In this document: in pieces, positions 1-64,000 of the stretch
Layout: each line of letters starts with the position of its first letter
Position numbering within the stretch: position 1 is the first letter of the stretch
Assembly (NCBI GenBank): GCA_050010755.1
Contig: JBEKKK010000001.1
Location: 768,001 to 832,000, forward strand
From: Candidatus Bathyarchaeia archaeon
Lineage (GTDB): Archaea > Thermoproteota > Bathyarchaeia > Bathyarchaeales > Bathycorpusculaceae
DNA: 64,000 nucleotides
Direction: 5' to 3'
Translations under genes and position numbers: made by a program
The notes under the pieces: generated by a model
Databases searched by the model: none
What the model saw: only the letters and a program-made list of their open reading frames with translations
What the model was told of the DNA's origin: nothing

Positions 1-210
1 ATTCCGTTCTGCAAGGCGATTCTCCACAGGCCGGAAGCTGACAAGAAGCGCATTCGCAAAATCATCCTGGGGCTTATAGGGGACGTCTTTGGCGACGAGG
101 AGTTTGCTCTGAGAATGGTTCCTGAAGACGCAAGAAGGCTGATTTCGAACACTGATAACCCGTTGGAACTCGTTGAGAGTTTGTTTTTCGCTTCAATGTA
201 TTCAGAATGA
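1..210 (+). CDS. 3' end of a hypothetical protein, truncated by the window edge
   Basis: Frame 1 is open from base 1 (IPFCKAILHRPEADKKRIRKIILGLIGDVFG...FASMYSE) to TGA at 208-210. Confidence 0.5.
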   Translation: MPFCKAILHRPEADKKRIRKIILGLIGDVFGDEEFALRMVPEDARRLISNTDNPLELVESLFFASMYSE

Positions 211-518
211 CTGCGCTTGCAGGTCAGACCATACTGGTACCTCAGAAGTGGGCTTCTCAGGAAATCAATTGAATAGTTCTTAGCGCGTGCTATATGAGTT
301 ACGCAAAACCTTTTTTTCTCGACTCTGTTGAATGCCTATCCTTCTTGAGTGTGAGTAACTCGTAACCGATGTAATCATGATAACTACTTGGATTTGATTC
401 GTGTTTGCTCCCTGCCGCGCGTGCTGAAAAGGCAGATAAGGTTGGTTAACCTATCTTCTGCAGGATGGGATTAATGACTTCGCAGAGCTACTTTTCTTTG
501 CTTTTGACTCTTGCAAAA

Positions 519-1868
519 ATGACCCAGAAAATTACTACAGAATTTAATGAAAAAGGGCAGATAAGAAAAATCAAAATGCCATATCTCAAAGAAAAGATTA
601 CGCGGTTTGAATACAAAGAAGGAAGCATTGCTCGGCAGTGGAGCTATGAACAAATCGTCAAAGAAGAGTGGGTCTGGGAGGACCTAGTCAGAATAATCGC
701 GCCCGAGGCAAAAAAACTGGAAAGTTTTCCAAAAAGCGTCCAACAATTATCTGAGGTTTTTAAGGTTGATGTTACCCAAGCTGAATTTTGGGTATCTCGT
801 TTTGTTGACGTAATTGCCAAAGAAACTTTGGAAAATGCCAATGAAGACAGAATTGCAGAATTGACTTTTTCCTTTGTGAGAGACCTAGAAGGTTCTCCAA
901 GAACATGGTCTCCTAGACTGTGGCTTAAAGGAATATGGATGGTTGATGATGTTGTTGAAGTCTCTGAAAGTTTGCGATTTACAAAACCAGCGGCTGTTGA
1001 TCTTGAAAGAGAATGGAACTTGCGCATGTTCCCTTTTTTTTATGAAAATTGGCTACGTAATGACCCGAGCGCGATACTGGATGTATCATTCCGTGCTAAG
1101 AACCAGCCTGAAATGCAAAAGGAAATTGAAAAGCTGATGTTGGTGCTTCGTCTGTTCAGGGTTGGTTCAGTTTCCAACGTTAGAACAGTATGGAAGTCTG
1201 AGTCTATACTCGAATTTGGAGTAGGTGGCGTCTCCTTTGGGGGTCTATTATCTGAAAGTTATAAGTATTCCCTTTCAAAAGCAGATGTTCCCAAACTCAA
1301 AGAATTCTTTGAAAAGATAATTCCTCTTATTCCTCCGAACTTGTATGACCCTGCGATAAAACCAGTGGATTACTCCGTGATAGCTGTTCAAAGATACAAC
1401 GATGCAATTTCGAAGCCTGAGATATTTGAAAGCCGACTCAGTTTTGCAATAATGGCTCTAGAAGCGTTGTATTTGAAGGAAAACGAGCGTGAAGAACTAG
1501 AGCATCGTCTGAGTCAAAGGTTAGCTCGACTCTTGAGTTTTTGCCGCTATGAGCCAATCGAGGTTTACAACACAATGAAAGAGTCCTACGGATTGCGCAG
1601 CAGTTTCGTTCACGGTTCGCCAATCCCTGAGGAAAAGTTGAAAGGCATAGCGAAAATGGGTCAAGAAGTCATTGAATACGCGCGTTTATCAATTGTTTTG
1701 TTCTTGTTGCTAAAACAAGTGACTGAAAAAGACAAGTTTCTCAGTCTGATTGACCACTCATTGCTAAGCGAAAATGCTGTTGACAAGCTTGACAAAACTC
1801 TTAAAGAACACTGCACCATTTGTCTGGTTCAAGATTTAAGGTCCACTGAGGCTACTTCAAAGCCGTGA
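519..1868 (+). CDS. HEPN-domain protein (ApeA-like HEPN), possible RNase/defence effector
   Basis: C-terminal 'FAIMALEALY...LSQRLARLL...YGLRSSFVHG' carries the HEPN R-x4-H motif. AT-richer than neighbours. ORF track starts at 465; ATG 519 chosen as the more likely start. Confidence 0.75.
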   Translation: MTQKITTEFNEKGQIRKIKMPYLKEKITRFEYKEGSIARQWSYEQIVKEEWVWEDLVRIIAPEAKKLESFPKSVQQLSEVFKVDVTQAEFWVSRFVDVIAKETLENANEDRIAELTFSFVRDLEGSPRTWSPRLWLKGIWMVDDVVEVSESLRFTKPAAVDLEREWNLRMFPFFYENWLRNDPSAILDVSFRAKNQPEMQKEIEKLMLVLRLFRVGSVSNVRTVWKSESILEFGVGGVSFGGLLSESYKYSLSKADVPKLKEFFEKIIPLIPPNLYDPAIKPVDYSVIAVQRYNDAISKPEIFESRLSFAIMALEALYLKENEREELEHRLSQRLARLLSFCRYEPIEVYNTMKESYGLRSSFVHGSPIPEEKLKGIAKMGQEVIEYARLSIVLFLLLKQVTEKDKFLSLIDHSLLSENAVDKLDKTLKEHCTICLVQDLRSTEATSKP

Positions 1869-1922
1869 AAAACCTCAAAAAGTTACTGCGCATTTCATCT
1901 TTAGCGCGCGCTGCATTTTCTG

Positions 1923-1957
1923 CCTAGGTTGCAACCCAAGCACAGAGAGAACCTAGG
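1923..1957. terminator. Inverted repeat between convergent genes, possible terminator hairpin
   Basis: CCTAGGTT (1923-1930) ... AACCTAGG (1950-1957) between the HEPN and recombinase stop codons. Confidence 0.3.
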
Positions 1958-1966
1958 GGGCTAGGG

Positions 1967-3268
1967 TCAGTGTTCGACCACAATCTTCCCGCTGGCCAGG
2001 GACGTGACCACTTTCCAGCCATTCTTTAGGCATTCAGTCAACTCTGTTTCGGTTACAAGTTTCTGACAATGTTCGCCGTCGGGGCAATCTTCTTTCTGCT
2101 TATTCACCTGTCCCTTGGGCCGCTTGGCGCGGAGGACTTTGCCCACGTTCTCAGCGTCTCGTAACTGAATCCCTGCCCGCTTTGCTGCGTCACGTTGGTC
2201 AGGTGATAAGCTCTCCTTGAACTTTTCCAAGGCCTTGAGTCTCTCTGAGAACTCAAACGTTACCGTCGGTATCTCACTTGTAAATTCCAAAATCTGAACT
2301 GCCTCAGCGAACTTGCTCCGCAGCTGGTCAATCGCTGGCCTTGAATATGGAGCCTCTTCGCCCCGGACTTTTCGGCCTCTGATTTTCCTGGCCCAGTTTG
2401 GAGGCATTCGGATTTCTTCCATCGCTGTGTTTACGTAGCGTCTTGCATCATGCCAATTAAATGTGACACCGGCTTCTTTTGCCAAGCTCCACATCAGTTT
2501 GCCCATATGACCGTATTTGAGCGGGCCGTATGGAGATTGCGCTGAAAGAAAGATGTGGTCCTCAGGTGTAAGTCTTCTTCTCATTCTTGATTCGACCCAT
2601 TCTTTATAGTTTAACAAGTCGCGTTTGGCTTCGGGCGTGAGGAAGGTTATCTGTCTAACGTCTTTGTATCTTCCGATTCCATGCCCCTTTAAGAGCTCAG
2701 GAGGGATGTTAATGCATGGCAAGTCAATTTTTTCCCATCCTTCTTCAAGGTGTTTCCATTGAATCCGCGAAATAGTTTCTTTCGCGATGGCTGTGCTGCA
2801 CACGAAGGTTATGAGTGATTTGTCCCTTGGATTGAGAGCCCAGTTCCAAAGCTTGCGCAAGTCGGCTTTCCGAGGCATGTTGTACGGTCTCACTTTTTCA
2901 ACATTCAATGCGCCCGAGGCTTTGGCGAGGTCGATGTAGTTGTGCTTGAAGAAACTCTTGACTGCAGTGATTAGATGAAATTTCACAGCGTTCGTGAAAC
3001 CCACATTCTCTGTTGACACAAGCTCGTCCAGCAACTTCTCAACTTCCTTGTTTGAGGTTTCCATTTTCAGCAGCTCAGATGGTGTTTTTGCGGCCCATTC
3101 GCAGAACCTATAGAGACTGAAGGCGTTCATCGTCTTGTCTTGGAGTTTGGCAAGCCAACGTTTCACTTCTGGGTACTGGTCTGCCCACAGAGGAATAACA
3201 TTTGAGCTTTTCATCTTCTCAGCTACCTCGGTTGGCTTCTTGCCTTTCGGTCCTACATTACTCGTCAT
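1967..3268 (-). CDS. Tyrosine recombinase/integrase family protein with atypical catalytic residues
   Basis: SAM-like N-domain ('AVKSFFKHN'), box I-like 'PRDKSLITFVCSTAIAKETI', Lys in 'LKG', 'HDARRY' (HxxR) and Tyr in 'APYSRP'. Confidence 0.85.
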   Translation of the reverse strand: MTSNVGPKGKKPTEVAEKMKSSNVIPLWADQYPEVKRWLAKLQDKTMNAFSLYRFCEWAAKTPSELLKMETSNKEVEKLLDELVSTENVGFTNAVKFHLITAVKSFFKHNYIDLAKASGALNVEKVRPYNMPRKADLRKLWNWALNPRDKSLITFVCSTAIAKETISRIQWKHLEEGWEKIDLPCINIPPELLKGHGIGRYKDVRQITFLTPEAKRDLLNYKEWVESRMRRRLTPEDHIFLSAQSPYGPLKYGHMGKLMWSLAKEAGVTFNWHDARRYVNTAMEEIRMPPNWARKIRGRKVRGEEAPYSRPAIDQLRSKFAEAVQILEFTSEIPTVTFEFSERLKALEKFKESLSPDQRDAAKRAGIQLRDAENVGKVLRAKRPKGQVNKQKEDCPDGEHCQKLVTETELTECLKNGWKVVTSLASGKIVVEH

Positions 3269-3460
3269 CCCAGACGCCTCGAAAAATGATGTACGCAGCC
3301 GAGTACTTATAGTTGCTTACTGTTTTCCTATACAACAACAGTTGAATCTTACCGACTTCACTTTTTGATGTCTGGTCCATGCTTTTGCTGTATGTGTGGT
3401 GAACAAGTCTACGACAAGACTTATTAAATCGTAAGACGTGCGATTATTCTGTGATACCGA

Positions 3461-3799
3461 ATGGAGACAGTGACACAGCAAAAGTCCAGCAACAATGATG
3501 CCGTCCTGGCAGTAATAGACAGGGTTCTGAACCAAGTTTTCGGGAAAGAAGCCACGATTCTGATATTCAGGTACATGGAACAAAACTACTCCTTGAACCG
3601 CAGTGAAGTCAGCGACAAGATTGAATTGTTCGCACAGGGATTAGAGGACTTCCTGAGATCGGGCGCAACCATAATCGAGAGAAAGATTCTCGAAGACATA
3701 ACCTCCGATTGCAACCAGCTTCGCAGAATGGAACTTGAGAACGTTGAGGACGAACCGAGTTTTGTCGCTCAAATGAAAATAGCCATGCACAGATCTTAA
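3461..3799 (+). CDS. Conserved archaeal hypothetical protein (DUF3227/NitrOD5-like helical domain)
   Basis: 112-aa ORF; 'IDRVLNQVFGKEAT...IELFAQGLEDFLRSGATIIERKIL' resembles this archaeal output-domain family. Confidence 0.55.
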   Translation: METVTQQKSSNNDAVLAVIDRVLNQVFGKEATILIFRYMEQNYSLNRSEVSDKIELFAQGLEDFLRSGATIIERKILEDITSDCNQLRRMELENVEDEPSFVAQMKIAMHRS

Positions 3800-3938
3800 T
3801 CATTTTTCATTTAATGTGCCAAACGTCTCGCGCAGCATAATTGTTTTTCTTTTCATAAGCCATGCGCGCGTTGACAGTTTTATAAGTCCTAATGAACATT
3901 CTTCTGGAAGTAGATGTTTCGAAGCGGAAGCAGAAGAT

Positions 3939-5324
3939 TTGAAAGACGTTTTATCTAAGGTAATCGAAACTGCCGTTAAGGCTTTCAAGGCTGAATACGT
4001 CGAGGTTCGTGCGCAGAAACTCTACAAGACAGCGGTCACCGTTAAGGAAGCTCGTGTTGAAGCGGCAAAACAGGGAATTGAAAATGGCGCGGCACTCCGC
4101 GTCCTCGTTAAAGGTGCTTGGGGATTTGCTTCTGTAGGCACTCTGGATGTTCAAGCTTTGAGTGATGCTGTCTCAGACGCGTGCAGAATGGCCAAAGCCG
4201 CGAGCGCAAGACGCAGATTGCCCGTGAAGCTTGCTCAAACTAAGACCGTTGAAGACAAGATTGTGTCGAAACCAAGAAAAGACCCAGCAGAAGTACCTGT
4301 TGAAAACAAGATGAACCTGCTGCTGAGTGTCAACAACACTGCCTTACGAGAGGACAACCGTGTCAAGAGTGTGACTACAAACTATCTTGATCTGACAGGC
4401 ATGAGTTATTTCATCAACAGCGAACATACGTACATCGAACAGGACAAACTTTATGTTTTTTTGGGGGTTTCCGTTACTGCCAAAGAAAACAATCTCTTTA
4501 CTTTCAGCAGTGAAGCCGTAGGGTCTACGTCTGGATATGAGGTGTTCGACGTTGAAACGCCCACTAAGGTGGGGGAAACCGTTGCTAGACGTGCAACTGC
4601 GCAGCTGAAGGCGAAACCTCCTAGAGGAGGTACGTTCCCAGTGGTTCTCGCTCCGAACGTGGTCGGCACGTTGGTTCATGAGGCCTTTGGACACTTGGCT
4701 GAGGCCGATCTCACGCTGGCTGGGTCGGTTTTGTCCGATAAGCTCGAGAAGAGGGTGGCTTCCAACGTCGTGACTTTCTATGACGATGGAACGGTAAACG
4801 GTGCTTTTGGCTCCTTCAAGTATGATGATGAGGGCGTTCAGGCGCAGAAGACGCTGCTCGTCAAAGACGGTGTATTGGTCGGGCTGATGCACAACCGCGA
4901 GACGGCTCAACAGCTCAGTGCAGATCCAACAGGCAATGCGAGGGCCGAAGACTTTCACTTTGAACCAATAGTTCGGATGCGGAACACGTTCATCGAAGCG
5001 AGGGATTACACGTTTGAAGAGCTGATTGAAGACGTGAAATTTGGTTATTACCTGAAGAGCTTCCGCGGCGGCGAAGCTAACTTGGACGGTACTTTCCAAG
5101 TTGGAATTCAAGAGGCCTATGAAATTGTTAGGGGAGAGGTCGGCGAACCCGTCAGAAATGCCTCCATAAGTGGCAACACGCTTGAAACACTGTTCAAGAT
5201 AGACGCCGTAGGAAAAGAGTTTGAACTCTGGCCTGGCCTCTGCGGCAAGGGTCAATCAGCATGTGTGGGTGACGGCGGTGCCCATACTAGAGTGAGGGAG
5301 GTGATGGTCGGTGGCAGCTCTTAG
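3939..5324 (+). CDS. tldD: TldD metalloprotease, catalytic subunit
   Basis: 'VHEAFGH' zinc motif, 'YDDEG', 'GNAR', 'RMRNT', 'CGK'. Start TTG 3939 inferred (ORF track starts at 3816). Confidence 0.92.
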   Translation: MKDVLSKVIETAVKAFKAEYVEVRAQKLYKTAVTVKEARVEAAKQGIENGAALRVLVKGAWGFASVGTLDVQALSDAVSDACRMAKAASARRRLPVKLAQTKTVEDKIVSKPRKDPAEVPVENKMNLLLSVNNTALREDNRVKSVTTNYLDLTGMSYFINSEHTYIEQDKLYVFLGVSVTAKENNLFTFSSEAVGSTSGYEVFDVETPTKVGETVARRATAQLKAKPPRGGTFPVVLAPNVVGTLVHEAFGHLAEADLTLAGSVLSDKLEKRVASNVVTFYDDGTVNGAFGSFKYDDEGVQAQKTLLVKDGVLVGLMHNRETAQQLSADPTGNARAEDFHFEPIVRMRNTFIEARDYTFEELIEDVKFGYYLKSFRGGEANLDGTFQVGIQEAYEIVRGEVGEPVRNASISGNTLETLFKIDAVGKEFELWPGLCGKGQSACVGDGGAHTRVREVMVGGSS

Positions 5325-6675
5325 ACAGGAAGAGCTACTTCGTCTGGCTGAAAGAGCATCCGAACTCGCATTGAAAAAAGGAGCGAGCGAGGCTGAAGCG
5401 TACGTCTTTCAGGACTTGAGCACGTATGTCAGCATTGAAAGAGGACAGATTTCAAAGACCTCTCGAACGTTTGACAGAGGATTGGGCTGCAGGGCAATAG
5501 TCAACAAGTCTCTGGGTTTTTGTTACACGAACGTACTTGAGAGTGAAAATGCCGTAGAAGAAACAGTTCTCAAGGCATTGGATTTTGCGCGAGCAAACAG
5601 ACCAGACGATAACTGGCGTGGTCTCCCAGCTGAGAAACCCTTCCCGACTGTGAAAGACACTTACGACAGCAGAATAGAGAACCTGCGCGTGGAAAACCTG
5701 GTCGAAACAGCCTCTGTAATGTTAGACGCTGCAGAAAAAAAGGATAAACGCGCCTTTCCAATAGAAGGCGAAGTGCGCGCGAGCAGCTTGTCCGCCGCTC
5801 TTGCGAACTCGAACCGTGTCTCTGTTGACGACAGAGGGACCATGATTGAATGTAGTCTGGCGACGATAGGCCACGAAGCAGACGAAGTGACGCCAGTATG
5901 CTTCGAGTTCAACCTCGAAAGAACCTACGACATTGATGCTGCCGCGGTCGGCGAAGAAGCGGCCAGGCTTGCGGTTTCAGCGTTGAAGGCCAAAAAGACA
6001 GAGACAAAGGAGACTACGGTAATACTTACCCAGTTTGCTCTGCAACAGTTGCTATCTTACACTCTCATCAGCGCCATCAGCGCGGATCGCGTGCAGAGAG
6101 ACCAATCCTTCTTCAGAGGCCGAGTTGGCGAAAAAGTGGCGTCAGAAATTGTGACCGTTTATGACGATGGCCTTTTGCCCGGCGGCATCCGCACTTGGAA
6201 GTCTGACGGCGAAGGCGTTCCTCAGCAAAAAACGCTCATCATCGAAAAAGGAGTCCTCCGAGGCTTCATCTACGACAATTACGCGGCCAGAAAGGAAGGA
6301 AGAGAAAGCACTGGAAACGGTGCAAGAGCAAGCTATTTGTCCACCCCGAGCGTTGACGCGACGAACCTACACTTTCAAGCTGGAACAGAATCGGCAGAAG
6401 CGCTCATCCGTGACGTACAGGAAGGGCTTCTAGTCAATTCGGTTCAGGGTGCACACACGAGCAATCCAGCCAGCGGAGAATTCAGTGTTGTTGCCACCCC
6501 CGCCTGGGCCATCAAGAACGGCGAAATTGCTTATCCAGTTAAGGGAGCGATGCTGTCTGGAGATGTCTTTCACATGTTAGCGAATGTATCCGGCTTGGCT
6601 AACAACGAGAGGAAAATCGGGCAGGTCGTCGCACCATGGGTCCGGGTGGAAAATGTTAAAATCATAGGAAAATAA
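5311..6675 (+). CDS. pmbA: TldE/PmbA protein
   Basis: 'DGEG', 'STGN', 'SGEFS' without HExxH; overlaps tldD. Confidence 0.9.
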   Translation: MAALRQEELLRLAERASELALKKGASEAEAYVFQDLSTYVSIERGQISKTSRTFDRGLGCRAIVNKSLGFCYTNVLESENAVEETVLKALDFARANRPDDNWRGLPAEKPFPTVKDTYDSRIENLRVENLVETASVMLDAAEKKDKRAFPIEGEVRASSLSAALANSNRVSVDDRGTMIECSLATIGHEADEVTPVCFEFNLERTYDIDAAAVGEEAARLAVSALKAKKTETKETTVILTQFALQQLLSYTLISAISADRVQRDQSFFRGRVGEKVASEIVTVYDDGLLPGGIRTWKSDGEGVPQQKTLIIEKGVLRGFIYDNYAARKEGRESTGNGARASYLSTPSVDATNLHFQAGTESAEALIRDVQEGLLVNSVQGAHTSNPASGEFSVVATPAWAIKNGEIAYPVKGAMLSGDVFHMLANVSGLANNERKIGQVVAPWVRVENVKIIGK

Positions 6676-6698
6676 ATAACTCAGTCCCTCATTAGAGC

Positions 6699-7658
6699 AT
6701 GGAGAAGGCGAAACGTTTGGCTGCACAGACAATGAGACAGAGACTGCTCAAGTATAACACGCCGCGCAGAGTGGTTCAGTTTCTGTCCTTCATCTTCTTC
6801 AGCTCAATAGTTTTCAGTCTCGGTGCGCTACCGCTGTTGTTTCCGGTTCTTTGGACGTGGGGCCTGAAGGCGAACAGCGTGGGTGACGCTTTCACGGCCA
6901 TGCAGCTGATGCCCACCGGATGGAACAACACCAGCATCCTTTTTCCTTGGATAGGATTAGCTTCGTTCCTTATCGTGGGTATACTCATCGGGAAATCGAT
7001 GTGCGGATGGGTCTGTCCCTTCGGCTTCGTCCAAGACATAATCGGTTTCTTTCGGCGTGAGCAGACTGATTTGTCACTGAGAACTCATGAAACCATGGTT
7101 TACGTGAAGTACATTGTTCTGGCAATTACGCTGTTCATCGTCGTCACTTTTTCAGCTTCAGAGATTGCGGGCGTCAGCGGAGGATACCAGAGTGGTCTCG
7201 GCATCTTTGCCTACGCGCCTTTCTCAACCTTGAGTCCGTCTGAAACCTTGTTCGCCACGTTGCCGAGTTATATTCACGGTTTCTCCGTTAACGTGTTTTC
7301 AAGCCAGGGCGTGAACGTGCTGAGCAGCATTTCGAGCTTGCCGGCGCTTTTTTGGATTCAATTTGCAGTAATGGTTTTTGTTCTGGCCTTTGTGTTCTAC
7401 GTGCCTCGAAGCTGGTGCAGGTACTTCTGCCCTCACGGAGCCATCATGGCTATCATGAACAATTTCAGCTTCCTCGGCTTGAAGAGAGAACCTACGAAAT
7501 GCGAGAAAGCTGGATGCGGCCTCTGCGTTCAGGTCTGTCCTACACGCGTTCCTATTCTGGACCTGCCTTGGGAAAAATTCAGCCATCCGGAGTGCATTTA
7601 CTGCATGCGATGCGCTGACGTTTGTGAACACGGAGCCATCAAGCCGACGTATCCCTAA
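6699..7658 (+). CDS. Membrane 4Fe-4S binding protein (NapH/MauN/YccM-like)
   Basis: TM helices, 'CGWVCPFG', 'CRYFCPHG', and C-terminal CxxCxxxCP and CxxCxxCxxxC ferredoxin motifs. Confidence 0.85.
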   Translation: MEKAKRLAAQTMRQRLLKYNTPRRVVQFLSFIFFSSIVFSLGALPLLFPVLWTWGLKANSVGDAFTAMQLMPTGWNNTSILFPWIGLASFLIVGILIGKSMCGWVCPFGFVQDIIGFFRREQTDLSLRTHETMVYVKYIVLAITLFIVVTFSASEIAGVSGGYQSGLGIFAYAPFSTLSPSETLFATLPSYIHGFSVNVFSSQGVNVLSSISSLPALFWIQFAVMVFVLAFVFYVPRSWCRYFCPHGAIMAIMNNFSFLGLKREPTKCEKAGCGLCVQVCPTRVPILDLPWEKFSHPECIYCMRCADVCEHGAIKPTYP

Positions 7659-7675
7659 GGTTCGTTGCGACGCTT

Positions 7676-8893
7676 TCAGTTTTTCCTTGCCCAGGGGCTT
7701 TTTGAGTATTCGTTCAGAACCGTTTCGTACACGTTTTTGGTTTGTTGAGCTATAGTGTCCCAGTTGTATTTCTCTTGGATTTTTCTTTGCGCATTGGCTC
7801 TCAAGCGGTTTGCTAAGGCCTCGTCCGTGAGCACCCTCGTTATTCCCCAGGAAAGTGAATCGGGGTTGCCGGAGTAAACTTTGATTCCGTCTACTTCGTG
7901 GTTGACTATTTCTGATAGGCCGCCGGCGTCTGAGACTACGACAGGGCTTCCTGCGGCCATGGCTTCGAGGGCTACTATTCCGAAGGGTTCGAAGAGGGAG
8001 GGCACGACTGAGACGTCGGCGCACTTCTGCAGTTTTCGCAGAGTTTCGTTGTCTAGGAAGCCAGTGAACATGACTTTGTGGGCTATTCCCAGCTGTTGAG
8101 CGAGGTTTGAAAGCTGGTCTCTCATGTATCCGTTTCCGACGAACACGAACTTCGCGTCTATTCCTTCCAGCACCTTTGGAATGGCGCTTACGAGCACGTG
8201 GGCTCCCTTTTCATGCACTAGTCTTCCCACGAAGAGCACGATCTTTTCTTGCGGCAAGGCGAACTTGTTTCGAAATTGGCTCAGGTCTTCGTTTTCTTTT
8301 TTCGCGTAGGCTTCGAAGTTGACGCCGTTTGGCACCATGACCAACTTGTCAGGTGGAAGTCCGAAGGCCCATTGTACGTGTGTTATCATGTAGTCGCTGC
8401 AGCATATGACCTTCCAGGCTTCGTAGGTCAGCCACCCCTCAGTTTCATGTATCATCCTCTCATAGTCGGTGTGAATGCCGTTTCTGCGGCCGATTTCTGT
8501 GGAGTGCATCGTGGCAAAGAACGGTTTTCTGAAGACGTGCTTCAATCCTATCCCAGCCGTCGCAACGAGCCAATCGTGAGCGTGGAACACGTCAATGGCT
8601 CCACCGAGGCTGTGGACGAGCGCGGCGGCCTCTTTCTGCATATTTACGTTCATGAGGTAAACCCATGTTGCAAAATCCGGCGCGGGGTTCTTGTACGAGT
8701 CCACGCGGTAGACCTCAACGCCGTCTACGATCTCATGCGGGGGAGCTCCTGGAAAATCGCATGTCACCACGTAGACTTTTACGCCGTGCTTGGCCAAGTT
8801 TCTGGAAAGGTTGTAAATGTGCGGGGATATTCCTCCTATGATTCTCGGCGGGAATTCCCAAGTGAGCATCATGACGCTCAATTCTCCGTTCAT
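7676..8893 (-). CDS. GT4 glycosyltransferase (glycogen-synthase-like), full length, copy 1
   Basis: 'WEFPPRIIGG', 'HAHDW', 'VGRLVHEKG', 'EPFGIVALEAMA'. Confidence 0.92.
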   Translation of the reverse strand: MNGELSVMMLTWEFPPRIIGGISPHIYNLSRNLAKHGVKVYVVTCDFPGAPPHEIVDGVEVYRVDSYKNPAPDFATWVYLMNVNMQKEAAALVHSLGGAIDVFHAHDWLVATAGIGLKHVFRKPFFATMHSTEIGRRNGIHTDYERMIHETEGWLTYEAWKVICCSDYMITHVQWAFGLPPDKLVMVPNGVNFEAYAKKENEDLSQFRNKFALPQEKIVLFVGRLVHEKGAHVLVSAIPKVLEGIDAKFVFVGNGYMRDQLSNLAQQLGIAHKVMFTGFLDNETLRKLQKCADVSVVPSLFEPFGIVALEAMAAGSPVVVSDAGGLSEIVNHEVDGIKVYSGNPDSLSWGITRVLTDEALANRLRANAQRKIQEKYNWDTIAQQTKNVYETVLNEYSKSPWARKN

Positions 8894-9507
8894 GCCGTGG
8901 CCCCCGAGTTTCTGTAGGTCTCCAGTATTTCTTTTATCCAGTTCTCAGATTTGGGCGATATGACTCTGATCTTGCCGGGCGGGGCTTTGTATATCCTGAT
9001 TATCTCTTCTTTCATCCATTCGGACTTGACGACTAGTTTTTCGGCTTCGGTTGTTCCAAGCCATTCGATGCTCTTTATCGACATGTTGAACGGTGAATTG
9101 GCGCCGTGAGAACGGTGTTCCTCCACGCTCTCGACGGAATAAATGAACGGGATGGCAAGTGCCCTTTTCAAAGTGACAGCGGCGGGTATGAAGTGCCAGT
9201 CATGTACGTCGATGAGATCAACTTGTTTGTCCGATGCGTAGTAGATGTTTGCGGCGACTCTTTCGACTTCTTGGTTCAAGGTGAGAACCCATGTTAGGAC
9301 GCCTATGTGAGTGTGAACAGGGTTAGTCACTCTGAAAGTCTTTACGCCCTCAGGCTCCTCATGCTCTCCGGTTAGAAAGTCATGATAGGTGACTACCCAT
9401 GCTTTCTCGTTGTTCTTAACAAGCTCAGTGGCTAATCTTTTCACGTAGTCTGCGAGTTCCCCGACGATTCTGGGCGGGTATTCCCAAGAAAATATCACAA
9501 TGTGCAT
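8890..9507 (-). CDS. GT4 N-terminal-domain-only protein (half GT-B), copy 1
   Basis: 'WEYPPRIVG' and 'DVHDW' present, donor-binding C-domain absent; ATGA overlap with the downstream GT4. Confidence 0.85.
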   Translation of the reverse strand: MHIVIFSWEYPPRIVGELADYVKRLATELVKNNEKAWVVTYHDFLTGEHEEPEGVKTFRVTNPVHTHIGVLTWVLTLNQEVERVAANIYYASDKQVDLIDVHDWHFIPAAVTLKRALAIPFIYSVESVEEHRSHGANSPFNMSIKSIEWLGTTEAEKLVVKSEWMKEEIIRIYKAPPGKIRVISPKSENWIKEILETYRNSGATA

Positions 9508-9517
9508 TGAGGTTTCA

Positions 9518-9769
9518 CTACGTGAAGATTGCGCAGATTTTTATTATCCCGCTCCCTGTTAGGTAGTACTTCTTCTTTCCTTCGTTATCCGTGAAGCTTT
9601 CGGCAAAGCCTTGGCGTTTGTAATCATCAAGAATTCTTTCCAACTCTTGCAGGTCAACCTGCATGACCTGCGACAGTTCTTCGCTTCGTCTGGCCAGCTC
9701 GGGAGATGTTGCACAGAGATTATGTAAAGTTTGCAAAATCTTCTCTGGAAGTGGAAGCGCTTCGCTCAT
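9518..9769 (-). CDS. Small winged-HTH protein, copy 1
   Basis: 83 aa; helix-turn-helix followed by the wing 'GKKKYYLTGSGI'; paralog of 38094-38354. Confidence 0.75.
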   Translation of the reverse strand: MSEALPLPEKILQTLHNLCATSPELARRSEELSQVMQVDLQELERILDDYKRQGFAESFTDNEGKKKYYLTGSGIIKICAIFT

Positions 9770-9841
9770 ACAATCACCTTAATTGTGCCCTGAAGCTATT
9801 GTTGGCGAGTTTTTCTTATAAAGGCATGTGCGCATCCGAAG

Positions 9842-11391
9842 TTAGAAGTATTTGGTGGCGGAGCGCATCTCGGCCGTGAGTTTCGTTGACTCCTTGTCAA
9901 CGTGTTTGATTATTGCTTGTCTGAGAGGTTCGCCCATAAGTTTTGAGAGTCTTTCTTTCTTCAGATTTTGCTCCAATGCTGGGTCATGAAGCGACTTCAG
10001 AGCCCACTGTTCGAAGTCTCCTCGGTTGTTGTGGAATTCCAGGGATTTCATGCTCACGTTGCGAATGGCCTTTGTGAAGCCTTTCAGGCTCCAGGCCGTT
10101 GTTCCTGTGAAGTGCTTTTCTCCTACGCCCGTATAGAATCGGAAGGGTTCGTCCGCGACTACGGCGGCGAGTCTGACTCTGTTTTCGAAGTCCAGTATTG
10201 CTGCTTGCGCGGTTACGAAGGCGTCCATAGGTGTGCTGTAGGGGCTGAAGTACGAGTGGACCTCGCCAGGCGAGCCTCCGGCGGTGAACATGTAATAGAG
10301 GTGGTCGCTTGTCTGGAAATATCGCCACGTTCTCAGGAATTCTTTGTCCTCAGTTTCCCTGACGAAGGGTTCCAACCGTCTCAATGTCGTGTAGAAAGCC
10401 CACTGCAGGGTGTTTCCGAGCCAGCAGCTCGCGTCTCTCTCTCCAGATCCGCCCATGAGACTGTTCCTCCGAGCTCTGGGACGTCGATTTCTCCTGCGGG
10501 GACGTGTTTCTGTGCTGCTTCGGAGGGCGTGGTCATTTGGAGGTTCCACCACTTCAGTATTTCAGGCGGCAAGTGTCTCAGGAAGTCGTGAATGCCGGTT
10601 TCGGGCCAGTGGTGTTCTCCGAAGGTCTCGTAGTCTGGGAAGATGTTGATGCAGTCGCCAGGCGTTGCTGCTAGCCAACTCGCGTATTTGTCCGCGGTCA
10701 ATGGCCACTCGTTCCACCATCTCGCCGAGAACCTGAAGCCTATGTCGTCTGTGAGCTTGTAGTTTCGCAGGAGTATCTTGATTTTTTTCAGGCCTTTGGG
10801 CAGGTAGAGGTGGTTCGGCGATTTTCCATGGAGAATTCTTTCCACGCCTTCGGTGAAGATTCCTTTGTAACCTAGCTTTTCAACTGTTCTCGCGACGGCG
10901 TTGTTGTAGAGCAGCTCCGTGTTCTCGAAGACTGTTGACTTGTAGTCCAGCAGGTCTCTCATAACCTGCTGATGCATCTTCACCTGATCGATGAATTCTT
11001 CTCTCTCGGGGTAGAGGCTTGCCAGGGAGTGATAGTAGGTTTGGCTCAGGAACTCCACTTGGCCAGAATCTGCGAGTTGTTTGAACGTTTCCAGAAGGTC
11101 CTTGTTGAACATTTCGCACTGTTCCAGAAAGACGCCTGAGAGGCTGAACGAGAATTTGGGCTTTTTCTTTTCTCCTTTGTACCTGTCGATGAGTTCGAGC
11201 AGTATGCTGTTCGAGGGAAAGTAGCATTTTCTGCTTGTCCTTTCAAAAACTTCTCTGTTCATCGCGCTGTCAAAGTAGTAGTCGAAGTAGTCTTTTTTGG
11301 CAACGCGTTCGAACATTTTGCTTTCCCAAAAGAAGCTTCGTTTTATTCTGTGTGGTTGATGGACCTCAAAAACAAGAACAACGTCTGTCAA
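9842..11391 (-). pseudogene. GH57 alpha-amylase/amylopullulanase with C-terminal DUF5752-like domain, frameshifted at 10434-10443
   Basis: Two frames (10381..11391 and 9842..10552) together align end to end with the intact paralog 39937..41469. Motifs 'HQP', 'NTEL', 'DYETFGEHHW'. The shift lies in a (GA)5 tract. Confidence 0.88.
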
Positions 11392-11478
11392 ACCTTTGTC
11401 CTCTGTGCCTTTATCGGTTAATCGTTTATTTCTTGTTTGCTGTCAGGGGAGCAGGCGTGGTTAGACAGGGGCGGCTGG

Positions 11479-12258
11479 TCATATTTCGAATTTGTCTATT
11501 ATCTTTCTCTCTCTTTCTCCTGTTATTTCGGCGATGACGTGGATGTACGGTTGAAGTCCCGAGTTTTCGATTCTGGGTTTGAGGAGTTCGTCTATTTGGA
11601 AGACTCCAGCGGAGTTTGACATTGTTATTCTTATCGTTACGGGTTTCGGTTCGCTTTCTTGGATGCTAACCTTTTCGATAGACAATGCGGAGACGGAGTG
11701 AATGTCAACTTTTCCAGCTTGGAACGGTATGCGAGCTCTTCCCTCTTCCATGTCCAAGGCGTCGGCAATGCGCACGATGCCCGCTTCAATTGTTAGGGGT
11801 TTGACTGGGTTCTCGTGTGCGACTATGCAGTGCAACACTTCGGAAAGGATGATGGTGCGTTCCTCCTCAGAGTAGACGGCTTGCAAGTATTTTTCGATGA
11901 GTTGCGAGGCCAGAAGCGCGCTATAATACGCGTGTCCCTCCCTTAGAACTGTCATACCGAGATCGTGGAAGATTGAGCCTAACACGACGACCACTTCGGC
12001 GTCGTCGTTTTTCATGTTGTAGTTTTTGACGATGCTGGGTACGACTTTTTTGTCAATCAGTATTCTGAGGATTTTGAGGGCAACGTTGGAGACGATTTTC
12101 ACGTGGGTGGGCCCGTGATCCGTGTAGCCCATGCGGTCGATGGCCATCACGTTTGCGCATCTCCATAGAGTCTGCAGCTTGGTGTCTTTCTTGACTTCCT
12201 CGATTACATGCTTCAGCTTCTGATTGTCACGAAACGGGATGTTGAAAACGTACGACAT
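11479..12258 (-). CDS. HD-domain metal-dependent phosphohydrolase
   Basis: 'YTDHGPTH', 'FHDLG', 'AH', 'ADALD'. Confidence 0.88.
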   Translation of the reverse strand: MSYVFNIPFRDNQKLKHVIEEVKKDTKLQTLWRCANVMAIDRMGYTDHGPTHVKIVSNVALKILRILIDKKVVPSIVKNYNMKNDDAEVVVVLGSIFHDLGMTVLREGHAYYSALLASQLIEKYLQAVYSEEERTIILSEVLHCIVAHENPVKPLTIEAGIVRIADALDMEEGRARIPFQAGKVDIHSVSALSIEKVSIQESEPKPVTIRITMSNSAGVFQIDELLKPRIENSGLQPYIHVIAEITGERERKIIDKFEI

Positions 12259-12352
12259 TCCATCCGAGCCTATGCTCTTTTCTCATTCATATCCTCATGC
12301 GAGAATTTAAACAATTAGCTTACAGGCGCAGCCTGAGAAGGCGTAACTTTTG

Positions 12353-12787
12353 CTAGGATCGTTTCAGCTTTGGTCGGGTGTAGATTTCGATTACGTAGTT
12401 GTCCGGATCACAGTATGATACGGCGAAGTATCCCTGCTCAAATTCGGGATGCTCTTCGCAGGGAAACAGGGCTTTGAACCCGTTTTCCATCATCATTTTC
12501 TCGACAGCTTCAACGTTTCCCTTTTCTGGCACTAGAATCGCCAGGTGATCAGCTACAACAAACTCTTCTCCCGTGGGGCGGTCGCGTTTGACTCTTGGTT
12601 TTTGCGAGCTGCCAAGCCATACTTGAAAGTTTTGATTGGAGAATCCTGCTCCATCTTCCTCGTCCATTATCATGGAAAATCCTAGCCCTTCTAACAAGGT
12701 CTTGTAAAACTTTTTGGAACGGGTCAAATTGGAAACTTCGATTCCGACATGACCGACTACTGTTTGAGTCTGCTTGTTTGAAGCCAT
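12353..12787 (-). CDS. VOC/glyoxalase family protein
   Basis: 'HVGIEVSNL..SKKFY', 'HLAI', 'DPDNYVIEI'. Confidence 0.85.
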   Translation of the reverse strand: MASNKQTQTVVGHVGIEVSNLTRSKKFYKTLLEGLGFSMIMDEEDGAGFSNQNFQVWLGSSQKPRVKRDRPTGEEFVVADHLAILVPEKGNVEAVEKMMMENGFKALFPCEEHPEFEQGYFAVSYCDPDNYVIEIYTRPKLKRS

Positions 12788-12934
12788 AACCCCACGCTCG
12801 GCATGATTGATGTTATTGCTTACTTAAATCACTTTTACAGATGAGCAAGACCAGTGTCGCGGTCCTCATGGGAACTCGGCCCTTCCGCGAATCTTTTAAT
12901 AAACACGGTTTCTTCATTGGATTGCGTTGGGACC

Positions 12935-13270
12935 ATGGCGTATTTGCGGAAAGACGATGAGACGGTGGAGATAGACCACCCTCTGTGGAAAGTTTGGGCG
13001 GGTACCCAAAACGCGCTTAAGATTCTGCAATGGAGTACTGAACAAGTTGATGAGGCTGCACATCGTGTTAAGGCAAAGACGAAAGCAGGCCCATGGTCGT
13101 GGGGTTCAATACTTTTAATCAACGTAACTCCCGTAAACGAGAGCACGACGAGGGTTTCAGTTGCGGCAGAGACGACGATTACCATGATTACGGCGATAAT
13201 TGATTTTGGCCAAGGAAGAAGACGCATAGGTCAATTCTTCGCGGAACTGGCGAAACAATTAGCCAGCTGA
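12935..13270 (+). CDS. Hypothetical protein
   Basis: Compact alpha/beta ORF from ATG 12935 (MAYLRKDDETVEI...). Confidence 0.6.
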   Translation: MAYLRKDDETVEIDHPLWKVWAGTQNALKILQWSTEQVDEAAHRVKAKTKAGPWSWGSILLINVTPVNESTTRVSVAAETTITMITAIIDFGQGRRRIGQFFAELAKQLAS

Positions 13271-13312
13271 TGATTTATCAAAGCGTGCGCGCTTGGCAGC
13301 TGCGTTATCGGT

Positions 13313-14065
13313 CTAGGAATGCGTTTTCGGGAAGATCTTGATGTCAAACCCTTGAACCGAGTACTCGTAACGTTGATAGCTCTGTGGGTTGTACCGCCAC
13401 CCGGCTTTTTTGACTTCTAAGAATCTTTTTCCGCCTTCCCTCGATAGGTTCACAACAACCTGCGTTATGTGCTCGATTATCGCACAGAACTCTTTGGGGT
13501 GCGCATCTCTGACTATCGTCCAATAGGCTAAGGTCTTGTATGCGTACAGTGCTGGGCAGACGTGCCCAAAGAATCCTTTGACCGCGTCACTTCCCCAAAT
13601 GTGCTGCATCATGGATAAACTGTTGAAAACGAGCCTTGCACTGGGTGTTACGAATTCTCTTTCGATTCTACCGAAGAATTTGTGGAATTGTTCTGGATCT
13701 TTTGAGGTTGGAACTTTTCGCATCCAAGAGGGCGCCGTATCGTAGAAGTCATTGAATATCAATTCGCCCTGACCTGAAGATTCAGAGAAGCAGTCCAGCA
13801 CAAGGAATCTGTCCTCCCAGCCCTGCGGGAAAGTTTTGACGAGAGGAGTCAATTGGAGAATAAGGGCTTGAGGAGGATACATGAAGTCAAGGTATATGAT
13901 TTGGTTCTTGTCCACGACTCCTTGCTTCATAAAAGTGTAGAGGAACTCCCTTGCAAACGTTCCCGATTCTACCTCAAACACCACATTCTCGCCGATGTAG
14001 AGGCCCCCGCCCAAGAGCTTATCTAGAGTTTTGATACCTGTGGAGAACGTGCCAGTGTTGTTCAT
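13313..14065 (-). CDS. KaiC/RecA-superfamily ATPase-like protein with degenerate Walker motifs
   Basis: 'STGIKTLDKLLGGGL' N-terminus; Walker A position reads 'EVESGTFAR'; Walker B-like 'RLVFNSLS'; 'FLEVKKA'. Confidence 0.8.
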   Translation of the reverse strand: MNNTGTFSTGIKTLDKLLGGGLYIGENVVFEVESGTFAREFLYTFMKQGVVDKNQIIYLDFMYPPQALILQLTPLVKTFPQGWEDRFLVLDCFSESSGQGELIFNDFYDTAPSWMRKVPTSKDPEQFHKFFGRIEREFVTPSARLVFNSLSMMQHIWGSDAVKGFFGHVCPALYAYKTLAYWTIVRDAHPKEFCAIIEHITQVVVNLSREGGKRFLEVKKAGWRYNPQSYQRYEYSVQGFDIKIFPKTHS

Positions 14066-14218
14066 TTTTGACAGTCATTCCCAGCCTTTGCTTTGAATAT
14101 CCACTGATAATAATGTTTAGGTATGTTCCACGGTGTTCATGTGTGTACACTATGCACATAACCCTTGTATATTTGAACATTGCTTTGGTGTATCCTACAG
14201 AATGGAGGCATGAAAAGA

Positions 14219-16003
14219 ATGTTGACTTCAGTAGAGCTTTCAGGAAGAGAACTCGGAATGATAAAGCTGATGGCTGACTTCTTCGCTGAAAAACCAGAGC
14301 TAGTAGCAAAAATCGAGAGCTACACAACGGCCCACTATGCACTGATGACGACATACTCGGAGAACTTCGGTGTCCCTGTAGAAGACGCTTGGAAGGTCTT
14401 CGAGGAGGTTGAGAGGAAGATCAACGAGGCAGAATACATACGCGTTGAGGCACCGTATCCATTGAAGAAGTGGTACAGTCTGTCCAAAGAAGAAATAAAC
14501 ATGATGCGCGTCTTGTGCGACTACTTCTCAGCAAACCCTAAGATGAGCCCCGAGAGCGCCTTTGCCGCGACCAGAACAGAATCAATCATAGAGGCCTATA
14601 AATGGTTCTTCGGAACCACAGAGGGCAACGGCGAATATGCTAGAGAGAGCTACCGAAATCTTGTTGAGAAAACGCAAACGGCACTGTCGGTCAAGCTGGA
14701 AACACTGGCCTCGGTTGTAGCAACGCCAAACCCTTACGAAGCCGTCCTCAAGCTCCTGCAAATCGCCGGAGAGAAGTTGAAGCTAGACCCAGGAGTGCAT
14801 GAAGTCCTAAAGCGCCCCATGCGAACCATCATCGTTAATGTTCCAACCACGATGGACGACGGAAGCATAAGAGTCTTCACTGGCTATCGTGTCCAATACA
14901 ACGATGTCTTAGGTCCGACAAAAGGCGGTACAAGATATCACCCTGACCTGACGTTGGACGAGGTCATCGCGCTGGCCGCATGGATGACGCTGAAAACCGC
15001 TCTAACAGGGCTTCCTCTTGGGGGCGGCAAAGGTGGAATACGCTGCAACCCGAAAGAAATGTCCCCCGGGGAACTGGAAAGATTAACCCGAGGCTACACA
15101 CGGGCATTGGCAAGATTCATCGGACCACGCTCAGACGTACCCGCACCAGATGTTTACACAGACTCTCAAACAATGGCATGGATAATGGACGAGTATAGCC
15201 AGATAGTGGGATACAACGCCTTTGGAGTCGTGACGGGAAAGCCAGTTGACGTAGGAGGTTCACTTGGAAGAAACGAGGCAACATCTCGAGGCTTGATGTA
15301 CACCATAATCGAGGCAGCGAAGCACCTAAGCATAGAGCTTCAAGGGGCAACAGTTGCGGTTCAAGGATTCGGGAACGTGGGCTTTCACTCAGCCATGCTG
15401 CTCCATGAACTCGGTTGCAAGATAGTTGCAGTCTCAGACTCCAGAGGTGCGATACTTGATCCTGATGGGCTGAACCCAGCAAAAGTCCTGGAACACAAGA
15501 ACAAAACAGGCTCCGTTACAGGCTACAAGAATTGCAAAGCGCTCTCGAACAAAGAATTGCTAGAGTTGGAATGTGACATCCTCGTCCCATCAGCCATGGA
15601 AAACCAGATAACCACGGCAAACGCAGGCAAAATCAAGGCGAAAATCGTGGCTGAAGGCGCAAACGGACCAACCACGCCAGACGCGGACGAAACACTGTAC
15701 AGAAACGGAGTGTTCGTTATCCCTGATGTTTTGGCCAACTCGGGCGGCGTAATAGTCAGCTACTTTGAACAAGTGCAGAACCAAATGAACTACTATTGGA
15801 CCGAGGAGGAAGTGCGGAGCAAACTGAAGAGCGCGATAGTCAATGCATTCAAAGATGTTTTCGCAGTGTCCGAACAGTACAAGGTGAACATGCGAATAGC
15901 AGCCTACATGAACGCTGTAAAGAGACTTGCCGATGCAATGTCATTCCGCAACAGGAAAACCTTCGTTCCAGTCGCCGAGATAAATAACGTCACAGTCAAA
16001 TGA
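14219..16003 (+). CDS. gdhA: Glu/Leu/Phe/Val (glutamate) dehydrogenase with a ~170-aa N-terminal extension
   Basis: 'GPTKGG', 'GGGKGG', 'DVPAPD', 'QGFGNVG', 'EGANGP'. Core starts near 14729 (NPYE). GGAGG at 14204-14208 favours ATG 14219. Confidence 0.9.
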   Translation: MLTSVELSGRELGMIKLMADFFAEKPELVAKIESYTTAHYALMTTYSENFGVPVEDAWKVFEEVERKINEAEYIRVEAPYPLKKWYSLSKEEINMMRVLCDYFSANPKMSPESAFAATRTESIIEAYKWFFGTTEGNGEYARESYRNLVEKTQTALSVKLETLASVVATPNPYEAVLKLLQIAGEKLKLDPGVHEVLKRPMRTIIVNVPTTMDDGSIRVFTGYRVQYNDVLGPTKGGTRYHPDLTLDEVIALAAWMTLKTALTGLPLGGGKGGIRCNPKEMSPGELERLTRGYTRALARFIGPRSDVPAPDVYTDSQTMAWIMDEYSQIVGYNAFGVVTGKPVDVGGSLGRNEATSRGLMYTIIEAAKHLSIELQGATVAVQGFGNVGFHSAMLLHELGCKIVAVSDSRGAILDPDGLNPAKVLEHKNKTGSVTGYKNCKALSNKELLELECDILVPSAMENQITTANAGKIKAKIVAEGANGPTTPDADETLYRNGVFVIPDVLANSGGVIVSYFEQVQNQMNYYWTEEEVRSKLKSAIVNAFKDVFAVSEQYKVNMRIAAYMNAVKRLADAMSFRNRKTFVPVAEINNVTVK

Positions 16004-16099
16004 CCTCATTCCCCTATTTTTTACTTCCTATGTACATATCCTGCTTTTCGCTGAACATGACTTAAAAGAGACAAGCGGAGAGCATAGAGCTGTGAGAGA

Positions 16100-18031
16100 A
16101 TGTCGATTCATCTCCACACCACGATAACAAGAAAGACAAACGAAATGCTCGAAGAACTGGCAAAGACGTACGGCACCAAAAGCCACGTTCTTGAACAAGC
16201 CATAGAGACACTGCTAAGAGTTGAAAAAGTCGGCTCCTGCGACGATTGTGCAGTGAAGACAAAGATGAAAGAGCAGACAAATCTAAGAGAAGCGCTGGAC
16301 CTCATGTCTATTGACAAGCACACCATTGACAGTCTTTTGGAAGTAGCCATCGGCAACAAGACGATGAAAGACTTCGTCGCTGGACAGAAAGCAGAAGCAA
16401 AGAACACCGTCGAAATCCTGAAAGGCTCTGTTGCATGGCGAAAGCCCTCAAGCTTCAAAGAATTCATGATTATTCTGGAAGAGATAAAGAATCTCACCAG
16501 ACTCATCGACATCGCATCATTCAATGAACTAGACAACACTATAATCTTGAGAACAAGAGTTTTCAAGCAACTACCAGAGATCGCCGCCTTCCAGATAGCA
16601 ACTGTCCTTGAAGGCTTGCAAATTCCATTCGACATGCGGGTCATGGGAGAAGATATCGTGATCAAAATGACCAGAGAGGACCTTTACCTTATGAAGAAGA
16701 AGGACTTCAGAGAGTCCCTGAGCGAACAAATCGAAAAGCGGCTGCTCAACTCCATTCCGGGGCTTTTCAGAAACACGCTTATGCTGGTCGGGCCTGCTTT
16801 CATGAACTGGGCTGAAAAACACCTTGAAGAACCAATATCCGACTTCGGCTCTTTCCTTGAAGACGTCAGAGTTGCCACAGACTTGGGAGAACTCCCGAAA
16901 GAACCAAAAGAATTCGTGAAGAGTCTGCTGTCTGCCTTCATCAACATGAATTGGTTCAAGCAAGCAAAGATTCTGCAAGAGACCGACAACACCATGGAGG
17001 TCTCGTTTCAATCCACCACCACATCGGTGACGAAACTCTCCGTCGTGATGCTCTCCGTTCTCCTCGCAACCCGAGGCTGGAAATTGGTCAATTTTTCAGC
17101 AGAACAAACCACGGCCAACATCTCAATACAGTACGTGGGTTCTGGAGACTCTAGCCTGATGGACCAGATAGTCGAAGTCAGCCTGTATCAGACAATCGGC
17201 AAGCAGTTCCTAGACGCCATCCCAGTCCCGCGCGAGCTCTTGAACTCGTTTGCTTCAAAAGTGTACGACAGCAACAAGGAGAAATTCAACGAGATTTACC
17301 AGACGATGGGTGTTCGCGTAGCAAATGCTATACGGATGATGGCAAGAGACGACCCGGAAAAAATGAGAAAACTGGCGCAAACCTACGTCTCCAAGAACGC
17401 AGCATTCGCTCAGCCTGAAGCAGAAATCCGGTTTGTCGACAGCGAGCATTTCACGATAATTTTCAAGAAGATCGACCTGCTCGCAATTAACAGTCAGCGC
17501 GCGCTCGTCGAGTCCATGTTCAAGGAGCTCGGTTACGACATCTCCACAACGGTCTTCCAAAATCTTCTAAGCTTCAAGCTTAAGCAACTGGAAAAACCGG
17601 TTCTTGAATCCGTACCTCGCAAGAAAATGATGAAGGCCTTGATAGGTGAAATGTCGGCAAGCTGTGCTGATGAAGCTTTCGAAAATGGTAAAGGAACCAT
17701 TGATGAAACTTTTCCAGAGGACTATCCGTGGACGATTAGAGAAGTTGGGGATAGGATAATGGAGATGTACAGGGAACTCGACGTTGAGGTCGAAGTTGAA
17801 TACTTTGAGGGAGGCTTCACACTCAAGTACAAAACATGCCCCTACTACACGCTCGTCAAGTCAGGCCAGAAAACATGGCTCTGCAGTCTGCGAAAGAAAA
17901 CCCTAGACTACGTCATCTCCAGAGTCTCGCACGGAAAGAAAGCTAAAATAAAAATCATCAAGTCGCTGCTGAAGAACGAGCATCCATGCGAATACGCCGT
18001 GTTCCTAACAGGATTCTTGGAAGACAGCTAG
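16100..18031 (+). CDS. Putative regulator: N-terminal ribbon-helix-helix + CxxC + tandem V4R/TRAPP-like domains
   Basis: RHH pattern 'IHLHTTI-RKTNEMLEELAKTYG-TKSHVLEQAI'; 'CDDC'; C-terminal 'TLKYKTCPY...WLC...HPCEY' as in Cys-containing V4R/MetOD1-like domains. Confidence 0.6.
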   Translation: MSIHLHTTITRKTNEMLEELAKTYGTKSHVLEQAIETLLRVEKVGSCDDCAVKTKMKEQTNLREALDLMSIDKHTIDSLLEVAIGNKTMKDFVAGQKAEAKNTVEILKGSVAWRKPSSFKEFMIILEEIKNLTRLIDIASFNELDNTIILRTRVFKQLPEIAAFQIATVLEGLQIPFDMRVMGEDIVIKMTREDLYLMKKKDFRESLSEQIEKRLLNSIPGLFRNTLMLVGPAFMNWAEKHLEEPISDFGSFLEDVRVATDLGELPKEPKEFVKSLLSAFINMNWFKQAKILQETDNTMEVSFQSTTTSVTKLSVVMLSVLLATRGWKLVNFSAEQTTANISIQYVGSGDSSLMDQIVEVSLYQTIGKQFLDAIPVPRELLNSFASKVYDSNKEKFNEIYQTMGVRVANAIRMMARDDPEKMRKLAQTYVSKNAAFAQPEAEIRFVDSEHFTIIFKKIDLLAINSQRALVESMFKELGYDISTTVFQNLLSFKLKQLEKPVLESVPRKKMMKALIGEMSASCADEAFENGKGTIDETFPEDYPWTIREVGDRIMEMYRELDVEVEVEYFEGGFTLKYKTCPYYTLVKSGQKTWLCSLRKKTLDYVISRVSHGKKAKIKIIKSLLKNEHPCEYAVFLTGFLEDS

Positions 18032-18106
18032 GACGCGCACGTCGCCTAGACGCCCGCTAAGCTGTTCTGGCCGCGGCTTTTTCCAGTGCGGCGTGATAAT
18101 TGCGTT

Positions 18107-19591
18107 CTAGGAGTTGCTGTTGTGTGGGAGTAGTATGGCTCCTGTTCCGGGTGGGGCGGCTTGTTGGCTTGCGAGGCAGGCTAGGGCTAGGGCGAAGAGT
18201 TGATCGTCGTGTCGGCCGGGTGGGTGCCAGAATTTGAGGTGGATTCTTTCTCGTGCTGTTTTCGGTTGCAGGTACTCGTATTGTTGCTCGTTCATCTGGG
18301 TTACTAGTTGTCGGTCATCGGCGGGGATTTTGAGCAGGTTTTTTTCCATCAGGATTTTGAGGTGGTTGAGCATGTTTTCTTTTTCGATGTCGGTGAAGAA
18401 GACTCCGTTGACGTGTCCGACTTGGATGGCTTGGAGTTCGTCGACTACTGCGTCCCCTATGCCTGTTTTGTCTACGTAGAGGCTTTCGAAGTTGAAGATT
18501 TGGTGGGCTCTGGTCGCGTAGGCTACGACGCTGGGGTAGGGCGTGTCGAGGGGCAGCTGGCGTTTGTGAACGAGTCTAACTTCGCCTTTTTCGTTTTTTT
18601 GCACGATGACTAGGACGCTGTAGTCGACTTGTTTGCCGAGGTCCAAGCCGGCGTAGTGGGGTCCCTTGAGTTTTTGCGGGTTTGCTTTTTCGATGTCTTC
18701 GATGTAGACGACGGGCGATTTTGGGTTGCCGAGTTCTGGGTCTAAGCACTGGGCGATGAGGTCTAGAGGAAAGAACGTGTGGAGGGCTTCTGTCCAGAGG
18801 GCTTCTACTTCGCGTTTCCATTCTTCCTGTGTCATGACGTCGTGCCATTCGGCGAGTTGTTGGGGGCTTACGAGGGGGCTTGAGTGGCTTGGGTAGTGGT
18901 GGACCGAGTAGTGTGTCTTGTCGAGGAAGGTTTTGTGGAAGACGTGGTTGAAGGCCATGGGTGTGCCGCTCATGACTAGGCCGGCGTTGGGTTTGGTGAG
19001 CATCATCATTATTTCGCTGGTGATCATTTCGCTGGGAACGATGCTGGCTTCGTCTATGAACACCCAGTCTGGATGGTAGCCTCTGAGCTTGTCTGGGGAG
19101 CATGGGAGGGCGACGAGTCTTCCGCCAAGGGGCGGTCTGAGTTTGATGATGGTGCGGGTTGTTCCTGGACGCTGAATCATCTCCTTCATGAGCGGGTTGG
19201 CCATGACGGTGGAGTAGCAGTAGTCGAACATTATCATGCTCTGACGCTGAGTGCTGCTTACGATTAGACACTCTACCTTGGGCTTCGTGAACAGCAGCCA
19301 CAGGTTCTTCCTGCTTAAAACTAGGCTTTTGCCCCAGCCTCTTCCGCAAGCGGCAACGGTTCGCGGGCTTGAGTCTCTGAGCAGTTTCTGATGGTCTGGA
19401 GCTTGAACGAGCCACTTGTCTCCGCACATGAGCACGGCGAAGAAGACAGGATCATCGACGAGCCTGCGCGCCACTTGGGCATAGGAGAGGAGCTGTCTTA
19501 ACGCCTTCGGCTTTTGCCTCAGCCCTTCAGAAACCGAAGCCGCAAACTCTAGATCCGTGGTTACCTTTTCCGCGAAAGCCTTCTCTTCCAA
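18107..19591 (-). CDS. Terminase large subunit-like protein (ATPase + RNase H-like nuclease)
   Basis: Walker A 'CGRGWGKS', Walker B 'FIDEAS', 'SGTP', nuclease motifs 'GLDLGKQVD', 'DKTGIG', 'HDDQLFALALA'. Confidence 0.88.
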   Translation of the reverse strand: MEEKAFAEKVTTDLEFAASVSEGLRQKPKALRQLLSYAQVARRLVDDPVFFAVLMCGDKWLVQAPDHQKLLRDSSPRTVAACGRGWGKSLVLSRKNLWLLFTKPKVECLIVSSTQRQSMIMFDYCYSTVMANPLMKEMIQRPGTTRTIIKLRPPLGGRLVALPCSPDKLRGYHPDWVFIDEASIVPSEMITSEIMMMLTKPNAGLVMSGTPMAFNHVFHKTFLDKTHYSVHHYPSHSSPLVSPQQLAEWHDVMTQEEWKREVEALWTEALHTFFPLDLIAQCLDPELGNPKSPVVYIEDIEKANPQKLKGPHYAGLDLGKQVDYSVLVIVQKNEKGEVRLVHKRQLPLDTPYPSVVAYATRAHQIFNFESLYVDKTGIGDAVVDELQAIQVGHVNGVFFTDIEKENMLNHLKILMEKNLLKIPADDRQLVTQMNEQQYEYLQPKTARERIHLKFWHPPGRHDDQLFALALACLASQQAAPPGTGAILLPHNSNS

Positions 19592-19866
19592 CGTCCGTAA
19601 TCCACCCTGACTCGTCTTGCGATTCTCGACTCAACGCTTTTGATGAAGTCGCCCAAACTTGTCTCGTTCAACTCGGCGTCCACGCCTTTCTGGGCGAGAA
19701 GCTTGCTCAAAACGCTCGCGTGATAAGCATAGGAGTTTGCTGCGCTGATCTTGTCTTTCGCTGAAAGTTTAGGGTTCTTCATCATGTTCTTCAAGTCGAG
19801 AAGAATTTCCCTTTCATCCTCTATGAGACTTTCAAGATTCACCGAATTCCGATATGTGTGCTCCAA
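19561..19866 (-). CDS. Small helical protein overlapping the terminase start (candidate small terminase subunit)
   Basis: GGGGGAGG precedes TTG 19866; basic C-terminus; 31-nt overlap with the TerL-like gene. Confidence 0.55.
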   Translation of the reverse strand: MEHTYRNSVNLESLIEDEREILLDLKNMMKNPKLSAKDKISAANSYAYHASVLSKLLAQKGVDAELNETSLGDFIKSVESRIARRVRVDYGRWKRRLSRKR

Positions 19867-19888
19867 CGACCTCCCCCCTCGGTCAACG

Positions 19889-19916
19889 ATATGATCCAAA
19901 TATGATCCAAATATGA
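19889..19916. repeat. 11-bp tandem repeat ATATGATCCAA, 2.5 copies, upstream of the terminase pair
   Basis: ATATGATCCAA-ATATGATCCAA-ATATGA read directly. Confidence 0.75.
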
Positions 19917-20303
19917 AACACCAAACTCGCCGATGCACGCTCTCTAATCCACCTCAGACGAATTCTTCAGACGCACTTCGTGCACTCGGAAGCTAAGAAA
20001 CTATTACTTAGGCCCTGATTTTCAAACAAACACCATCAGTGAGAATTGCCCTTGCGTATTCGGCCAGCAAATCGCGCACCCTAAAATTCAATGTCTGCTG
20101 TTTGCAATGCATAAACTTACGTGACGCCACTCGAAGGCGGCAGGAGAATCAGCGAGCGTACCAATTAGTGTTCTTCGGGGCAGCTAAAAAGGATAGCGGC
20201 AAAACAACATCCCCAAGCAGCAGAGAGTGAAGTTAAAGTAAATCGAACCTCGGGAAACGCGCCTAATTCAAGTTGAACATGGCGGGGCGCACTTCTGTCT
20301 TTG

Positions 20304-22358
20304 TCACTTTATGGTGTAAGTGTAGTATTGTCCGTTGTTATCGTTGGTCACGTAACTTCCAGCGCTGGTGATTGCTTTGGTGACGTATTGAATCTGGGTT
20401 CCTGCCGATTGTCCTGGAATTGTTCCTTCCCAAGCTCCTGTGGCATTGTTGAATGTCATGTAGTCGAACGTCCACGCAGTACCGTTTATCTCCTTTACCG
20501 AGTAGCCGATATACACGAATTGTGGGGGTTCCTCTCCATTATTAACGGTTATGATCTGTGAGACCGTTACGTTCTGGTTCTCCTGCACGTCGTCTGCAGG
20601 CGGGTTTTGAGTGCATCGACCCATGGTCGGAGGTTGGACATAGACGAAGACGGGTTGCAGCGTATAGTTTGCGTTTAGAGTTATTATGATGAAGTTTTGC
20701 GATGTTGCCTGTTGACCGTTCAGTAGCCAGTGGCTGAAGATGTATCCGCTGTAAACGTCAGGCTTAGCGGTTACGTTTACCTGGGCGTTCTCGAGGTGGG
20801 TGTAGGTTCTGGGCGGAGGACTTGTGGTTCCGTTATCTGCCGGAAGGATGGTGAGAGCATAGGTTTCGTTGAGGCCGTAGGGGTTCATGAGCGGGTACAT
20901 GTCGACGTTGGAGTCGTCTGTTGTCCGGTAGGGCGTGTCGCCGATTCCGTCGCTGCCTGTGACGTTTTGACTAATACCGCTATAGTTGTCGCTTCCGGTG
21001 TAGCCGCTCCAGAAGTTTCCGCCTGAAGGATATCCGTTGTCAAGGGTGTTCGGAAGAAAATAGCCAAAGTACTGGAATTGGACTTGGTTGAGGTCGAAGT
21101 TGTTGTGAAAAATTGTTTCGTTAGTTGAGCCGTAGAGGAGTATCCCAGCCCAGTTTTGGAGCATGCTGTTTCCCACTATGTCGTTGAAATCTGAGTACCA
21201 GTCGAGTTCGATTGCTGCTCCGGAGTTAAGGGCGTTGCTGAAAAGGTAGTTGTCAAGTATCTTGTTGTTTGAAGCGTACCAGAAGTAGATGCCGCAGTTG
21301 CCGTTTGATGAAATGTTATTGTCGGAGATCGTGTTGCCTGTTGAGTATTCAAGAGCCTCGACACCGTTCGTGATGTTCAGGATCAGGTTGTTGTTTATGC
21401 TGCAACCAGTTGAGTTTTGAAGGTGAATGCCCGCTTCGAAGTCTCTGATGTCTACGTTCGTCACCGTGACGTTTTTTCTATCTGTCAAGTCTATTCCGGT
21501 TCCATTTCCAACCCCTTGAATTGTGTGGCCTGCTCCATCAATCACCGTGTTGTCCCTTTGTACGATGAGCGAAGCGTTGATGTCGTTGACCAGAAAATAC
21601 GTAGCGTTGTCCTGCGTGACGATTCCGCCGCTGCCCTGGATAGAGCCGTCAGGTCTGATGTAAACGAGCGGGTACTGTTTCGGATTCGCCGTTGGCTGAG
21701 CAGTGAAGTTAACAAGGGCCAAAACAATTATGAGCAGGGGAAGGAGAATGAGCAAAGTTGCACGTTTGACTCCCAGGAGCACACATGCAGACGTTGCCAA
21801 GAGCGCAACTCCCACAATGGATAGTTCGATTGTGAGGAATAAAGAAGAGTCGGGTTTTGTGACATATTCGCCTATTGATACTGGAAACTGAAAATCGCCA
21901 AACCCCGGCGTCTGGTCGTAGAACGGCATGACAAGATACCACGTTCCAGGCTTCGCGTCTACCCCAAGATTTCCCAAGGAAATCCCGTTTGGAGAGGATG
22001 TGAAAAAAGACTCGTCGCCGAGGCCAGTCTCGTCTTCGCTGAACAGTGTTCCTTTCTCGGTGACGTTGAAGCGCACTGTAACGTAGCCTTCGAGGAAATG
22101 CAGGACTGAGTGTTCACCGTTCAAGCCATTTGAGAGCTTGTCGAAGCTGGAGAACTCGTCTTGGTGGAACGTGACGTTTACGGATAGTAGTCTGTCCGGC
22201 TGAACAGTGCCGTTGATTATGTGGGCGGTCTGGTTCACGAGGAACTCTTGATCTTGGTAAGTCGGAAACCCATTTGTCTGATAATACTGAACCGGCAGGT
22301 TGAGTATCAGCAGGACGCCTACAATAAGGAGTAGCCATGCAAATTGCTTAACATTCAT
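20304..22358 (-). CDS. Membrane/surface protein with NosD/CASH parallel beta-helix and C-terminal Ig-like domains
   Basis: Signal/TM segments; 'VYIRPDGSI', 'DNTVIDGAGHTI'; N-rich GIxL repeats; 'DNGYPSGGNFWS...DGIGDTPY...DMYPLM'. Confidence 0.85.
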   Translation of the reverse strand: MNVKQFAWLLLIVGVLLILNLPVQYYQTNGFPTYQDQEFLVNQTAHIINGTVQPDRLLSVNVTFHQDEFSSFDKLSNGLNGEHSVLHFLEGYVTVRFNVTEKGTLFSEDETGLGDESFFTSSPNGISLGNLGVDAKPGTWYLVMPFYDQTPGFGDFQFPVSIGEYVTKPDSSLFLTIELSIVGVALLATSACVLLGVKRATLLILLPLLIIVLALVNFTAQPTANPKQYPLVYIRPDGSIQGSGGIVTQDNATYFLVNDINASLIVQRDNTVIDGAGHTIQGVGNGTGIDLTDRKNVTVTNVDIRDFEAGIHLQNSTGCSINNNLILNITNGVEALEYSTGNTISDNNISSNGNCGIYFWYASNNKILDNYLFSNALNSGAAIELDWYSDFNDIVGNSMLQNWAGILLYGSTNETIFHNNFDLNQVQFQYFGYFLPNTLDNGYPSGGNFWSGYTGSDNYSGISQNVTGSDGIGDTPYRTTDDSNVDMYPLMNPYGLNETYALTILPADNGTTSPPPRTYTHLENAQVNVTAKPDVYSGYIFSHWLLNGQQATSQNFIIITLNANYTLQPVFVYVQPPTMGRCTQNPPADDVQENQNVTVSQIITVNNGEEPPQFVYIGYSVKEINGTAWTFDYMTFNNATGAWEGTIPGQSAGTQIQYVTKAITSAGSYVTNDNNGQYYTYTIK

Positions 22359-22454
22359 GTTTGCATCGCTATGGACAATTATGGGGTTGACGAGGGGAAA
22401 AACCTTACTGTGAAGAGCATCAGTCTGGGTGAAAAGACCGCGTGAGAGTGTTAA

Positions 22455-24427
22455 GGGGTAAAGTTTACCCCCAACCCAAAACGTTTTATTATGCTATTGT
22501 GTCTGATTGCACTAGACAATAGAATTATTAGTTGCAGTTGCGCGCGCGCTCGACACTGCATAAGGTTAGGGATGAAAGTCTGAATGAAATTGCTTATGAA
22601 TATAGGACACATAGTTATCATACTGTTTTTAATCGTCTTGTTTCTTATCAGGAGTTAATCAGTATTCTTGCATGGTTGTGTCTTTTCACAAAAGATACTA
22701 AGCTGATTACTTGGTATCTTCTCCAGAACATTAAAGGAACGTACACTCTTAGACTTGGATTCAAGGGAAAGAAGAAGCCTCCGAAAATCGTTTACCGCTT
22801 CGGCAATCAGGATAAGCAAATTGCAAAATACCTTTCTAATCGTTATTTCGTCCTCAATTTTCTAGCGCGCGCGAAAGAAAAGCAAAATAAGAAAGAGCGT
22901 GCGCTCATCATAAAATAATGGAGAGATTCGATGAAATTATTGTCTCTAGCATTATTAGTATTATTATGTACGTTCTGTGTTGTGATAGTAATTCCAGTAG
23001 TTTCTATTCCTAAAGTTCATGCTGATAGCAATTCAGCAGATGTAGTAACAATATCTCTTCTGTTAGAAACCAATAGTGATTTTGACCAATTAGCTGCTTG
23101 GTTACCTACTACTGGATATAAACAATTCACATTCGTTATAGATGATTTTCCTCCTACATACGCCTATATTCTCCATAATTCCACTAGGGTAAATATTCTC
23201 AAAACTTATGGAGAATTAATTCCAAGATTTGATTATATGCAGCAATACACTCCAGCACAAAGAGAAGCTCAAGTGAATCAAATTACTTCTGATTGGATAA
23301 CTTATGTTGGATATGCTCCAAAAGGATGTTTTGATTTTATTCCAGATACGTTTACAACAAATTATGCAAAATCTTTAGGATATATGTACATTGGTGGATA
23401 TTGTCAAGACCAATACGCTGTAGATGCAATAACCGAAATTGGAGGATGGCAAGAACCATATTATGCAAGTTCGTATAATATATTAGTTCCAGACAATTCT
23501 ACTACACAATGTACTGGAATGGTAGTTCTTCCTCACGCTACAGCAGATTGGATAGATAGTTATACTGTTTGGCAAGGATTGCAATTACATCCAATGAATA
23601 TAATGACCGAATTTAAGAATAATACTGCTGATGCTAGGACGTACTTTTATGCATTAATTAATGACACTTTGTTAGATGTTTCTCCTGTAAGTTTAGCCAA
23701 CATTCAATTTGAATGGGATTGGTGTGTTAATTATGGATTAACTAGCACAGTATCTACATGGATAAAAGGATTAGTTACTGGTACTTCTGCTGTTAGTGCT
23801 CATTATGAATTAACGGATTACACAGCATTCGTAATTTGGTTCAAGGCAACATATTCAACTAATCCTACTTATGAAGTGAAATTTACTTCTCCATATGATT
23901 CATCTGATACTATAGAATGGTATTGGAGTTCTCAATATCGTATTGCTAGAGTCAATGGAAAAGTGGTAGATTTCGTTGATTATAATATTCAAGCTCCAGA
24001 TAAGTTCTTAACAGAAAGTTTTGCCATAAACTGGACTAGACCAATGGATAATGACCCAGATAACTGCATAGATGATTCTCTTTTTGTAACTATTGCAGCA
24101 TTAGGTGGTGGGATGTTAAGATATCCAGCGATTAGTACACAAGAGATTCCGTACACTGGACTTTTGGCCGATTTTCCATCCACGCATTATAGACAAAGTA
24201 TCAATTCTATTAATGTTCCATTTATAGCTGCAGTAACGGCAGCGGCTGCAGCTATAATCGGAATGACTGCAGCGGTAGCTAAAGCCAAAAGCGCAAAAAG
24301 AACAAACAAGTGTAAAAAAAGTAATTTAATCTTTGAGCGCGCGCTAAAGTGGATTTATAAATAGATTACATAAAGCGGTGTAAAAAGTAAACTGGGTTGC
24401 GGTTGGGTTGGGGGTAAACTTTACCCC
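22455..24427. mobile_element. AT-rich cassette bounded by perfect 25-bp inverted repeats, no transposase or integrase inside
   Basis: GGGGTAAAGTTTACCCCCAACCCAA (22455-22479) and its exact reverse complement (24403-24427); the interior is visibly much more AT-rich than the flanks. Confidence 0.65.
22931..24364 (+). CDS. Secreted, membrane-anchored protein, possibly polysaccharide deacetylase/GH57-like barrel
   Basis: Signal peptide ('...KVHA-DS'), 'GYAPKG', 'GGWQEPYYAS', C-terminal TM helix with a basic tail. Confidence 0.6.
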   Translation: MKLLSLALLVLLCTFCVVIVIPVVSIPKVHADSNSADVVTISLLLETNSDFDQLAAWLPTTGYKQFTFVIDDFPPTYAYILHNSTRVNILKTYGELIPRFDYMQQYTPAQREAQVNQITSDWITYVGYAPKGCFDFIPDTFTTNYAKSLGYMYIGGYCQDQYAVDAITEIGGWQEPYYASSYNILVPDNSTTQCTGMVVLPHATADWIDSYTVWQGLQLHPMNIMTEFKNNTADARTYFYALINDTLLDVSPVSLANIQFEWDWCVNYGLTSTVSTWIKGLVTGTSAVSAHYELTDYTAFVIWFKATYSTNPTYEVKFTSPYDSSDTIEWYWSSQYRIARVNGKVVDFVDYNIQAPDKFLTESFAINWTRPMDNDPDNCIDDSLFVTIAALGGGMLRYPAISTQEIPYTGLLADFPSTHYRQSINSINVPFIAAVTAAAAAIIGMTAAVAKAKSAKRTNKCKKSNLIFERALKWIYK

Positions 24428-24525
24428 CACACAGGAATGACGACGCGACGACGATAGAACATTTTGAATTTGTTCTAGCGCGCGCTAGAAATTATTTGCA
24501 GTTTAAGAGAAACTTAAGACGTTTT

Positions 24526-24882
24526 CTATGAGGTATGCTGCGCGCGCTTATCGTAATTGTGATTTGTACATTTCCGTTTTTGTTGAGAGAAATAAGAAGA
24601 ATTGGAGACGTTTCGTTTAACAGTTTTTAGCACGTGCGCTGTCTGTGTTGGTGGACTCGCCAAGCATAGGGCTAGGTCTTCGAGTGACAAAACAGTCCCT
24701 ACACCTAATAGCTTAAGAGAAAACGCGGAATAAGGGTAAACAACATATCGGGGAATTTGAGGGCCTAAAACGCTTAGAAACCCTGTATAATGATGATAAG
24801 TGGCTAATATTCCGCCTGCCAAGAGTAGCACGCCTGAAATTATTCCTGTGACAACAATTAGCCAAAAATCGCTTCTTTTCAT
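24526..24882 (-). CDS. Small membrane protein
   Basis: MKRSDFWLIVVTGIISGVLLLAGG...; two hydrophobic segments; 3' end uncertain. Confidence 0.45.
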   Translation of the reverse strand: MKRSDFWLIVVTGIISGVLLLAGGILATYHHYTGFLSVLGPQIPRYVVYPYSAFSLKLLGVGTVLSLEDLALCLASPPTQTAHVLKTVKRNVSNSSYFSQQKRKCTNHNYDKRAQHTS

Positions 24883-25184
24883 ATTATTCCCCGTCTTTTC
24901 CCTAATAAATGATATAGCCTCTTCAACTATTAGTCTTTCTGTTCTGCGCGCGCTTTCTCCATCCATACACTGTGATTTCACTTATTAGGAGAATGATAGC
25001 AAACATTCCAATGCAACCTGTTGCTAATGCTCCAAGTCCAGAACCGATATAACCATACTCTATTAGCGCGGGCTCTTTTCAAAAGCAAATTTCATAGAAA
25101 ATCCCTCAAGTTTCTTTTGAAGTGCAAATAATTCTTAGTCTCATTGTTCTGTTTTCCAAACTTGAAAACAGTCAACGCTCTTTC

Positions 25185-26414
25185 TTAGGATGTTCGTGTT
25201 GCGGCTTTTTCGAGTGCAGCGATTCCTGGAAGCTTTTTGCCCATAAGAAACTCTATTAGTGCTCCGCCGGCTGTGCTGATGTATGAGATTTTCTTGGTTA
25301 GCCCGAACTCTTCGATGGCGGATATCGTGTGTCCTCCTCCAGCTAGGGAGAATGCTTTGGAGTTCGCTATTTCTTCAAGAATTCTTTTTGTTCCGATACT
25401 GAATTCCTTGTTTTCATAGACTCCCATGGGCCCGCTGATGACGATTGACTTTGCCTTCCTTATAATATTCGTGTACTCCTCAACTGTCCTCGTTCCAATG
25501 TCATAGGTCGGGTATTCCGTGGGTAACTCGCTGACGGATATCTCCTTTCTTTTTCCCTTCACTTCAACCGCCATGTCGAGTGGAGTCTTGATTTTGTCGG
25601 GATATTTTTGGATGAGCATCTTTATTCCGGGTAGGAACCCCATGAGTTCTTTCTTTACCAGGTAATCCATGTTCGGTTTGCCGAGGTCTACGCCTTTTGC
25701 TGCAAGGAATACTTGGCCCACGACTCCTCCTGTGAGCACGTAGTTCGCTATTGCCTTGTCCAACACGTACTTCGATATTTCAAGGGAGTCATCGGCCTTT
25801 GCACCGCCGATGATGAATATGCACGGTTTCTCAGGGTTTTCCACGACTTTGCCGAGAGATTTCAGTTCCCTCTCCATTATGCGTCCAGCAACGCTCGGTA
25901 AAACGGCTGTGAAGCCTACCATCGACACGTGCGCCCGGTGCGCGGCTGCAAAGGCATCGTTCACGAAGAGATCCGCCACCGGAGCAAGGTTTTTGACAAG
26001 CTCCGTTTTCGCATGCTCTTCCGGAGTTCCGTCCTTTGTCTCGCCGTCAAACGTTCTCACGTTTTCCAATACGAGAATTTCGCCGCTCTTCAAGCCCTTG
26101 ATAGCGTTCTTGGCCTTCTCTCCGTAGAGATCGTCAACGTACTTGACTGGCTTCTTCAGGATTTTGCTCAGGATTTCAGCGTGCTGCTTCAACGGGATAA
26201 AGTCTGGATCGCCTTTGCGTCCCTGATGCGTCAGGATAACGACTTTTGCACCCTTCTCAGAGAGTTCCTTAATTGTTGTTTCACCGCTTGCACGGATTCT
26301 CGCGTCTTCCAAGATTTTATGGGTTTTCGGGTCGATGGCTGAATTGAAGTCAACCCTTACCAGCACAACTTTGTCCTTAACTTTCACATCATCCAACGTA
26401 AGGAACTTCGGCAT
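25185..26414 (-). CDS. pgk: Phosphoglycerate kinase (archaeal type)
   Basis: 'VRVDFNS', 'LENVR', 'NDAFAAAHR', 'GGAK', 'STAGGA'. Confidence 0.96.
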   Translation of the reverse strand: MPKFLTLDDVKVKDKVVLVRVDFNSAIDPKTHKILEDARIRASGETTIKELSEKGAKVVILTHQGRKGDPDFIPLKQHAEILSKILKKPVKYVDDLYGEKAKNAIKGLKSGEILVLENVRTFDGETKDGTPEEHAKTELVKNLAPVADLFVNDAFAAAHRAHVSMVGFTAVLPSVAGRIMERELKSLGKVVENPEKPCIFIIGGAKADDSLEISKYVLDKAIANYVLTGGVVGQVFLAAKGVDLGKPNMDYLVKKELMGFLPGIKMLIQKYPDKIKTPLDMAVEVKGKRKEISVSELPTEYPTYDIGTRTVEEYTNIIRKAKSIVISGPMGVYENKEFSIGTKRILEEIANSKAFSLAGGGHTISAIEEFGLTKKISYISTAGGALIEFLMGKKLPGIAALEKAATRTS

Positions 26415-26482
26415 ATTTTCCAACCCCTGACAAATAACAAAAAAACGGCGGGTGTTTTGGATTTAATCGCCTAGCGTTTAGT

Positions 26483-27538
<1,056 letters not shown>

Positions 27539-27559
27539 CTAATTAAGTTTCCGATCCCA

Positions 27560-28534
27560 GGTTCTGGTAACTTCATTGGCGATGCTTCTCCCTGTTACAA
27601 AACAGGTGACAGAAACGCCCTTGATTTGGGTTCATGTTAAAAATCGGGTGATAATCTGTTGAGTGGATGTACTCGTTAAGGAAAGTCAGGATTTATAAAT
27701 GGAAGGCTTGATACAATATTTCATGAATAGAACTGTTACACTCATAATTACTTCTGCTCTGGCATTATCTTTGGTTTTCTCTGCCTTAACTATCTGGTCT
27801 GAGACTGATGTTCTTGTCGAAACGCTTTATGGCCCTACCCGTACTTTACTTATGCCTCCAAACTCTAATGCAACTATTTTGCTGGCAGGGCTTTCAATCG
27901 ACAGATCATATGTGAGCTTTGGCAACTTGTTTAATGCCTCGGAAACATTCAGCATACCAGCAAACTACAACATGCAATTCACCTTATCACTGTCAATATG
28001 GGTTAACAAGTCATATTTTGCACTACTTGAAACTCTGGGATACCCCCCTGAGAACACGACAATTGATGATAGAGTTTCTGATTCAAGCAACTGGAACAAT
28101 CCTTTAGTTACTGGGGAGGGAACTGGATTTCAAGTTAACATGGAACCAAATGTCATATATCAATTGACTATCGGAAACTATGAAGCCTTTGGGGAAAACG
28201 TGACTACTCGTCCCACCCCCTTTACTATTCAAAATACAAGTAACAGCTTACAGATAACGATAGGTGATCCATTATCAATAATCGTCACCTATACAAGAGA
28301 ACCCAACATTAACTTATCTGGCGGTCTCATCATTCTGGATGCAATACTTGTGACGATGACGATATTCTTCGCACGTAACAAGAATCGATCGAACGATCTG
28401 CAAAAGAGCCTTCAAGAAGAAAGCAGGTAACTTTGTTTTCAAATTCGTTTCTTGCTAGCATGGACAGCCAATAGGGCTCGTTTGTCACCCGATTTTTAAC
28501 AGCGAAAACCATCGCCTATGAAGTCACCAGAACC
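27560..28534. mobile_element. Non-autonomous transposable cassette (IS-type ends, 8-bp TSD) carrying one cargo gene
   Basis: Imperfect TIRs starting GGTTCTGG (44 of 52 nt match by hand alignment); exact direct repeat CGATCCCA at 27552-27559 and 28535-28542. Confidence 0.85.
27699..28430 (+). CDS. Membrane-anchored hypothetical protein (cargo of the cassette)
   Basis: N- and C-terminal TM helices around an N/T/S-rich extracellular part; no DDE motif; AT-rich. Confidence 0.7.
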   Translation: MEGLIQYFMNRTVTLIITSALALSLVFSALTIWSETDVLVETLYGPTRTLLMPPNSNATILLAGLSIDRSYVSFGNLFNASETFSIPANYNMQFTLSLSIWVNKSYFALLETLGYPPENTTIDDRVSDSSNWNNPLVTGEGTGFQVNMEPNVIYQLTIGNYEAFGENVTTRPTPFTIQNTSNSLQITIGDPLSIIVTYTREPNINLSGGLIILDAILVTMTIFFARNKNRSNDLQKSLQEESR

Positions 28535-28564
28535 CGATCCCATATATGGGAAGAAGGGGCGGTT

Positions 28565-29911
28565 CTAGCGAAGCTTCATCAGAACCATTTCAGCCGCGAG
28601 CACTATCGGCTCCCAAGTTTCGCAGAGCGGCGGTGCGTATGCCGTGTCTGCCTTCACAAGGTCTCTAGCAGTCATCTGTCTCTGTATGGCCAAGGATATG
28701 GCGTTGATTCTCTGCGTCACTTCTTCTCCGCCGATGATTTGAGCTCCGATTATCCGCTGAGACTCCTTCTCGACAACGAGCTTGACTTTTATCGGCAGAG
28801 CCCCAGGATAGTAATCAGCTTTGGTCTTTGAAGTGATCGTGCCCGCGATGGTTTCGATCCTTGCCCTCTGCGCCGCAACTTCTGTAAGCCCAGTCCAGCC
28901 GCAATCGACGTCGAACAATCTTGAAACGGCCGAGCCTAGGGCTCCTGTGAAGAGCGAGTAACCGCCTGCAGCGTTGGTTCCCGCAACTTTTCCCTGTCTA
29001 ACGGCCACTGTGCCGAGTTGCGGCAGGCAAGGTCTCTGAGTCACTATGTTTATCGTTTCTGCGCAGTCACCTATCGCGTAAACGTCTTTAGCGCTTGTCT
29101 CCATCCGCGCGTTAGTCTTTATGGCCTTTGTCTCTCCCAGGACTATTCCAGCGTTAGCAGCGAGTTGAGTGTTTGCTCTCACCCCGAACGCGCTCACAAA
29201 CAGGTCTGCGTTGATCTGTTCGCCCCCAGCAATGATGCCCGTCACCGTGTCGGTGCCGACAAATTCCTCCACCGTCTTGCCTACCATGATGGTTACTCCT
29301 TTTTGTTCAAGCTTTTCTTGGATCATCTTCGCCATTTCAGCATCAAGAGCCTGCGGCAGAACCTGAGGCAACATCTCCACAACGGTTACTTTCAACCCTT
29401 TCTCATACAGTGCGATGCCTGTTTCAAGACCGATTAGTCCGGCTCCCATGATTATCGCGGATTTTGCCCCGTTCTTGACTGCCTCGGATATTCTCTCTCC
29501 GTCGTCAAGCGTTCGAAGGGAGCGTATGCCCTGTTTTTCTTTCCCCTTTATAGGCGGTATGAAAGAGGTTGCTCCCGTGGATATGATGAGACTATCGTAT
29601 GATATGATTTCAGTTTTGCCGTTCTTGTCCGTGGTTTCGACCGTCTTGTTTTGAGTGTTTATTGCTGTAGCTCTAGTCTCGGTTCTAAGGTCCAGCTTCA
29701 TCATCTGGAAGAAGGCTTGGGGAAAAACGATTAGATCCTTGAAGTTCGGTATTTGCCCACCAATCACGAAGGGAAGACCGCAACGCGAGTAGCCTGGATG
29801 TTCTTCTTCAGTTAACAGCGTGATTTCCGCGGTGCGATCCGTCTTTCTGGCTGCAGAAGCTGCATCAACGCCAGCAGCGTGTGCACCGATGATTACTACG
29901 CGTTTTGGCAT
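28565..29911 (-). CDS. FAD-dependent CoA-disulfide reductase/NADH oxidase family flavoprotein
   Basis: 'IIGAHAAG', single redox Cys in 'YSRCGLP', 'GAGLIGLE', 'YAIGDC', 'YAPP'. Confidence 0.9.
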   Translation of the reverse strand: MPKRVVIIGAHAAGVDAASAARKTDRTAEITLLTEEEHPGYSRCGLPFVIGGQIPNFKDLIVFPQAFFQMMKLDLRTETRATAINTQNKTVETTDKNGKTEIISYDSLIISTGATSFIPPIKGKEKQGIRSLRTLDDGERISEAVKNGAKSAIIMGAGLIGLETGIALYEKGLKVTVVEMLPQVLPQALDAEMAKMIQEKLEQKGVTIMVGKTVEEFVGTDTVTGIIAGGEQINADLFVSAFGVRANTQLAANAGIVLGETKAIKTNARMETSAKDVYAIGDCAETINIVTQRPCLPQLGTVAVRQGKVAGTNAAGGYSLFTGALGSAVSRLFDVDCGWTGLTEVAAQRARIETIAGTITSKTKADYYPGALPIKVKLVVEKESQRIIGAQIIGGEEVTQRINAISLAIQRQMTARDLVKADTAYAPPLCETWEPIVLAAEMVLMKLR

Positions 29912-29922
29912 TTGTTCTTCCT

Positions 29923-30333
29923 TCACTTTTTGAGAGATTTGTGCCATTCAACTGACTTGTTGAAGTCCATAAGATTGGCCAATTCTGCTTGGAGGTTTGC
30001 AGGCTTCACGATCAGCAGCCATCCCTTGTTGTACGGGTCTTCGTTCAGCAGCTCGGGTTTCGACTGGACTTCCGCGTTCACCTGCTCTATGGCTCCGCTT
30101 ATCGGTGCTACCAAGTCTGATACGGCTTTGACTGATTCCACAGTGCCGTAGGGGTCATTCTGTTTTATGGCTCCTCCCGCAGCGGGAAGTTCCGCGTAGA
30201 CGATTTCTCGCAGTTGTTTCTGAGCGTAGTCTGTTATGCCCACCCTGACCTTGTCGCCCTCGATTTTTAGCCACTCGAACTCTTTTGTGTAGTATAATCC
30301 TTCAGGCACTTCGTACCCTTCAACTTTCACCAT
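29923..30333 (-). CDS. gcvH: Glycine cleavage system H protein (lipoyl carrier)
   Basis: 'VGITDYAQ', lipoyl-Lys in 'ESVKAVSD', 'NEDPY..GWL'. Confidence 0.95.
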   Translation of the reverse strand: MVKVEGYEVPEGLYYTKEFEWLKIEGDKVRVGITDYAQKQLREIVYAELPAAGGAIKQNDPYGTVESVKAVSDLVAPISGAIEQVNAEVQSKPELLNEDPYNKGWLLIVKPANLQAELANLMDFNKSVEWHKSLKK

Positions 30334-30510
30334 GTTTGTTCACCTTTGAGTAATGTAGTTATTGTTCCATGCTGCAACGTTTAAAATTAACTGTTCACAA
30401 AGATAAATGCGTCCGAACATTTCCAGTTTCAGATAGACCAGTGTTTGCAAGATACGGACGCGGCATCCAAGACATAAAGCGATAAATAGCGAGAAAAAAA
30501 GAAGAGAATC

Positions 30511-31236
30511 ATGGAATTCTCCAATTCCTATGAGGATCCTAAACGCGCAGAAGCCTATGCTAAACTAGAGTTTCCAGGCACGTACTATTTGGCATACAGG
30601 GATTTGCCAAACATCATATTTCAGCACGTCAAAGGAAGGAAAGCATTAGATTTCGGGTGCGGTGCGGGACGTTCCACAAGGTTTCTAAATAAACTCGGGT
30701 TCAACACCGTAGGCGTGGACATATCACCAGACATGATAAAGAAAGCAAGAGAAATCGATCCCAAAGGAGATTATCGCCTCATCGAAGAAAGCGACTTTAC
30801 ACGGTTCAAAGAAAACGCCTACGATCTAGCACTCTCTGTTTTCACGTTTGACAATATCCCCACAATGGAAAAGAAAGTCAAGAACTTCATAGGACTCAGA
30901 AGGCTACTGAACAGCGAAGGAAGAGTGGTAAGCGTGGTCTCCTCACCAGAAATATACGTCCATGAATGGGCATCATTTTCCACAAAAGACTATCCCGAGA
31001 ACAAACACGCGAAAAGCGGAGACAAAGTGAAGATAATTCAAACAGACATCGAAGACAAAAGGCCAGTGGAAGATATCGTCTGGACAGACGAGTACTATCA
31101 AAAGACCTACAAGAGAGCTGGATTGGAAATGATCAAGACGTACAAACCCTTAGCAAAAGAGGATGAACCGTACGAATGGGTCAATGAAACAAAGATCGCC
31201 CCTTGGGTAATCTACGTTCTAGAAAGAAGCGTATAG
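30511..31236 (+). CDS. Class I SAM-dependent methyltransferase
   Basis: Motif I 'ALDFGCGAGRS', 'GVDIS'. Confidence 0.88.
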   Translation: MEFSNSYEDPKRAEAYAKLEFPGTYYLAYRDLPNIIFQHVKGRKALDFGCGAGRSTRFLNKLGFNTVGVDISPDMIKKAREIDPKGDYRLIEESDFTRFKENAYDLALSVFTFDNIPTMEKKVKNFIGLRRLLNSEGRVVSVVSSPEIYVHEWASFSTKDYPENKHAKSGDKVKIIQTDIEDKRPVEDIVWTDEYYQKTYKRAGLEMIKTYKPLAKEDEPYEWVNETKIAPWVIYVLERSV

Positions 31237-31293
31237 CCTCGTAGCGTACGCGAAGCTATTATACTTCGGATTCCCAACTAGGCTGATTTAGTT

Positions 31294-32514
31294 ATGAAGG
31301 CCGTTTATCTGCCCTGGTTACACATGCACCAGCCGATGGTGTTCTCTGACGATAACGAAATCGAGGGCAACTTGGAAAAAATGTTCAGTTCCGAAGACTC
31401 AAGAGATCAGTGGGATGCCAGACTGATGGCGATGGCTTATAGAAACCCTGCTTTCTGGGTCAGAAACCTTGAAGGCGAAGGAAAACAGCCGAGGGTTGCA
31501 GTCGATTTCTCCGGGCTTCTCCTTGAAAATCTCGAAAAAACGAGGAAACTCTATTCTCAAAAGGACGTGGATGGCAACGTAATAGGAGACATAATCGAGC
31601 TTTGGAAGCAGGTTCTTCATGAATATCCTAGCTCCATAGAGTTTTCGGGAACAGCGTACGCTCACTGTTACTTCCCCGTCACTCCAGAAGAAGACTGGGA
31701 ACCCCAGATCGACTTCTGGAGAAAAACATTCCGTTCGCTTTTTGGTCCCGAACCCATCAAGAAGGTCAAAGGATTCTGGCTGCCAGAGATGGGTGTTCCA
31801 GCTACTGAGGGACTGAGTAGACTGGTGACGCTGCTGAAGAGCAGGGGCTACGAATGGCTGATTCTGCCGATCGAAGCCGTGAAGGCTGAGAGAACCATGT
31901 CCTACGAAAAACACGTTGAGACCTTCAGCCATCCCCACGTTCTCAGAACCGAGGGCGAAGAGATAACCGCCGTTTTCAGGCCGAAGTACAATTTCATTAA
32001 TCAACAGGAAGGATGCGATGCAAACGGAATATACAACAAGTGCCTCGAAGCCGCACGCATTTCAGAAAAATCCGGTAGAAAATACCCGGCGCTAGTTGTT
32101 CCAGCGTCTGACGGCGAGAACGGAAACGTCATGATGAACCATTTCTTCGCCGACACGTTCATTCCGTTCTTCAGAGAAAAACTGAACAGCGAAGTTTCCT
32201 CGATGACCATTACTCAATACCTCAAAGAGTATCCTCCCGACAGCGAGATCGAGCTGCAATCCATCGGAGGCTCATGGTTGGGGAGCCATTCACACTGGGA
32301 GGGCGGAGAAAAACAGTTGGAGATGAAGAAGAAGATAGAAGAGCTGAGCAGCAGATTTCACGCTTCGGAGGGAAAAGCATCAAGAAGCGAGGAGGCGCTG
32401 AAAGCACTCCTCATGGCTGAGACGAGCTGCTACGTGTACTGGAACAGCAGCTTCTGGTTCGACCAAGGAGAAAAAATGATAAAATTCGCATACCAAAAAA
32501 TGGAGCAGGCTTAA
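31294..32514 (+). CDS. Glycoside hydrolase family 57 protein
   Basis: 'HMHQP', nucleophile 'WLPEM', acid/base 'SDGEN', 'GGSW', 'AETSC'. Confidence 0.85.
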   Translation: MKAVYLPWLHMHQPMVFSDDNEIEGNLEKMFSSEDSRDQWDARLMAMAYRNPAFWVRNLEGEGKQPRVAVDFSGLLLENLEKTRKLYSQKDVDGNVIGDIIELWKQVLHEYPSSIEFSGTAYAHCYFPVTPEEDWEPQIDFWRKTFRSLFGPEPIKKVKGFWLPEMGVPATEGLSRLVTLLKSRGYEWLILPIEAVKAERTMSYEKHVETFSHPHVLRTEGEEITAVFRPKYNFINQQEGCDANGIYNKCLEAARISEKSGRKYPALVVPASDGENGNVMMNHFFADTFIPFFREKLNSEVSSMTITQYLKEYPPDSEIELQSIGGSWLGSHSHWEGGEKQLEMKKKIEELSSRFHASEGKASRSEEALKALLMAETSCYVYWNSSFWFDQGEKMIKFAYQKMEQA

Positions 32515-32525
32515 CCCTTGCACAT

Positions 32526-33731
32526 TCAACCCGATGCCTTCCACGCGCCATTATTGTACTCGTTCCGAACAGCATCGTAAACGCCACTTGTCCACTCTGC
32601 AATCTTGTCCCAGTTGTAGTTCCACAGGCACTTTCGATACGCGTTCTCAACCACGTAGTTCTTGAACCCAACATCTCTCAACATCCTGAGAATTGCCCCC
32701 GCCAACGCTGGAGGATCACCTGTTGGAACCCTCAGGCCAGTGCCGCCGTCGTCCACGATTTCATTCAGTCCACCGGTAGAAGTCGTCACCAAGGGGCAGT
32801 GAGCGGCCATGGCTTCAAGTGCCACTATCCCGAAGGGCTCGAATTTCGATGGGACAACGGTCACGTCTGCCACACGATACAGAGCTCTTAGAACCCAATC
32901 GTCAATGTATCCTGCAAACATCACTTTTTCGGCCAGACCGCGTTCGCTGACGATCCCTTGATACACTTCTTTTTGAGGTCCCTCTCCAACCACGACTAGT
33001 TTGACGTTCACGCCTCCATCGAGAATCATGGGTAACGCGTTGATGAGAGTGTCTAAGCCCTTTTCAGTAACTAGCCTCCCGACGAACAGTAAGATTCTTT
33101 CGGAGGCGTGTGCAAATCGATTCCTGACATCCCAATAGTTGAAGCCGAAGCTGAATTTTGAAACGTCGACGCCGTTGGGTATAACGCACACTTTGTTTTC
33201 GGGCAGATGGAAACACCAGGCGACGTGGCTGCGCATATAATAAGAACAGGTGATAACCCGCCAAGATTCAAAGGTAATCCAGCCCTCAATCTGATGAATC
33301 GACGCCTGAAAATCATTGTGGATCCCCGTTCTTCTGCCATATTCCGTGCTGTGCATCGTCGTAATCAAGGGTTTCCTGTACAGATGCTTCAGTCCGACGC
33401 CCGCGACGCCGGAAAGCCAATCGTGCGCGTGGATAATGTCGAACCCTCCTGTTCCGCTGATTAAGTCGCTGCCAGCGATCTCCATGTTCTTCTGCATTCG
33501 AAGGGCCCAACCCAGAAACGAGTCTCCAGTGGCATACGCTTCAAACCTGTCGACGTTGACGCCGTCGATGCTCTCGAACTTCTTAGCACCGGGAAAGTTG
33601 CATGTCATAACATTAACTTCTAAGCCCCTGCGAACGAGGGCCCTGGAGAGATCAAAAACGTGTGAAGCTATGCCCCCTATTATTCGGGGAGGAAATTCCC
33701 ATGATAGATGAAGAATCCGCATTCGCATCAC
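32526..33731 (-). CDS. GT4 glycosyltransferase, full length, copy 2
   Basis: 'WEFPPRIIGG', 'HAHDW', 'GRLVTEKG', 'EPFGIVALEAMA'. Confidence 0.92.
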   Translation of the reverse strand: MMRMRILHLSWEFPPRIIGGIASHVFDLSRALVRRGLEVNVMTCNFPGAKKFESIDGVNVDRFEAYATGDSFLGWALRMQKNMEIAGSDLISGTGGFDIIHAHDWLSGVAGVGLKHLYRKPLITTMHSTEYGRRTGIHNDFQASIHQIEGWITFESWRVITCSYYMRSHVAWCFHLPENKVCVIPNGVDVSKFSFGFNYWDVRNRFAHASERILLFVGRLVTEKGLDTLINALPMILDGGVNVKLVVVGEGPQKEVYQGIVSERGLAEKVMFAGYIDDWVLRALYRVADVTVVPSKFEPFGIVALEAMAAHCPLVTTSTGGLNEIVDDGGTGLRVPTGDPPALAGAILRMLRDVGFKNYVVENAYRKCLWNYNWDKIAEWTSGVYDAVRNEYNNGAWKASG

Positions 33732-34358
33732 TCACGTTATGGCCCGGTTGTACACTGAAATGACTTCATCAACCCAGTTCGGGCCGACAGGCCAGATTAC
33801 CCTCATTTTCCCATTGTGACCCTCACCGTAGTATCTCAATATCTCCCTTTTCAACGACTCAGTGTTCGTGATCACCGTTTTAGATTCCCACATTCCCATG
33901 TCCTCAATTTCCTTGATTGCCAAGCTGGTAGCGTTGAAATTGTCGTGGCACCGATGCCCTTCGATTGAATGAAAGGTCATGACGAAGGGAATGTGAAAGG
34001 CGTGTTTGAGAACGATAGCCGGATATGTCGTAAGCCACTCGTGAGCATGAACAATATCGATTCTTTTCCCTAGCTGTTTATAGAAATGAATGATGTTTGA
34101 GGATTCAGTTTCCATCTGCAGCGAAGCTGTAACGTCATAACTGAGTATGCTAGCCATCGGATGAGTCTTGACAGGATTGGCAACTCTGTGGACGTGAACG
34201 CCGGAAACATCTTCAAACCCTGGCTTCAAATCGTCCAGAGCTACCAGTTCAACCTCGTTTCCTCGTCTGAGAAGCTCATGGGCCAGCGTGCTCACGTGGT
34301 CAGCGACATTTCCAAGGCGTTTGGGCGGATATTCCCAGCTAAGCAACAGAATGCGCAT
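33732..34358 (-). CDS. GT4 N-terminal-domain-only protein, copy 2
   Basis: 'WEYPPKRLGNV', 'HAHEW'; no C-domain; abuts the full GT4. Confidence 0.85.
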   Translation of the reverse strand: MRILLLSWEYPPKRLGNVADHVSTLAHELLRRGNEVELVALDDLKPGFEDVSGVHVHRVANPVKTHPMASILSYDVTASLQMETESSNIIHFYKQLGKRIDIVHAHEWLTTYPAIVLKHAFHIPFVMTFHSIEGHRCHDNFNATSLAIKEIEDMGMWESKTVITNTESLKREILRYYGEGHNGKMRVIWPVGPNWVDEVISVYNRAIT

Positions 34359-34391
34359 CGGCGAGCCACTGGTAGGGATAGAGTTGCGAGG

Positions 34392-34964
34392 TCACGAGCG
34401 TGTTTTGCCCAATCTCAATCGTTCTATGCGAGCGTCTGTCAACCCTGTAATGCGGGTTCTGAGCTCTTCACCGTAGAGGTTTGAGGTTCTTAATCGCTCA
34501 AAATCTTTGGCCAGCTCTGCATCACCAAGAACATCCTTGCACCATTTTGCAAAGTCGCCTCTCTTAACGTGAAACTCCAACGATTTGGGATCAACCTTCT
34601 TTGCTTTTTCCTTAAAATCTGAGAGGCTGCAAGCGGACATTTTCGCGGACTTGTCCTGTCCGAATCCAGTGTAAAAGTGGAAGCATTTTTCCTGAGGCAG
34701 TGCCGAGTAAACTTCCTTTGCACTTTCCGGCAGCACTCCTATCGCAATTAGTCCGAGAGGAGTCAATTTGTAGGCAGAGGGATCTTCTTGCGTCTTGTTC
34801 AGAAACATTTTTTGTTCCAACGATTTCAGATAGACGGATAGATCCTGAGTGGTGTAGGGTTCTCCCAGACCCACCGCAAGGCTGTCGGGCGTTGCTTTTC
34901 CCAGCGAGTTAATCTTTTTTAGCACAACGATCTCGTCTTTCGAGGATACAGACACGGAAAGCAC
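34392..34964 (-). CDS. wHTH + DUF5752-like domain protein
   Basis: N-terminal wHTH ending 'YKLTPLGLIA'; C-terminal 'FHFYTG...SLSDF...SLEFH..RGDF.KW...LGD.ELA' matches the GH57 C-terminal domains in this window. Confidence 0.75.
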   Translation of the reverse strand: MLSVSVSSKDEIVVLKKINSLGKATPDSLAVGLGEPYTTQDLSVYLKSLEQKMFLNKTQEDPSAYKLTPLGLIAIGVLPESAKEVYSALPQEKCFHFYTGFGQDKSAKMSACSLSDFKEKAKKVDPKSLEFHVKRGDFAKWCKDVLGDAELAKDFERLRTSNLYGEELRTRITGLTDARIERLRLGKTRS

Positions 34965-35041
34965 CTGAGTCTCAGATAGTGGGCATCCACCATAATAACT
35001 TTATCTTCCAACCCCCAATCTGTCTTAAGGGTGGCAGCAGA

Positions 35042-36259
35042 ATGGACAAGCAACCTTTGCATTTTGCCTTGGTATTGCACATGCATCAGCCAAGGTACAA
35101 CCTGTACGGCCCCACCTACGAGTCTGAGATGGCCCGCGACGTTTTCAACCAGACACTTCATCCCTACACGTACCCTTCAGAAGCGCTGAGAAAAGAAGAG
35201 AATGCGAGGATCACTCTAAACTTCACGGGCAGCTTGATTGAACAAATTAACGAGCTCGCAACCGTCGGGTTCGATCCAAGACTGAACGGACTATGGGACA
35301 GATACCAAGAGACACGCACCCTCGGCAGAGCAGAGTTCACAGGCTGCGGCTATTTTCACCCAATATTCCCGCTCATCCCAGAGGCAGACCGACTGAAACA
35401 AATTGAAAAACATCTGAACCTCTACGAGCGAACCTTCGGAACGAGACCAGAGGGATTATGGCTTCCAGAACTCGCCTTCAGCCCCAAGATAATCCCCGTG
35501 CTGGCAAAGAGTGGCGTAAAATGGACGATAGTTGACGGCCCTCACATCGTCAACGCCAACAAAGACAAGAACATGTATCAACTGTTGTACAGACCCCACT
35601 TTGCGGAGTACGATGGACACCGCATAATTGTCATCCCCCGCGACAGGATGATCAGCATCGCTCAACAAAGTGGCTACAACCCCGTATGGCTCAAACACGA
35701 GGTTGAAAGAGAAATCGAACCAAACAACGATGGAGAGTTCCTATTGACCGTGGCCACAGACGGAGAAAACGGATGGTTCCGCCACTCCGGAGAGAACGCC
35801 GGATTCTGGGGATGGTTCTTCGAACCCCTCCTCTATCTCCTGAAGAAAGATCCCGACTTCCAATTCATAAAATTGACAACTATAACCGAATACCTCGCTG
35901 AACATCCGCCGAAAGACATCGTGAGTGTTGAGGATGGAAGCTGGAATGTTCCAGACACGTTTGACGATGGCAGGTTCCTGAAGTGGACTGGGAGTGAAGA
36001 GAAGCAAAAAACCTGGAGCCGCGTTCTCGAGGCCAGCGCAATTCTGCGTGAAACGGAAGAAAAGATAGAAACCGGGAGGGTGAACTGTCCGCCAGCGGCG
36101 ATCGACGCGTTAGATCAGGCTTGCCGCTGGCTGCTGATGGCCGAGGCGAGCGACGATTTCTGGTGGGGAAGCAAAGACTGGCTAGATCGATCCGTCGTCT
36201 GCTCCCTCAAAGCCAGGGAAAAAATCAATGAAGCATCAAGTCTCTGTAGAATCACGTAG
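35042..36259 (+). CDS. Glycoside hydrolase family 57 protein
   Basis: 'HMHQP', 'WLPEL', 'TDGEN', 'GSW', 'AEASD'. Confidence 0.87.
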   Translation: MDKQPLHFALVLHMHQPRYNLYGPTYESEMARDVFNQTLHPYTYPSEALRKEENARITLNFTGSLIEQINELATVGFDPRLNGLWDRYQETRTLGRAEFTGCGYFHPIFPLIPEADRLKQIEKHLNLYERTFGTRPEGLWLPELAFSPKIIPVLAKSGVKWTIVDGPHIVNANKDKNMYQLLYRPHFAEYDGHRIIVIPRDRMISIAQQSGYNPVWLKHEVEREIEPNNDGEFLLTVATDGENGWFRHSGENAGFWGWFFEPLLYLLKKDPDFQFIKLTTITEYLAEHPPKDIVSVEDGSWNVPDTFDDGRFLKWTGSEEKQKTWSRVLEASAILRETEEKIETGRVNCPPAAIDALDQACRWLLMAEASDDFWWGSKDWLDRSVVCSLKAREKINEASSLCRIT

Positions 36260-37460
36260 GCTTCCAAGAACCCGCATTATACACTTCGAGTACCTGTTCA
36301 TAAAACTCCTTTGTCTGCCTCGCAATCTTTGCCCAATCGTAAACATGCACCGCCTTCTGGTACGCGTTGTCCTTAATCCAGTTGGCGTATCCGGGATCCA
36401 AAAGCACTCTCGTCACGCCCCACGCGACTGAGTCTGCGTTCCCGGGGAAAACCTTGGTTCCAGTTCTATCGTGTTCAACGATTTCTGAGAGACCGCCCGA
36501 GTTTGATGCTACCAGCGCCGTCTTCGCTGCCATCGCTTCTAGCGCCGTGATGCCAAACGGTTCGTAAAGAGAAGGCACGACGCAGACATCGGCGATTTGA
36601 TACAGCTTTCTGAGACGGTCGTCGTCCAGAAAGCCTGTGAAAATAACCTTGTGTGAAAGGTGCATGTTGGCCACTTGCCGCGTGAGAGAATCCCTCATGC
36701 CGCCGTCACCGACAACCACGAATTTCGCGTTCGCTCTGGAAAGGATTTTCGGGATAGCGTTGATTAAGGTCTGCACGCCCTTTTCATAGACCAAGCGGCC
36801 GACGAAGAGCACAATCTTCTCTTCAGGCGACGCGAACCTCTTCCTGAACTCAGCCTTGTCGAACTCCTTCTGATACACACTCACGTCAACGCCGTTAGGA
36901 ATAATCGTCACCCTATCCTCGGAAAGACCGAAGGCCCACCTCACCTGCCAAGACATGTACCAGCTGCAGCAGACAACTCGCCAAGACTCGTGAGCGAGCC
37001 AGTTTTCGGTTTGATGAATCATCCTTTCATAATCCGTGTGAAGTCCGTTCCTCCTGCCGATTTCGGTCGAGTGTATGGTGGCAACAAGTGGGATTCTGAA
37101 GACGTGTTTGAGGCCGACAGCGGCGTTTGCCACGAGCCAATCATGGGCGTGTATTATGTCAACTCGGCCGTCGAGACTGCTGATGAGAGCAGCCGTTTCT
37201 TTTTGCATGTTCACGTTCATCAAGGAGTCCCAAGTCGCAAAGTCCGGGGAAGGAGTTTTATATGAATCTACTCTCAGCACGTGTGCACCGTTCACCGTCT
37301 CGCTTTCCGGGGCCCCGGGAAAGTCGCATGTCACGATGTAAGTATCTACACCGAGTTTTACGAGTTCTCGCGACAGATTGAAAAGATGAGCCGAGAGTCC
37401 GCCCACCGTTCTCGGCGGAAACTCCCACGATAGCATCACGACTCGAAGATGCTTGTTCAG
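36252..37460 (-). CDS. GT4 glycosyltransferase, full length, copy 3 (start CTG 37460 or GTG 37439)
   Basis: 'WEFPPRTVGG', 'HAHDW', 'GRLVYEKG', 'EPFGITALEAMA'. Confidence 0.9.
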   Translation of the reverse strand: MNKHLRVVMLSWEFPPRTVGGLSAHLFNLSRELVKLGVDTYIVTCDFPGAPESETVNGAHVLRVDSYKTPSPDFATWDSLMNVNMQKETAALISSLDGRVDIIHAHDWLVANAAVGLKHVFRIPLVATIHSTEIGRRNGLHTDYERMIHQTENWLAHESWRVVCCSWYMSWQVRWAFGLSEDRVTIIPNGVDVSVYQKEFDKAEFRKRFASPEEKIVLFVGRLVYEKGVQTLINAIPKILSRANAKFVVVGDGGMRDSLTRQVANMHLSHKVIFTGFLDDDRLRKLYQIADVCVVPSLYEPFGITALEAMAAKTALVASNSGGLSEIVEHDRTGTKVFPGNADSVAWGVTRVLLDPGYANWIKDNAYQKAVHVYDWAKIARQTKEFYEQVLEVYNAGSWKPT

Positions 37461-38089
37461 TTTGCAGGTACCCCCAGCTTCTGATAAACCGCTAAAATGC
37501 TATTTATCCAAGATTCGGCATCAGGCGAAACCACCTCTATCCTGTTGTCTAAGATGTTGTAGTGACGCTTCAATTCTTGCTTCATCCATTCCGATTTGAC
37601 CAGGACGCTCGCGGCTTCAGACAATCCTAGAGACTCCATGCTTCTTATGGACGAGCTCAGAGGGGCACCGCTGTTTCGAGATCGGTGAGGTTCGAGACTG
37701 TCTACCGAAAAAACAAATGGAATCTTTAACGCCTTTTTCAACGTGACGGCGGCTGGTACGAAGTGCCAATCGTGCACGTCGATGAGATCCACCTCGTGCT
37801 TCATCGAATAATAGATGTCTGCGGCGACACGTTCGGCTTCTTGATTCAGGCTCAACATCCACGTTAGAACGTTTATTTGAGGTTGAACCTTGTCCGAGAT
37901 TCTGTATGCCTTAATGCCGTCTGCGCCCTGATGAAAACCGGTCCAAGAATTGTTATACGTGACAACGTACACGTCGACGCTTTTCTTCACCAATTCCGCC
38001 GCAAGCCTGTTCACGTAATGCGCGAGTTGGCCGATGATTCTCGGAGGAAATTCCCACGTGAAAATTATCACGCGCACGAGAGAGCGCAC
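37457..38089 (-). CDS. GT4 N-terminal-domain-only protein, copy 3
   Basis: 'WEFPPRIIGQL', 'DVHDW'; close paralog of 8890..9507. Confidence 0.85.
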   Translation of the reverse strand: MRSLVRVIIFTWEFPPRIIGQLAHYVNRLAAELVKKSVDVYVVTYNNSWTGFHQGADGIKAYRISDKVQPQINVLTWMLSLNQEAERVAADIYYSMKHEVDLIDVHDWHFVPAAVTLKKALKIPFVFSVDSLEPHRSRNSGAPLSSSIRSMESLGLSEAASVLVKSEWMKQELKRHYNILDNRIEVVSPDAESWINSILAVYQKLGVPAN

Positions 38090-38093
38090 TTCC

Positions 38094-38354
38094 TCAGCTG
38101 AAAAACGAGGAGACTCTTATTATCCCCTTGCCCGTGAGGTAGAATCTTCTGTTTCCCTCGTGATCGCGGTAGTCTGCGACGTATCCGTCGGAAACATGCT
38201 TGTCCAAGTTCTGGTTGACCGTATTAACGTCTGTTTGAAGAATCTGAGCCAAATCCTCGCTTTTCCTAGCCATTTCGCCGCTAGTGGCAGATAGATTATG
38301 CATGGTAATCAGAAGACGCTCTGACAGAGAAGCCTCATACTCGCTCAACTTCAT
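38094..38354 (-). CDS. Small winged-HTH protein, copy 2
   Basis: 'MHNLSATS.E.AR.SE.L...GNRRFYLTGKGII'; paralog of 9518..9769. Confidence 0.75.
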   Translation of the reverse strand: MKLSEYEASLSERLLITMHNLSATSGEMARKSEDLAQILQTDVNTVNQNLDKHVSDGYVADYRDHEGNRRFYLTGKGIIRVSSFFS

Positions 38355-38443
38355 CAGTCTCTTCCTTCAAGAAGATGACCGACCAAATAACTTTTGTGCA
38401 AGAGACCTTTAATACATGTCAACACACGTCAATGTGATTATTA

Positions 38444-39919
38444 ATGACCCCTCGCCGTCTGACCGTTCTGATGCTTAGCTGGGAATTTCCGCCCAGAATT
38501 ATTGGGGGAATCTCCTCACACGTGAATGATCTCTCGATGGCTCTGACCAGTAGGAATGTTATGGTTCATGTAGTCACGTGCGACTTTCCAGGAGCCCCAG
38601 AGTACGAGCGAGTAGGCGGGGTCGAGGTGCACCGCTTCAACTCGAAGATACCATCTACGACCTTCCTAGGATGGGTTTTCTCAATGAACCAGGCCATGGC
38701 CGAAAAAGCCATCGACGTCATCAACGATAGCAACGAAGAGATAGACATTATCCACGCTCATGACTGGCTCGTCGCCGAAGCGGCCGTGAAAGTCAGCCAG
38801 GCATTCACGAAACCATTGGTCTCAACGATACACGCAACTGAAATGGGAAGAAGGAGCGGAATACACAACGATTACCAGAGGACCATAAACGAAGTGGAAT
38901 GGCACCTCGTCAACCAGAGCTCAGAGGTAATATGTTGCAGCAATTACATGGCTCATCAGGTTTCCTCCGCCTTCAACGTACAAGGTTCCAAACTTCATGT
39001 GATTCCAAACGGCGTGAACGCCGCCAAGTTCAGCGGCAGCATCGGCACAATGCCCGTCAAACAGCAGTACGCAATGAACGGTGAGAAAATAGTGTCCTTC
39101 GTCGGAAGGCTCGTTCACGAGAAGGGAGTGCACGTCCTCATCGGCGCAGTGCCCAAAGTGTTGACGGAGGTGCCTAAGGTCAACTTCGTAATCGTCGGGG
39201 AAGGAGGGATGAAGGATTATTTGGCGAAGGAGGCGTATGACTTCGGCGTCGCCGATCATGTCTTTTTTGCAGGTTTTGTTGATGAAAAAACGTTGATTTC
39301 GATTTACAGGGCGAGTGACGCTGCCGTTTTCCCCTCTCTTTACGAGCCGTTCGGCATCACTGCTCTAGAAGCGATGGCAGCGAAGACGCCGGTCATAGTG
39401 ACGGACACTGGAGGACTGGCCGAGATAGTGGAACATGAAAAGACAGGCATCAAGGTTTTCGTGGACAACTCGGATTCGTTGGCCTGGGGAATCCTGAGAG
39501 TGCTTAAAAACCCTGGGGTCGCAAAAAAGTTTCGTGAGAATGGCTACCAAGAAGTTCTCAGAGAGTATGATTGGAGCGCCATCGCCGAAAGAACCCTGGA
39601 AGTCTATAATAGCGCACTCGTGTCGACTTCCAGACCTGAACCAATTCGCATGAAATTTCCTTCATTCACGTTCGAAGAGCATCCTCCAGAAATGAGAATC
39701 CTTCTTTTGATGCACATTCTCGGAGCCCTCGACGACGAAAACGCCAAGCGACCCGCAGAGCTGGTGGAAATACTGGGAATGGACGCCAAGACGCTGCGTG
39801 TTCTGCTGCAGAAACTCGTGGACTCCGGTTACATAATCTCTTTCAGAGACAATCTCCGGCGGGTCCGGTATTACCTCACCAAACTCGGCATAGTCAAAGT
39901 GCTGTCAGCTTTTTCCTAA
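38444..39919 (+). CDS. GT4 glycosyltransferase fused to a C-terminal wHTH domain
   Basis: Complete GT4 motifs plus a ~80-aa tail 'MHILGALDDENAKRPAEL...RYYLTKLGIVKVLSAFS' homologous to the small wHTH proteins. Confidence 0.88.
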   Translation: MTPRRLTVLMLSWEFPPRIIGGISSHVNDLSMALTSRNVMVHVVTCDFPGAPEYERVGGVEVHRFNSKIPSTTFLGWVFSMNQAMAEKAIDVINDSNEEIDIIHAHDWLVAEAAVKVSQAFTKPLVSTIHATEMGRRSGIHNDYQRTINEVEWHLVNQSSEVICCSNYMAHQVSSAFNVQGSKLHVIPNGVNAAKFSGSIGTMPVKQQYAMNGEKIVSFVGRLVHEKGVHVLIGAVPKVLTEVPKVNFVIVGEGGMKDYLAKEAYDFGVADHVFFAGFVDEKTLISIYRASDAAVFPSLYEPFGITALEAMAAKTPVIVTDTGGLAEIVEHEKTGIKVFVDNSDSLAWGILRVLKNPGVAKKFRENGYQEVLREYDWSAIAERTLEVYNSALVSTSRPEPIRMKFPSFTFEEHPPEMRILLLMHILGALDDENAKRPAELVEILGMDAKTLRVLLQKLVDSGYIISFRDNLRRVRYYLTKLGIVKVLSAFS

Positions 39920-39936
39920 AACAGAAGTTCCGTTCC

Positions 39937-41469
39937 TCATTGAAGAACAGGCTTCGCGGTCTCTGTCAATCGTGATTGCACTGCAGTTATCAGCTTCCTT
40001 CGAAGTTCTTCACCCTGAGCTTTCGAGGTTCGAATGCGTTCCAGTCGTCTCGCCAATTCCTCGTCACGCAACGAAAGGGTTGCCCACTTTTCAATGTCTC
40101 CTTTCTTGTTGTGGAATTCGATGAGCGTTGTGTCGATTGTTTGGATTGCATTCAGAAAGCCGACCAGGCTCCAAGCCTTGATGCCCGTGAAATTCTCTTC
40201 TCCCGGACCCTTGTAGAACAGGAATGGTTCGTTCGCGGCGTGTACAAAGTTCCGCAGTTTTGATTCGAAGTCGAGCAGGACTCCTTGCGCGTTCACGAAG
40301 GCGTCTGTCGCCGATTTGTAGGGACTGAAGTACGTGTGCACTTCGCCTGGCGCTCCTCCGGCAGAGAACATGTAATACAGGTGGTCGCTCGTCAGAAGAT
40401 ACCGCCATAACCTGAGAAACTCCGTGTCTTCTGACTCTTTCGCAAGCGGTTCCAACTCCTTGCTTGTCGTGTAGTATGCCCATTGCATCGTGTTTCCGAG
40501 CCAGCCGCTCGTGTCCCTGTTGATGTCTGCCCACGATATGGTGCCGCCTAGTTCTCCGACGTCGATTTCTCCCTCGCCCCCGTGTTTGCTCAGCACTTCG
40601 GAGGGAGTTGACATGGAGAGGTTGTCATGCTTGAAGATTTCCAGGGGTAGATTCTTGAGAAACTCGTGTATGCCTGTCTCGGGCCAGTGGTGTTCTCCGA
40701 AAGTTTCATAATCTGGAAAAATCGTCACGCACTGTCCTTGAGCCGCTGCCAACCATGATGCGTATTTGTCAGCCGTTAGCGGCCAGTCACTCCACGATCT
40801 TACGGAAAACCGGAACGCAACGTCATCGGTCAACTTGAAGTTTCTGAGAAGAACCTTGAGTCTCTCGCAGCCCTTAGCCCTGTAAACATAATTCGGGGAC
40901 CTCCCCTTCAAGATCCTGTCGACTCCCTCAGTGAACATGGCGCCAAACCCCATTTTATCCACGACCTTTGCGATGGCGTTGTTGTACATCAACTCCGTGT
41001 TCTCAAAGGCGACAGGTTCAGAATGAAACAAGTCTTTCATCAACTGGTGGTGCATCTGGACTTCTTCCATGAACTCGTCCCTCACAGGATACAATGCCGC
41101 CAAGGAATGATAGTAGGGCATGTCTAGAAACTCGACGCAGCCCGTGTCGCTTAACTGCTTGAACGATTCGATGAGGTCAGGGTTGAAACTTTCGCATTGC
41201 TCAAGGAAAACGCCTGAAATGCTGAATGAAACCTTGACTCTCTTTCTCTCCCTCTTGAACTTGTCGATCAGGTCGAACAGAATGCTGTTTGCGGGAAAAT
41301 AGCATTTTTTGGCCGCGCGGTCGAAAATCTCCTTGTTCTTCGAGTTGTCAAAATAGAAATCAAACAGTTCCTCCTTGGTTTTCCTTCGAAACATGCTTCT
41401 TTCCCAGAAAAAATTCTCCCTAAGCCGGTAGGGCTGATGGACTTTGAAAATGAAAAGCAGGTCAACCAA
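39937..41469 (-). CDS. GH57 alpha-amylase/amylopullulanase with C-terminal DUF5752-like domain (intact)
   Basis: 'VHQP', 'NTEL', 'DYETFGEHHW', 'SWAD', 'TSDHLYYM'. Confidence 0.9.
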   Translation of the reverse strand: MVDLLFIFKVHQPYRLRENFFWERSMFRRKTKEELFDFYFDNSKNKEIFDRAAKKCYFPANSILFDLIDKFKRERKRVKVSFSISGVFLEQCESFNPDLIESFKQLSDTGCVEFLDMPYYHSLAALYPVRDEFMEEVQMHHQLMKDLFHSEPVAFENTELMYNNAIAKVVDKMGFGAMFTEGVDRILKGRSPNYVYRAKGCERLKVLLRNFKLTDDVAFRFSVRSWSDWPLTADKYASWLAAAQGQCVTIFPDYETFGEHHWPETGIHEFLKNLPLEIFKHDNLSMSTPSEVLSKHGGEGEIDVGELGGTISWADINRDTSGWLGNTMQWAYYTTSKELEPLAKESEDTEFLRLWRYLLTSDHLYYMFSAGGAPGEVHTYFSPYKSATDAFVNAQGVLLDFESKLRNFVHAANEPFLFYKGPGEENFTGIKAWSLVGFLNAIQTIDTTLIEFHNKKGDIEKWATLSLRDEELARRLERIRTSKAQGEELRRKLITAVQSRLTETAKPVLQ

Positions 41470-41565
41470 TCTTCATCACCGAGTCGAAATCGACAGAACG
41501 TGCAGAATTCGCTTAAACTTTGCGGTTTCTATTGTTTGATCCTCCTTCAATCTTGAACGAAGCCG

Positions 41566-42639
41566 TTATATTAAACCGAGTTCCTTCGAGGCGATGATGT
41601 GCATCGCATGGCTCCAGCAGAGCGGTGCTACCGAGACCTGAAGATTATTCTCGAATAGTTGTTCGGGCAGGAACTCTTGAACTCTTCCCAGCGGCCAGCT
41701 GTAATATTGAAGAGCCTTTTCCCTGTCGCCCAGTTTCGCGTAGTAGATGCTCATCCAAAAGTTAAGTATCGGCCAGGCACCTGCGCCCTTCTTTCTATGC
41801 AAGCCTCCGTACATCCACCCGTCATATTCGTCACTCTCGTACCTGTGCACTCCACCGTGGACAACCAGCTTCTTTTCTATTTGCTCCACCGTGGCCGATA
41901 TCCGCGGATCATCCACTCGAAAAAGGTCAAACGGATATACAAGCCCAAGCGCCGAAGCGTCGATTCTCTCATCACTCAGCTTTCCATGGCTTCTGACAAA
42001 GAAGCCTACGCAGTGTTCTTCCAGCCTTCGAAACATCTTCTCCGCCACGTCCATCCATTTCTTGTTGGGAACGATTTCATTTGCACACCTCAGACCTTTG
42101 ACGCAGGCTGCAAGGGAATAGGTAAAATTGTCCTCCAAATCGGGAAAAGTAAACCTCTCCTCCCACAAATCATTCGCGACATCATCGAAGTGGTTCTCCT
42201 TCCATTTGCCACACAGGCCATCAGCCGCCTGCCTGACAAGCCTCTCATACTTCAACGCTCTTCTCGGTTTCTCTCTAAAATGGTGCCAGATCGCCCACAA
42301 GAGAGAACCAGTCTGATCTGGCTGAAAATTCGCCGAGGCTTTAGGACCATTAACAGAATAGTTCTGCAAAAGGCACTCCCCCTCCCTGAAACCTTCTGCT
42401 CGGTTAACGCACCAATCAAAAAAACGTTCCTGAATATTCTCAATTCGAAGAATATCGGCGGCAACGCACGTGAAGGAAGCATCTCTGGGCCACACGTACA
42501 TGTAATCCTTAGCTTCTTTCGGATAGTATTCCTTAAAGCAATTCGCCGCAACGATAGCCCCATTCTCCAACGCACAATCCAGGACTACCTGCCTACTAAC
42601 CTCAACGAAGTGCTGAACTCTCGAATCCAAACAAAACAC
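41566..42639 (-). CDS. GH15 glucoamylase-like glycoside hydrolase
   Basis: 'YVWPRD', 'QPDQ', 'DLWEE', 'DAS', 'RYESDEY', 'LPEQ', 'PLCWSHA'. Confidence 0.9.
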   Translation of the reverse strand: MFCLDSRVQHFVEVSRQVVLDCALENGAIVAANCFKEYYPKEAKDYMYVWPRDASFTCVAADILRIENIQERFFDWCVNRAEGFREGECLLQNYSVNGPKASANFQPDQTGSLLWAIWHHFREKPRRALKYERLVRQAADGLCGKWKENHFDDVANDLWEERFTFPDLEDNFTYSLAACVKGLRCANEIVPNKKWMDVAEKMFRRLEEHCVGFFVRSHGKLSDERIDASALGLVYPFDLFRVDDPRISATVEQIEKKLVVHGGVHRYESDEYDGWMYGGLHRKKGAGAWPILNFWMSIYYAKLGDREKALQYYSWPLGRVQEFLPEQLFENNLQVSVAPLCWSHAMHIIASKELGLI

Positions 42640-42747
42640 CGAAAACTAAAACACTCCAGAACTATTTAATCTATAAGCTCCTCAGAAAAAAGCTGCTGCA
42701 ACAATGCTTAAATTGTTCTTTCCAAATGTCTGGAACAGGCGACTTCC

Positions 42748-43068
42748 ATGGTTTTCTGTTCCCATTGCGGTGAAAAACTCCCTGATGATGCGAATTTCTG
42801 CACGAAATGCGGCTTCAGAACGAAACATGGTATTGAAGCCGGCGTTTTCGTTCCAACCGAGGATTTGAGAGAGGCGTTTTCAAAAATGGGAGTGGAATTG
42901 CAAAAGGCTTTCCAAACAGCAGCCATAGAGATACAGAAAGCCGTCAAAAACGTGAGAGAAGACGTTACGGATTCCAAAAAAGGACAATCAGTCGCTTGCA
43001 AGAGCTGCGGAGAAAAAAGTCCAGCGGGTGCTGTTTACTGCACTAAGTGCGGACAGAAACTCGACTAG
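42748..43068 (+). CDS. Double zinc-ribbon protein
   Basis: CxxC pairs at both termini (CSHC/CTKC; CKSC/CTKC). Confidence 0.8.
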   Translation: MVFCSHCGEKLPDDANFCTKCGFRTKHGIEAGVFVPTEDLREAFSKMGVELQKAFQTAAIEIQKAVKNVREDVTDSKKGQSVACKSCGEKSPAGAVYCTKCGQKLD

Positions 43069-43101
43069 GACAAGTCCGGCTCATCGCTTTGGAGTCAAAA
43101 C

Positions 43102-43482
43102 ATGAACCCAAATGAACTAACACCGGAAGAAGAAAGAATCATCGTCCACAAAGGAACTGAGAGACCCTTCAGCGGAAAGTATGATAACTTTTTCATCCCA
43201 GGAACTTACGTGTGCAGAAGATGCGGCACACCGCTCTACCAATCAAAAAACAAGTTCGACGCAGGATGCGGATGGCCAAGCTTTGACGAGGAAATAGAAG
43301 GAGCAGTCAAGAGAATACCCGACCCTGACGGCGCCAGAACGGAGATTCAATGCGCAAAGTGCGGGGCACATCTTGGCCATGTCTTTGTAGGCGAAGGACT
43401 CACCCCCAAAAACACCCGGCACTGTGTAAATTCGATTTCAATGGAGTTCATACCAGAAAAGACCAACAAAACCGAAAAATAA
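43102..43482 (+). CDS. msrB: Peptide methionine-R-sulfoxide reductase
   Basis: 'GTERPFSG', 'GCGWPSF', 'HLGHVF', 'RHCVNS'. Confidence 0.95.
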
Positions 43483-43723
43483 CACTCTCACCGTGTTTTG
43501 CACAATCACATAACATTTTGCACTAGTTCCGAAGGGTTAAAGAAAAGCGCACGGCTACTGATCCAATATTGGGTGGTCGCTCGCGGCAAAATCCCGAAGA
43601 AAAAGAGCGTCAAAAGCAGTTCGCAATGCTCTGAAGGGTTTACACGACGCTCTTTACGGTTTTGTCCTATTCTCCTTCAAGAACATAAACCGACGAGTCA
43701 AATCCAGATTCCCAGTGTGGCGC

Positions 43724-44215
43724 ATGAGAGAAGAGACGACGGAACATGTCGGCCAATCAGTCAAAGTGTTCCTATGGCTCATTCTTCCCTTGAGCCTCGC
43801 CTACGTTTTCGGGCAACTGTTTTTCTTCAAAGAAAACGCGCTCGGCCCCATGTTGTGGAGCATCCTCGTCTACTTCTACAGCAACTTTCTCCCTGATCTG
43901 CCTTCCATCCATAGGAAGAAAGAATCTGAAATGGGCACGTCGGATCTGTCTTGGTACAAGAAATACGCTCTCCTGCTGTTCGCTCCTCTTCTTGTCTGGC
44001 TCCTTTTTTCGGGAATAAGACTGAATTGGAAGACAGAAGAAACGTACCACAACTTCGCCTCTGCAGCCGTTTACGGGGTATTCCTTCTCGCGGTTGGTTT
44101 TCTGGCATTTGCGGGCTATCCAACGCGCGTTGAAGACTTGACTAAGGTGTTTTTCTTCACGTTCTGTGGCACAGCAGGCTTTCTGGCCCACCTGAAAGTT
44201 GACAAGATCTGGTGA
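43724..44215 (+). CDS. Membrane protein (possibly metal-dependent hydrolase-like)
   Basis: About 4-5 TM segments; 'LPD', 'YHN', 'AHL..D' motifs. Confidence 0.6.
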   Translation: MREETTEHVGQSVKVFLWLILPLSLAYVFGQLFFFKENALGPMLWSILVYFYSNFLPDLPSIHRKKESEMGTSDLSWYKKYALLLFAPLLVWLLFSGIRLNWKTEETYHNFASAAVYGVFLLAVGFLAFAGYPTRVEDLTKVFFFTFCGTAGFLAHLKVDKIW

Positions 44216-44316
44216 AATTGAGAACGCTTAGTGAGAACAAGCTTGCCAAAAGGTCAAATGTAATTCTCAAAAACTCTTAAATTGGCTCTGCATCCCACTA
44301 GCAACCGTGTTCCAGC

Positions 44317-45585
44317 TTGTACGATGTCGTATCTTTTGCCCTCATCCTCGCGGGCGGAATAATCGTCATAGGCTTTCTGGGCAACTACCTGTTCAAACGA
44401 ACAGGCGTCCCCGACATGCTCTTCCTCATTGTCCTAGGCCTGCTCATCGGACCCGTCACAGGGCTCATTGACGGAACGTCCCTGACCAGTTTCGCCCCCT
44501 ATCTCGCCGTCCTCGCGTTGGTTTTCATACTCTTCGACGGCGGAATGACCCTGAACATCTACCACGTCTTCTCAGAAAGCCCAAGAGCCATCGTCCTAGC
44601 AGTCACAGGGTTCGTAGTAAGCGTCACTGCGACCACTTTGATGATGGCTTTCGTAGCCATGCCGAAGATCATCGCCCTCCCCAACATTTCACCGCTCTAC
44701 TACGTCCTCTTTGGCACAATTCTCGGAGGCAGCAGCAGCACCATCGTCCTTTCCTTGGTCTCCAAGGCCCGCATGAACGGAAGAGGCTCATCCATCCTAG
44801 GCATAGAATCAGTCATGACCGACATTCTATGCATAGTCGTCACCCTCGTTCTGATAGAGACCATAGTCCTGAAAACAAACGTGGACCTTCCAACCCTAGC
44901 AAAGTCAATCGCCAGCAGACTATCAATAGGCGCCGTGCTCGGAGCAATAATCGGCATAGGATGGCTGAGCGTGCTAAAACGAATCGCAAAGGAAGGCTAC
45001 TCGTACATACTAACCCTAGGAGTCGTACTCCTTGCATACGCTCTCTCCGAATACTTGGGAGGAAGCGGCGCACTGTCTGCTCTCCTTTTCGGAATAATTC
45101 TAGGCAACGAAAAAGAAATCTACGGAATACTAAAGACCAAAAAACCCGCAACCCAAGCAGTCGACACAGGATTGAAAAGATTCGAGTCCGAAATGGCTTT
45201 TCTTCTCAGAACATTTTTCTTCGTCTACCTCGGCGTGATAGCAACAACGTCCACCACTACGATTGTGATCACTGGCGTTTACCTCTCTTTCATCATGCTC
45301 CTCATAAGATTCGGAGCCGTCAGACTCGCCACCGTACGCAGCGATCTGACTCAAGAACGAACAGCGATGAGCGTGCTGCTCACAAGAGGCTTAGCAGCAG
45401 CTGTCCTAGCAACTCTTCCGCTACAGTATGTCGATGCAACAAAGTACCCCGGCGTTGGAAACATCTTCCACCAACTGTCACCATATTACATCAGCATCTC
45501 CATAGTCGTCATCCTCACAACCTCGATAATCGCCGCTTCAAGCATCTTGCTTCTCAAACGAAGAAACAACGAAATGCCCACCTGA
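44317..45585 (+). CDS. Cation:proton antiporter (CPA1/NhaP type)
   Basis: About 12 TM segments; 'ILFDGG', 'IESVMTD', 'FFFVYLG', 'RGLAAAVLA'. Confidence 0.9.
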   Translation: MYDVVSFALILAGGIIVIGFLGNYLFKRTGVPDMLFLIVLGLLIGPVTGLIDGTSLTSFAPYLAVLALVFILFDGGMTLNIYHVFSESPRAIVLAVTGFVVSVTATTLMMAFVAMPKIIALPNISPLYYVLFGTILGGSSSTIVLSLVSKARMNGRGSSILGIESVMTDILCIVVTLVLIETIVLKTNVDLPTLAKSIASRLSIGAVLGAIIGIGWLSVLKRIAKEGYSYILTLGVVLLAYALSEYLGGSGALSALLFGIILGNEKEIYGILKTKKPATQAVDTGLKRFESEMAFLLRTFFFVYLGVIATTSTTTIVITGVYLSFIMLLIRFGAVRLATVRSDLTQERTAMSVLLTRGLAAAVLATLPLQYVDATKYPGVGNIFHQLSPYYISISIVVILTTSIIAASSILLLKRRNNEMPT

Positions 45586-45614
45586 TCGAATTGCAGGAAA
45601 GCAGCAGGAAGCCG

Positions 45615-46694
45615 TTATCGTTTTCTTTTTCCTTGTATGTACTCTTCCACGGACTGTTTCGCCATCGAGTCTGGCACTTGGATCGGCGGATGCTTAAACG
45701 CGTAGGAGGATATGCTGAGCAATTGTCCGGATATTTTGCGGTCTAGCGCTATCTTGACTGCTCGTATGATGTCTATGACGACGCCCGCGCTGTTGGGCGA
45801 GTCTTCAACCTCAAGCTTCACCATCACTGTCAGCGGCCTGTCCCCAAACTTTCTTCCTTTCAACCACAGATAACAGATTTTCTTGTTCCCCAAGAAAGGC
45901 ACATAATCCGAAGGGCCTATCCGCGTCGGCAAATCGTAGGGCACGAGGCTCGTCACCGCTTCCGTCTTGCTTATACGCTTAGTCTTCAACCGCTCCTCAA
46001 CAGTCATGTTCAAAAAGTCCGTGTCCCCGCCGAGGTTCAGCTGATAGGTCTCATCGATAATCACGCCCCTGTCCACGCAGAGCCTCGCCAAGGCCCGGTG
46101 CAAAATGGTGGCCCCCAACTGGCTCTTGATGTCGTCGCCAGCTACCGGAAGCCCCTTCTCCTCAAACTTCTTGCCCCATCTCGCGTCGGAGCCGATGAAC
46201 TCGGGCATACAGTTGATGAACCCGCAGCCAGCGTCCAAAGCTGCCTGAGCATAGAACCGCGCAGCCTCATGACTGCCAACTGGCAGATAATTGACAAGAA
46301 TCTCAGCCCCCGACTTCTTCAGCACCTCGACAACGTCCACGGGCTTAACTTCACCCTCCTTATAGACGCTGAAAACCTCTTTCATATGCTCAGCCACACC
46401 GTCAAGAGCGGGGGCAGCTGAAACCTTCACACCCAGTTTCGGCACGTCCGCAAACTTGGCGCAACAGTTCGGCGCTGTAAATATGGCCTCGGACAAGTCT
46501 TTTCCAATCTTGTTCTTGTTCACTTCAAAAGCAGCAACAAACTTCACGTCCCTGACGTGGTAGCCGCCAAAATTAACGTGCATCAAACCCGGCACCGTCA
46601 CGTTCTCCCCAGCGTCCTTGTAATACTGTACTCCTTGAACCAGCGCTGACGCCGAGTTTCCAACGCCCACGAGCGCCACTCGAATTTCTGGCAA
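45615..46694 (-). CDS. ino1: myo-inositol-1-phosphate synthase
   Basis: 'GVGNSASALVQG', 'NYLPVGS', 'GDDIKSQ', 'DSPNSAG'. Confidence 0.95.
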   Translation of the reverse strand: MPEIRVALVGVGNSASALVQGVQYYKDAGENVTVPGLMHVNFGGYHVRDVKFVAAFEVNKNKIGKDLSEAIFTAPNCCAKFADVPKLGVKVSAAPALDGVAEHMKEVFSVYKEGEVKPVDVVEVLKKSGAEILVNYLPVGSHEAARFYAQAALDAGCGFINCMPEFIGSDARWGKKFEEKGLPVAGDDIKSQLGATILHRALARLCVDRGVIIDETYQLNLGGDTDFLNMTVEERLKTKRISKTEAVTSLVPYDLPTRIGPSDYVPFLGNKKICYLWLKGRKFGDRPLTVMVKLEVEDSPNSAGVVIDIIRAVKIALDRKISGQLLSISSYAFKHPPIQVPDSMAKQSVEEYIQGKRKR

Positions 46695-46900
46695 AACAAA
46701 CAGCTCCCTGAGGCATATCAGACTAAGCGTTTAACAATCGTCTGCTCTATAACTTTTTCTAAGGAACATAATCAGTTTGAAGAAAGTTGGTAACGCGCGC
46801 TACATTCATCAGAGCGCTGCTGGTTTTCTCCTTTGCGAGAGCACGACAAGATTAAAAGGGAACCTGAACCAGATAGTCAGCGAACAGAAGGGTATGCTTT

Positions 46901-47269
46901 ATGGATGAAGGAGATGCAGTCGTCAAGTATGAACCTTTCAAAGAAGTCGTAATAATGGAGAAGGATGTCTTCCCAACTCCTGATGACATAGCAAGGTTTG
47001 CCTCCATAATCGCGGGCGGCAGGGCCCCAGGCCTGTACTGGGCTGAAGGCGTCATTTTCCTGTACTTTCCCCTTCCAGCTTCGACAGAAATCACCGCAAG
47101 AATGCTCGTTGAACACGGACGGGTCTACTGGTCCTTTCTCGGGTATTCTCTCATGCCCAAGTACCAGCCAATAATCGAAACTCGAGAAAAAATGATTGTG
47201 CCAGTGGTCGACATGTCCACTAACAAGCTCATGAAGAAAGTTGCAACTTGGCTGAAAGAACAAAAATAG
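46901..47269 (+). CDS. Conserved archaeal hypothetical protein
   Basis: 122-aa ORF with normal codon usage, co-oriented with ribK. Confidence 0.65.
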   Translation: MDEGDAVVKYEPFKEVVIMEKDVFPTPDDIARFASIIAGGRAPGLYWAEGVIFLYFPLPASTEITARMLVEHGRVYWSFLGYSLMPKYQPIIETREKMIVPVVDMSTNKLMKKVATWLKEQK

Positions 47270-47332
47270 GCCCATTATCCTCAGTTTTCGGCATGCTTTT
47301 TTTCATCGGTTTTCATATGGCAGGAGACGCTC

Positions 47333-47722
47333 TTGAAGACTCTTTGTTTGAGGGGGACGATTTTCTCGGGCAAGGGTGAAGGAGCCAAATACATGAAACT
47401 TCCATGGGTGAAGAAACAAATAAGGGAAAAACTCGGTTTTGTCCCGTATCTCGGAACGCTGGACGTGAGGATCACCGAAGAAAGCGTCGCACTCAGGAAA
47501 ATGCTGGCAGAGAAAAAGGCAATGGACATTTTGCCTGCTGCGGGTTTCCAACGGGGAAAGTGTTACAGGGCCTCTCTCAAGACAGAGCTGAAGTGTGCTC
47601 TTATCTTTCCCGAAGTCGCCAGTTACCCGGAGAACGTGATAGAGATCATAGGGGCTGAGAACCTGAGGGAAAAGTTTCATCTCTCAGACGGCGAAACCGT
47701 CGAAGTCAGGGTGACGCCTTGA
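47333..47722 (+). CDS. ribK: CTP-dependent riboflavin kinase (archaeal)
   Basis: 'SGKGEG', 'LGFVPYLGTLD', 'IEII...LRE.F.L.DG'. Confidence 0.85.
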   Translation: MKTLCLRGTIFSGKGEGAKYMKLPWVKKQIREKLGFVPYLGTLDVRITEESVALRKMLAEKKAMDILPAAGFQRGKCYRASLKTELKCALIFPEVASYPENVIEIIGAENLREKFHLSDGETVEVRVTP

Positions 47723-49223
47723 CGCCCATCTTTTTCCGTTTGCTCTGCAAAAAGTTCTGCTTGTACTCTTCGAAGCAACCTTTTTTCTGCAGGTAACGCC
47801 CGTACCTGACAAGACCGCTCATTGCTCTCGCAGCGTCCTCCGGTGACGAGTAAGCCGGGATGCCCTGCTTGTCAAACCTGGTGCGCGTGTGCATTGCCAT
47901 TTCTGTCTCTCCGATGTCGCAGGCGACTATGGGCTTGTCGAACAAAAACGTCATCTTTGCCACCGCGTCTATGTAATCTTCCTGCACCGCCGGCGTCTGA
48001 TGGAGGCCGAGCAGTATTATGCCGCAGATCTCCGGGTCCTGGAACAGAATCTTGGTGGCCAGTTCAAACATTGCGTCTGTTCCCGAACCGGTTATGTCCA
48101 CCGGATTGAGGTCTGACGCAAACTTCGGAATCTTTCCCTCCACCTTCAGCTTCTCAAACTTCGCCACTGTTTTGTCAGAGAGACGAAGAATGTTCAACCC
48201 TTTCAGCTCAGCTTCATCAGCGGCCATTATTCCCGGGCCTCCAGCGTCGGTGACTATTCCTACGTTTTTTCCAGCCGCAGGCGGCTGCATGGCCAAGGAT
48301 TTTCCCATGTGGAAAAACTCGTCCATGTCCTCCGCCCTCAGGATTCCTGTCTGTTCGAAAACTGCGCTGTAGATCCTGTCTGAACCGGCAAGTGCCCCGG
48401 TGTGTGACGATGCAGCCCTCGCTCCCGCATCAGTTCTCCCGGCCTTGATGGCCACGATGGGCTTTTTCAACGTAACTTTCTCGGCTATCTTTATGAATTC
48501 GCGGCCGGACTTTATGTCTTCAACGTACAAAAGTATGACTTTTGTCTCGTCGTCGTGCAACAGAAAATCAAGCATTTCACCCTCGTTCACGTCGGCCTTG
48601 TTGCCGAAACTCACAAACTTGCTAACCCCCACCTCTCGCCCAGACAGGTAATCCAAGGCCGCGACGCCGAAGGCCCCACTCTGAGTGACTATGGCGATGT
48701 TTCCGGGAATCGGCCGCGGCGTGGCAATGACCTCGTCTCCGGATGCCAACACTTTTGTCTCGGGCAGGAAAAGCATGTCGACACCGGTTCTGGAATCGTA
48801 GACTCCGAGGCAGTTTGGTCCCAGAACGCGCATTCCCGCCTTTTTCGCTATGTCGGTTATCTGCTGTTCGAGTTCGTGATTTCCAACCTCTCCGAAGCCT
48901 GAAGTGATTATAACGGCGTCCTTAACTTTCTTGGCTGCTGCATCGTTCATTATGGTTGACACGACTGCGGCCGGAACAACAATGACGATTAGCTCAAGCT
49001 CACCAGGAATTCTGGTCACCGAAGGATAGCACTTATACCCCATGATAGAGTCTTCAGTCGGGTTCACGGCGTAGAGTTCGCCCTTGAATATGCCTCTCAT
49101 CTTGTTTTCAACGAAGTTCTTAAAAATTACGTGGCCCGCCTTGTTTATCTTCTTCGTCGCCCCGACAATCGCGACCGAATGAGGCTTGAAAAATGCGCCC
49201 AGCTTCTTCGTTTCCTCTTCCAT
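47706..49223 (-). CDS. acdA: ADP-forming acyl-CoA synthetase alpha subunit
   Basis: CoA-binding 'VAIVGA', 'LGPNCLG', 'QSGA', phospho-His in 'SHTGALAG', 'NPVD'. Confidence 0.9.
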   Translation of the reverse strand: MEEETKKLGAFFKPHSVAIVGATKKINKAGHVIFKNFVENKMRGIFKGELYAVNPTEDSIMGYKCYPSVTRIPGELELIVIVVPAAVVSTIMNDAAAKKVKDAVIITSGFGEVGNHELEQQITDIAKKAGMRVLGPNCLGVYDSRTGVDMLFLPETKVLASGDEVIATPRPIPGNIAIVTQSGAFGVAALDYLSGREVGVSKFVSFGNKADVNEGEMLDFLLHDDETKVILLYVEDIKSGREFIKIAEKVTLKKPIVAIKAGRTDAGARAASSHTGALAGSDRIYSAVFEQTGILRAEDMDEFFHMGKSLAMQPPAAGKNVGIVTDAGGPGIMAADEAELKGLNILRLSDKTVAKFEKLKVEGKIPKFASDLNPVDITGSGTDAMFELATKILFQDPEICGIILLGLHQTPAVQEDYIDAVAKMTFLFDKPIVACDIGETEMAMHTRTRFDKQGIPAYSSPEDAARAMSGLVRYGRYLQKKGCFEEYKQNFLQSKRKKMGVKASP

Positions 49224-49230
49224 CCGATTC

Positions 49231-50073
49231 TCACCGCTTTTTCCTAACAATGACTATGGGTTTATGTCTTACTGTCTCGAGCATCTCCCAACTCACGTCG
49301 GACAACTTCACCTTAAACGTTTCAGCCATGTCCCACACGGTTCCACCCGCCCCGAAGCCTCTAGCGCGATTCGCAACCTCAGCCACCCTCAAAGCCGCGT
49401 CCGCCGACACGAAACATCCAGCAACAGCCAAAGGAGTAGCCCTCCTCTCAAGCCCCAGCATCCGCCCGACAACGTACGCTAGAAAACCGCCGAAAGAATA
49501 AATGCCACTGAACGGGTTTGGCCTCGGCGTAAAATGAAAATTCCTGAACGAGTACGTTTTGTCAGTGTCCGCCACCATCACCACAACCCTCTTCCTGGAA
49601 GACACCCAAATCTGCCGACGAATTTTCTCGGCCACTGTCTCAGCCCCTTTCAGAGGAAGGCTCACGTAAGAGTACGGCAGGTTGCTTCCATCGATGCCTC
49701 CCTCTGAACCGAACATCAGAGCCTGCAACAAACCCGCACGTTGCAATGCAAGCTGCTTGTGCCTACTTCCAGCATCCAATGGGTAACCCCGAAGCTGCAG
49801 CAGCAACCTCTGTCGAAGACGCGACAACGGCCCGAGGAAGTAGCCCCAACCTATTCTCATCCAAAAACCTGCAATCCACCTCGCGCCTAAGCCGGGCTTG
49901 ACTTTGCTCTCGTCCACGATGTTGTTTAACGCGGTTGATATTGCCTTCTCGGAGACCACGACAAAATCGTCATCAGCGATTTTGCCCCTGACGGCCTCAA
50001 CTATTTCTTTCACGTAGTCTTGTCCGGGTCTCCAGTATCTCGTCGTCAAGGCGAGAACCTTTAACCCTGTCAT
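49231..50073 (-). CDS. CofE-like gamma-glutamyl ligase
   Basis: 'VVVSEKA', 'GGIDGSN', 'VADTDKT', 'TP.AV'. Confidence 0.75.
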   Translation of the reverse strand: MTGLKVLALTTRYWRPGQDYVKEIVEAVRGKIADDDFVVVSEKAISTALNNIVDESKVKPGLGARWIAGFWMRIGWGYFLGPLSRLRQRLLLQLRGYPLDAGSRHKQLALQRAGLLQALMFGSEGGIDGSNLPYSYVSLPLKGAETVAEKIRRQIWVSSRKRVVVMVADTDKTYSFRNFHFTPRPNPFSGIYSFGGFLAYVVGRMLGLERRATPLAVAGCFVSADAALRVAEVANRARGFGAGGTVWDMAETFKVKLSDVSWEMLETVRHKPIVIVRKKR

Positions 50074-50105
50074 CTGTATCGCGCCGACTGCTAAAGCAAC
50101 GGTTT

Positions 50106-50804
50106 CTATAGGCTTCGAAACCTGGCTTTTATTTTCGGGACGCTGCATTCTGGGGGCTTCATTTTTCCTTCGGGGCAGTAGCCGATTTCAACGCAGGAAG
50201 GACCGCTGTTCTCGAACAGGGCGGGTGCGGCTTTCTTCGCTTGCTTTAGCATTTCCGTGGCAACTTCTCTTATCTCCCATTGCGCGCGTGCGCAACATCG
50301 CAGGTTGAAGAAGTGTCGCAGTTCCCTCGCGTTCATCGTCACCATGATGTTGGTTTTGGCGGCGTTCGGCAGGATGAACCTCGCATCCTCTTTGGGAATC
50401 GTCATATTCAGGAGCTTCTGATAGGCCTCAGAGATTTTCTCCAGCGTCTCGTCGAAGACTTTCTTGGCTTCCGCGTTTCGCGTTATGCTCGGCGGCGTCA
50501 CATATTTTTCTATGGTATCATACGTCACGTAGCGTTGGCTCTGCTGCGTGTACGAGGCGACACGATGTCTGACGAGCTGATGAGTCATGGCTCTGGACAC
50601 GTCCTCGATGCTGAACGTGAAGGACGCGTGCTCGATGACGGAAGCGTGTCCGTAGCCCGTCACCTGCCTAATTTTGTGCATGGCAGTTTCTGCGTCCATC
50701 TTCTCGAAGATTTCCGAAGGCTTCCCGCTCTTTATGGTGGTTGACGCTGCAGCCCCGCACAGAAGCTCGGAATCTGCCGTGTAACGAAGAAGCTTGACCT
50801 TCAA
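50106..50804 (-). CDS. thyX: Flavin-dependent thymidylate synthase
   Basis: 'GHASVIEH', 'HQLVRHR..SYTQQSQRY', 'AQWEIR'. Confidence 0.95.
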   Translation of the reverse strand: MKVKLLRYTADSELLCGAAASTTIKSGKPSEIFEKMDAETAMHKIRQVTGYGHASVIEHASFTFSIEDVSRAMTHQLVRHRVASYTQQSQRYVTYDTIEKYVTPPSITRNAEAKKVFDETLEKISEAYQKLLNMTIPKEDARFILPNAAKTNIMVTMNARELRHFFNLRCCARAQWEIREVATEMLKQAKKAAPALFENSGPSCVEIGYCPEGKMKPPECSVPKIKARFRSL

Positions 50805-50948
50805 CTCTCAACCTCACCCTGAATACGAGACCGTCGTTATCGATTGGAACTGTTGTAAAATTGTCCACTGAAGCATATAAAACAATGTTCTATGAACTAT
50901 CTTTTGGAAAGATGGAAGAAAATTCGAGATGACTGCCGACGCGCTCCG

Positions 50949-52013
50949 TTACACGTGTGCGTAGACGCGTTCGTTGGTGTATTTTCCGGTTTGCATTTCC
51001 TGGTCTATTTCGCGCAGCAGCATTATGCGTTTGAAGGTCGGCGGGTGAGTTGAGAACCACGTGTTGACCGTTCTCCACGTGGATTTGGCTTCTTTTTCCA
51101 TTGCCAACTCCAATTCTCTCTCATTCAGCACGCCGTCGTGGTCCAGGTCGTACTCGTTCTTCTTGTCAAGGATTTCGCGAACTTCCTGTTTGGCCTGCGC
51201 CGGGTCGCTTATGTAGAAGGCTCTGACGCCCTCGGGGGGTTTCGGCGAGAGTGAGAGGCCGTACGTGATTTTTGTCAGGGCGCTCTCTAGGCTTCGGGGT
51301 GAACCTGTTAGGTAGGCTGAATACGCGTCTGAGTAGTGTTCCCGCAGTCTGCTGAGCCGCATCACGCTGAGCTGTGAGACGAAGTAGACAACGAAAGAGA
51401 CGACTCCGATGGCGATCAGCGCTAACGCTGCGTTTCCCTGGTTTTTCTTGCTTGAGGAGCCGCCTCCCAGCGCCGCTGCGGTCATCGTTCCCCGCGCGAT
51501 GAGATAGGCAAGCAACGGGAGTGCAGAGAGCATTGTCATGATGGCATAGTCCTTGTGTCTTATGTGTCCCAGCTCGTGGCCGATTACGCCTCTCACTTCG
51601 TCTTCGTTCAGGTTTTGCAGCAGTCCCTGATGGACTGCGAGCGTTGCTGAGTGTGCGGTTCTGCCGAAAACGAACGCGTTGGGAGTGTTGTTCGGAACGA
51701 TGGCCAGCCGGGGCATAGGTATCTTGCTCTTGTCCGCGAGATCCTTCACGGTGGATTCGAGCCAGGGGTTTTCGCCCGGCTTGAGGTATCGCAGGTGTGT
51801 AGAGAATTTTACGATTGAGGGGCCGATGGCGTACTGGAACAGCACAAAAAGCAGCGGAAGGGTCACGATGATGAGCAAGCCGACACTGAGCGTCAACGTG
51901 ACGACGAACGCGTCGACAAGAAGCAGGATCAGACCTAGAAAAGCCGCGAATATGAGCAGCGTGATGAGTATGCCTGTGCCCATCGCAAACTTCAAACCGG
52001 CCAGACCTGGCAA
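50949..52013 (-). CDS. htpX: HtpX-like M48 zinc metalloprotease
   Basis: 'PNAF', 'HELGH', 'SRLRE.Y.D', 'STHP'. Confidence 0.9.
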   Translation of the reverse strand: MPGLAGLKFAMGTGILITLLIFAAFLGLILLLVDAFVVTLTLSVGLLIIVTLPLLFVLFQYAIGPSIVKFSTHLRYLKPGENPWLESTVKDLADKSKIPMPRLAIVPNNTPNAFVFGRTAHSATLAVHQGLLQNLNEDEVRGVIGHELGHIRHKDYAIMTMLSALPLLAYLIARGTMTAAALGGGSSSKKNQGNAALALIAIGVVSFVVYFVSQLSVMRLSRLREHYSDAYSAYLTGSPRSLESALTKITYGLSLSPKPPEGVRAFYISDPAQAKQEVREILDKKNEYDLDHDGVLNERELELAMEKEAKSTWRTVNTWFSTHPPTFKRIMLLREIDQEMQTGKYTNERVYAHV

Positions 52014-52068
52014 CGAGTTTCACCCTTTTGTTCTTTACCACAAAAAACCATGGAAGAATTAAATCTTT

Positions 52069-54666
52069 CTAAGAACAATCGAAGGGAACCAATATAGTGG
52101 GGCACGCGCTGATCTTTGCGGTTTTTATTTCATACTTGGAGATGGGTATTTCAATGGTATTTTCTTTGATGGATATTCTTGATGTCTCATTTTCCAGGAG
52201 GTCAGTTTCTTCAGCACTTTTTGGTGTCTCGGTTAAGCGGATGAGCGCCTTGGTGTTCTTGCTAGCGGTTTCGTAGAATCTTAGGATGATGTCGTCTGAG
52301 CGTTCAGCTTTCTTGACAACGGTTAAGATTATGTTCTCTGGTTCAGCTGAAATGAAAGAGAAAGTCTTCGGTAAGCGTCCCTCGTGACTGCGTTCCGTAA
52401 CTGGCAGCAGGGGATAGTTGAATTCGTAGGCTTTTCTGGCTGTCAGAGCCTCTTTGAAGTCGGAGCGGTGAGGGTACACGGCGTAGGCGATGTGGTGTTT
52501 TCCTTGATCTGTCAAGTCAGCTTGGGTTTTTTTGGGTATTGGAAGGCCGAAGGCTGCGCGCAGTTCGAACGGGTATGTGGCGCTTCTTAGCAGTGTCATT
52601 CTGATGGTGTCGTTTGCTGAGTCGAAACCGTATTTGCAATCGTTCAGGAGGCTTACTCCGTAGTCGTCTTCCTCGCTGCTGTGATCTATCCATTTTTGGC
52701 CGGGGACCTCGTATTTTGACCGTTCGGCGAGCGTTGCGTCTGGGGAGACTGGGTTTCGGCGTGTGATGAAGCCGTATGGGGCTTCGTACGTTGTGAAGTC
52801 GCTGTGGATGCTTAATGGAAAGGCTACTTTTGCCAGTCTGTGCTCTGCGTGCCAGTCGGCGTCAATTTTGAACTCAACCTGGGGGATTCTGTGGCATAGG
52901 ATGATCTCCTGATTGAACGTGGAGTCGGGTCTTCCTTCTTGCGTATATTTTTGTTTCACGAGAACTCGCGTTCTGACGGGTCCCTTCTCGAGAAGTTTCA
53001 CTTCGATTGGCCTGTTCAGTTCGACGTATTTGACGCCTTCGCTTTGCTGGTAGATGAACAGTTCCCAAGCGTCGAAGACCGCGGCGTCTATGCGAGAGTT
53101 GACGCATGTTCTTCCCCTCACTGGGGTGTCCTCGAAAACTTGGATTCGATTCCCCGAGGTCTGAAGGATCTCCTTGTGGCTTTTTCTGTCGAATATGCTG
53201 TTTACGAGTCCCGTGTGTTTGTCTATCGTAACGGTGAGGAACTCGTTTTCGAGTTTGAGCTGCTTGTCGGTTTCTTCAGTGCATAGGCTGGTCGAAGCCT
53301 GTCTTTTGGGAGAGCGAGGTTTGCGTGTTGGTTTTGCTTTGAATTCTTCGTAGCCGATGGGCGGCACGTTCTCAGCTGTGAAAATGAGCTTGTTGCCCTC
53401 TACTATTTGGGAAGGAACGGCTCGTCCTGTTTTATCATAGATTTCAACTTTGCCCGGCTCTTCCGTCGGTACTTCGACAATGCCGCTTCTCGGCCATGAC
53501 AAGGGGTTGAAGACCAGCATCGTTTTGCCTTCTCCTGTGGTGTCGATTTTGGCTGCTATCGTGCTTAAGGATTCGGTGATTATGCGATTCGTCGTGTCAA
53601 ATATCGTGTTGAAGTGTTCTTCGGAGTCTTTGTAGACTTCGGGGATGGAGGATCCTGGGAGGACGTCGTGGAACTGGTTTAGGAGGAGTTTCTGCCAGGC
53701 TTGTTCGAGTTGTTTGGTTGGATAGGTGTATCCGTATGTTCGGGCTATTGTGGAGAATTTTTCTGCTGTTTCTAGGAGGATTTCTGCTTTTCTGTTGTTC
53801 TTTTTGACTTTGGCTTGGGTTGTGTATGTTCCGCGGTGGAATTGGAAGTAGAGTTCGTCGTTGATTTGGGGGATTTTGTTTTTGTCGATTTTGTCGGTGA
53901 TGGTTTTCATGTACTGTTCTGCGGTTGAGAATTTGCCTTTTATGGGTTTGTTTCCTTGGATGAATTCTTGGGCTCTTTGGATCATGTCTTCGGTGACTCC
54001 GCCTCCGTGGTCTCCTTTTCCGAAGAGCATTAGGAGGTCGTGCAGGTTGTGGCGGGTGTTGAGTTGTTTCATCTGTTCGGTTATTCTGTTTTCTTGGATG
54101 GTTTCGTCGTATGTTCCGACGGTTTCGTGGGCGAGGATGGTTGAGCCGTCTGGGGCTGTCCAGTTGAAGATGTAGTGCGAGAAGACGGTGGTGTCGTTCC
54201 AGAGCATTTTCTGTGTTAGGAAGAACTGTATGCCGGCCTTTCTCATTATTTGGGGCAGTGTCCAGGCGTATCCGAAGGAGTCTGGGAACCAGGCGATTTT
54301 GACGTCGACGCCGAATTTTTTTTGGAAGTACGTTTTTCCATGTAGGAACTGTCTTACCAGGGATTCTCCGGAGGGCATGTTTGCGTCGGGTTCTATCCAG
54401 GTTCCGCCCACGATTTCCCAGCGTCCCTGTTTGACTTTTTTCTTGACTTTCCTGAAGGTTTCAGGGTGCGTTTCTTCTAGCCACTTGTAGTATTGGGCGC
54501 TGCTCTGACAGTAGCAGAAGCTCGGATGTTTCTCCATGAGGTTGAGGATGGTTTCGCAGGTTTCGTGGAACACTTTTCTGGTTTCGTCGAAAGACCATAA
54601 CCACGCAGCATCCAGATGACTGTGTCCCAAGAAGTAGCATGTCTCCCTGATGCTTTTTGAATCCAC
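52069..54666 (-). CDS. Alpha-mannosidase (GH38)
   Basis: 'GHSHLDAAWLW', 'PDSFGY', 'GDHGGG', 'HRGTYT', 'QFHDVLPG'. Confidence 0.93.
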   Translation of the reverse strand: MDSKSIRETCYFLGHSHLDAAWLWSFDETRKVFHETCETILNLMEKHPSFCYCQSSAQYYKWLEETHPETFRKVKKKVKQGRWEIVGGTWIEPDANMPSGESLVRQFLHGKTYFQKKFGVDVKIAWFPDSFGYAWTLPQIMRKAGIQFFLTQKMLWNDTTVFSHYIFNWTAPDGSTILAHETVGTYDETIQENRITEQMKQLNTRHNLHDLLMLFGKGDHGGGVTEDMIQRAQEFIQGNKPIKGKFSTAEQYMKTITDKIDKNKIPQINDELYFQFHRGTYTTQAKVKKNNRKAEILLETAEKFSTIARTYGYTYPTKQLEQAWQKLLLNQFHDVLPGSSIPEVYKDSEEHFNTIFDTTNRIITESLSTIAAKIDTTGEGKTMLVFNPLSWPRSGIVEVPTEEPGKVEIYDKTGRAVPSQIVEGNKLIFTAENVPPIGYEEFKAKPTRKPRSPKRQASTSLCTEETDKQLKLENEFLTVTIDKHTGLVNSIFDRKSHKEILQTSGNRIQVFEDTPVRGRTCVNSRIDAAVFDAWELFIYQQSEGVKYVELNRPIEVKLLEKGPVRTRVLVKQKYTQEGRPDSTFNQEIILCHRIPQVEFKIDADWHAEHRLAKVAFPLSIHSDFTTYEAPYGFITRRNPVSPDATLAERSKYEVPGQKWIDHSSEEDDYGVSLLNDCKYGFDSANDTIRMTLLRSATYPFELRAAFGLPIPKKTQADLTDQGKHHIAYAVYPHRSDFKEALTARKAYEFNYPLLPVTERSHEGRLPKTFSFISAEPENIILTVVKKAERSDDIILRFYETASKNTKALIRLTETPKSAEETDLLENETSRISIKENTIEIPISKYEIKTAKISACPTILVPFDCS

Positions 54667-54806
54667 TTTTTTCCCTCAGTATCGCTTACGTGTGGGCAAT
54701 GAATATAAGCGCACGCATATCGGTCGGATCGAGCTTTTCCAAGCAGCAGCCCACGCATCAATGGGGACATTATGGAATTCGATGAAAGGTTATCACCACG
54801 GGCAAT

Positions 54807-55220
54807 CGGCCCCTCCCTTTTTTTTCTTTACATCAGATGTAATGTTGTAATGTAATGTTGCCGTGTAAGTTTCCATGTTGCGTGCGCGGTGTTCCGAAAA
54901 CGAGTTAAAAATGGCACGCGCGTTAAGGTCGGCCTCTCTGTGCGGGTTTAGGTTTGAGTTCATGTTGGATGACGAGGTTTCAACGAATGAACGCCGGCCC
55001 CCTCCCTTTTTTTCTTTACGTCAGACGTAATGTTACAGCGTAATGTGTAAGCGTAAATTTCCATGTATCGTGCAGTCTTCCGAAAAGGGTTGGACTGGCA
55101 CGCGGGTTAAACTCGACCCCTCTGTGGGAGTTTAGGTTGAGTTCCTGTTGAGATTTCAACGGCCGAACGGCTGGCTCCTCCCTCTTTTCCGTTACGTCAG
55201 ACGTAATGTTGCAGCGTAAA
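54807..55220. repeat. Degenerate ~176-188-bp tandem repeat (two full units and one partial), non-coding
   Basis: Each unit starts GGC-C/T-CCTCCC, T-tract, TTAC(A/G)TCAGA(T/C)GTAATGTT. Units 1 and 2 also share TTTCCATGT, TTCCGAAAA, TGGCACGCG.GTTAA, CTCTGTG, GTTTAGGTT, GAGTTC.TGTTG and TTTCAACG. Confidence 0.85.
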
Positions 55221-55490
55221 CGGCGATGTTGTTAGCAATGCGTATTTTTGAAATGGTTGAAGATGGCCTTGGTTTTCTTCTGGTTGTTTGGCTTGTCGAT
55301 TTGAGGTTGGATGTTTCTGCTGTTGTGGTTTTCATCGGCCCTGGTTTTAGTGTAGAGGTAAGTGCGGTGTCTGGGAGATGAAGAGGAGAGTGGGTGTTTG
55401 AGAAGTGCTTTTGATGTTGGTGTTTAGTACAGTTAATTTTAAATAGTATAGCCGCAGTAGCGGAATTGTAAGTCATCTGGTGTAACACTG

Positions 55491-56183
55491 GTGCTGGTTG
55501 TCTCAAACATAGAGTTACCGACAAACTTGCACGCAATGAAGCCGACGGCGTTCCTGAGTTCGTCAATGAAAGATTTTACTCTCAACCTTAACAATGACTA
55601 TCGCTATTTGAAGACGGGCTATTATGTGTCTATGCACGCGGAGGTTTTGGGGAATCGTGTGATTCCTTCGAGTGAGAGCATAATTGCGGCCAGCAGGACG
55701 CCTATTTTGCTGCTTAAAGCTTCAAAAGCCGGTATTCCCACTGTGCCCTATTTGGTCACTGGATCTGTGCGGAGGATTATTTCGGAGTTTGGGTTTCCAC
55801 TGGTGGTTTTCGCGGTTAACCCGTTCTGCTATGACGGTTACAAAATTGCACACAACAGGAGCGCGCTGTACAGGGCTGTGAGAAGTCTGAGCATGAGTTA
55901 CAAGTTCGCGGTTTGTGCTCAGCCTCTTAAGGGTGAGATGTTGTCGTTTAAGTCGGTTTTCGGCAGGTGCGGGTTGGAGGGAGAGGTGGCGCGTGTTTCG
56001 AGAAGGGTTTACGAGGTGTTTAGGCTTCCGATTTGCAAGTTACACGTTCAGAAGGTTGGGGGGGAGGCTTTCCTGTGCGGGCTTCAGCCTTTGAGGATTG
56101 GGGAGGTTTTGCCCGAGGATTTGGAAATTGTGGGAGAAGAGGTTTCTCGCATGTCGAGAATGGGTGAACACTTGGTTGGCTAG
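55491..56183 (+). CDS. RimK-like ATP-grasp N-terminal (RLAN) domain protein
   Basis: RLAN signature 'LNLNNDYRYLKTGYYVSMHAEVLGNRVIPS'. Confidence 0.75.
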   Translation: MLVVSNIELPTNLHAMKPTAFLSSSMKDFTLNLNNDYRYLKTGYYVSMHAEVLGNRVIPSSESIIAASRTPILLLKASKAGIPTVPYLVTGSVRRIISEFGFPLVVFAVNPFCYDGYKIAHNRSALYRAVRSLSMSYKFAVCAQPLKGEMLSFKSVFGRCGLEGEVARVSRRVYEVFRLPICKLHVQKVGGEAFLCGLQPLRIGEVLPEDLEIVGEEVSRMSRMGEHLVG

Positions 56184-57054
56184 AATAGCCTGTTTCGTGG
56201 AGAAGTATAATTTTTCAGATCAGAGAGAAGCAACTGCCCTCCAGAACTTCCAGCGCACGGCGCAGAGTATGGGTCACGGGTTCGATTTTCTCTTCAGGGA
56301 AGGCATTCCTGAGATTCCACGGTATGACGCGGTGTTCATAAGGGCCACGACGGATCCGCTGTTCACTAGCTACGTTGTCTCTAAGACGGCGTGGGAGCTG
56401 GGCAAGAGGGTGATCGATGATCCGGAGTCGATACAGATTTGCGGCAACAAGATCCACCTTTACGATCTGTTCGAAAAGCACGATGTGCCCCACATTCCAA
56501 CGATGTTCCTTAACAAGGAGGATTTGCATCACAAGCGGCTTCTGGAAGTGTTTGAAACTCTCGGAAAACCCATCGTCGTCAAGGCGCCGTACACGAGTTT
56601 CTCAAAATACGTGGAGAAAGTCGCCTGTGAAACGAGTTTTCGCGACGTGGCCAAGAGATACTTCCGAAAGTCCGACATGCTGGCCGTCCAGACGTTCATG
56701 CCAACGGCCTTCGACTGGAGGGTCGGCGTCCTGAACCGCAAGACACTCTATGTGTGTAAGTACATGATTCCCAAGGGCAGATGGAAGCACGGGGCCAAGC
56801 GCCGGGGCAAACCCACCTTCGTCTGGGGAAGAACCGTCGCCCTCAAAACAGAGAACGCCCCGTCTAAATTGAAGGAAGTGGCGCTCAAGGCGTGCGACGT
56901 CATCGGACACGGACTCTACGGGGTCGATATAAAGGAAGTTAACGGCGACTACGTTGTGGTGGAAGTCAACGACAACCCCAGCATCTACGCCGGCTACGAG
57001 GACAGCCGAAACACTGATCTCTACGGAAAAATCATAGAATACCTGGTCGATTAG
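56176..57054 (+). CDS. RimK-family ATP-grasp ligase
   Basis: 'DAVFIR', 'VIDDP.SI..C.NK', 'DWRVGVL', 'GLYGVDIK', 'EVNDNP'. TTG start follows GGTGA. Confidence 0.88.
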   Translation: MARIACFVEKYNFSDQREATALQNFQRTAQSMGHGFDFLFREGIPEIPRYDAVFIRATTDPLFTSYVVSKTAWELGKRVIDDPESIQICGNKIHLYDLFEKHDVPHIPTMFLNKEDLHHKRLLEVFETLGKPIVVKAPYTSFSKYVEKVACETSFRDVAKRYFRKSDMLAVQTFMPTAFDWRVGVLNRKTLYVCKYMIPKGRWKHGAKRRGKPTFVWGRTVALKTENAPSKLKEVALKACDVIGHGLYGVDIKEVNGDYVVVEVNDNPSIYAGYEDSRNTDLYGKIIEYLVD

Positions 57055-57149
57055 CCTTTTTTTATCATAGGGCCAGTTTGAACCTCAAACACTCAAATCG
57101 CGTCATAGCATTGTGTCTGCACAAGCTTGCGAAGACCAGGGTGCGATGG

Positions 57150-57341
57150 TTAAGCGCTCGCGAATCTTTTGCGGGTGCTCCTGTAGTAGAAACCGATTCC
57201 TAATGCCAAGACGATGAGAAGGATGATTGGGAACACGATGTTAAAGTATTTCGGCGCGACATCCAGAGTGACGCCGAACACAAAGGGGACGAGCAGTAGA
57301 GAAATCAGAATAACAGCAAGGATTTTTGACAACATTGGCAA
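57150..57341 (-). CDS. Small two-TM membrane protein
   Basis: Two hydrophobic helices and a basic tail. Confidence 0.55.
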   Translation of the reverse strand: MPMLSKILAVILISLLLVPFVFGVTLDVAPKYFNIVFPIILLIVLALGIGFYYRSTRKRFASA

Positions 57342-57902
57342 AGTGTTCTTTTCTGGCTATGCAGAGTTCTTCTATTTTACCCTTTCCCGCAAGGAAAGAG
57401 AAATAAAAAATCTCGCTCCAGAACTGTTTTAATTTGAATCTCATTCTAGTCACGTCGTCCCGAACAAAACCTGCTACAATTCTAGAAGGAAATCATAATG
57501 CTATAGCGCTTTATTTCAGATATTTCGTCGATCACAAGAAGCTACCTTGCCCCACACTGCTTGCTTTTGTAGGCATATCCTTAAACATAGTCAGATACCA
57601 TCGGATTCGCGCCACATAACAGCGCGCGCTACACCAACGACGGACGCCACGACGGACGGCCAGACGGCGACCACGAACCACGACGACGGACGGTTAATGG
57701 GTAACCATGGGCTCCTAATGGAAGACCAAGGACTGTATACCCAATTTAGGATACACCTATATGGACATTAATGGAACAGGAAGGATACCATAGAAGTCTA
57801 CTATAGATAGATGTTATCGAAATCGAGTATACACTTCAGCGAGGAAAACACCGAAAGATTTATGCACTCAAAAGAACCATCTCTATTGAGAGTGCCTAAG
57901 TT

Positions 57903-59000
57903 ATGAAAAGAACAATTCTTGCTATATTGTTGATTCTTTTCGCATCAATCGCCGTCGTATACGTATCAAAAGGAAACTTTAGCTCGCCCACTGGCAAGAT
58001 ACAATCTGCCCCGCAAACCACAAGCAAGACCACAAGCGATCCGCAGCTTTCACCCTCATTGACGCTTCTTGGAGCCGGAGCGCAATGGGCTGCTTTCAAC
58101 GGCACCAATGCCCTTTACGTCGACTTTTACGATAACATAATGGCCTATCCCAACCCGAATGCTCAAAACTCCACCATCTTTCAACTGCAAAGGGCCGACG
58201 TTTCAGCCGCTCTCGAACAGTACGGGTTCAACATAACTTACTCCTCAGACATCCCGAGTAACCTGAGCGCATACAATGTCGTAGTAATCGACGCTTACTG
58301 GGCCTGTGAACCATCCAATGAACCTATCGTCCGCGGGTACATTTCTGGAGGCGGAGGCGTAGTCCTAATCGCAGGCGTTCCGATGTTGTTCTCAGTTGAC
58401 TGCAAGAGCTGGTGGACAGGCGGCGACCTAAGCCCTGTGCAAGACTGGTTTGGCGCTAGCTACTATCTTAACGCAGGAATGGAATCTGCGACCGTGATGG
58501 TAAACAGCCCGTTCGGTACTTCGCTGTCCGCTGGAAGCAGCCTAGGCCAGTACGACGCAGGCAGTTCTTACGCTGCCGTGGCAGGCCCGCTGAACGATTC
58601 CACGGTCATTGCACAATGGGCAGATGGAAGCATCTTCAGCATGACACACGAGTATGGTCAAGGACGCGTCTATTATCAAGCAAGCTACTCTGACAAGTTA
58701 CCGCCACAAATCACCGCAATTAACACATCTCCTTCACAACCAACTAGCAACGACACGGTGCAAATCGACGTCAGCACAAACGAACCCCAAATAGCAAGCG
58801 CTTCATTGACGCTTCAGTTCTCTTACACCGACAACTTCGGGCAGCTATGGAATACCAAAATGAACTACAATGAAACAAACAATGTCTGGCAAGTAATACT
58901 TCCTCAACAGCCAAGCGGCACAAACGTCCAGTTCTCCGTCACCGTCAGCGACAACAACGGAAACCAAGCGACGACGCAAGGCAACTACACAGTTTCCTAA
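57903..59000 (+). CDS. Secreted/membrane-anchored protein with a glutamine amidotransferase-like domain and C-terminal Ig-like domain
   Basis: Signal anchor, S/T linker, 'LSAYNVVVI...YISGGGGVVLI...YGQGRVYY', C-terminal beta domain. Confidence 0.65.
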   Translation: MKRTILAILLILFASIAVVYVSKGNFSSPTGKIQSAPQTTSKTTSDPQLSPSLTLLGAGAQWAAFNGTNALYVDFYDNIMAYPNPNAQNSTIFQLQRADVSAALEQYGFNITYSSDIPSNLSAYNVVVIDAYWACEPSNEPIVRGYISGGGGVVLIAGVPMLFSVDCKSWWTGGDLSPVQDWFGASYYLNAGMESATVMVNSPFGTSLSAGSSLGQYDAGSSYAAVAGPLNDSTVIAQWADGSIFSMTHEYGQGRVYYQASYSDKLPPQITAINTSPSQPTSNDTVQIDVSTNEPQIASASLTLQFSYTDNFGQLWNTKMNYNETNNVWQVILPQQPSGTNVQFSVTVSDNNGNQATTQGNYTVS

Positions 59001-59111
59001 GCGCGCGCGCCTCATTTTTGGTCGGACGTATGTTCTAAAAACACCGGTAAGACACGCTAAAAACCCGTATCCGCAAAAATACCTAACGCGCGCGCTAAAC
59101 CCCAAGCTGTT

Positions 59112-60491
59112 CTATTTCCATTCTTCGAGCGCTGTTTTCATATATTCTGCGGATTCCTCTTCGCAAGGCTTCTCAGCTCTGAGCAGGTCGGCGCCTTTCT
59201 TACGCTTCTCCAGCTCCATGTGGCCTTGGAAACCGAATGGAAAAAGCTGCGTGAACTCTTTCAGAAGCTTCCAGCCTTTCTCGTAGGCTTCAGCTGCCTT
59301 CAGCAGGTGCTTCGATTGTTTGCCCGGATGCTTTTTGGCTAAGCGTTTCAAGTAGGCGGCGCACATCTCTCTGCCTTCACAGTAGCAGACTCCAACGTAG
59401 CTGTTTCCCTGATAGTTCTGTTTGTCTTCTGGAAGCGTTTCAAGCACGTTTGCCCATTCGTCGAGTGCTTCTGGTCCGGCCACATAATTGCTGAGGACGG
59501 GGACTTTTGCGGATGCGAAGTCTATGGCTCTCTGTAAGGCTTCTTTGTCGGCGTCTTCGCTTCGGCGCTTGACCCTGTCACGGAAGAATATTGAATCGAG
59601 GCATCCCGGAGCTTTCAGGTCGTGGAACGGTACCAAATCTTCTGGCTGACCCATTAGGCTTCTATACGTGCTGACTATGTACGAGTTGCCTTCGTAGCCC
59701 TTGACTATTCCGTATTCGGGAATGACCAAGCCCCATAGAACCACGGGGTGGTTTTTCTCGTCCACTTCCTGTTTTATTTTCTCGAAGATTTTTCTTGTCT
59801 TCTCAATTTCCTTCGATGTCGGAGCCCCTTCTTTCTCAGGGTAATCGCCATCGAACGCAACAGTTTCCAGTGTCCAACCTAGATCTTCAGTCGCCTTGCG
59901 TATCTGCTTCCAAGTCTTGGCATGAAAAGCCGTTGGCCCAGACGGGCACGTCGCACCTTTGGCCACGTTTATCAGAAAAGCGTAGCCCGAAACTCCGCCA
60001 ACTTTCATAGTGTCGCAGTCGGTTCCCAACGCCCTCAAACAGCCGGCCACAGCCCCAGTGTAGGATATCCAGCAGGGCTGATACTCAACTTTCTTGCTGA
60101 TTACCTTCTTCACCAAATGTTTCACCTCCTTCAAACCCTCCGTGTAACGCCTTGCGAGCAGCTCCCGCATCGCCTCCTGTCTATGAACGGAACTCCTGTA
60201 CATTACAGCAACCGTCTTCAACAGTTCCCGCCCGTCGGTGGTCAAGCAGTATTCGCCTCTGCCTGACTTCTCGACGAGCTCCTCTTCGACCAGCAGTCTG
60301 AGGTGATTCGCCAGCGCTGTCTTAGAGAGCCTCGTCTGTTGCATCAAGCCTGAGAACTCGTGCTCCCCACGCAGAAGCAGGGTCATTATGTGTATTCGTG
60401 CAGGATGAGCCGCCAGCTTCAACAGCTCTGCTACGCTGCTGGTAGACTCCAGCAAGAGGTCATGAAGGGAGTTCTCCTCTGAACTGCTCAA
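59112..60491 (-). CDS. ArsR-type wHTH regulator fused to a large uncharacterised C-terminal domain
   Basis: ArsR pattern 'AHPARIHIM.LL...LSKTALANHLRLL....LV.....G.Y.LT..G'. Confidence 0.75.
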   Translation of the reverse strand: MSSSEENSLHDLLLESTSSVAELLKLAAHPARIHIMTLLLRGEHEFSGLMQQTRLSKTALANHLRLLVEEELVEKSGRGEYCLTTDGRELLKTVAVMYRSSVHRQEAMRELLARRYTEGLKEVKHLVKKVISKKVEYQPCWISYTGAVAGCLRALGTDCDTMKVGGVSGYAFLINVAKGATCPSGPTAFHAKTWKQIRKATEDLGWTLETVAFDGDYPEKEGAPTSKEIEKTRKIFEKIKQEVDEKNHPVVLWGLVIPEYGIVKGYEGNSYIVSTYRSLMGQPEDLVPFHDLKAPGCLDSIFFRDRVKRRSEDADKEALQRAIDFASAKVPVLSNYVAGPEALDEWANVLETLPEDKQNYQGNSYVGVCYCEGREMCAAYLKRLAKKHPGKQSKHLLKAAEAYEKGWKLLKEFTQLFPFGFQGHMELEKRKKGADLLRAEKPCEEESAEYMKTALEEWK

Positions 60492-60545
60492 TCTGCTACA
60501 CTTTCCGCATCAACTTAATGAAACAACATATAAAGTCTTTCTTTC

Positions 60546-60573
60546 TGTGAACTGAGTTCACATTTTTGTGAAC
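60546..60573. promoter_or_regulatory. Overlapping palindromes, putative autoregulatory operator
   Basis: TGTGAACT-G-AGTTCACA (60546-60562) and GTTCACA-TTTT-TGTGAAC (60556-60573), about 55-80 bp upstream of the ArsR-like gene. Confidence 0.55.
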
Positions 60574-60655
60574 AACTCTTATCTTACATTTACACGGTTG
60601 TCTGTGCACGCTTTTCTTTCAGCTCAGGTTCTCTTTTGGAAAAGAGAAAGTGAGG

Positions 60656-60730
60656 TGGGCCGGGCCGGACTTGAACCGGCGACCTTTGGCTCGTAAAGCC
60701 AATGTCCTAACCAAGCTAGACGACCGGCCC
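60656..60730 (-). tRNA. tRNA-Val(TAC)
   Basis: GGGCCGG acceptor stem, D-loop AGCTTGGTTA, anticodon arm TTGGC-TTTACGA-GCCAA, T-loop GGTTCAAGTCC; 75 nt, no intron. Confidence 0.95.
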
Positions 60731-60969
60731 CTTGTTTTCAGATTCTAAGGCTAAATCTCTGGTTTCTGGGTCATTGGTTATTATGGTTTTGGTCTTTGGT
60801 TTCATTGACGTATTGATCAATGATGGCCCATTGAGTTCTGTCTGGGCCGAAGGTATTATTTGTTTCTTACAGAACGTTTTGACATGCTAGAAATTTAGTA
60901 TGCCCTCGGGAAAATCAAGCAGAATGGTAAACTTCACTTTAACATCGGAGAAGAATTGGATTCTAACGA

Positions 60970-61563
60970 TTAAGGCTTCAGCCACCAGTCAGGCAGACTG
61001 ACAGTGAGATTCCAGCCTAACTTCTTTGCGCTCTCATTGACAGCTTTCGGCACCCCCGTGAGGTTCCAATAATCATGTCCTCCAATAATCCCGTCGGGCT
61101 TCAGAAGTTGAATATATTTCTCAATATCGTTCAAAACAAATTCGTATGAATGATTGCCATCAACATAAACGAAGTCCAGCTCCTCAGAAATCTTGCCCAC
61201 TGCTTCATCAGAGCTCAACTTTATAAACTCAAGTTTATCCTTATACTTCTCCAACTTCCGCACAGCTATATTGCAGCTATCAACATATTGCGTAATAACC
61301 CCCCCATCCGAATATGGAATGTAGGGGTCAATTAGGAAAAGTTTCCTGATGTTCAATTCCTCACATATGCTCAAGGCATTATCTCCAGAGGCGACTCCTA
61401 TTTCCGCACCCACAAACACGCGCTCAAAAGATCTATTCTTGAGAAAGACAGTGAACGGTCTAGGAGTCTCAGCAAAAACGCTGTGAATCCATTCTGAATG
61501 TTTCACATAGTCCTCATATAGCTTCGGAGCAATCAACTGGACAATTCTGTGACGAAATTGCAT
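60970..61563 (-). CDS. Class I SAM methyltransferase (Methyltransf_24-like, glycan modification)
   Basis: 'GAEIGV..G', 'LIDPY', 'DFVYVDGNHSY', 'GGHDY'. Confidence 0.85.
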   Translation of the reverse strand: MQFRHRIVQLIAPKLYEDYVKHSEWIHSVFAETPRPFTVFLKNRSFERVFVGAEIGVASGDNALSICEELNIRKLFLIDPYIPYSDGGVITQYVDSCNIAVRKLEKYKDKLEFIKLSSDEAVGKISEELDFVYVDGNHSYEFVLNDIEKYIQLLKPDGIIGGHDYWNLTGVPKAVNESAKKLGWNLTVSLPDWWLKP

Positions 61564-61729
61564 AGTCGACTTTCTTTCAGATAGGAGAAAATCGGCGGCC
61601 TGCATAACAGACAATCCTTCTTTCCAGTTGAGACCATCATTAATAGCTATAGTTTATGAATCCACAATCTACTTTTCAAATCGTTAGTGCTTCAAGCGCG
61701 TGCGGACATAGAAAAGAAAAAGAGAAGTT

Positions 61730-62398
61730 CTAGTAGTAGTAGGTTATTGTTACTGTTTGTGTTGCCTCACCGCTTAGGTTCTCGTTTCCCACGCCGACGG
61801 TTATGTTTGAAGAGGGTAGAATGGGAAAGCTTGCCGTTCCGTTTGTGCCTAAGTCTGCCTGATTGCTATAGCTAACACCATATGCTGAGTATTCTGTGCG
61901 AGCCCATGCGTCGGCTGACGCTGATGAGACGTTGATGGTGACGTATCCTGCGTAGCTTGCCGGGAACGTCCAATTGTACCAAGCAATGCCCATTCCCCCT
62001 GCTGGTTCACTCACGGTTTCGTTGTTAACCCATATTGAAGAGGAAGAAAGGCTAAGAAGCCCATTTAGGGTCGTTATGTTTGCTGCTAGATTCGTATTGT
62101 TCTCAGTCAATGCGACTATTTGGCTTGTTGAAAAAACTTGAAGTTCGTTTATAGTCGCGTTCAGCTCAGAGATTACGGTGTTTACGGGTAGACTGCTGTT
62201 ACCTTCCTCTGTCCAATTGGTGTCTATAAAAGATATCAGACTGGTTAGTTGACCGTTTACAGTGTTCAGTTGATTGTTTTTGTCGTGGATTGTTATCATG
62301 TAATATGCAATTATTCCGCCTAGCGCGGCTACTAATAGAAAACAGATTATTACGAGTCCCAAAGTGGAGCGTTTCATACTTGTTTTCTTTTTGTTCAT
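61730..62398 (-). CDS. Membrane-anchored hypothetical protein with coiled coil and beta-rich C-domain
   Basis: N-terminal TM helix, heptad N/L-rich segment, 'SYAGYV', 'FPILPS'. Confidence 0.7.
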   Translation of the reverse strand: MNKKKTSMKRSTLGLVIICFLLVAALGGIIAYYMITIHDKNNQLNTVNGQLTSLISFIDTNWTEEGNSSLPVNTVISELNATINELQVFSTSQIVALTENNTNLAANITTLNGLLSLSSSSIWVNNETVSEPAGGMGIAWYNWTFPASYAGYVTINVSSASADAWARTEYSAYGVSYSNQADLGTNGTASFPILPSSNITVGVGNENLSGEATQTVTITYYY

Positions 62399-62626
62399 CC
62401 ATGAATCACTGGTTCATCTTCTGTTGCCGTGCTGATTAAAGATTTCTGTATTTTAGCTGGAGCGCCGCCAGATACGACGACGAGAGCCTGATGCGAGAAC
62501 TGGAATAGAAAAAACGGTTCTTGTAACTCAGGGGCTTAAAGAAGTTGTTAAGTGCCCTGTTTTTGTTGAATTGGCGGAGAATTCTTTATTTCATGGATGA
62601 AGGTAGTTATTTGACGGTGTCGATAT

Positions 62627-63343
62627 TTGCGAAAATGGTTTTCAGATGTCACACTTACGTTGAGGGAATCTCTAAAACCTGAAAAGGACGAGCTGGTTCC
62701 TCCTATGAAGCTTCGACACATAATAGGTCTGGACAATTTCAAGGTGGACCGAGCGGAAATGCTTGCAAAAAATCTCGATTTGAGGAATGTTAATTCGATT
62801 CTGGATGTTGGTTGTGGTTGCGGAAGCTTGTCGTACTCGTTAATTCGGTACCACAATTTTCAAGGGAAATATGAAGGATTTGACATAATCAAAGATTTCA
62901 TTGATTGGCTGCAACAACACTACACTACAAAATATCCAAACTTCCATTTTACCTTTGCACCTCTTTCCAACAACAACTATGTTCGTGGAGGGGAAAGCGC
63001 TGGAGCCTACACTTTTCCTTATCCAAACGGAATGTTTGATGCGGTTTTTCTGGGCTCTGTTTTCACACACATGCTACCAGCAGATCTGGAACATTATTTG
63101 TCAGAAATAGTTCGTGTAATGAAAAGTCACGGTACGAGCTTCATCAGTTACTTTTTTGAATCAGGTCGAAGGAAAGATTTCATTCGTGTTGGTCAATACA
63201 GCACGAGAAATCCAAAATGTCCAGAGGAAGCAATTGCTTACGATGAAAACTTCATCCTAAGGCTCTACGAGAACGTTGGTCTGAGAGCCACGCGGCCAGT
63301 CATTTATGGCGCGCAGGACTGGATTATCGCAGAAAAAGTGTAG
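62627..63343 (+). CDS. Class I SAM-dependent methyltransferase
   Basis: 'ILDVGCGCG', 'GFDI', 'FPYP..FD....SVFTH'. Confidence 0.85.
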   Translation: MRKWFSDVTLTLRESLKPEKDELVPPMKLRHIIGLDNFKVDRAEMLAKNLDLRNVNSILDVGCGCGSLSYSLIRYHNFQGKYEGFDIIKDFIDWLQQHYTTKYPNFHFTFAPLSNNNYVRGGESAGAYTFPYPNGMFDAVFLGSVFTHMLPADLEHYLSEIVRVMKSHGTSFISYFFESGRRKDFIRVGQYSTRNPKCPEEAIAYDENFILRLYENVGLRATRPVIYGAQDWIIAEKV

Positions 63344-63574
63344 TGAGAATTTGAATGTTAGACATAGTCAACGGAGACTTCCATGGCCCGTTCTTCTCGT
63401 TTGAGTATATTTCGATTTCTCACTTTTCCAGATGTTATATCGAAAAGCATTGATGACTGACTGATATCTGGCCCTAACCGATTGACAATAAATATAAACT
63501 GGTCATCTTATAATTTGAACCGCAAAAATCGGATGGGAATTCCAGATGAACCGATTTCTAGATTTCATGGTGAG

Positions 63575-64000
63575 ATGATGAAAAGGATCCTCGTTACAGG
63601 CGTAGGCGGACCTGCAGGAATAAACTTCGTAAAATCGATTCAGTTGGCACCCGAGAAAATCTTCATTGTTGGAACCGAAGCCAACGAGTATTTCCTCCAC
63701 CTTGCAACCACTGAAAGGAAATACCATGTTCCTAAGGCCGCAGAAAGTGGGTACATTGACTCTTTGAATGAAATCGTAAAGAAAGAGCGGGTTGAATTTC
63801 TTCACGCTCAGCCCGATGCCGAAGTTGAAGTCATCTCTGAGAATCGTGAAAAATTGGAGACCAACGTCTTTCTTCCCTCAAAGAAGGCTGTTCAGGCGTG
63901 TCAGGACAAGCTGAAAGCTGCAAGACTCTGGGCCAAGAGAGGTGTTCCAGTTGCGAAGTTCAAGGAGTTAAGCAAAGAATCAGACGTTGACGCGGCCTTT
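63575..64000 (+). CDS. ATP-grasp protein (CarB/PylC-like N-terminus), truncated by the window edge
   Basis: Open from ATG 63575: MMKRILVTGVGGPAGINFVKSI...QPDAEV...CQDKL...GVPV. Not in the ORF track. Confidence 0.8.
   Translation, partial: MMKRILVTGVGGPAGINFVKSIQLAPEKIFIVGTEANEYFLHLATTERKYHVPKAAESGYIDSLNEIVKKERVEFLHAQPDAEVEVISENREKLETNVFLPSKKAVQACQDKLKAARLWAKRGVPVAKFKELSKESDVDAAF

Follow-up and report, generated by a model that had tools for sequence, protein, structure and literature searches.

Three gene sets in a 64,000-nucleotide stretch of a Bathyarchaeia contig (JBEKKK010000001.1, positions 768,001 to 832,000; the window) encode a half-length GT4 protein next to a complete GT4 enzyme, and we consider it reasonably probable that the half protein serves, without catalysing the reaction itself, as one protomer of a GT4 alpha-glucosyltransferase heterodimer encoded in an alpha-glucan cluster. 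Each set consists of co-directional genes for a winged-helix protein, the half-GT4 and the full GT4 (module 1, 9769-7676; module 2, 34964-32526; module 3, 38354-36252; Table 1), and the three-fold repeat described in an earlier sequence-only reading was recovered with the same open reading frames and translations. The stretch 7676-39919 does not form a single contiguous system, since about 22 kb with unrelated genes parts module 1 from modules 2 and 3. Half and full GT4 genes, which had been described as overlapping or abutting, share 4 nt in module 1 and abut in module 2, but a gap of 17 nt in module 3 means that this pair does neither. Likewise, the first gene encodes a small winged-helix protein in modules 1 and 3, whereas its 190-aa counterpart in module 2 adds a DUF5752 domain. 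The suggested tie to GH57 enzymes was retained, as the modules adjoin four GH57 genes. One of these, the GH57-DUF5752 gene of module 1, carries a frameshift, its (GA)n run being two bases longer than in the related loci L001 and L002, and its 3' piece can be aligned with the C-terminal part of the intact 510-aa paralogue, for which no PDB sequence match was obtained at E<=1e-3. Genes for an inositol-1-phosphate synthase and a mannosylglycerate-hydrolase-like GH38 protein are also located nearby.

Table 1 Features of the three GT4 modules and their surroundings (coordinates refer to the window).
Feature	ID	Length	Coordinates	Strand	Basis
Module 1 small winged-helix protein	P0001	83 aa	9518..9769	-	ORF and translation; net charge -3
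Module 1 half-GT4	P0002	205 aa	8890..9507	-	N-domain and cross-over helix, no donor domain
Module 1 full GT4	P0003	405 aa	7676..8893	-	Pfam N-domain and Glycos_transf_1; catalytic motifs intact
Module 2 winged helix-DUF5752 fusion	P0004	190 aa	34392..34964	-	PF19027 27.7 bits
Module 2 half-GT4	P0005	208 aa	33732..34358	-	Translation, Pfam, alignment
Module 2 full GT4	P0006	401 aa	32526..33731	-	Translation, Pfam, catalytic motifs
Module 3 small winged-helix protein	P0007	86 aa	38094..38354	-	Translation, net charge
Module 3 half-GT4	P0008	210 aa	37457..38089	-	Translation, Pfam, alignment
Module 3 full GT4	P0009	395 aa	36252..37439	-	Translation, Pfam, catalytic motifs
Fourth GT4, C-terminal winged-helix domain fused, no own half		491 aa	38444..39919	+	Pfam; tail alignment
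GH57 divergent from module 2		426 aa	34979..36259	+	PF03065 116 bits
Divergent GH57-like protein convergent with module 2		406 aa	31294..32514	+	PF03065 49.7 bits
GH57 catalytic part, module 1; 5' piece of frameshifted GH57-DUF5752 gene		336-aa ORF	10381..11391	-	PF03065 286 bits
DUF5752; 3' piece of the same frameshifted gene		236-aa ORF	9842..10552	-	PF19027 29.9 bits
Intact GH57-DUF5752 fusion		510 aa	39937..41469	-	PF03065 285 bits, PF19027 27.8 bits
GH15-like protein (glucoamylase or oligosaccharide-amylase type)		357 aa	41566..42639	-	PF00723
Conserved A/T-rich block, likely archaeal BRE/TATA promoter for module 3			38383..38398	-	Position and composition

The module order recurs in related archaea. 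Among 54 half genes at 49 related archaeal loci, a full GT4 gene is located directly downstream in 51 cases, two halves lie at a contig end and one is fused, a pairing far above chance expectation; the gene directly upstream encodes a small winged-helix protein in 46/54 and a protein of the winged helix-DUF5752 type in 4/54, and a GH57+DUF5752 gene is found further upstream in 26/54. The GH57 gene divergent from module 2 keeps its position in six loci (L029, L033, L034, L036, L048, L049), all of which also carry the fourth GT4 with its winged-helix fusion, and the GH57-like protein has orthologues in two of them (L036 and L049).

As anticipated from the translations, all three halves stop after the N-domain, with Pfam matching only the N-domain families PF13439 and PF13579. 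Their length is 205-210 aa in the window and 198-218 aa across the 54 genes; of 3314 half relatives of 112-359 aa found at E<=1e-3, the best 120 all measure 205-211 aa, and in an all-length HMMER search the best ~37 clusters at 50% identity are nearly all of ~200-222 aa and cover the profile from position 1 to ~201. Halves are present in 19 of 121 genomes of a class sample and are conserved across many Bathyarchaeia lineages, forming an ancient clade with a long stem. In a tree of 26 half, 27 full and 5 outgroup sequences, the halves constitute one clade (SH-aLRT 100) and the full enzymes another (98), with an identical branching order of the module groups in both; the half clade has thus duplicated together with the adjacent full GT4. 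The median dN/dS of the half was 0.088, compared with 0.058 and 0.062 for the N- and C-domains of the GT4 and 0.028 for the winged-helix gene, values which are based on 16 usable of 1431 pairs and therefore on few comparisons that are not independent. The halves represent a diverse archaeal family of fixed length and not decayed genes, and the view that they are selected, self-contained proteins is upheld by their length, by a dN/dS of ~0.09 and by a confidently predicted fold.

The second glycine of the PRxxGG loop, which is present in 54/54 adjacent full GT4s, occurs in 0/54 halves. Modules 1 to 3 carry GEL, GNV and GQL, as had been reported, and across the 54 halves the residue following the first loop glycine is Q (19), E (10), K (9), N (7), D (3), R (2) or P, H and L (1 each), with one position unread. 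Together with the absent donor-binding domain, this indicates that the halves are apparently inactive, in agreement with the earlier proposal. The C-terminal strings summarized as W-x3-I-x3-Y are present in all three proteins, but module 2 has V in place of I, and the Y is not terminal, being followed by 7, 5 and 8 residues in modules 1, 2 and 3 (counted by eye). The structural model of P0002 (pLDDT 95.1, pTM 0.91), in which the terminal helix spans residues 190-201 and is predicted confidently, was aligned by VIA-align with MshA (3c4q_B; Z 25.2, rmsd 2.6, 200 aligned, 1-205 onto 1-409) and GlgM (6tvp_A; Z 25.0, rmsd 1.9, 185 aligned, 1-203 onto 1-387), and the terminal helix superposes on the last helix of both full GT-B enzymes, a likeness already suspected. 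According to this model, the half is a GT-B N-domain complemented by the cross-over C-terminal helix.

A complex of P0002 with P0003 was predicted with an ipSAE of 0.92 in three runs, compared with 0.01 for the best of 3 controls; at least 99% of the contacts were common to the runs and the partner pLDDT was at least 91. The ipSAE mark is passed by 58/80 solved complexes and 2/110 mismatched pairs, counts which are only approximate because our own alignments were used. Half and full GT4 are placed N-domain to N-domain (GT4 67-94, 112-122 and 143-157 against half 63-90, 108-118 and 138-150), and the prediction thereby favors the idea that the half acts as a subunit of the adjacent GT4. However, close cousins of a true partner pass as well, and since dimers are known among GT4 enzymes, the high score might stem from similarity to homodimers of known structure; half-half or full-full dimers may represent alternative pairings. 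Indeed, the GT4 Saci_1249 is reported as a homodimer (PMC7688234). The interface columns are no more conserved than the remaining ones (mean entropy 1.95 vs 2.00 in the half, 1.29 vs 1.09 in the GT4 N-domain).

The full GT4s possess both a Pfam N-domain and Glycos_transf_1, and the motifs GG, GRLVxEKG and EPFGIxxLEAMA are invariant in 34 full-GT4 orthologues. None of them reaches the cut-off of a curated glycogen-synthase model (TIGR02149, 165.6 vs 302.4; TIGR02095, 117 vs 328), so that "glycogen synthase" is a putative label. In the genome, which is 93.5% complete, neither GT35 nor GH13 nor a GlgA over the cut-off was found, the best GlgA match being the module 1 GT4 (101 vs 328 bits); all PF03065 matches of the genome fall inside the window, and the GH15-like protein scores 150 bits with TIGR01577, which is below the cut-off. 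Since the GT4s, the four GH57 proteins and the GH15-like protein are the only alpha-glucan enzymes detected in the genome, a glycogen-like alpha-glucan pathway is most likely. Among relatives of the GT4 N-domain, P0170, P0171 and P0264 are fusions with a GH57 branching enzyme (GH57+BE_C+GT4) and P0210 is GH57+GT4, with no BE_C match among those listed; a GH57 gene lies alongside clostridial GT4 relatives in 13/28 loci.

We weighed three other explanations, of which one concerns the product and is compatible with a heterodimer: the product of the GT4s might be a small glycoside, phosphorylated or serving as a compatible solute, for instance maltose-1-phosphate, which GlgM makes, or trehalose-6-phosphate, which the GT4-type TPS of Sulfolobus makes, with the half as an activating partner similar to the GT that activates TPSP in Thermoproteus tenax. 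The solved sequences nearest to P0003 are SPS (6kih, E 7.7e-30), GlgM (6tvp, E 1.1e-24), MshA and P. abyssi GlgA; as SPS, GlgM and MshA use small phosphorylated acceptors, the product could be a sugar phosphate and not a polymer, and among NCBIfam models the GlgM-type TIGR02149 scores best. TPS activity of GT4 enzymes is reported in TACK archaea (PMC7688234), TPSP is described as being activated through a complex with GT (PMC3634074), DUF5752 matches OrfY from the same organism as this TPSP-GT (T. tenax), and the inositol-1-phosphate synthase and GH38 genes would fit as well. We nevertheless regard a small glycoside as rather unlikely, since every family cut-off is missed, the four GH57 genes, the GH15 gene and the branching enzyme-GT4 fusions suggest a polymer, and no GH13 was found in the genome, which leaves no GlgE-type enzyme to consume maltose-1-phosphate. 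Very improbable is the explanation of the halves as gene fragments, either decaying duplicates or N-terminal pieces of a split GT-B of the Alg14/Alg13 kind. Truncation at a domain boundary, the adjoining paralogue and locus L014, where the half reads through into the GT4, might be taken in its favor, but this read-through diverges within the terminal helix in a frameshift-like manner, and fragments are contradicted by the fixed length, the low dN/dS, the ancient clade and the retained helix. Alg13 and Alg14 are two halves that rebuild one enzyme and, like the half-GT4, include a GT-B N-domain as a separate polypeptide, which also applies to bacterial split GT-B enzymes; here, in contrast, no C-domain-only gene is present and the neighbor is a complete GT4.

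A winged helix and a sugar-binding domain occur together in TrmB-type regulators, and in line with the sensor idea of the earlier reading the modules might encode a split version, in which the winged helix binds DNA and the half is a detachable domain sensing maltooligosaccharide or a sugar phosphate; we consider this unlikely, and equally doubtful that the two proteins control the GT4 and GH57 genes in a TrmB-like manner. In most loci the half gene comes immediately after the winged-helix gene, and the half retains E9, W104, E129, R132 and E148, N-domain residues common to the full enzymes. No Pfam family was assigned to P0001 at the cut-off, and a profile of the family matched PDB chains of two DNA-binding types, MarR (E 2.3e-5) and TubR (E 5.5e-5); in the P0004 model (pLDDT 90.7), residues 3-78 superpose on MarR-like winged helices at Z 10-12, and some relatives are named HxlR or MarR regulators by JGI. 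Residues 83-182 match T. tenax OrfY (4cso) at Z 12.7 (profile E 3.3e-8), such that DUF5752 is one repeat of the OrfY fold. OrfY, whose gene presumably lies near the trehalose operon in T. tenax, is called a transcription factor by the 4cso depositors; our literature search for OrfY found no paper. Several observations argue against a regulator: the winged-helix family is acidic (median net charge -3, range -5 to +1, 46 sequences), the helix in recognition position is D/E-rich by eye, and the C-terminal tail of the fourth GT4 aligns with P0001 and P0007, a fusion to a complete enzyme which is unusual for a repressor. This charge and this fusion fit a protein-protein role no worse than they fit a transcription factor. 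Moreover, no shared operator emerged, as the A/T-rich block 38383..38398 in the divergent intergenic region, which is the best conserved part of the 6 orthologous intergenic regions when these are aligned, has a single occurrence in the window, and no convincing palindrome was detected in four upstream regions. Finally, in the predicted complex the partner of the half is the GT4.

Several known systems resemble the half in part. MshA (3c4q), GlgM (6tvp), SPS (6kih/2r60) and P. abyssi glycogen synthase (3fro), to which the full GT4s are related by sequence, share its N-domain fold and terminal-helix position (Z 20.8-25.2), but the half is devoid of their donor-binding domain and GG loop. The same design is found in an engineered N-domain construct of Thermosynechococcus SPS (6ldq; tll1590 27-220 joined to 406-426; 6ldq_B, Z 20.5, 177 aligned), which indicates that an N-domain with a cross-over helix can be stable alone; it is man-made, whereas the half occurs in nature, where it is conserved and selected. 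Arabidopsis STARCH SYNTHASE 5, which reportedly lacks the C-terminal GT1 subdomain, is likewise a paralogue of an alpha-glucan synthase without catalytic function and acts via protein contacts, in granule initiation; it differs in being a GT5 protein of the plant plastid with an independent origin and without operon, winged helix or OrfY-like domain. It is termed a non-catalytic starch synthase (PMC11772324) and reported to bind MRC (PMC10801857), a coiled-coil protein, whereas the predicted partner of the half is the synthase N-domain. In T. tenax, a GT-family protein is described as activating a sugar-phosphate synthase via complex formation (PMC3634074), but this GT is full length with a GT20-type TPSP as partner, whereas here the protein is truncated and the predicted partner is a GT4; OrfY stands alone and contains two repeats in tandem, in contrast to the single repeat of DUF5752. 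Yeast Tsl1 and Tps3 are described as catalytically inactive paralogues serving as structural or regulatory subunits of trehalose synthase (PMC3634074), but they are full length, GT20 and eukaryotic.

The heterodimer that we favor builds on a half protein that is under selection, apparently has no catalytic activity and is a paralogue of the GT4 whose gene follows its own. This half keeps the N-terminal Rossmann domain, the acceptor side of a GT-B enzyme, and the cross-over helix that stabilizes this domain, whereas the nucleotide-sugar domain is missing in its entirety, as is the second glycine of the GG loop that binds phosphate. Made along with its cognate GT4 from closely spaced genes, it would bind N-domain to N-domain via a pseudo-twofold interface and replace the second protomer of a GT4 dimer, so that the active enzyme would have a single catalytic site. 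The half would stabilize or tune the catalytic subunit and may provide another face for acceptor binding or a surface for docking. The full GT4s would be retaining alpha-glucosyltransferases of the GlgM, sucrose-phosphate-synthase and archaeal glycogen-synthase neighborhood. DUF5752 occurs in fusions with GH57 enzymes and with one winged-helix protein. It and the small winged-helix protein are regular components of the system as well, and the fusions that link the two domains with GT4, GH57 and one another suggest that they tether or regulate the enzymes. The pathway would most likely serve the synthesis and remodelling of a glycogen-like alpha-glucan, and the three gene sets probably belong to the organism's only glycogen-type machinery.

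All open reading frames that a sequence-only reading of this DNA had named are present where it placed them, with translations equal to the sequences it quoted. They include three co-directional sets (modules 1 to 3), each comprising a small winged-helix gene, a 205-210-aa protein limited to a GT4 N-domain (the half) and a complete GT4 enzyme. The reported overlap or abutment of half and GT4 genes holds for modules 1 and 2, but not for module 3, where a gap separates the two. The view of 7676..39919 as a single unit had to be given up, since about 22 kb separate module 1 from modules 2 and 3, and the genes in between, among them GDH, PGK and GAPDH, are unrelated.

Genes of the three modules and of the surrounding cluster (window coordinates; empty cells, no entry).
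Feature	Position	Strand	Length	Remark
Module 1 winged-helix protein	9769-9518	minus	83 aa	ORF and translation
Module 1 half	9507-8890	minus	205 aa	
Module 1 GT4	8893-7676	minus	405 aa	4-nt overlap with half
Module 2 winged helix-DUF5752 fusion	34964-34392	minus	190 aa	
Module 2 half	34358-33732	minus	208 aa	
Module 2 GT4	33731-32526	minus	401 aa	abuts half
Module 3 winged-helix protein	38354-38094	minus	86 aa	
Module 3 half	38089-37457	minus	210 aa	
Module 3 GT4	37439-36252	minus	395 aa	17-nt gap after half
GH57-DUF5752 fusion	41469-39937	minus	510 aa	intact
Module 1 GH57-DUF5752 paralogue	11391-10381 + 10552-9842	minus		split, two overlapping ORFs
Fourth GT4 with C-terminal winged-helix domain	38444-39919	plus	491 aa	without half
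Further GH57 gene	34979-36259			
Further GH57 gene	31294-32514			
GH15-like gene	42639-41566	minus		

The module 1 GH57-DUF5752 gene (9842-11391) is split because its (GA)n run (window 10425-10440, minus strand) is longer by 2 bases than in the related loci L001 and L002; this could be due to faulty assembly, to a genuine slip that inactivates the gene, or to slippage-prone switching. The fusion seen in the fourth GT4 is kept in six related loci. The neighbourhood also contains genes for a myo-inositol-1-phosphate synthase (45615-46694) and a GH38 enzyme (52069-54666) resembling mannosylglycerate hydrolase (197 bits, under the cut-off of that family), a hint at compatible-solute metabolism nearby.

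The halves match GT4 N-domain families of Pfam only (PF13439 at 52.6-67.1 bits against a cut-off of 28.5), while the full enzymes combine an N-domain with Glycos_transf_1; neither PF00534 nor PF13692 was matched by any half, and a Glycos_transf_1 domain with E-x7-E was not found in them. They stop after the N-domain and one additional helix (residues 190-201), which is confidently predicted in a model based on a 35-sequence alignment (pLDDT 95.1, pTM 0.91). When this model was compared with the PDB using VIA-align 2 on the top 1000 chains of Foldseek, it superposed on MshA (3c4q_B; Z 25.2, rmsd 2.6, 200 aligned, model 1-205 onto chain 1-409), GlgM (6tvp_A; Z 25.0, rmsd 1.9, 185 aligned, model 1-203 onto chain 1-387), SPS (6kih_A; Z 22.9) and the Pyrococcus abyssi glycogen synthase (3fro_A; Z 20.8). 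Since the aligned ranges extend to the final residues of the full enzymes, we conclude that the terminal helix of the half replaces the GT-B cross-over helix, and the suspected resemblance between the two helices is indeed seen at the cross-over position of 3c4q_B and 6tvp_A. An engineered SPS construct, 6ldq_B (residues 27-220 and 406-426), has the same design as the half (Z 20.5).

At the sequence level, the register from W to Y spans 8 residues in halves and 11 in full enzymes. W-x3-[IVLM]-x3-Y occurs in 45 of the 54 halves of our synteny set, 30 of them with the strict I. The loops GEL, GNV and GQL and the terminal W...Y strings were found as described before, with the exception of the strict I, which is V in module 2; nor do the three proteins end at Y, which is followed by 5 to 8 residues (by eye). 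The second Gly of the Gly-Gly phosphate-binding loop, located after WE(F/Y)PP, is present in none of the 54 halves and in all 54 adjacent full GT4s; the residue following the loop Gly in the halves is Q (19), E (10), K (9), N (7), D (3), R (2), P, H or L (1 each), with 1 unread. Residues W8, E9, P11, P12, G16, W104, E129, R132 and E148, common to the full enzymes, are retained. A full-length bacterial GT4 from Clostridium bornimense and an uncultured Clostridium (P0160, 512 aa) has a high score with the half profile, G-E in the loop and donor-domain motifs that are altered by eye (GNLNYDKG, YKPFGKE...D, ADTEK); judged by these motifs, it may be an independent full-length pseudo-GT4.

A length-restricted search yielded 3314 relatives of the half at E ≤ 1e-3, the best 120 of which are all 205-211 aa long and in part named Bathyarchaeia. 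In an all-length HMMER search, the profile of the three halves matched 2610 of 1.84 billion representatives at E ≤ 1e-3, 42 of them at E ≤ 1e-30. The ~37 highest-ranking clusters, nearly all of about 200-222 aa, align through profile position ~201, terminal helix included, and full-length GT4s rank only below them. The genome carrying the window encodes exactly three halves, all within the window. The half was matched in 8 of 9 other genomes of the same family and, at E ≤ 1e-40, in 20 of 121 genomes sampled from the class, 19 of these 20 with half-sized open frames.

For the synteny analysis, 79 loci were fetched and their ORFs scanned with HMMs built from the window proteins, which gave 49 archaeal loci with a total of 54 half genes. 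The gene order first noticed in the window recurs: directly downstream of the half there is a complete GT4 in 51 of 54 cases (contig end in 2, fused in 1), and directly upstream a small winged-helix gene in 46, the winged helix-DUF5752 type in 4 and none detected in 4. GH57 with DUF5752 follows farther upstream in 26 of 54, and the supercluster of modules 3 and 2, together with the GT4 that carries the winged helix and the GH57 lying between the two modules, is complete in six loci (L029, L033, L034, L036, L048, L049). Another GT4 type (415-440 aa), more distantly related, is often located just upstream of GH57-DUF5752 in relatives (L008-L011, L015, L028 and L038, about 1900-3900, minus strand) and occurs four times elsewhere in the genome carrying the window (C1:935200, C1:1100738, C1:864489, C4:10020).

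Two other interpretations of the half were considered. The single 629-aa frame of half and full GT4 at L014:5974-7863 was rejected as a natural fusion; because its divergence begins within the terminal helix, in a frameshift-like manner, it is probably a frameshift in that assembly. A split GT-B enzyme of the Alg14/Alg13 type would be accompanied by a separate C-domain, but no C-domain-only ORF lies beside any of the 54 halves, and the complete GT4 next to 51 of them likewise argues against this possibility. Neutral decay is contradicted by the Nei-Gojobori dN/dS ratios, for which 16 of 1431 pairs were usable (dS 0.05-1.5; non-independent, covering all three module types): the half had a median of 0.088, the adjacent GT4 one of 0.058 (N-domain) and 0.062 (C-domain), and the winged-helix gene one of 0.028. 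Given this ratio, the confident model, the lost second Gly and the missing donor domain, the earlier proposal of selected, self-contained, non-catalytic proteins is supported.

In a maximum-likelihood tree of N-domains, which drew 26 halves and 27 full enzymes from the 54 pairs and added 5 clostridial outgroups, halves form one clade (SH-aLRT 100, stem 1.07) and full enzymes another (SH-aLRT 98, stem 0.41); the root of the tree is insecure because the outgroup is non-monophyletic. Both clades show the same branching order, in which the module 2 group splits off before those of modules 3 and 1. This is most simply explained by a single ancient truncation and a subsequent burst of change, after which half and GT4 duplicated as a pair.

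The suggested interaction between half and GT4 was also predicted by multimer modeling. The module 1 half (alignment A4) and its GT4 (alignment A5) reached an ipSAE of 0.92 in three runs, compared to 0.01 for the best of 3 controls; of 80 solved complexes, 58 attain the mark applied, as do 2 of 110 mismatched pairs, counts that are only rough because the alignments were self-made. At least 99% of contacts were common to the runs, and partner pLDDT was at least 91. The predicted interface is nearly symmetric and formed by both N-domains (GT4 67-94, 112-122 and 143-157; half 63-90, 108-118 and 138-150). GT4 enzymes form homodimers, and the ipSAE pass, which does not rank the heterodimer against homodimers, may therefore reflect likeness to solved dimers. 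One such homodimer is reported for the GT4 Saci_1249 (PMC7688234). Interface columns were no more conserved than other columns. In both partners, the interface residues of module 2 differ from those of modules 1 and 3, which would be compatible with module-specific pairing. Judged by the predicted complex, the best-supported role of the half is that of a pseudo-protomer of the adjacent GT4.

The small winged-helix proteins are highly conserved, with the motifs LHNLCAT and a C-terminal YYLTGxGIIKVCxLFT, and acidic (median net charge -3, 46 sequences). For those of modules 1 and 3 (P0001, P0007) no Pfam family reaches its cut-off; their profile matches MarR and TubR chains at E 2e-5 to 6e-5. Fused forms of P0001 were not found at E ≤ 1e-3 among 116 longer candidates, which is weak evidence because the window's own GT4 fusion is too divergent for that search. 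In the model of the module 2 protein P0004 (pLDDT 90.7), residues 3-78 resemble MarR-like regulators (Z 10-12) and residues 83-182 OrfY of Thermoproteus tenax (4cso_A; Z 12.7, rmsd 2.4, 98 aligned), a protein of two tandem repeats labelled transcription factor by its depositors. DUF5752 is recognized by PF19027 at 27.7-29.9 bits (cut-off 23; first half of the model only), and since its profile matches both 4cso repeats (E 3.3e-8), the domain corresponds to one OrfY repeat. The literature search found no paper on DUF5752 or on OrfY of T. tenax, and for this part the ESM Atlas returned nothing but DUF5752 clusters (scores ≤ 0.81). A GH57 protein with two tandem C-terminal DUF5752 repeats, like the two-repeat OrfY, is encoded at L044:7881-9803, and two more small DUF5752 matches lie outside the window in the same genome (C3:148634-148906, C1:416685-417020).

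No shared operator emerged from the sequences. The conserved intergenic block has a single copy in the window, compared to 0.73 expected by chance, and scanning four upstream regions for inverted repeats turned up no more than one 71%-complementary pair and one short palindrome. The divergent intergenic region contains a direct repeat, TTGACGTG and then TTGACATG, 2 bases apart (window 38415-38432, minus strand), which is common to L049 and not conserved in L033, L034 and L029; it is a possible operator restricted to close relatives. The four domain combinations (GT4-winged helix, winged helix-DUF5752, GH57-DUF5752 and DUF5752 alone, the latter preceding the winged-helix gene in L039 and L041) argue that winged helix and DUF5752 act together with the enzymes, possibly as adaptors or as a regulator.

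By Pfam and motifs, all four full-length genes encode GT4 proteins: the two GT-B domains are present, as are the GG loop, GRLVxEKG and EPFG...E. An alignment of 34 sequences, made up of the three module GT4s and their orthologues, shows no variation in GG, GRLVxEKG, EPFGIxxLEAMA and GGLxEIV; for the fourth, winged-helix-fused GT4, outside this alignment, motifs were seen by eye. Scores stayed below the cut-offs of both TIGR02149 (GlgM/actinobacterial GT4 'GlgA'; 161-177 versus 302.4 bits) and TIGR02095 (ADP-glucose glycogen/starch synthase GlgA, GT5; 100-117 versus 328.45 bits, C-domain only). The nearest relatives by sequence are SPS 6kih (E 7.7e-30), GlgM 6tvp (E 1.1e-24), MshA and P. abyssi GlgA, and a sugar phosphate as product is a live alternative. 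A putative glycogen (alpha-1,4-glucan) synthase activity is suggested by the context, namely the GH57 and GH15 neighbours and the fusions of GH57 branching enzyme and GT4. Closely scoring N-domain representatives include GH57 + BE_C + GT4 fusions of 936-1147 aa, one 1003-aa GH57+GT4 fusion with no BE_C match listed, a DUF4912-GT4 and a NUDIX-GT4 fusion, and a ~530-aa GH57 adjoins the clostridial relatives in 13 of 28 loci.

The four GH57 genes match PF03065 at 285, 286, 116 and 49.7 bits and share one invariant Glu and, by eye, D-x-E, which would correspond, by the motifs of the family, to the catalytic Glu (region 3) and Asp (region 4). For GH57-DUF5752, neither a sequence relative in the PDB at E ≤ 1e-3 nor an NCBIfam family was found, and NCBIfam branching-enzyme matches of the GH57 at 34979-36259 are sub-threshold (28 bits). 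In the genome carrying the window (93.5% complete), we found no GlgA over the cut-off (best: module 1 GT4, 101 bits), no GT35 phosphorylase and no GH13; every PF03065 match falls within the window, and four NTP-transferase genes are located elsewhere. According to a 2024 review (PMC11046441), what GT4 does in archaeal glycogen clusters has yet to be clarified, TACK archaea contain glycogen yet have no known GH13 or GH57 branching enzyme, and an amylase-like GH57 might be the missing one. Based on the GT4 relatives, the GH57 fusions, the lack of GlgA, GT35 and GH13 and these gaps, we interpret the cluster as the alpha-glucan machinery of this organism.

A more far-reaching proposal, which we consider rather improbable as a whole, is that the cluster encodes an archaeal glycogen machine that has so far gone unrecognised. 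In it, every synthase would pair one catalytic GT4 with one truncated pseudo-protomer as an obligate heterodimer; the acidic winged helix and the OrfY-like DUF5752 would be docking modules, not DNA binders, that tether the synthase to a GH57 enzyme; the latter would provide the branching activity not yet known from TACK archaea, and the three paralogous sets would represent specialised forms of one assembly. Pseudoenzyme partners of glycosyltransferases are already known, and in the literature searched we found no natural GT-B protein made of N-domain plus cross-over helix that co-duplicates with its catalytic partner. As half and GT4 are small, soluble and easily expressed, the hypothesis is directly testable. 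Bathyarchaeia are an abundant uncultured lineage of sediment and soil, for which the window provides conserved candidates for glucan synthase and branching activities, the candidate synthase being accompanied by a dedicated, selected, half-sized pseudo-subunit.

Follow-up and report, generated by a model that had tools for sequence, protein, structure and literature searches.

A single-copy cassette between palindromic inverted repeats in a Bathyarchaeia genome, probably a decayed relative of Cas1-encoding, PolB-less casposon-like elements

The window, by which the whole analysed stretch of 64,000 nucleotides is meant, comes from a Bathyarchaeia MAG (G000) and contains a perfect inverted repeat with 25-nt arms (22455-22479 and 24403-24427), which are 100% complementary and lie 1923 nt apart. 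Perfect 25-bp inverted repeats with a terminal palindrome had been claimed in the original prediction and were confirmed. The following features were annotated in the cassette and around it:

18059..18093, minus strand: displaced copy of the pgk 3' end, where the strain-specific island of 7.1 kb around the cassette has its left boundary
22455..22471, no strand: left near-palindrome of 17 bp, GGGGTAAA-G-TTTACCCC, read as insertion target or core
22472..22479, plus strand: left tip CAACCCAA, C-rich terminal inverted repeat
22532..22918, plus strand: 128-aa ORF, 5'-truncated remnant of a conserved 229-aa gene (homology 22548-22863)
22540..22549, no strand: (GC)5 run bordering the 316-bp homology block on its left
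22860..22872, plus strand: first copy of the 13-nt direct repeat TTCTAGCGCGCGC, left breakpoint of a 1613-bp segment
22931..24364, plus strand: cargo gene; its 477-aa product has a signal-like segment at the N-terminus and a hydrophobic anchor at the C-terminus and is read as secreted and membrane-anchored
24403..24410, minus strand: right tip TTGGGTTG, G-rich terminal inverted repeat
24411..24427, no strand: right near-palindrome GGGGTAAA-C-TTTACCCC, centre base inverted relative to the left copy
24473..24485, plus strand: TTCTAGCGCGCGC repeated, right-hand breakpoint of the polymorphic 1613 bp
25185..25221, minus strand: present pgk 3' end, right boundary of the island and direct-repeat partner of the displaced copy

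The 17-mer GGGGTAAASTTTACCCC occurred twice in the window, against 0.01 copies expected from shuffles, and a search of the genome (2,186,690 bases) returned just these two sites. The 17-mer together with its 8-nt arm likewise had no third place in the genome, and this confinement to two sites indicates that both copies stem from one event. At its centre the left palindrome has G and the right one C, so that this base is inverted between them. Read as a direct duplication, the 17-mers agree at 16/17 positions, whereas the 25-nt arms agree at 25/25 positions when read as an inverted repeat; a plain target duplication requires one substitution at precisely the centre base. The terminal inverted repeats (TIRs) of the window are CAACCCAA and TTGGGTTG, or 25 nt long if the palindrome is included. 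No direct repeat was found outward of the palindromes in the window flanks, and to this extent the predicted lack of a target-site duplication (TSD) held; the palindrome itself, however, is doubled around related elements. No tRNA or other known RNA was located at the repeat ends, the sole tRNA of the window lying at 60654-60730 with no other Rfam family detected. The GC content fell from about 0.50 to 0.32-0.40 near 22350 and was kept at 0.38-0.43 up to about 25200. The sharp AT-rich segment suggested earlier therefore coincides with the left boundary of the cassette, but GC stays low for 0.8 kb beyond the right repeat.

Two ORFs were present inside the cassette, and not one secreted-protein gene as first thought. 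Some 100 N-terminal residues are missing from the 128-aa remnant, among them the VDWDE and GFIILQSS motifs of the alignment, and the C-terminal two thirds are kept. At the DNA level it shares 84% identity with G000:C1:656011-656326 and 86% with G004:C1:292308-292623, and the gene matched in this way adjoins Cas1 in seven loci (L015, L057, L069, L070, L071, L075 and L076). The 477-aa cargo gene has a GC content of 0.32-0.35. Its function was sought in Pfam, PHROGs, NCBIfam and PADLOC, where no match rose above noise, and its predicted structure may resemble DUF3863/DUF4832-type proteins (TM 0.68, Atlas), which we regard as a lead only. Paralogues of the cargo with 42-48% identity are encoded elsewhere in G000 and in G004; within 1.5 kb of three paralogue loci (L012-L014), GGGGTAAA, TTTACCCC, CAACCCAA and TTGGGTTG were absent (0/3). 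The cassette is present as a single copy in the genome. As predicted, the Pfam search revealed no recombinase family in its ORFs. It also carries no Cas1 by ORF and Pfam analysis and can therefore be at most a non-autonomous derivative of a casposon.

A 6.1-kb element encoding Cas1 (PF01867, E 1.1e-49) was identified 130 kb from the window cassette, at G000:C1:654128-660222 (locus L015). Its ends are of the same type as those of the cassette, with GGGGGTAAAGTTTTATCC followed by CAACCCAACCC at one side and GGGGTTGGGTTG followed by GGGGTAAAGTTTTATCC at the other. The two share their end architecture and the 8 nt with which the arm begins: the 8 nt of the tip CAACCCAA open the inner arm of the 6.1-kb element and also that of a 2.8-kb element in G004. 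The encoded Cas1 was the sole one found in G000; no Cas2 was found, and a k-mer scan detected no CRISPR array. Of the Cas1 models, the generic TIGR00287 alone passed its cut-off (171 vs 71.7 bits), and none for a subtype did so. Among solved structures, a CRISPR Cas1 (4n06, E 1.1e-19) was a stronger match to the protein than the casposase of M. mazei (6opm, E 3e-13). The putative catalytic residues E160, H225 and D237 were invariant in 20/20 clade members with 53-88% identity. No PolB family was detected among the 11 ORFs scanned in the L015 region, nine of them inside the 6.1-kb element, and G000 has its three PolB genes at a distance of over 600 kb or on another contig.

The 229-aa protein, to which the remnant in the window corresponds, had no Pfam match and no significant match in profile and sequence searches of PDB sequences; the latter was also true for a 307-aa protein. 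Its structural model (pLDDT 83, pTM 0.80) gave Z scores of 6.1-7.0 in VIA-align to 13 primase, PrimPol or LigD/NHEJ polymerase chains among the top 20, and the top Foldseek match was human PrimPol, although a weak one (E 0.011). In the family alignment VDWDE and SYH were conserved, with H134 invariant; the AEP catalytic fold is marked by DxD and sxH motifs. These data hint at a primase-polymerase-like (AEP) fold in the predicted model.

Cas1 loci of other Bathyarchaeia were inspected for comparable ends. The Cas1 clade is abundant, the best 120 clusters listed being at 62-100% identity to the query. Direct cores with inverted arms were found in the 6.1-kb element, in the 2.8-kb element of G004, which is devoid of Cas1, and in L069, L076, L077 and L085, the core direct repeats in these six related elements being 13-21 bp long. 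A direct repeat beside the TIRs was present in 5 of 15 Cas1 loci examined, and none adjoining the TIRs was found in the other 10. The TIRs of the relatives are 13-141 nt long, with perfect ones of 72 nt (L077) and 109 nt (L085) beside direct cores. The core variants (GGGGTAAAGTTTTATCC, GGATTAAATTTTAACC, GACTAAATTTTAATC and ATTAAATTTTTAT) track Cas1 divergence. In L071 and L074 the core pairs around Cas1 are inverted. When distant Cas1 loci were scanned with a degenerate core under an over-strict filter, L077 and L085 alone gave sites. A P-loop ATPase and a small AEP/PrimPol-like protein are found repeatedly in Cas1 loci, whereas no PolB family was listed (E<=1e-5) for the 140 ORFs lying up to 6.5 kb from Cas1 at 11 loci.

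The search of the genome for the palindrome, proposed in the original prediction, had a twofold outcome: the exact 17-mer is restricted to the cassette, but GGGGTAAAGTTTTATCCC, a sister motif, occurs in dispersed copies. When at most two mismatches were allowed on both strands, this motif had 15, 31, 48, 27 and 6 matches in five genomes of the genus, compared with 0-1 for the reversed motif used as a control. The last two values come from G002 (97% complete) and G001 (77% complete), in which no Cas1 was found. In G000, arrays of such sites are located at C1:653-669, 790-792 and 943-954 kb. For neighbouring cores within 7 kb, 36/52 pairs were on the same strand, as successive duplication predicts, and 16/52 on opposite strands.

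Positions 18042-25200 of the window are missing between conserved flanks in two congeners, and the sequences corresponding to 18041 and 25201 are only 164 and 325 bp apart in G004 and G002, respectively. The segment 18059..18093 shares 97-100% identity with the 3' end of pgk in these two genomes. The cassette was absent from four congeners along with the whole 7.1-kb island. Fixation across relatives, which the original prediction had named as evidence against a mobile unit, was thus not seen, as the cassette DNA occurred in no congener. In metagenome run X5, a variant without 1613 bp (22860-24472) was detected, in which the cargo gene and the right repeat are gone. Its joint (22859 to 24473, 13 letters shared) is bounded by TTCTAGCGCGCGC with a GC run and not by the palindromes, so the unit delimited by the inverted repeats may be composite. 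It was the sole structural variant seen. In X5 another TIR-bearing element (element Y) occupies the left core and has a copy of the core at either end, whereas the left core is single in the window and in run X4. A 13-letter word of the end of element Y had no match in G000 or the loci retrieved. No strand-changing or palindrome joint was listed for the contigs of X4, X5, X9 and X10, which is uninformative as contigs drop rare variants.

Taken with the full Cas1 element in the same genome, the ends of its relatives and the gene remnant, the stretch 22455-24427 is probably a decayed, non-autonomous member of a Cas1-encoding, PolB-less casposon-like family of Bathyarchaeia. The non-autonomous casposon-like cassette of the original prediction accordingly gained support from the end architecture common to Cas1 elements and from the fragment of a family gene. 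Each repeat of the window reads best as a junction between a 17-bp AT-centred near-palindrome, the landing site, and a short C-rich/G-rich element tip, and the palindrome behaves as a target and not as the element's own tip. The target in this model would be an AT-centred palindrome of the form GGGGTAAAGTTT(T)A(T)CCCC, with GGGGTAAAGTTTTATCCCC as a candidate target for this Cas1 alongside the 17-mer of the window, and the inner 8 nt (CAACCCAA and TTGGGTTG) would be the start of a simple-sequence terminal inverted repeat. We infer that Cas1 is the enzyme acting on these ends. As an integrase, it would join the two 3' ends of the element to staggered positions around the palindrome, the palindrome would be doubled on insertion by gap repair, and the regenerated site could be reused, giving stacked cassettes. 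The window cassette may once have been mobilised as a unit bounded by its inverted repeats; at present it would be mobile only in trans, through the single Cas1 130 kb off, and may be immobile.

Conservative site-specific recombination at the palindromes, integron-like or att x att, with Cas1 as a passenger in some cassettes, is a rather unlikely alternative. A circular cassette composed of G-arm, core and C-arm would recombine with a chromosomal site and leave hybrid sites with one core per side. Hybrid and 'full' sites do exist, such as TTTGGGGTTTGGGG-core-CCAAACCCAACCCC at G000:C2:3378, and a near-palindromic core would tolerate both orientations, in agreement with the inverted centre base and the minority of oppositely oriented core pairs. 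The abundance of the motif in G002, where Cas1 was not found, and the cargo of cassettes, which from its translations appears to consist of ordinary genes (ABC transporter, glyoxalase-like, old-yellow-enzyme-like), also fit such a mechanism. However, Cas1 is the only recombinase in the elements, and PF00589 is represented in G000 by three genes, all remote from the islands (C1:1117 kb, C1:1349 kb and C2:60 kb). Furthermore, the arms adjoining the core vary freely (GT, GA, GGTT, GGGTT, GGAA), unlike the fixed arms bound by a recombinase, and perfect TIRs of 72-141 nt are a transposon trait.

It is less probable still that the palindrome is a host intergenic signal (promoter, terminator or protein-binding site) on which Cas1 elements merely land, that two copies by chance flank a horizontally acquired gene and that the window cassette was never mobile. 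The sites of G000 were outside ORFs of at least 120 aa in 19 of 20 cases, the motif is common in genomes where Cas1 was not found, and the core TAAAGTTTTAT may resemble an archaeal BRE/TATA element. Against this, the 17-mer with its 8-nt arm is confined to two places and the cassette contains a remnant of an element gene. The cores faced 20 gene starts and 24 gene ends, 5-2732 nt away, a lack of preference that does not support a promoter or terminator function. An invertible phase-variable segment, in which a recombinase would flip the DNA between the 25-nt repeats and switch the expression of the secreted protein, was the other option of the original prediction and is highly improbable: the arms pair without mismatch even at the centre base, which inversion would preserve, and the cargo is a surface-type protein, but no positive evidence for flipping was obtained, no invertase or recombinase family was detected in the seven ORFs of 18107-28430, the cores of related elements are direct and not inverted, and, as the gene start at 22931 is ~450 nt from the left repeat with the upstream region inside the segment, flipping would not obviously uncouple the promoter.

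The casposon-like reading was compared with known systems. Casposons, reportedly described by Krupovic et al. in 2014 with families 1-4, have been proposed as the elements from which the CRISPR adaptation machinery arose. To our knowledge, all described casposon families pair Cas1 with PolB, and their targets are tRNA or ef-2 gene ends. Like casposons, the Bathyarchaeia elements have Cas1 without Cas2 or a CRISPR array, TIRs, a direct repeat (13-21 bp here), a putative palindromic target, presumed tandem stacking and defence genes among the cargo. They differ in the lack of PolB, a defining casposon feature, in a putative target that is a dispersed intergenic palindrome and not a tRNA or ef-2 3' end, in TIRs that open with simple G-rich/C-rich repeats and in the many cassettes devoid of Cas1. 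For casposons, PMC9939771 and PMC6563490 describe insertion in tandem, a target that is palindromic and a TSD of ~15 bp; the former names the T-psi-C palindrome of tRNA-Pro as the target of the A. boonei casposase and the latter reports stacking in tandem at the regenerated site. In the literature consulted, nothing was seen to back the premise of the original prediction that the TIRs of some archaeal casposons start with GGGG...CCCC palindromes. Among records consisting mostly of titles and abstract starts, no non-autonomous casposon was found, and in the part of PMC6452270 concerned, 'non-autonomous' refers to IS605/TnpB. Among the openly accessible papers listed since 2023, no title or abstract described a PolB-less or Bathyarchaeia casposon. 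By title and abstract, papers mentioning both casposons and Bathyarchaeia were not on topic. PMC13343696 mentions neither 'Bathyarchae' nor 'Cas1'.

Similarities to other systems were also noted. As in MITE-like elements, the window cassette has no transposase, a truncated internal gene and ends matching those of a transposase-bearing relative in its own genome, but it is ~2 kb long, carries a full cargo gene and is single-copy. Integron cassettes resemble the Bathyarchaeia arrays in forming rows of one-gene cassettes, mostly co-oriented, with an imperfect palindrome between them. No IntI-type recombinase was found beside the Bathyarchaeia arrays, however, the PF00589 matches being elsewhere, and the elements have long TIRs. 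The attC hairpin of integrons has 50-150 nt, whereas the site described here has 16-19 bp with simple-sequence arms. CRISPR arrays share with the Bathyarchaeia arrays a Cas1-family enzyme, co-oriented short, partly palindromic repeats with inserts between them and the duplication of the repeat at each insertion, which for Bathyarchaeia is the presumed course of events. The Bathyarchaeia inserts, in contrast, are kilobase-sized and gene-bearing with inverted tips of their own, and Cas2, a leader and effector genes are lacking.

A broader and more tentative possibility is that these elements represent a fifth, PolB-less kind of casposon, in which a solo Cas1 with a small primase-polymerase-like protein and an ATPase inserts kilobase-sized cassettes into a ~17-bp palindrome duplicated each time. 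The arrays, in which repeats and cassettes are co-oriented, would then be a living intermediate linking transposons to CRISPR arrays, with the window cassette as a worn-out unit. The Cas1 clade of Bathyarchaeia would comprise PolB-less elements with a dispersed palindrome as the target, leaving behind rows of cassettes devoid of Cas1. If true, this would widen the notion of a Cas1 transposon and offer a plausible natural model for the origin of repeat arrays. It would also explain the strain-specific cassette islands of peat Bathyarchaeia, and the label 'CRISPR-associated Cas1' in these archaea would be misleading.

The predicted perfect 25-bp inverted repeats were borne out as a real feature: GGGGTAAAGTTTACCCCCAACCCAA was located at window positions 22455-22479 and its complement at 24403-24427. 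The 17-nt palindrome pattern in them was counted two times in the window, where shuffles gave an expectation of 0.01. A genome search revealed no further copies across the 2.19-Mb, 8-contig genome; what is dispersed is a related core motif, GGGGTAAAGTTTWAYCCC. The GC content dropped from about 0.50 to 0.32-0.40 at ~22350 and then stayed at 0.38-0.43 as far as ~25200, so that the repeat coincides with a GC boundary on the left side only, and the expected sharp AT-rich segment fails at its right edge. Two reading frames were found between the repeats, the first being additional to the single secreted-protein gene of the original prediction:

22532-22918: 128-aa ORF
22931-24364: 477-aa protein of no Pfam family, its N-terminus hydrophobic and its C-terminus an anchor

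A word search with the inner arm identified the same end architecture at G000:C1:654128-660222, in a 6.1-kb element of the source genome G000 (in which the window is C1:768001-832000):

Left end: GGGGGTAAAGTTTTATCC, then CAACCCAACCC
Right end: GGGGTTGGGTTG, then GGGGTAAAGTTTTATCC
Gene: Cas1 (PF01867, E 1.1e-49)
Gene: 307-aa P-loop protein
Genes: HTH-like proteins of 131 aa and 137 aa
Gene: 229-aa protein
Genes: membrane or secreted proteins

The 128-aa ORF of the cassette is a 5'-truncated copy of this 229-aa gene (window 22548-22863, 84% identity to the copy of the Cas1 element and 86% to that of the congener G004), without the part bearing VDWDE and GFIILQSS. A 2.8-kb element in G004 had an identical layout. 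The AT-centred core of either element is an imperfect palindrome whose two end copies are direct repeats, and the C-rich/G-rich arms are inverted, as expected of a target that was duplicated (or an att core that is shared) beside terminal inverted repeats (TIRs). The Cas1 gene is the only one in G000, where Cas2 was not found, a k-mer scan detected no CRISPR array, and the three PolB genes all lie elsewhere than in the element.

The 229-aa protein adjoins Cas1 in seven loci (L015, which is the 6.1-kb element, L057, L069, L070, L071, L075 and L076). None of its 91 homologues had a Pfam family or a name besides "hypothetical protein"; H134 was invariant, and VDWDE, GFIILQSS and SYHTVFN were conserved. 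Its AlphaFold model (pLDDT 83, pTM 0.80) matched 13 chains named primase, PrimPol or LigD/NHEJ polymerase within the top 20 (Z 6.1-7.0), and the best Foldseek matches were human and ASFV PrimPol (E 0.011-0.1). The modelled fold suggests a primase-polymerase-like protein with moderate confidence, since the Z values were middling.

Relatives of this Cas1 were found in 20 loci, every one titled as a Bathyarchaeia or Bathyarchaeota MAG. The Pfam families listed for 140 ORFs lying up to 6.5 kb from Cas1, in 11 loci of this set, included restriction-modification, AbiV, AIPR and E1/E2-like genes but no PolB, Cas2 or Cas4. A search confined to direct repeats gave four loci in which such a repeat flanks Cas1:

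L069: 21 nt, inner arms inverted
L076: 16 nt, GGATTAAATTTTAACC, with inverted inner arms CCAAACCCAAACCCAAAC
L077: 13 nt, ATTAAATTTTTAT, inner arms inverted (25/25)
L085: 15 nt, GACTAAATTTTAATC, inner arms inverted

Perfect TIRs stood beside the direct repeats in L077 (72 nt) and L085 (109 nt). Including L015, direct repeats with adjoining TIRs were present in 5 of 15 Cas1 loci and were not found in the other 10, some of which are cut by contig ends. Inverted repeats 40 nt and 28 nt long were present in L073; in L071 and L074, a separate inverted-repeat search showed Cas1 to be flanked by pairs of inverted 18-nt cores. In L086, 141-nt TIRs lay at both ends of a 17.5-kb contig; they are a perfect inverted repeat (1-141 and 17366-17506, starting AACCAACCA), and the contig, which carries Cas1, is possibly an entire element (free or linear) that was assembled separately. 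The inner Cas1 element of L076 (6321-11631) lies between the arms of a perfect 143-nt inverted repeat (4661-4803 and 15073-15215), which suggests nesting in a second element. E160, H225 and D237 of Cas1 were invariant in 20/20 clade members. The generic Cas1 model alone passed the profile cut-off, and of the solved structures the CRISPR Cas1 4n06 (E 1.1e-19) was a better match than the M. mazei casposase 6opm (E 3e-13), so that any placement of the clade is tentative. The clade is large, the best 120 clusters listed (90% identity) sharing 62-100% identity with the query.

With up to two mismatches, GGGGTAAAGTTTWAYCCC had 15 matches in G000, 31 in G004, 48 in G003, 27 in G002 (97% complete, Cas1 not found) and 6 in G001, against 0-1 for its reversed control in these five genomes of the genus. 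At 53 distinct sites, the 16 nt on the 5' side were G-rich (mean 7.15 G, 1.17 C) and those on the 3' side C-rich (mean 5.75 C, 1.72 G), the arms being simple repeats such as GGGTTT, GGTT, GT, GA or GGAA, often mismatched within one site, which makes such sites hybrids. Neighbouring sites up to 7 kb apart shared a strand in 36 of 52 pairs, which come from related genomes and are not independent. The G000 sites are concentrated in islands (653-669 kb and 943-954 kb) as separators of cassettes of one or two genes, and 19 of 20 fall outside long ORFs. Sites face gene starts (20) and gene ends (24) about equally. At L038 (G002:C4, ~161677), two inverted cores lie 11 nt apart (GGATAAAACTTTACC-ccaaccaacca-GGTAAAGTTTTATCC), which resembles an element with next to nothing in it, or the scar of a junction.

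The cassette stretch was present as contigs in 12 public runs, all peat or wetland metagenomes, four of which were compared. Contigs of run X4 spanned both repeats just as in the window (22407-23095 and 23622-24509). In run X5, from a different study (word depth ~171), one contig joined 22859 to 24473, skipping 1613 bp that contain the right repeat together with the cargo gene; each breakpoint is a copy of TTCTAGCGCGCGC (22860-22872 and 24473-24485). From the left flank, an X5 contig crossed the core and then CAACCCAAAAC before continuing as foreign sequence, and another entered the cassette from the reverse complement of that foreign sequence via GTTTGGGTTTGGGTTTG and the core. Most simply, a second element with TIRs would occupy the left core and have a core copy on either side; window and X4 have one left core copy, and this filled-versus-empty comparison rests on contig ends of 17 and 34 nt.

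Alternating GC runs (GCGCGCGC) matched 13 times in the window against 0.97 expected (1904, 17497, six places in 22540-24953 and four in 57622-59095) and 253 times genome-wide, compared with 2-39 for five other GC-only 8-mers; the other phase, CGCGCGCG, occurred 109 times. As many as 72.5% lay outside long ORFs, yet these make up 82.6% of the genome. The runs were found at both edges of the 316-bp homology block, at the X5 breakpoints, where G001 and G002 diverge after purQ, and at a 161-bp indel between G002 and G004; possibly they are recombination hot spots of a second kind. A 441-aa tyrosine recombinase (G000:C1:1349415-1349957) adjoins their densest cluster (1350-1370 kb, 21 sites per 20 kb).

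Window positions 18041 and 25201 are separated by 164 bp in G004 and 325 bp in G002, which makes 18042-25200 a 7.1-kb strain-specific island, absent from both and inserted at the pgk 3' end, and the cassette lies within it:

18059-18093: displaced copy of the pgk 3' end, one boundary
18107-19591, minus strand: terminase-large-subunit-like gene (phrog_2, E 3.5e-33)
Within the island: NosD/beta-helix secreted protein and no integrase gene
25185-25221: present pgk 3' end, other boundary

On the minus strand, an ORF for a 151-aa membrane protein (24526-24981) is flanked by a 55-nt inverted repeat (24485-24539 and 25084-25138) with 78% complementarity; the arms or the ORF recur at G002:C5:105375-105471, at G000:C1:951219-951356 and, in run X10, in different surroundings. 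A 50-88-nt stretch of 19830-19917 had 85-95% identity at 11 other G000 places; tRNA and Rfam searches ruled out a tRNA or Rfam family.

A decayed, non-autonomous casposon-like cassette is the best-supported explanation and is considered fairly probable. Three observations fit it poorly: the centre base of the window palindromes is inverted (the match is 25/25 when read as an inverted repeat and 16/17 when read as a direct one), the sole variant seen breaks at GC runs rather than cores, and the motif is common in a genome where Cas1 was not found. Conservative site-specific recombination at the core is rather unlikely. A host intergenic signal that merely flanks acquired DNA is less likely still, and an invertible segment is very improbable. 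The cassette is possibly composite: a left module (core, tip and gene remnant) and a right module (cargo, tip and core) would have been joined at a GC run, which would explain both the inverted centre base and the variant breakpoints.

According to PMC9939771 and PMC6563490, the definition of casposons is that of cas1-polB islands having TIRs and target site duplications (TSDs), in four families; the TSDs are ~15 bp, the A. boonei target is palindromic and tandem insertions are known. No published description of a PolB-less Bathyarchaeia Cas1 family was found in the openly accessible literature. For the family, the casposon-like option of the original prediction is supported, and the cassette is itself a worn, probably immobile unit. 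The Bathyarchaeia Cas1 family shares solo Cas1, TIRs, a direct repeat and stacking with casposons, but lacks their PolB and uses another kind of target.
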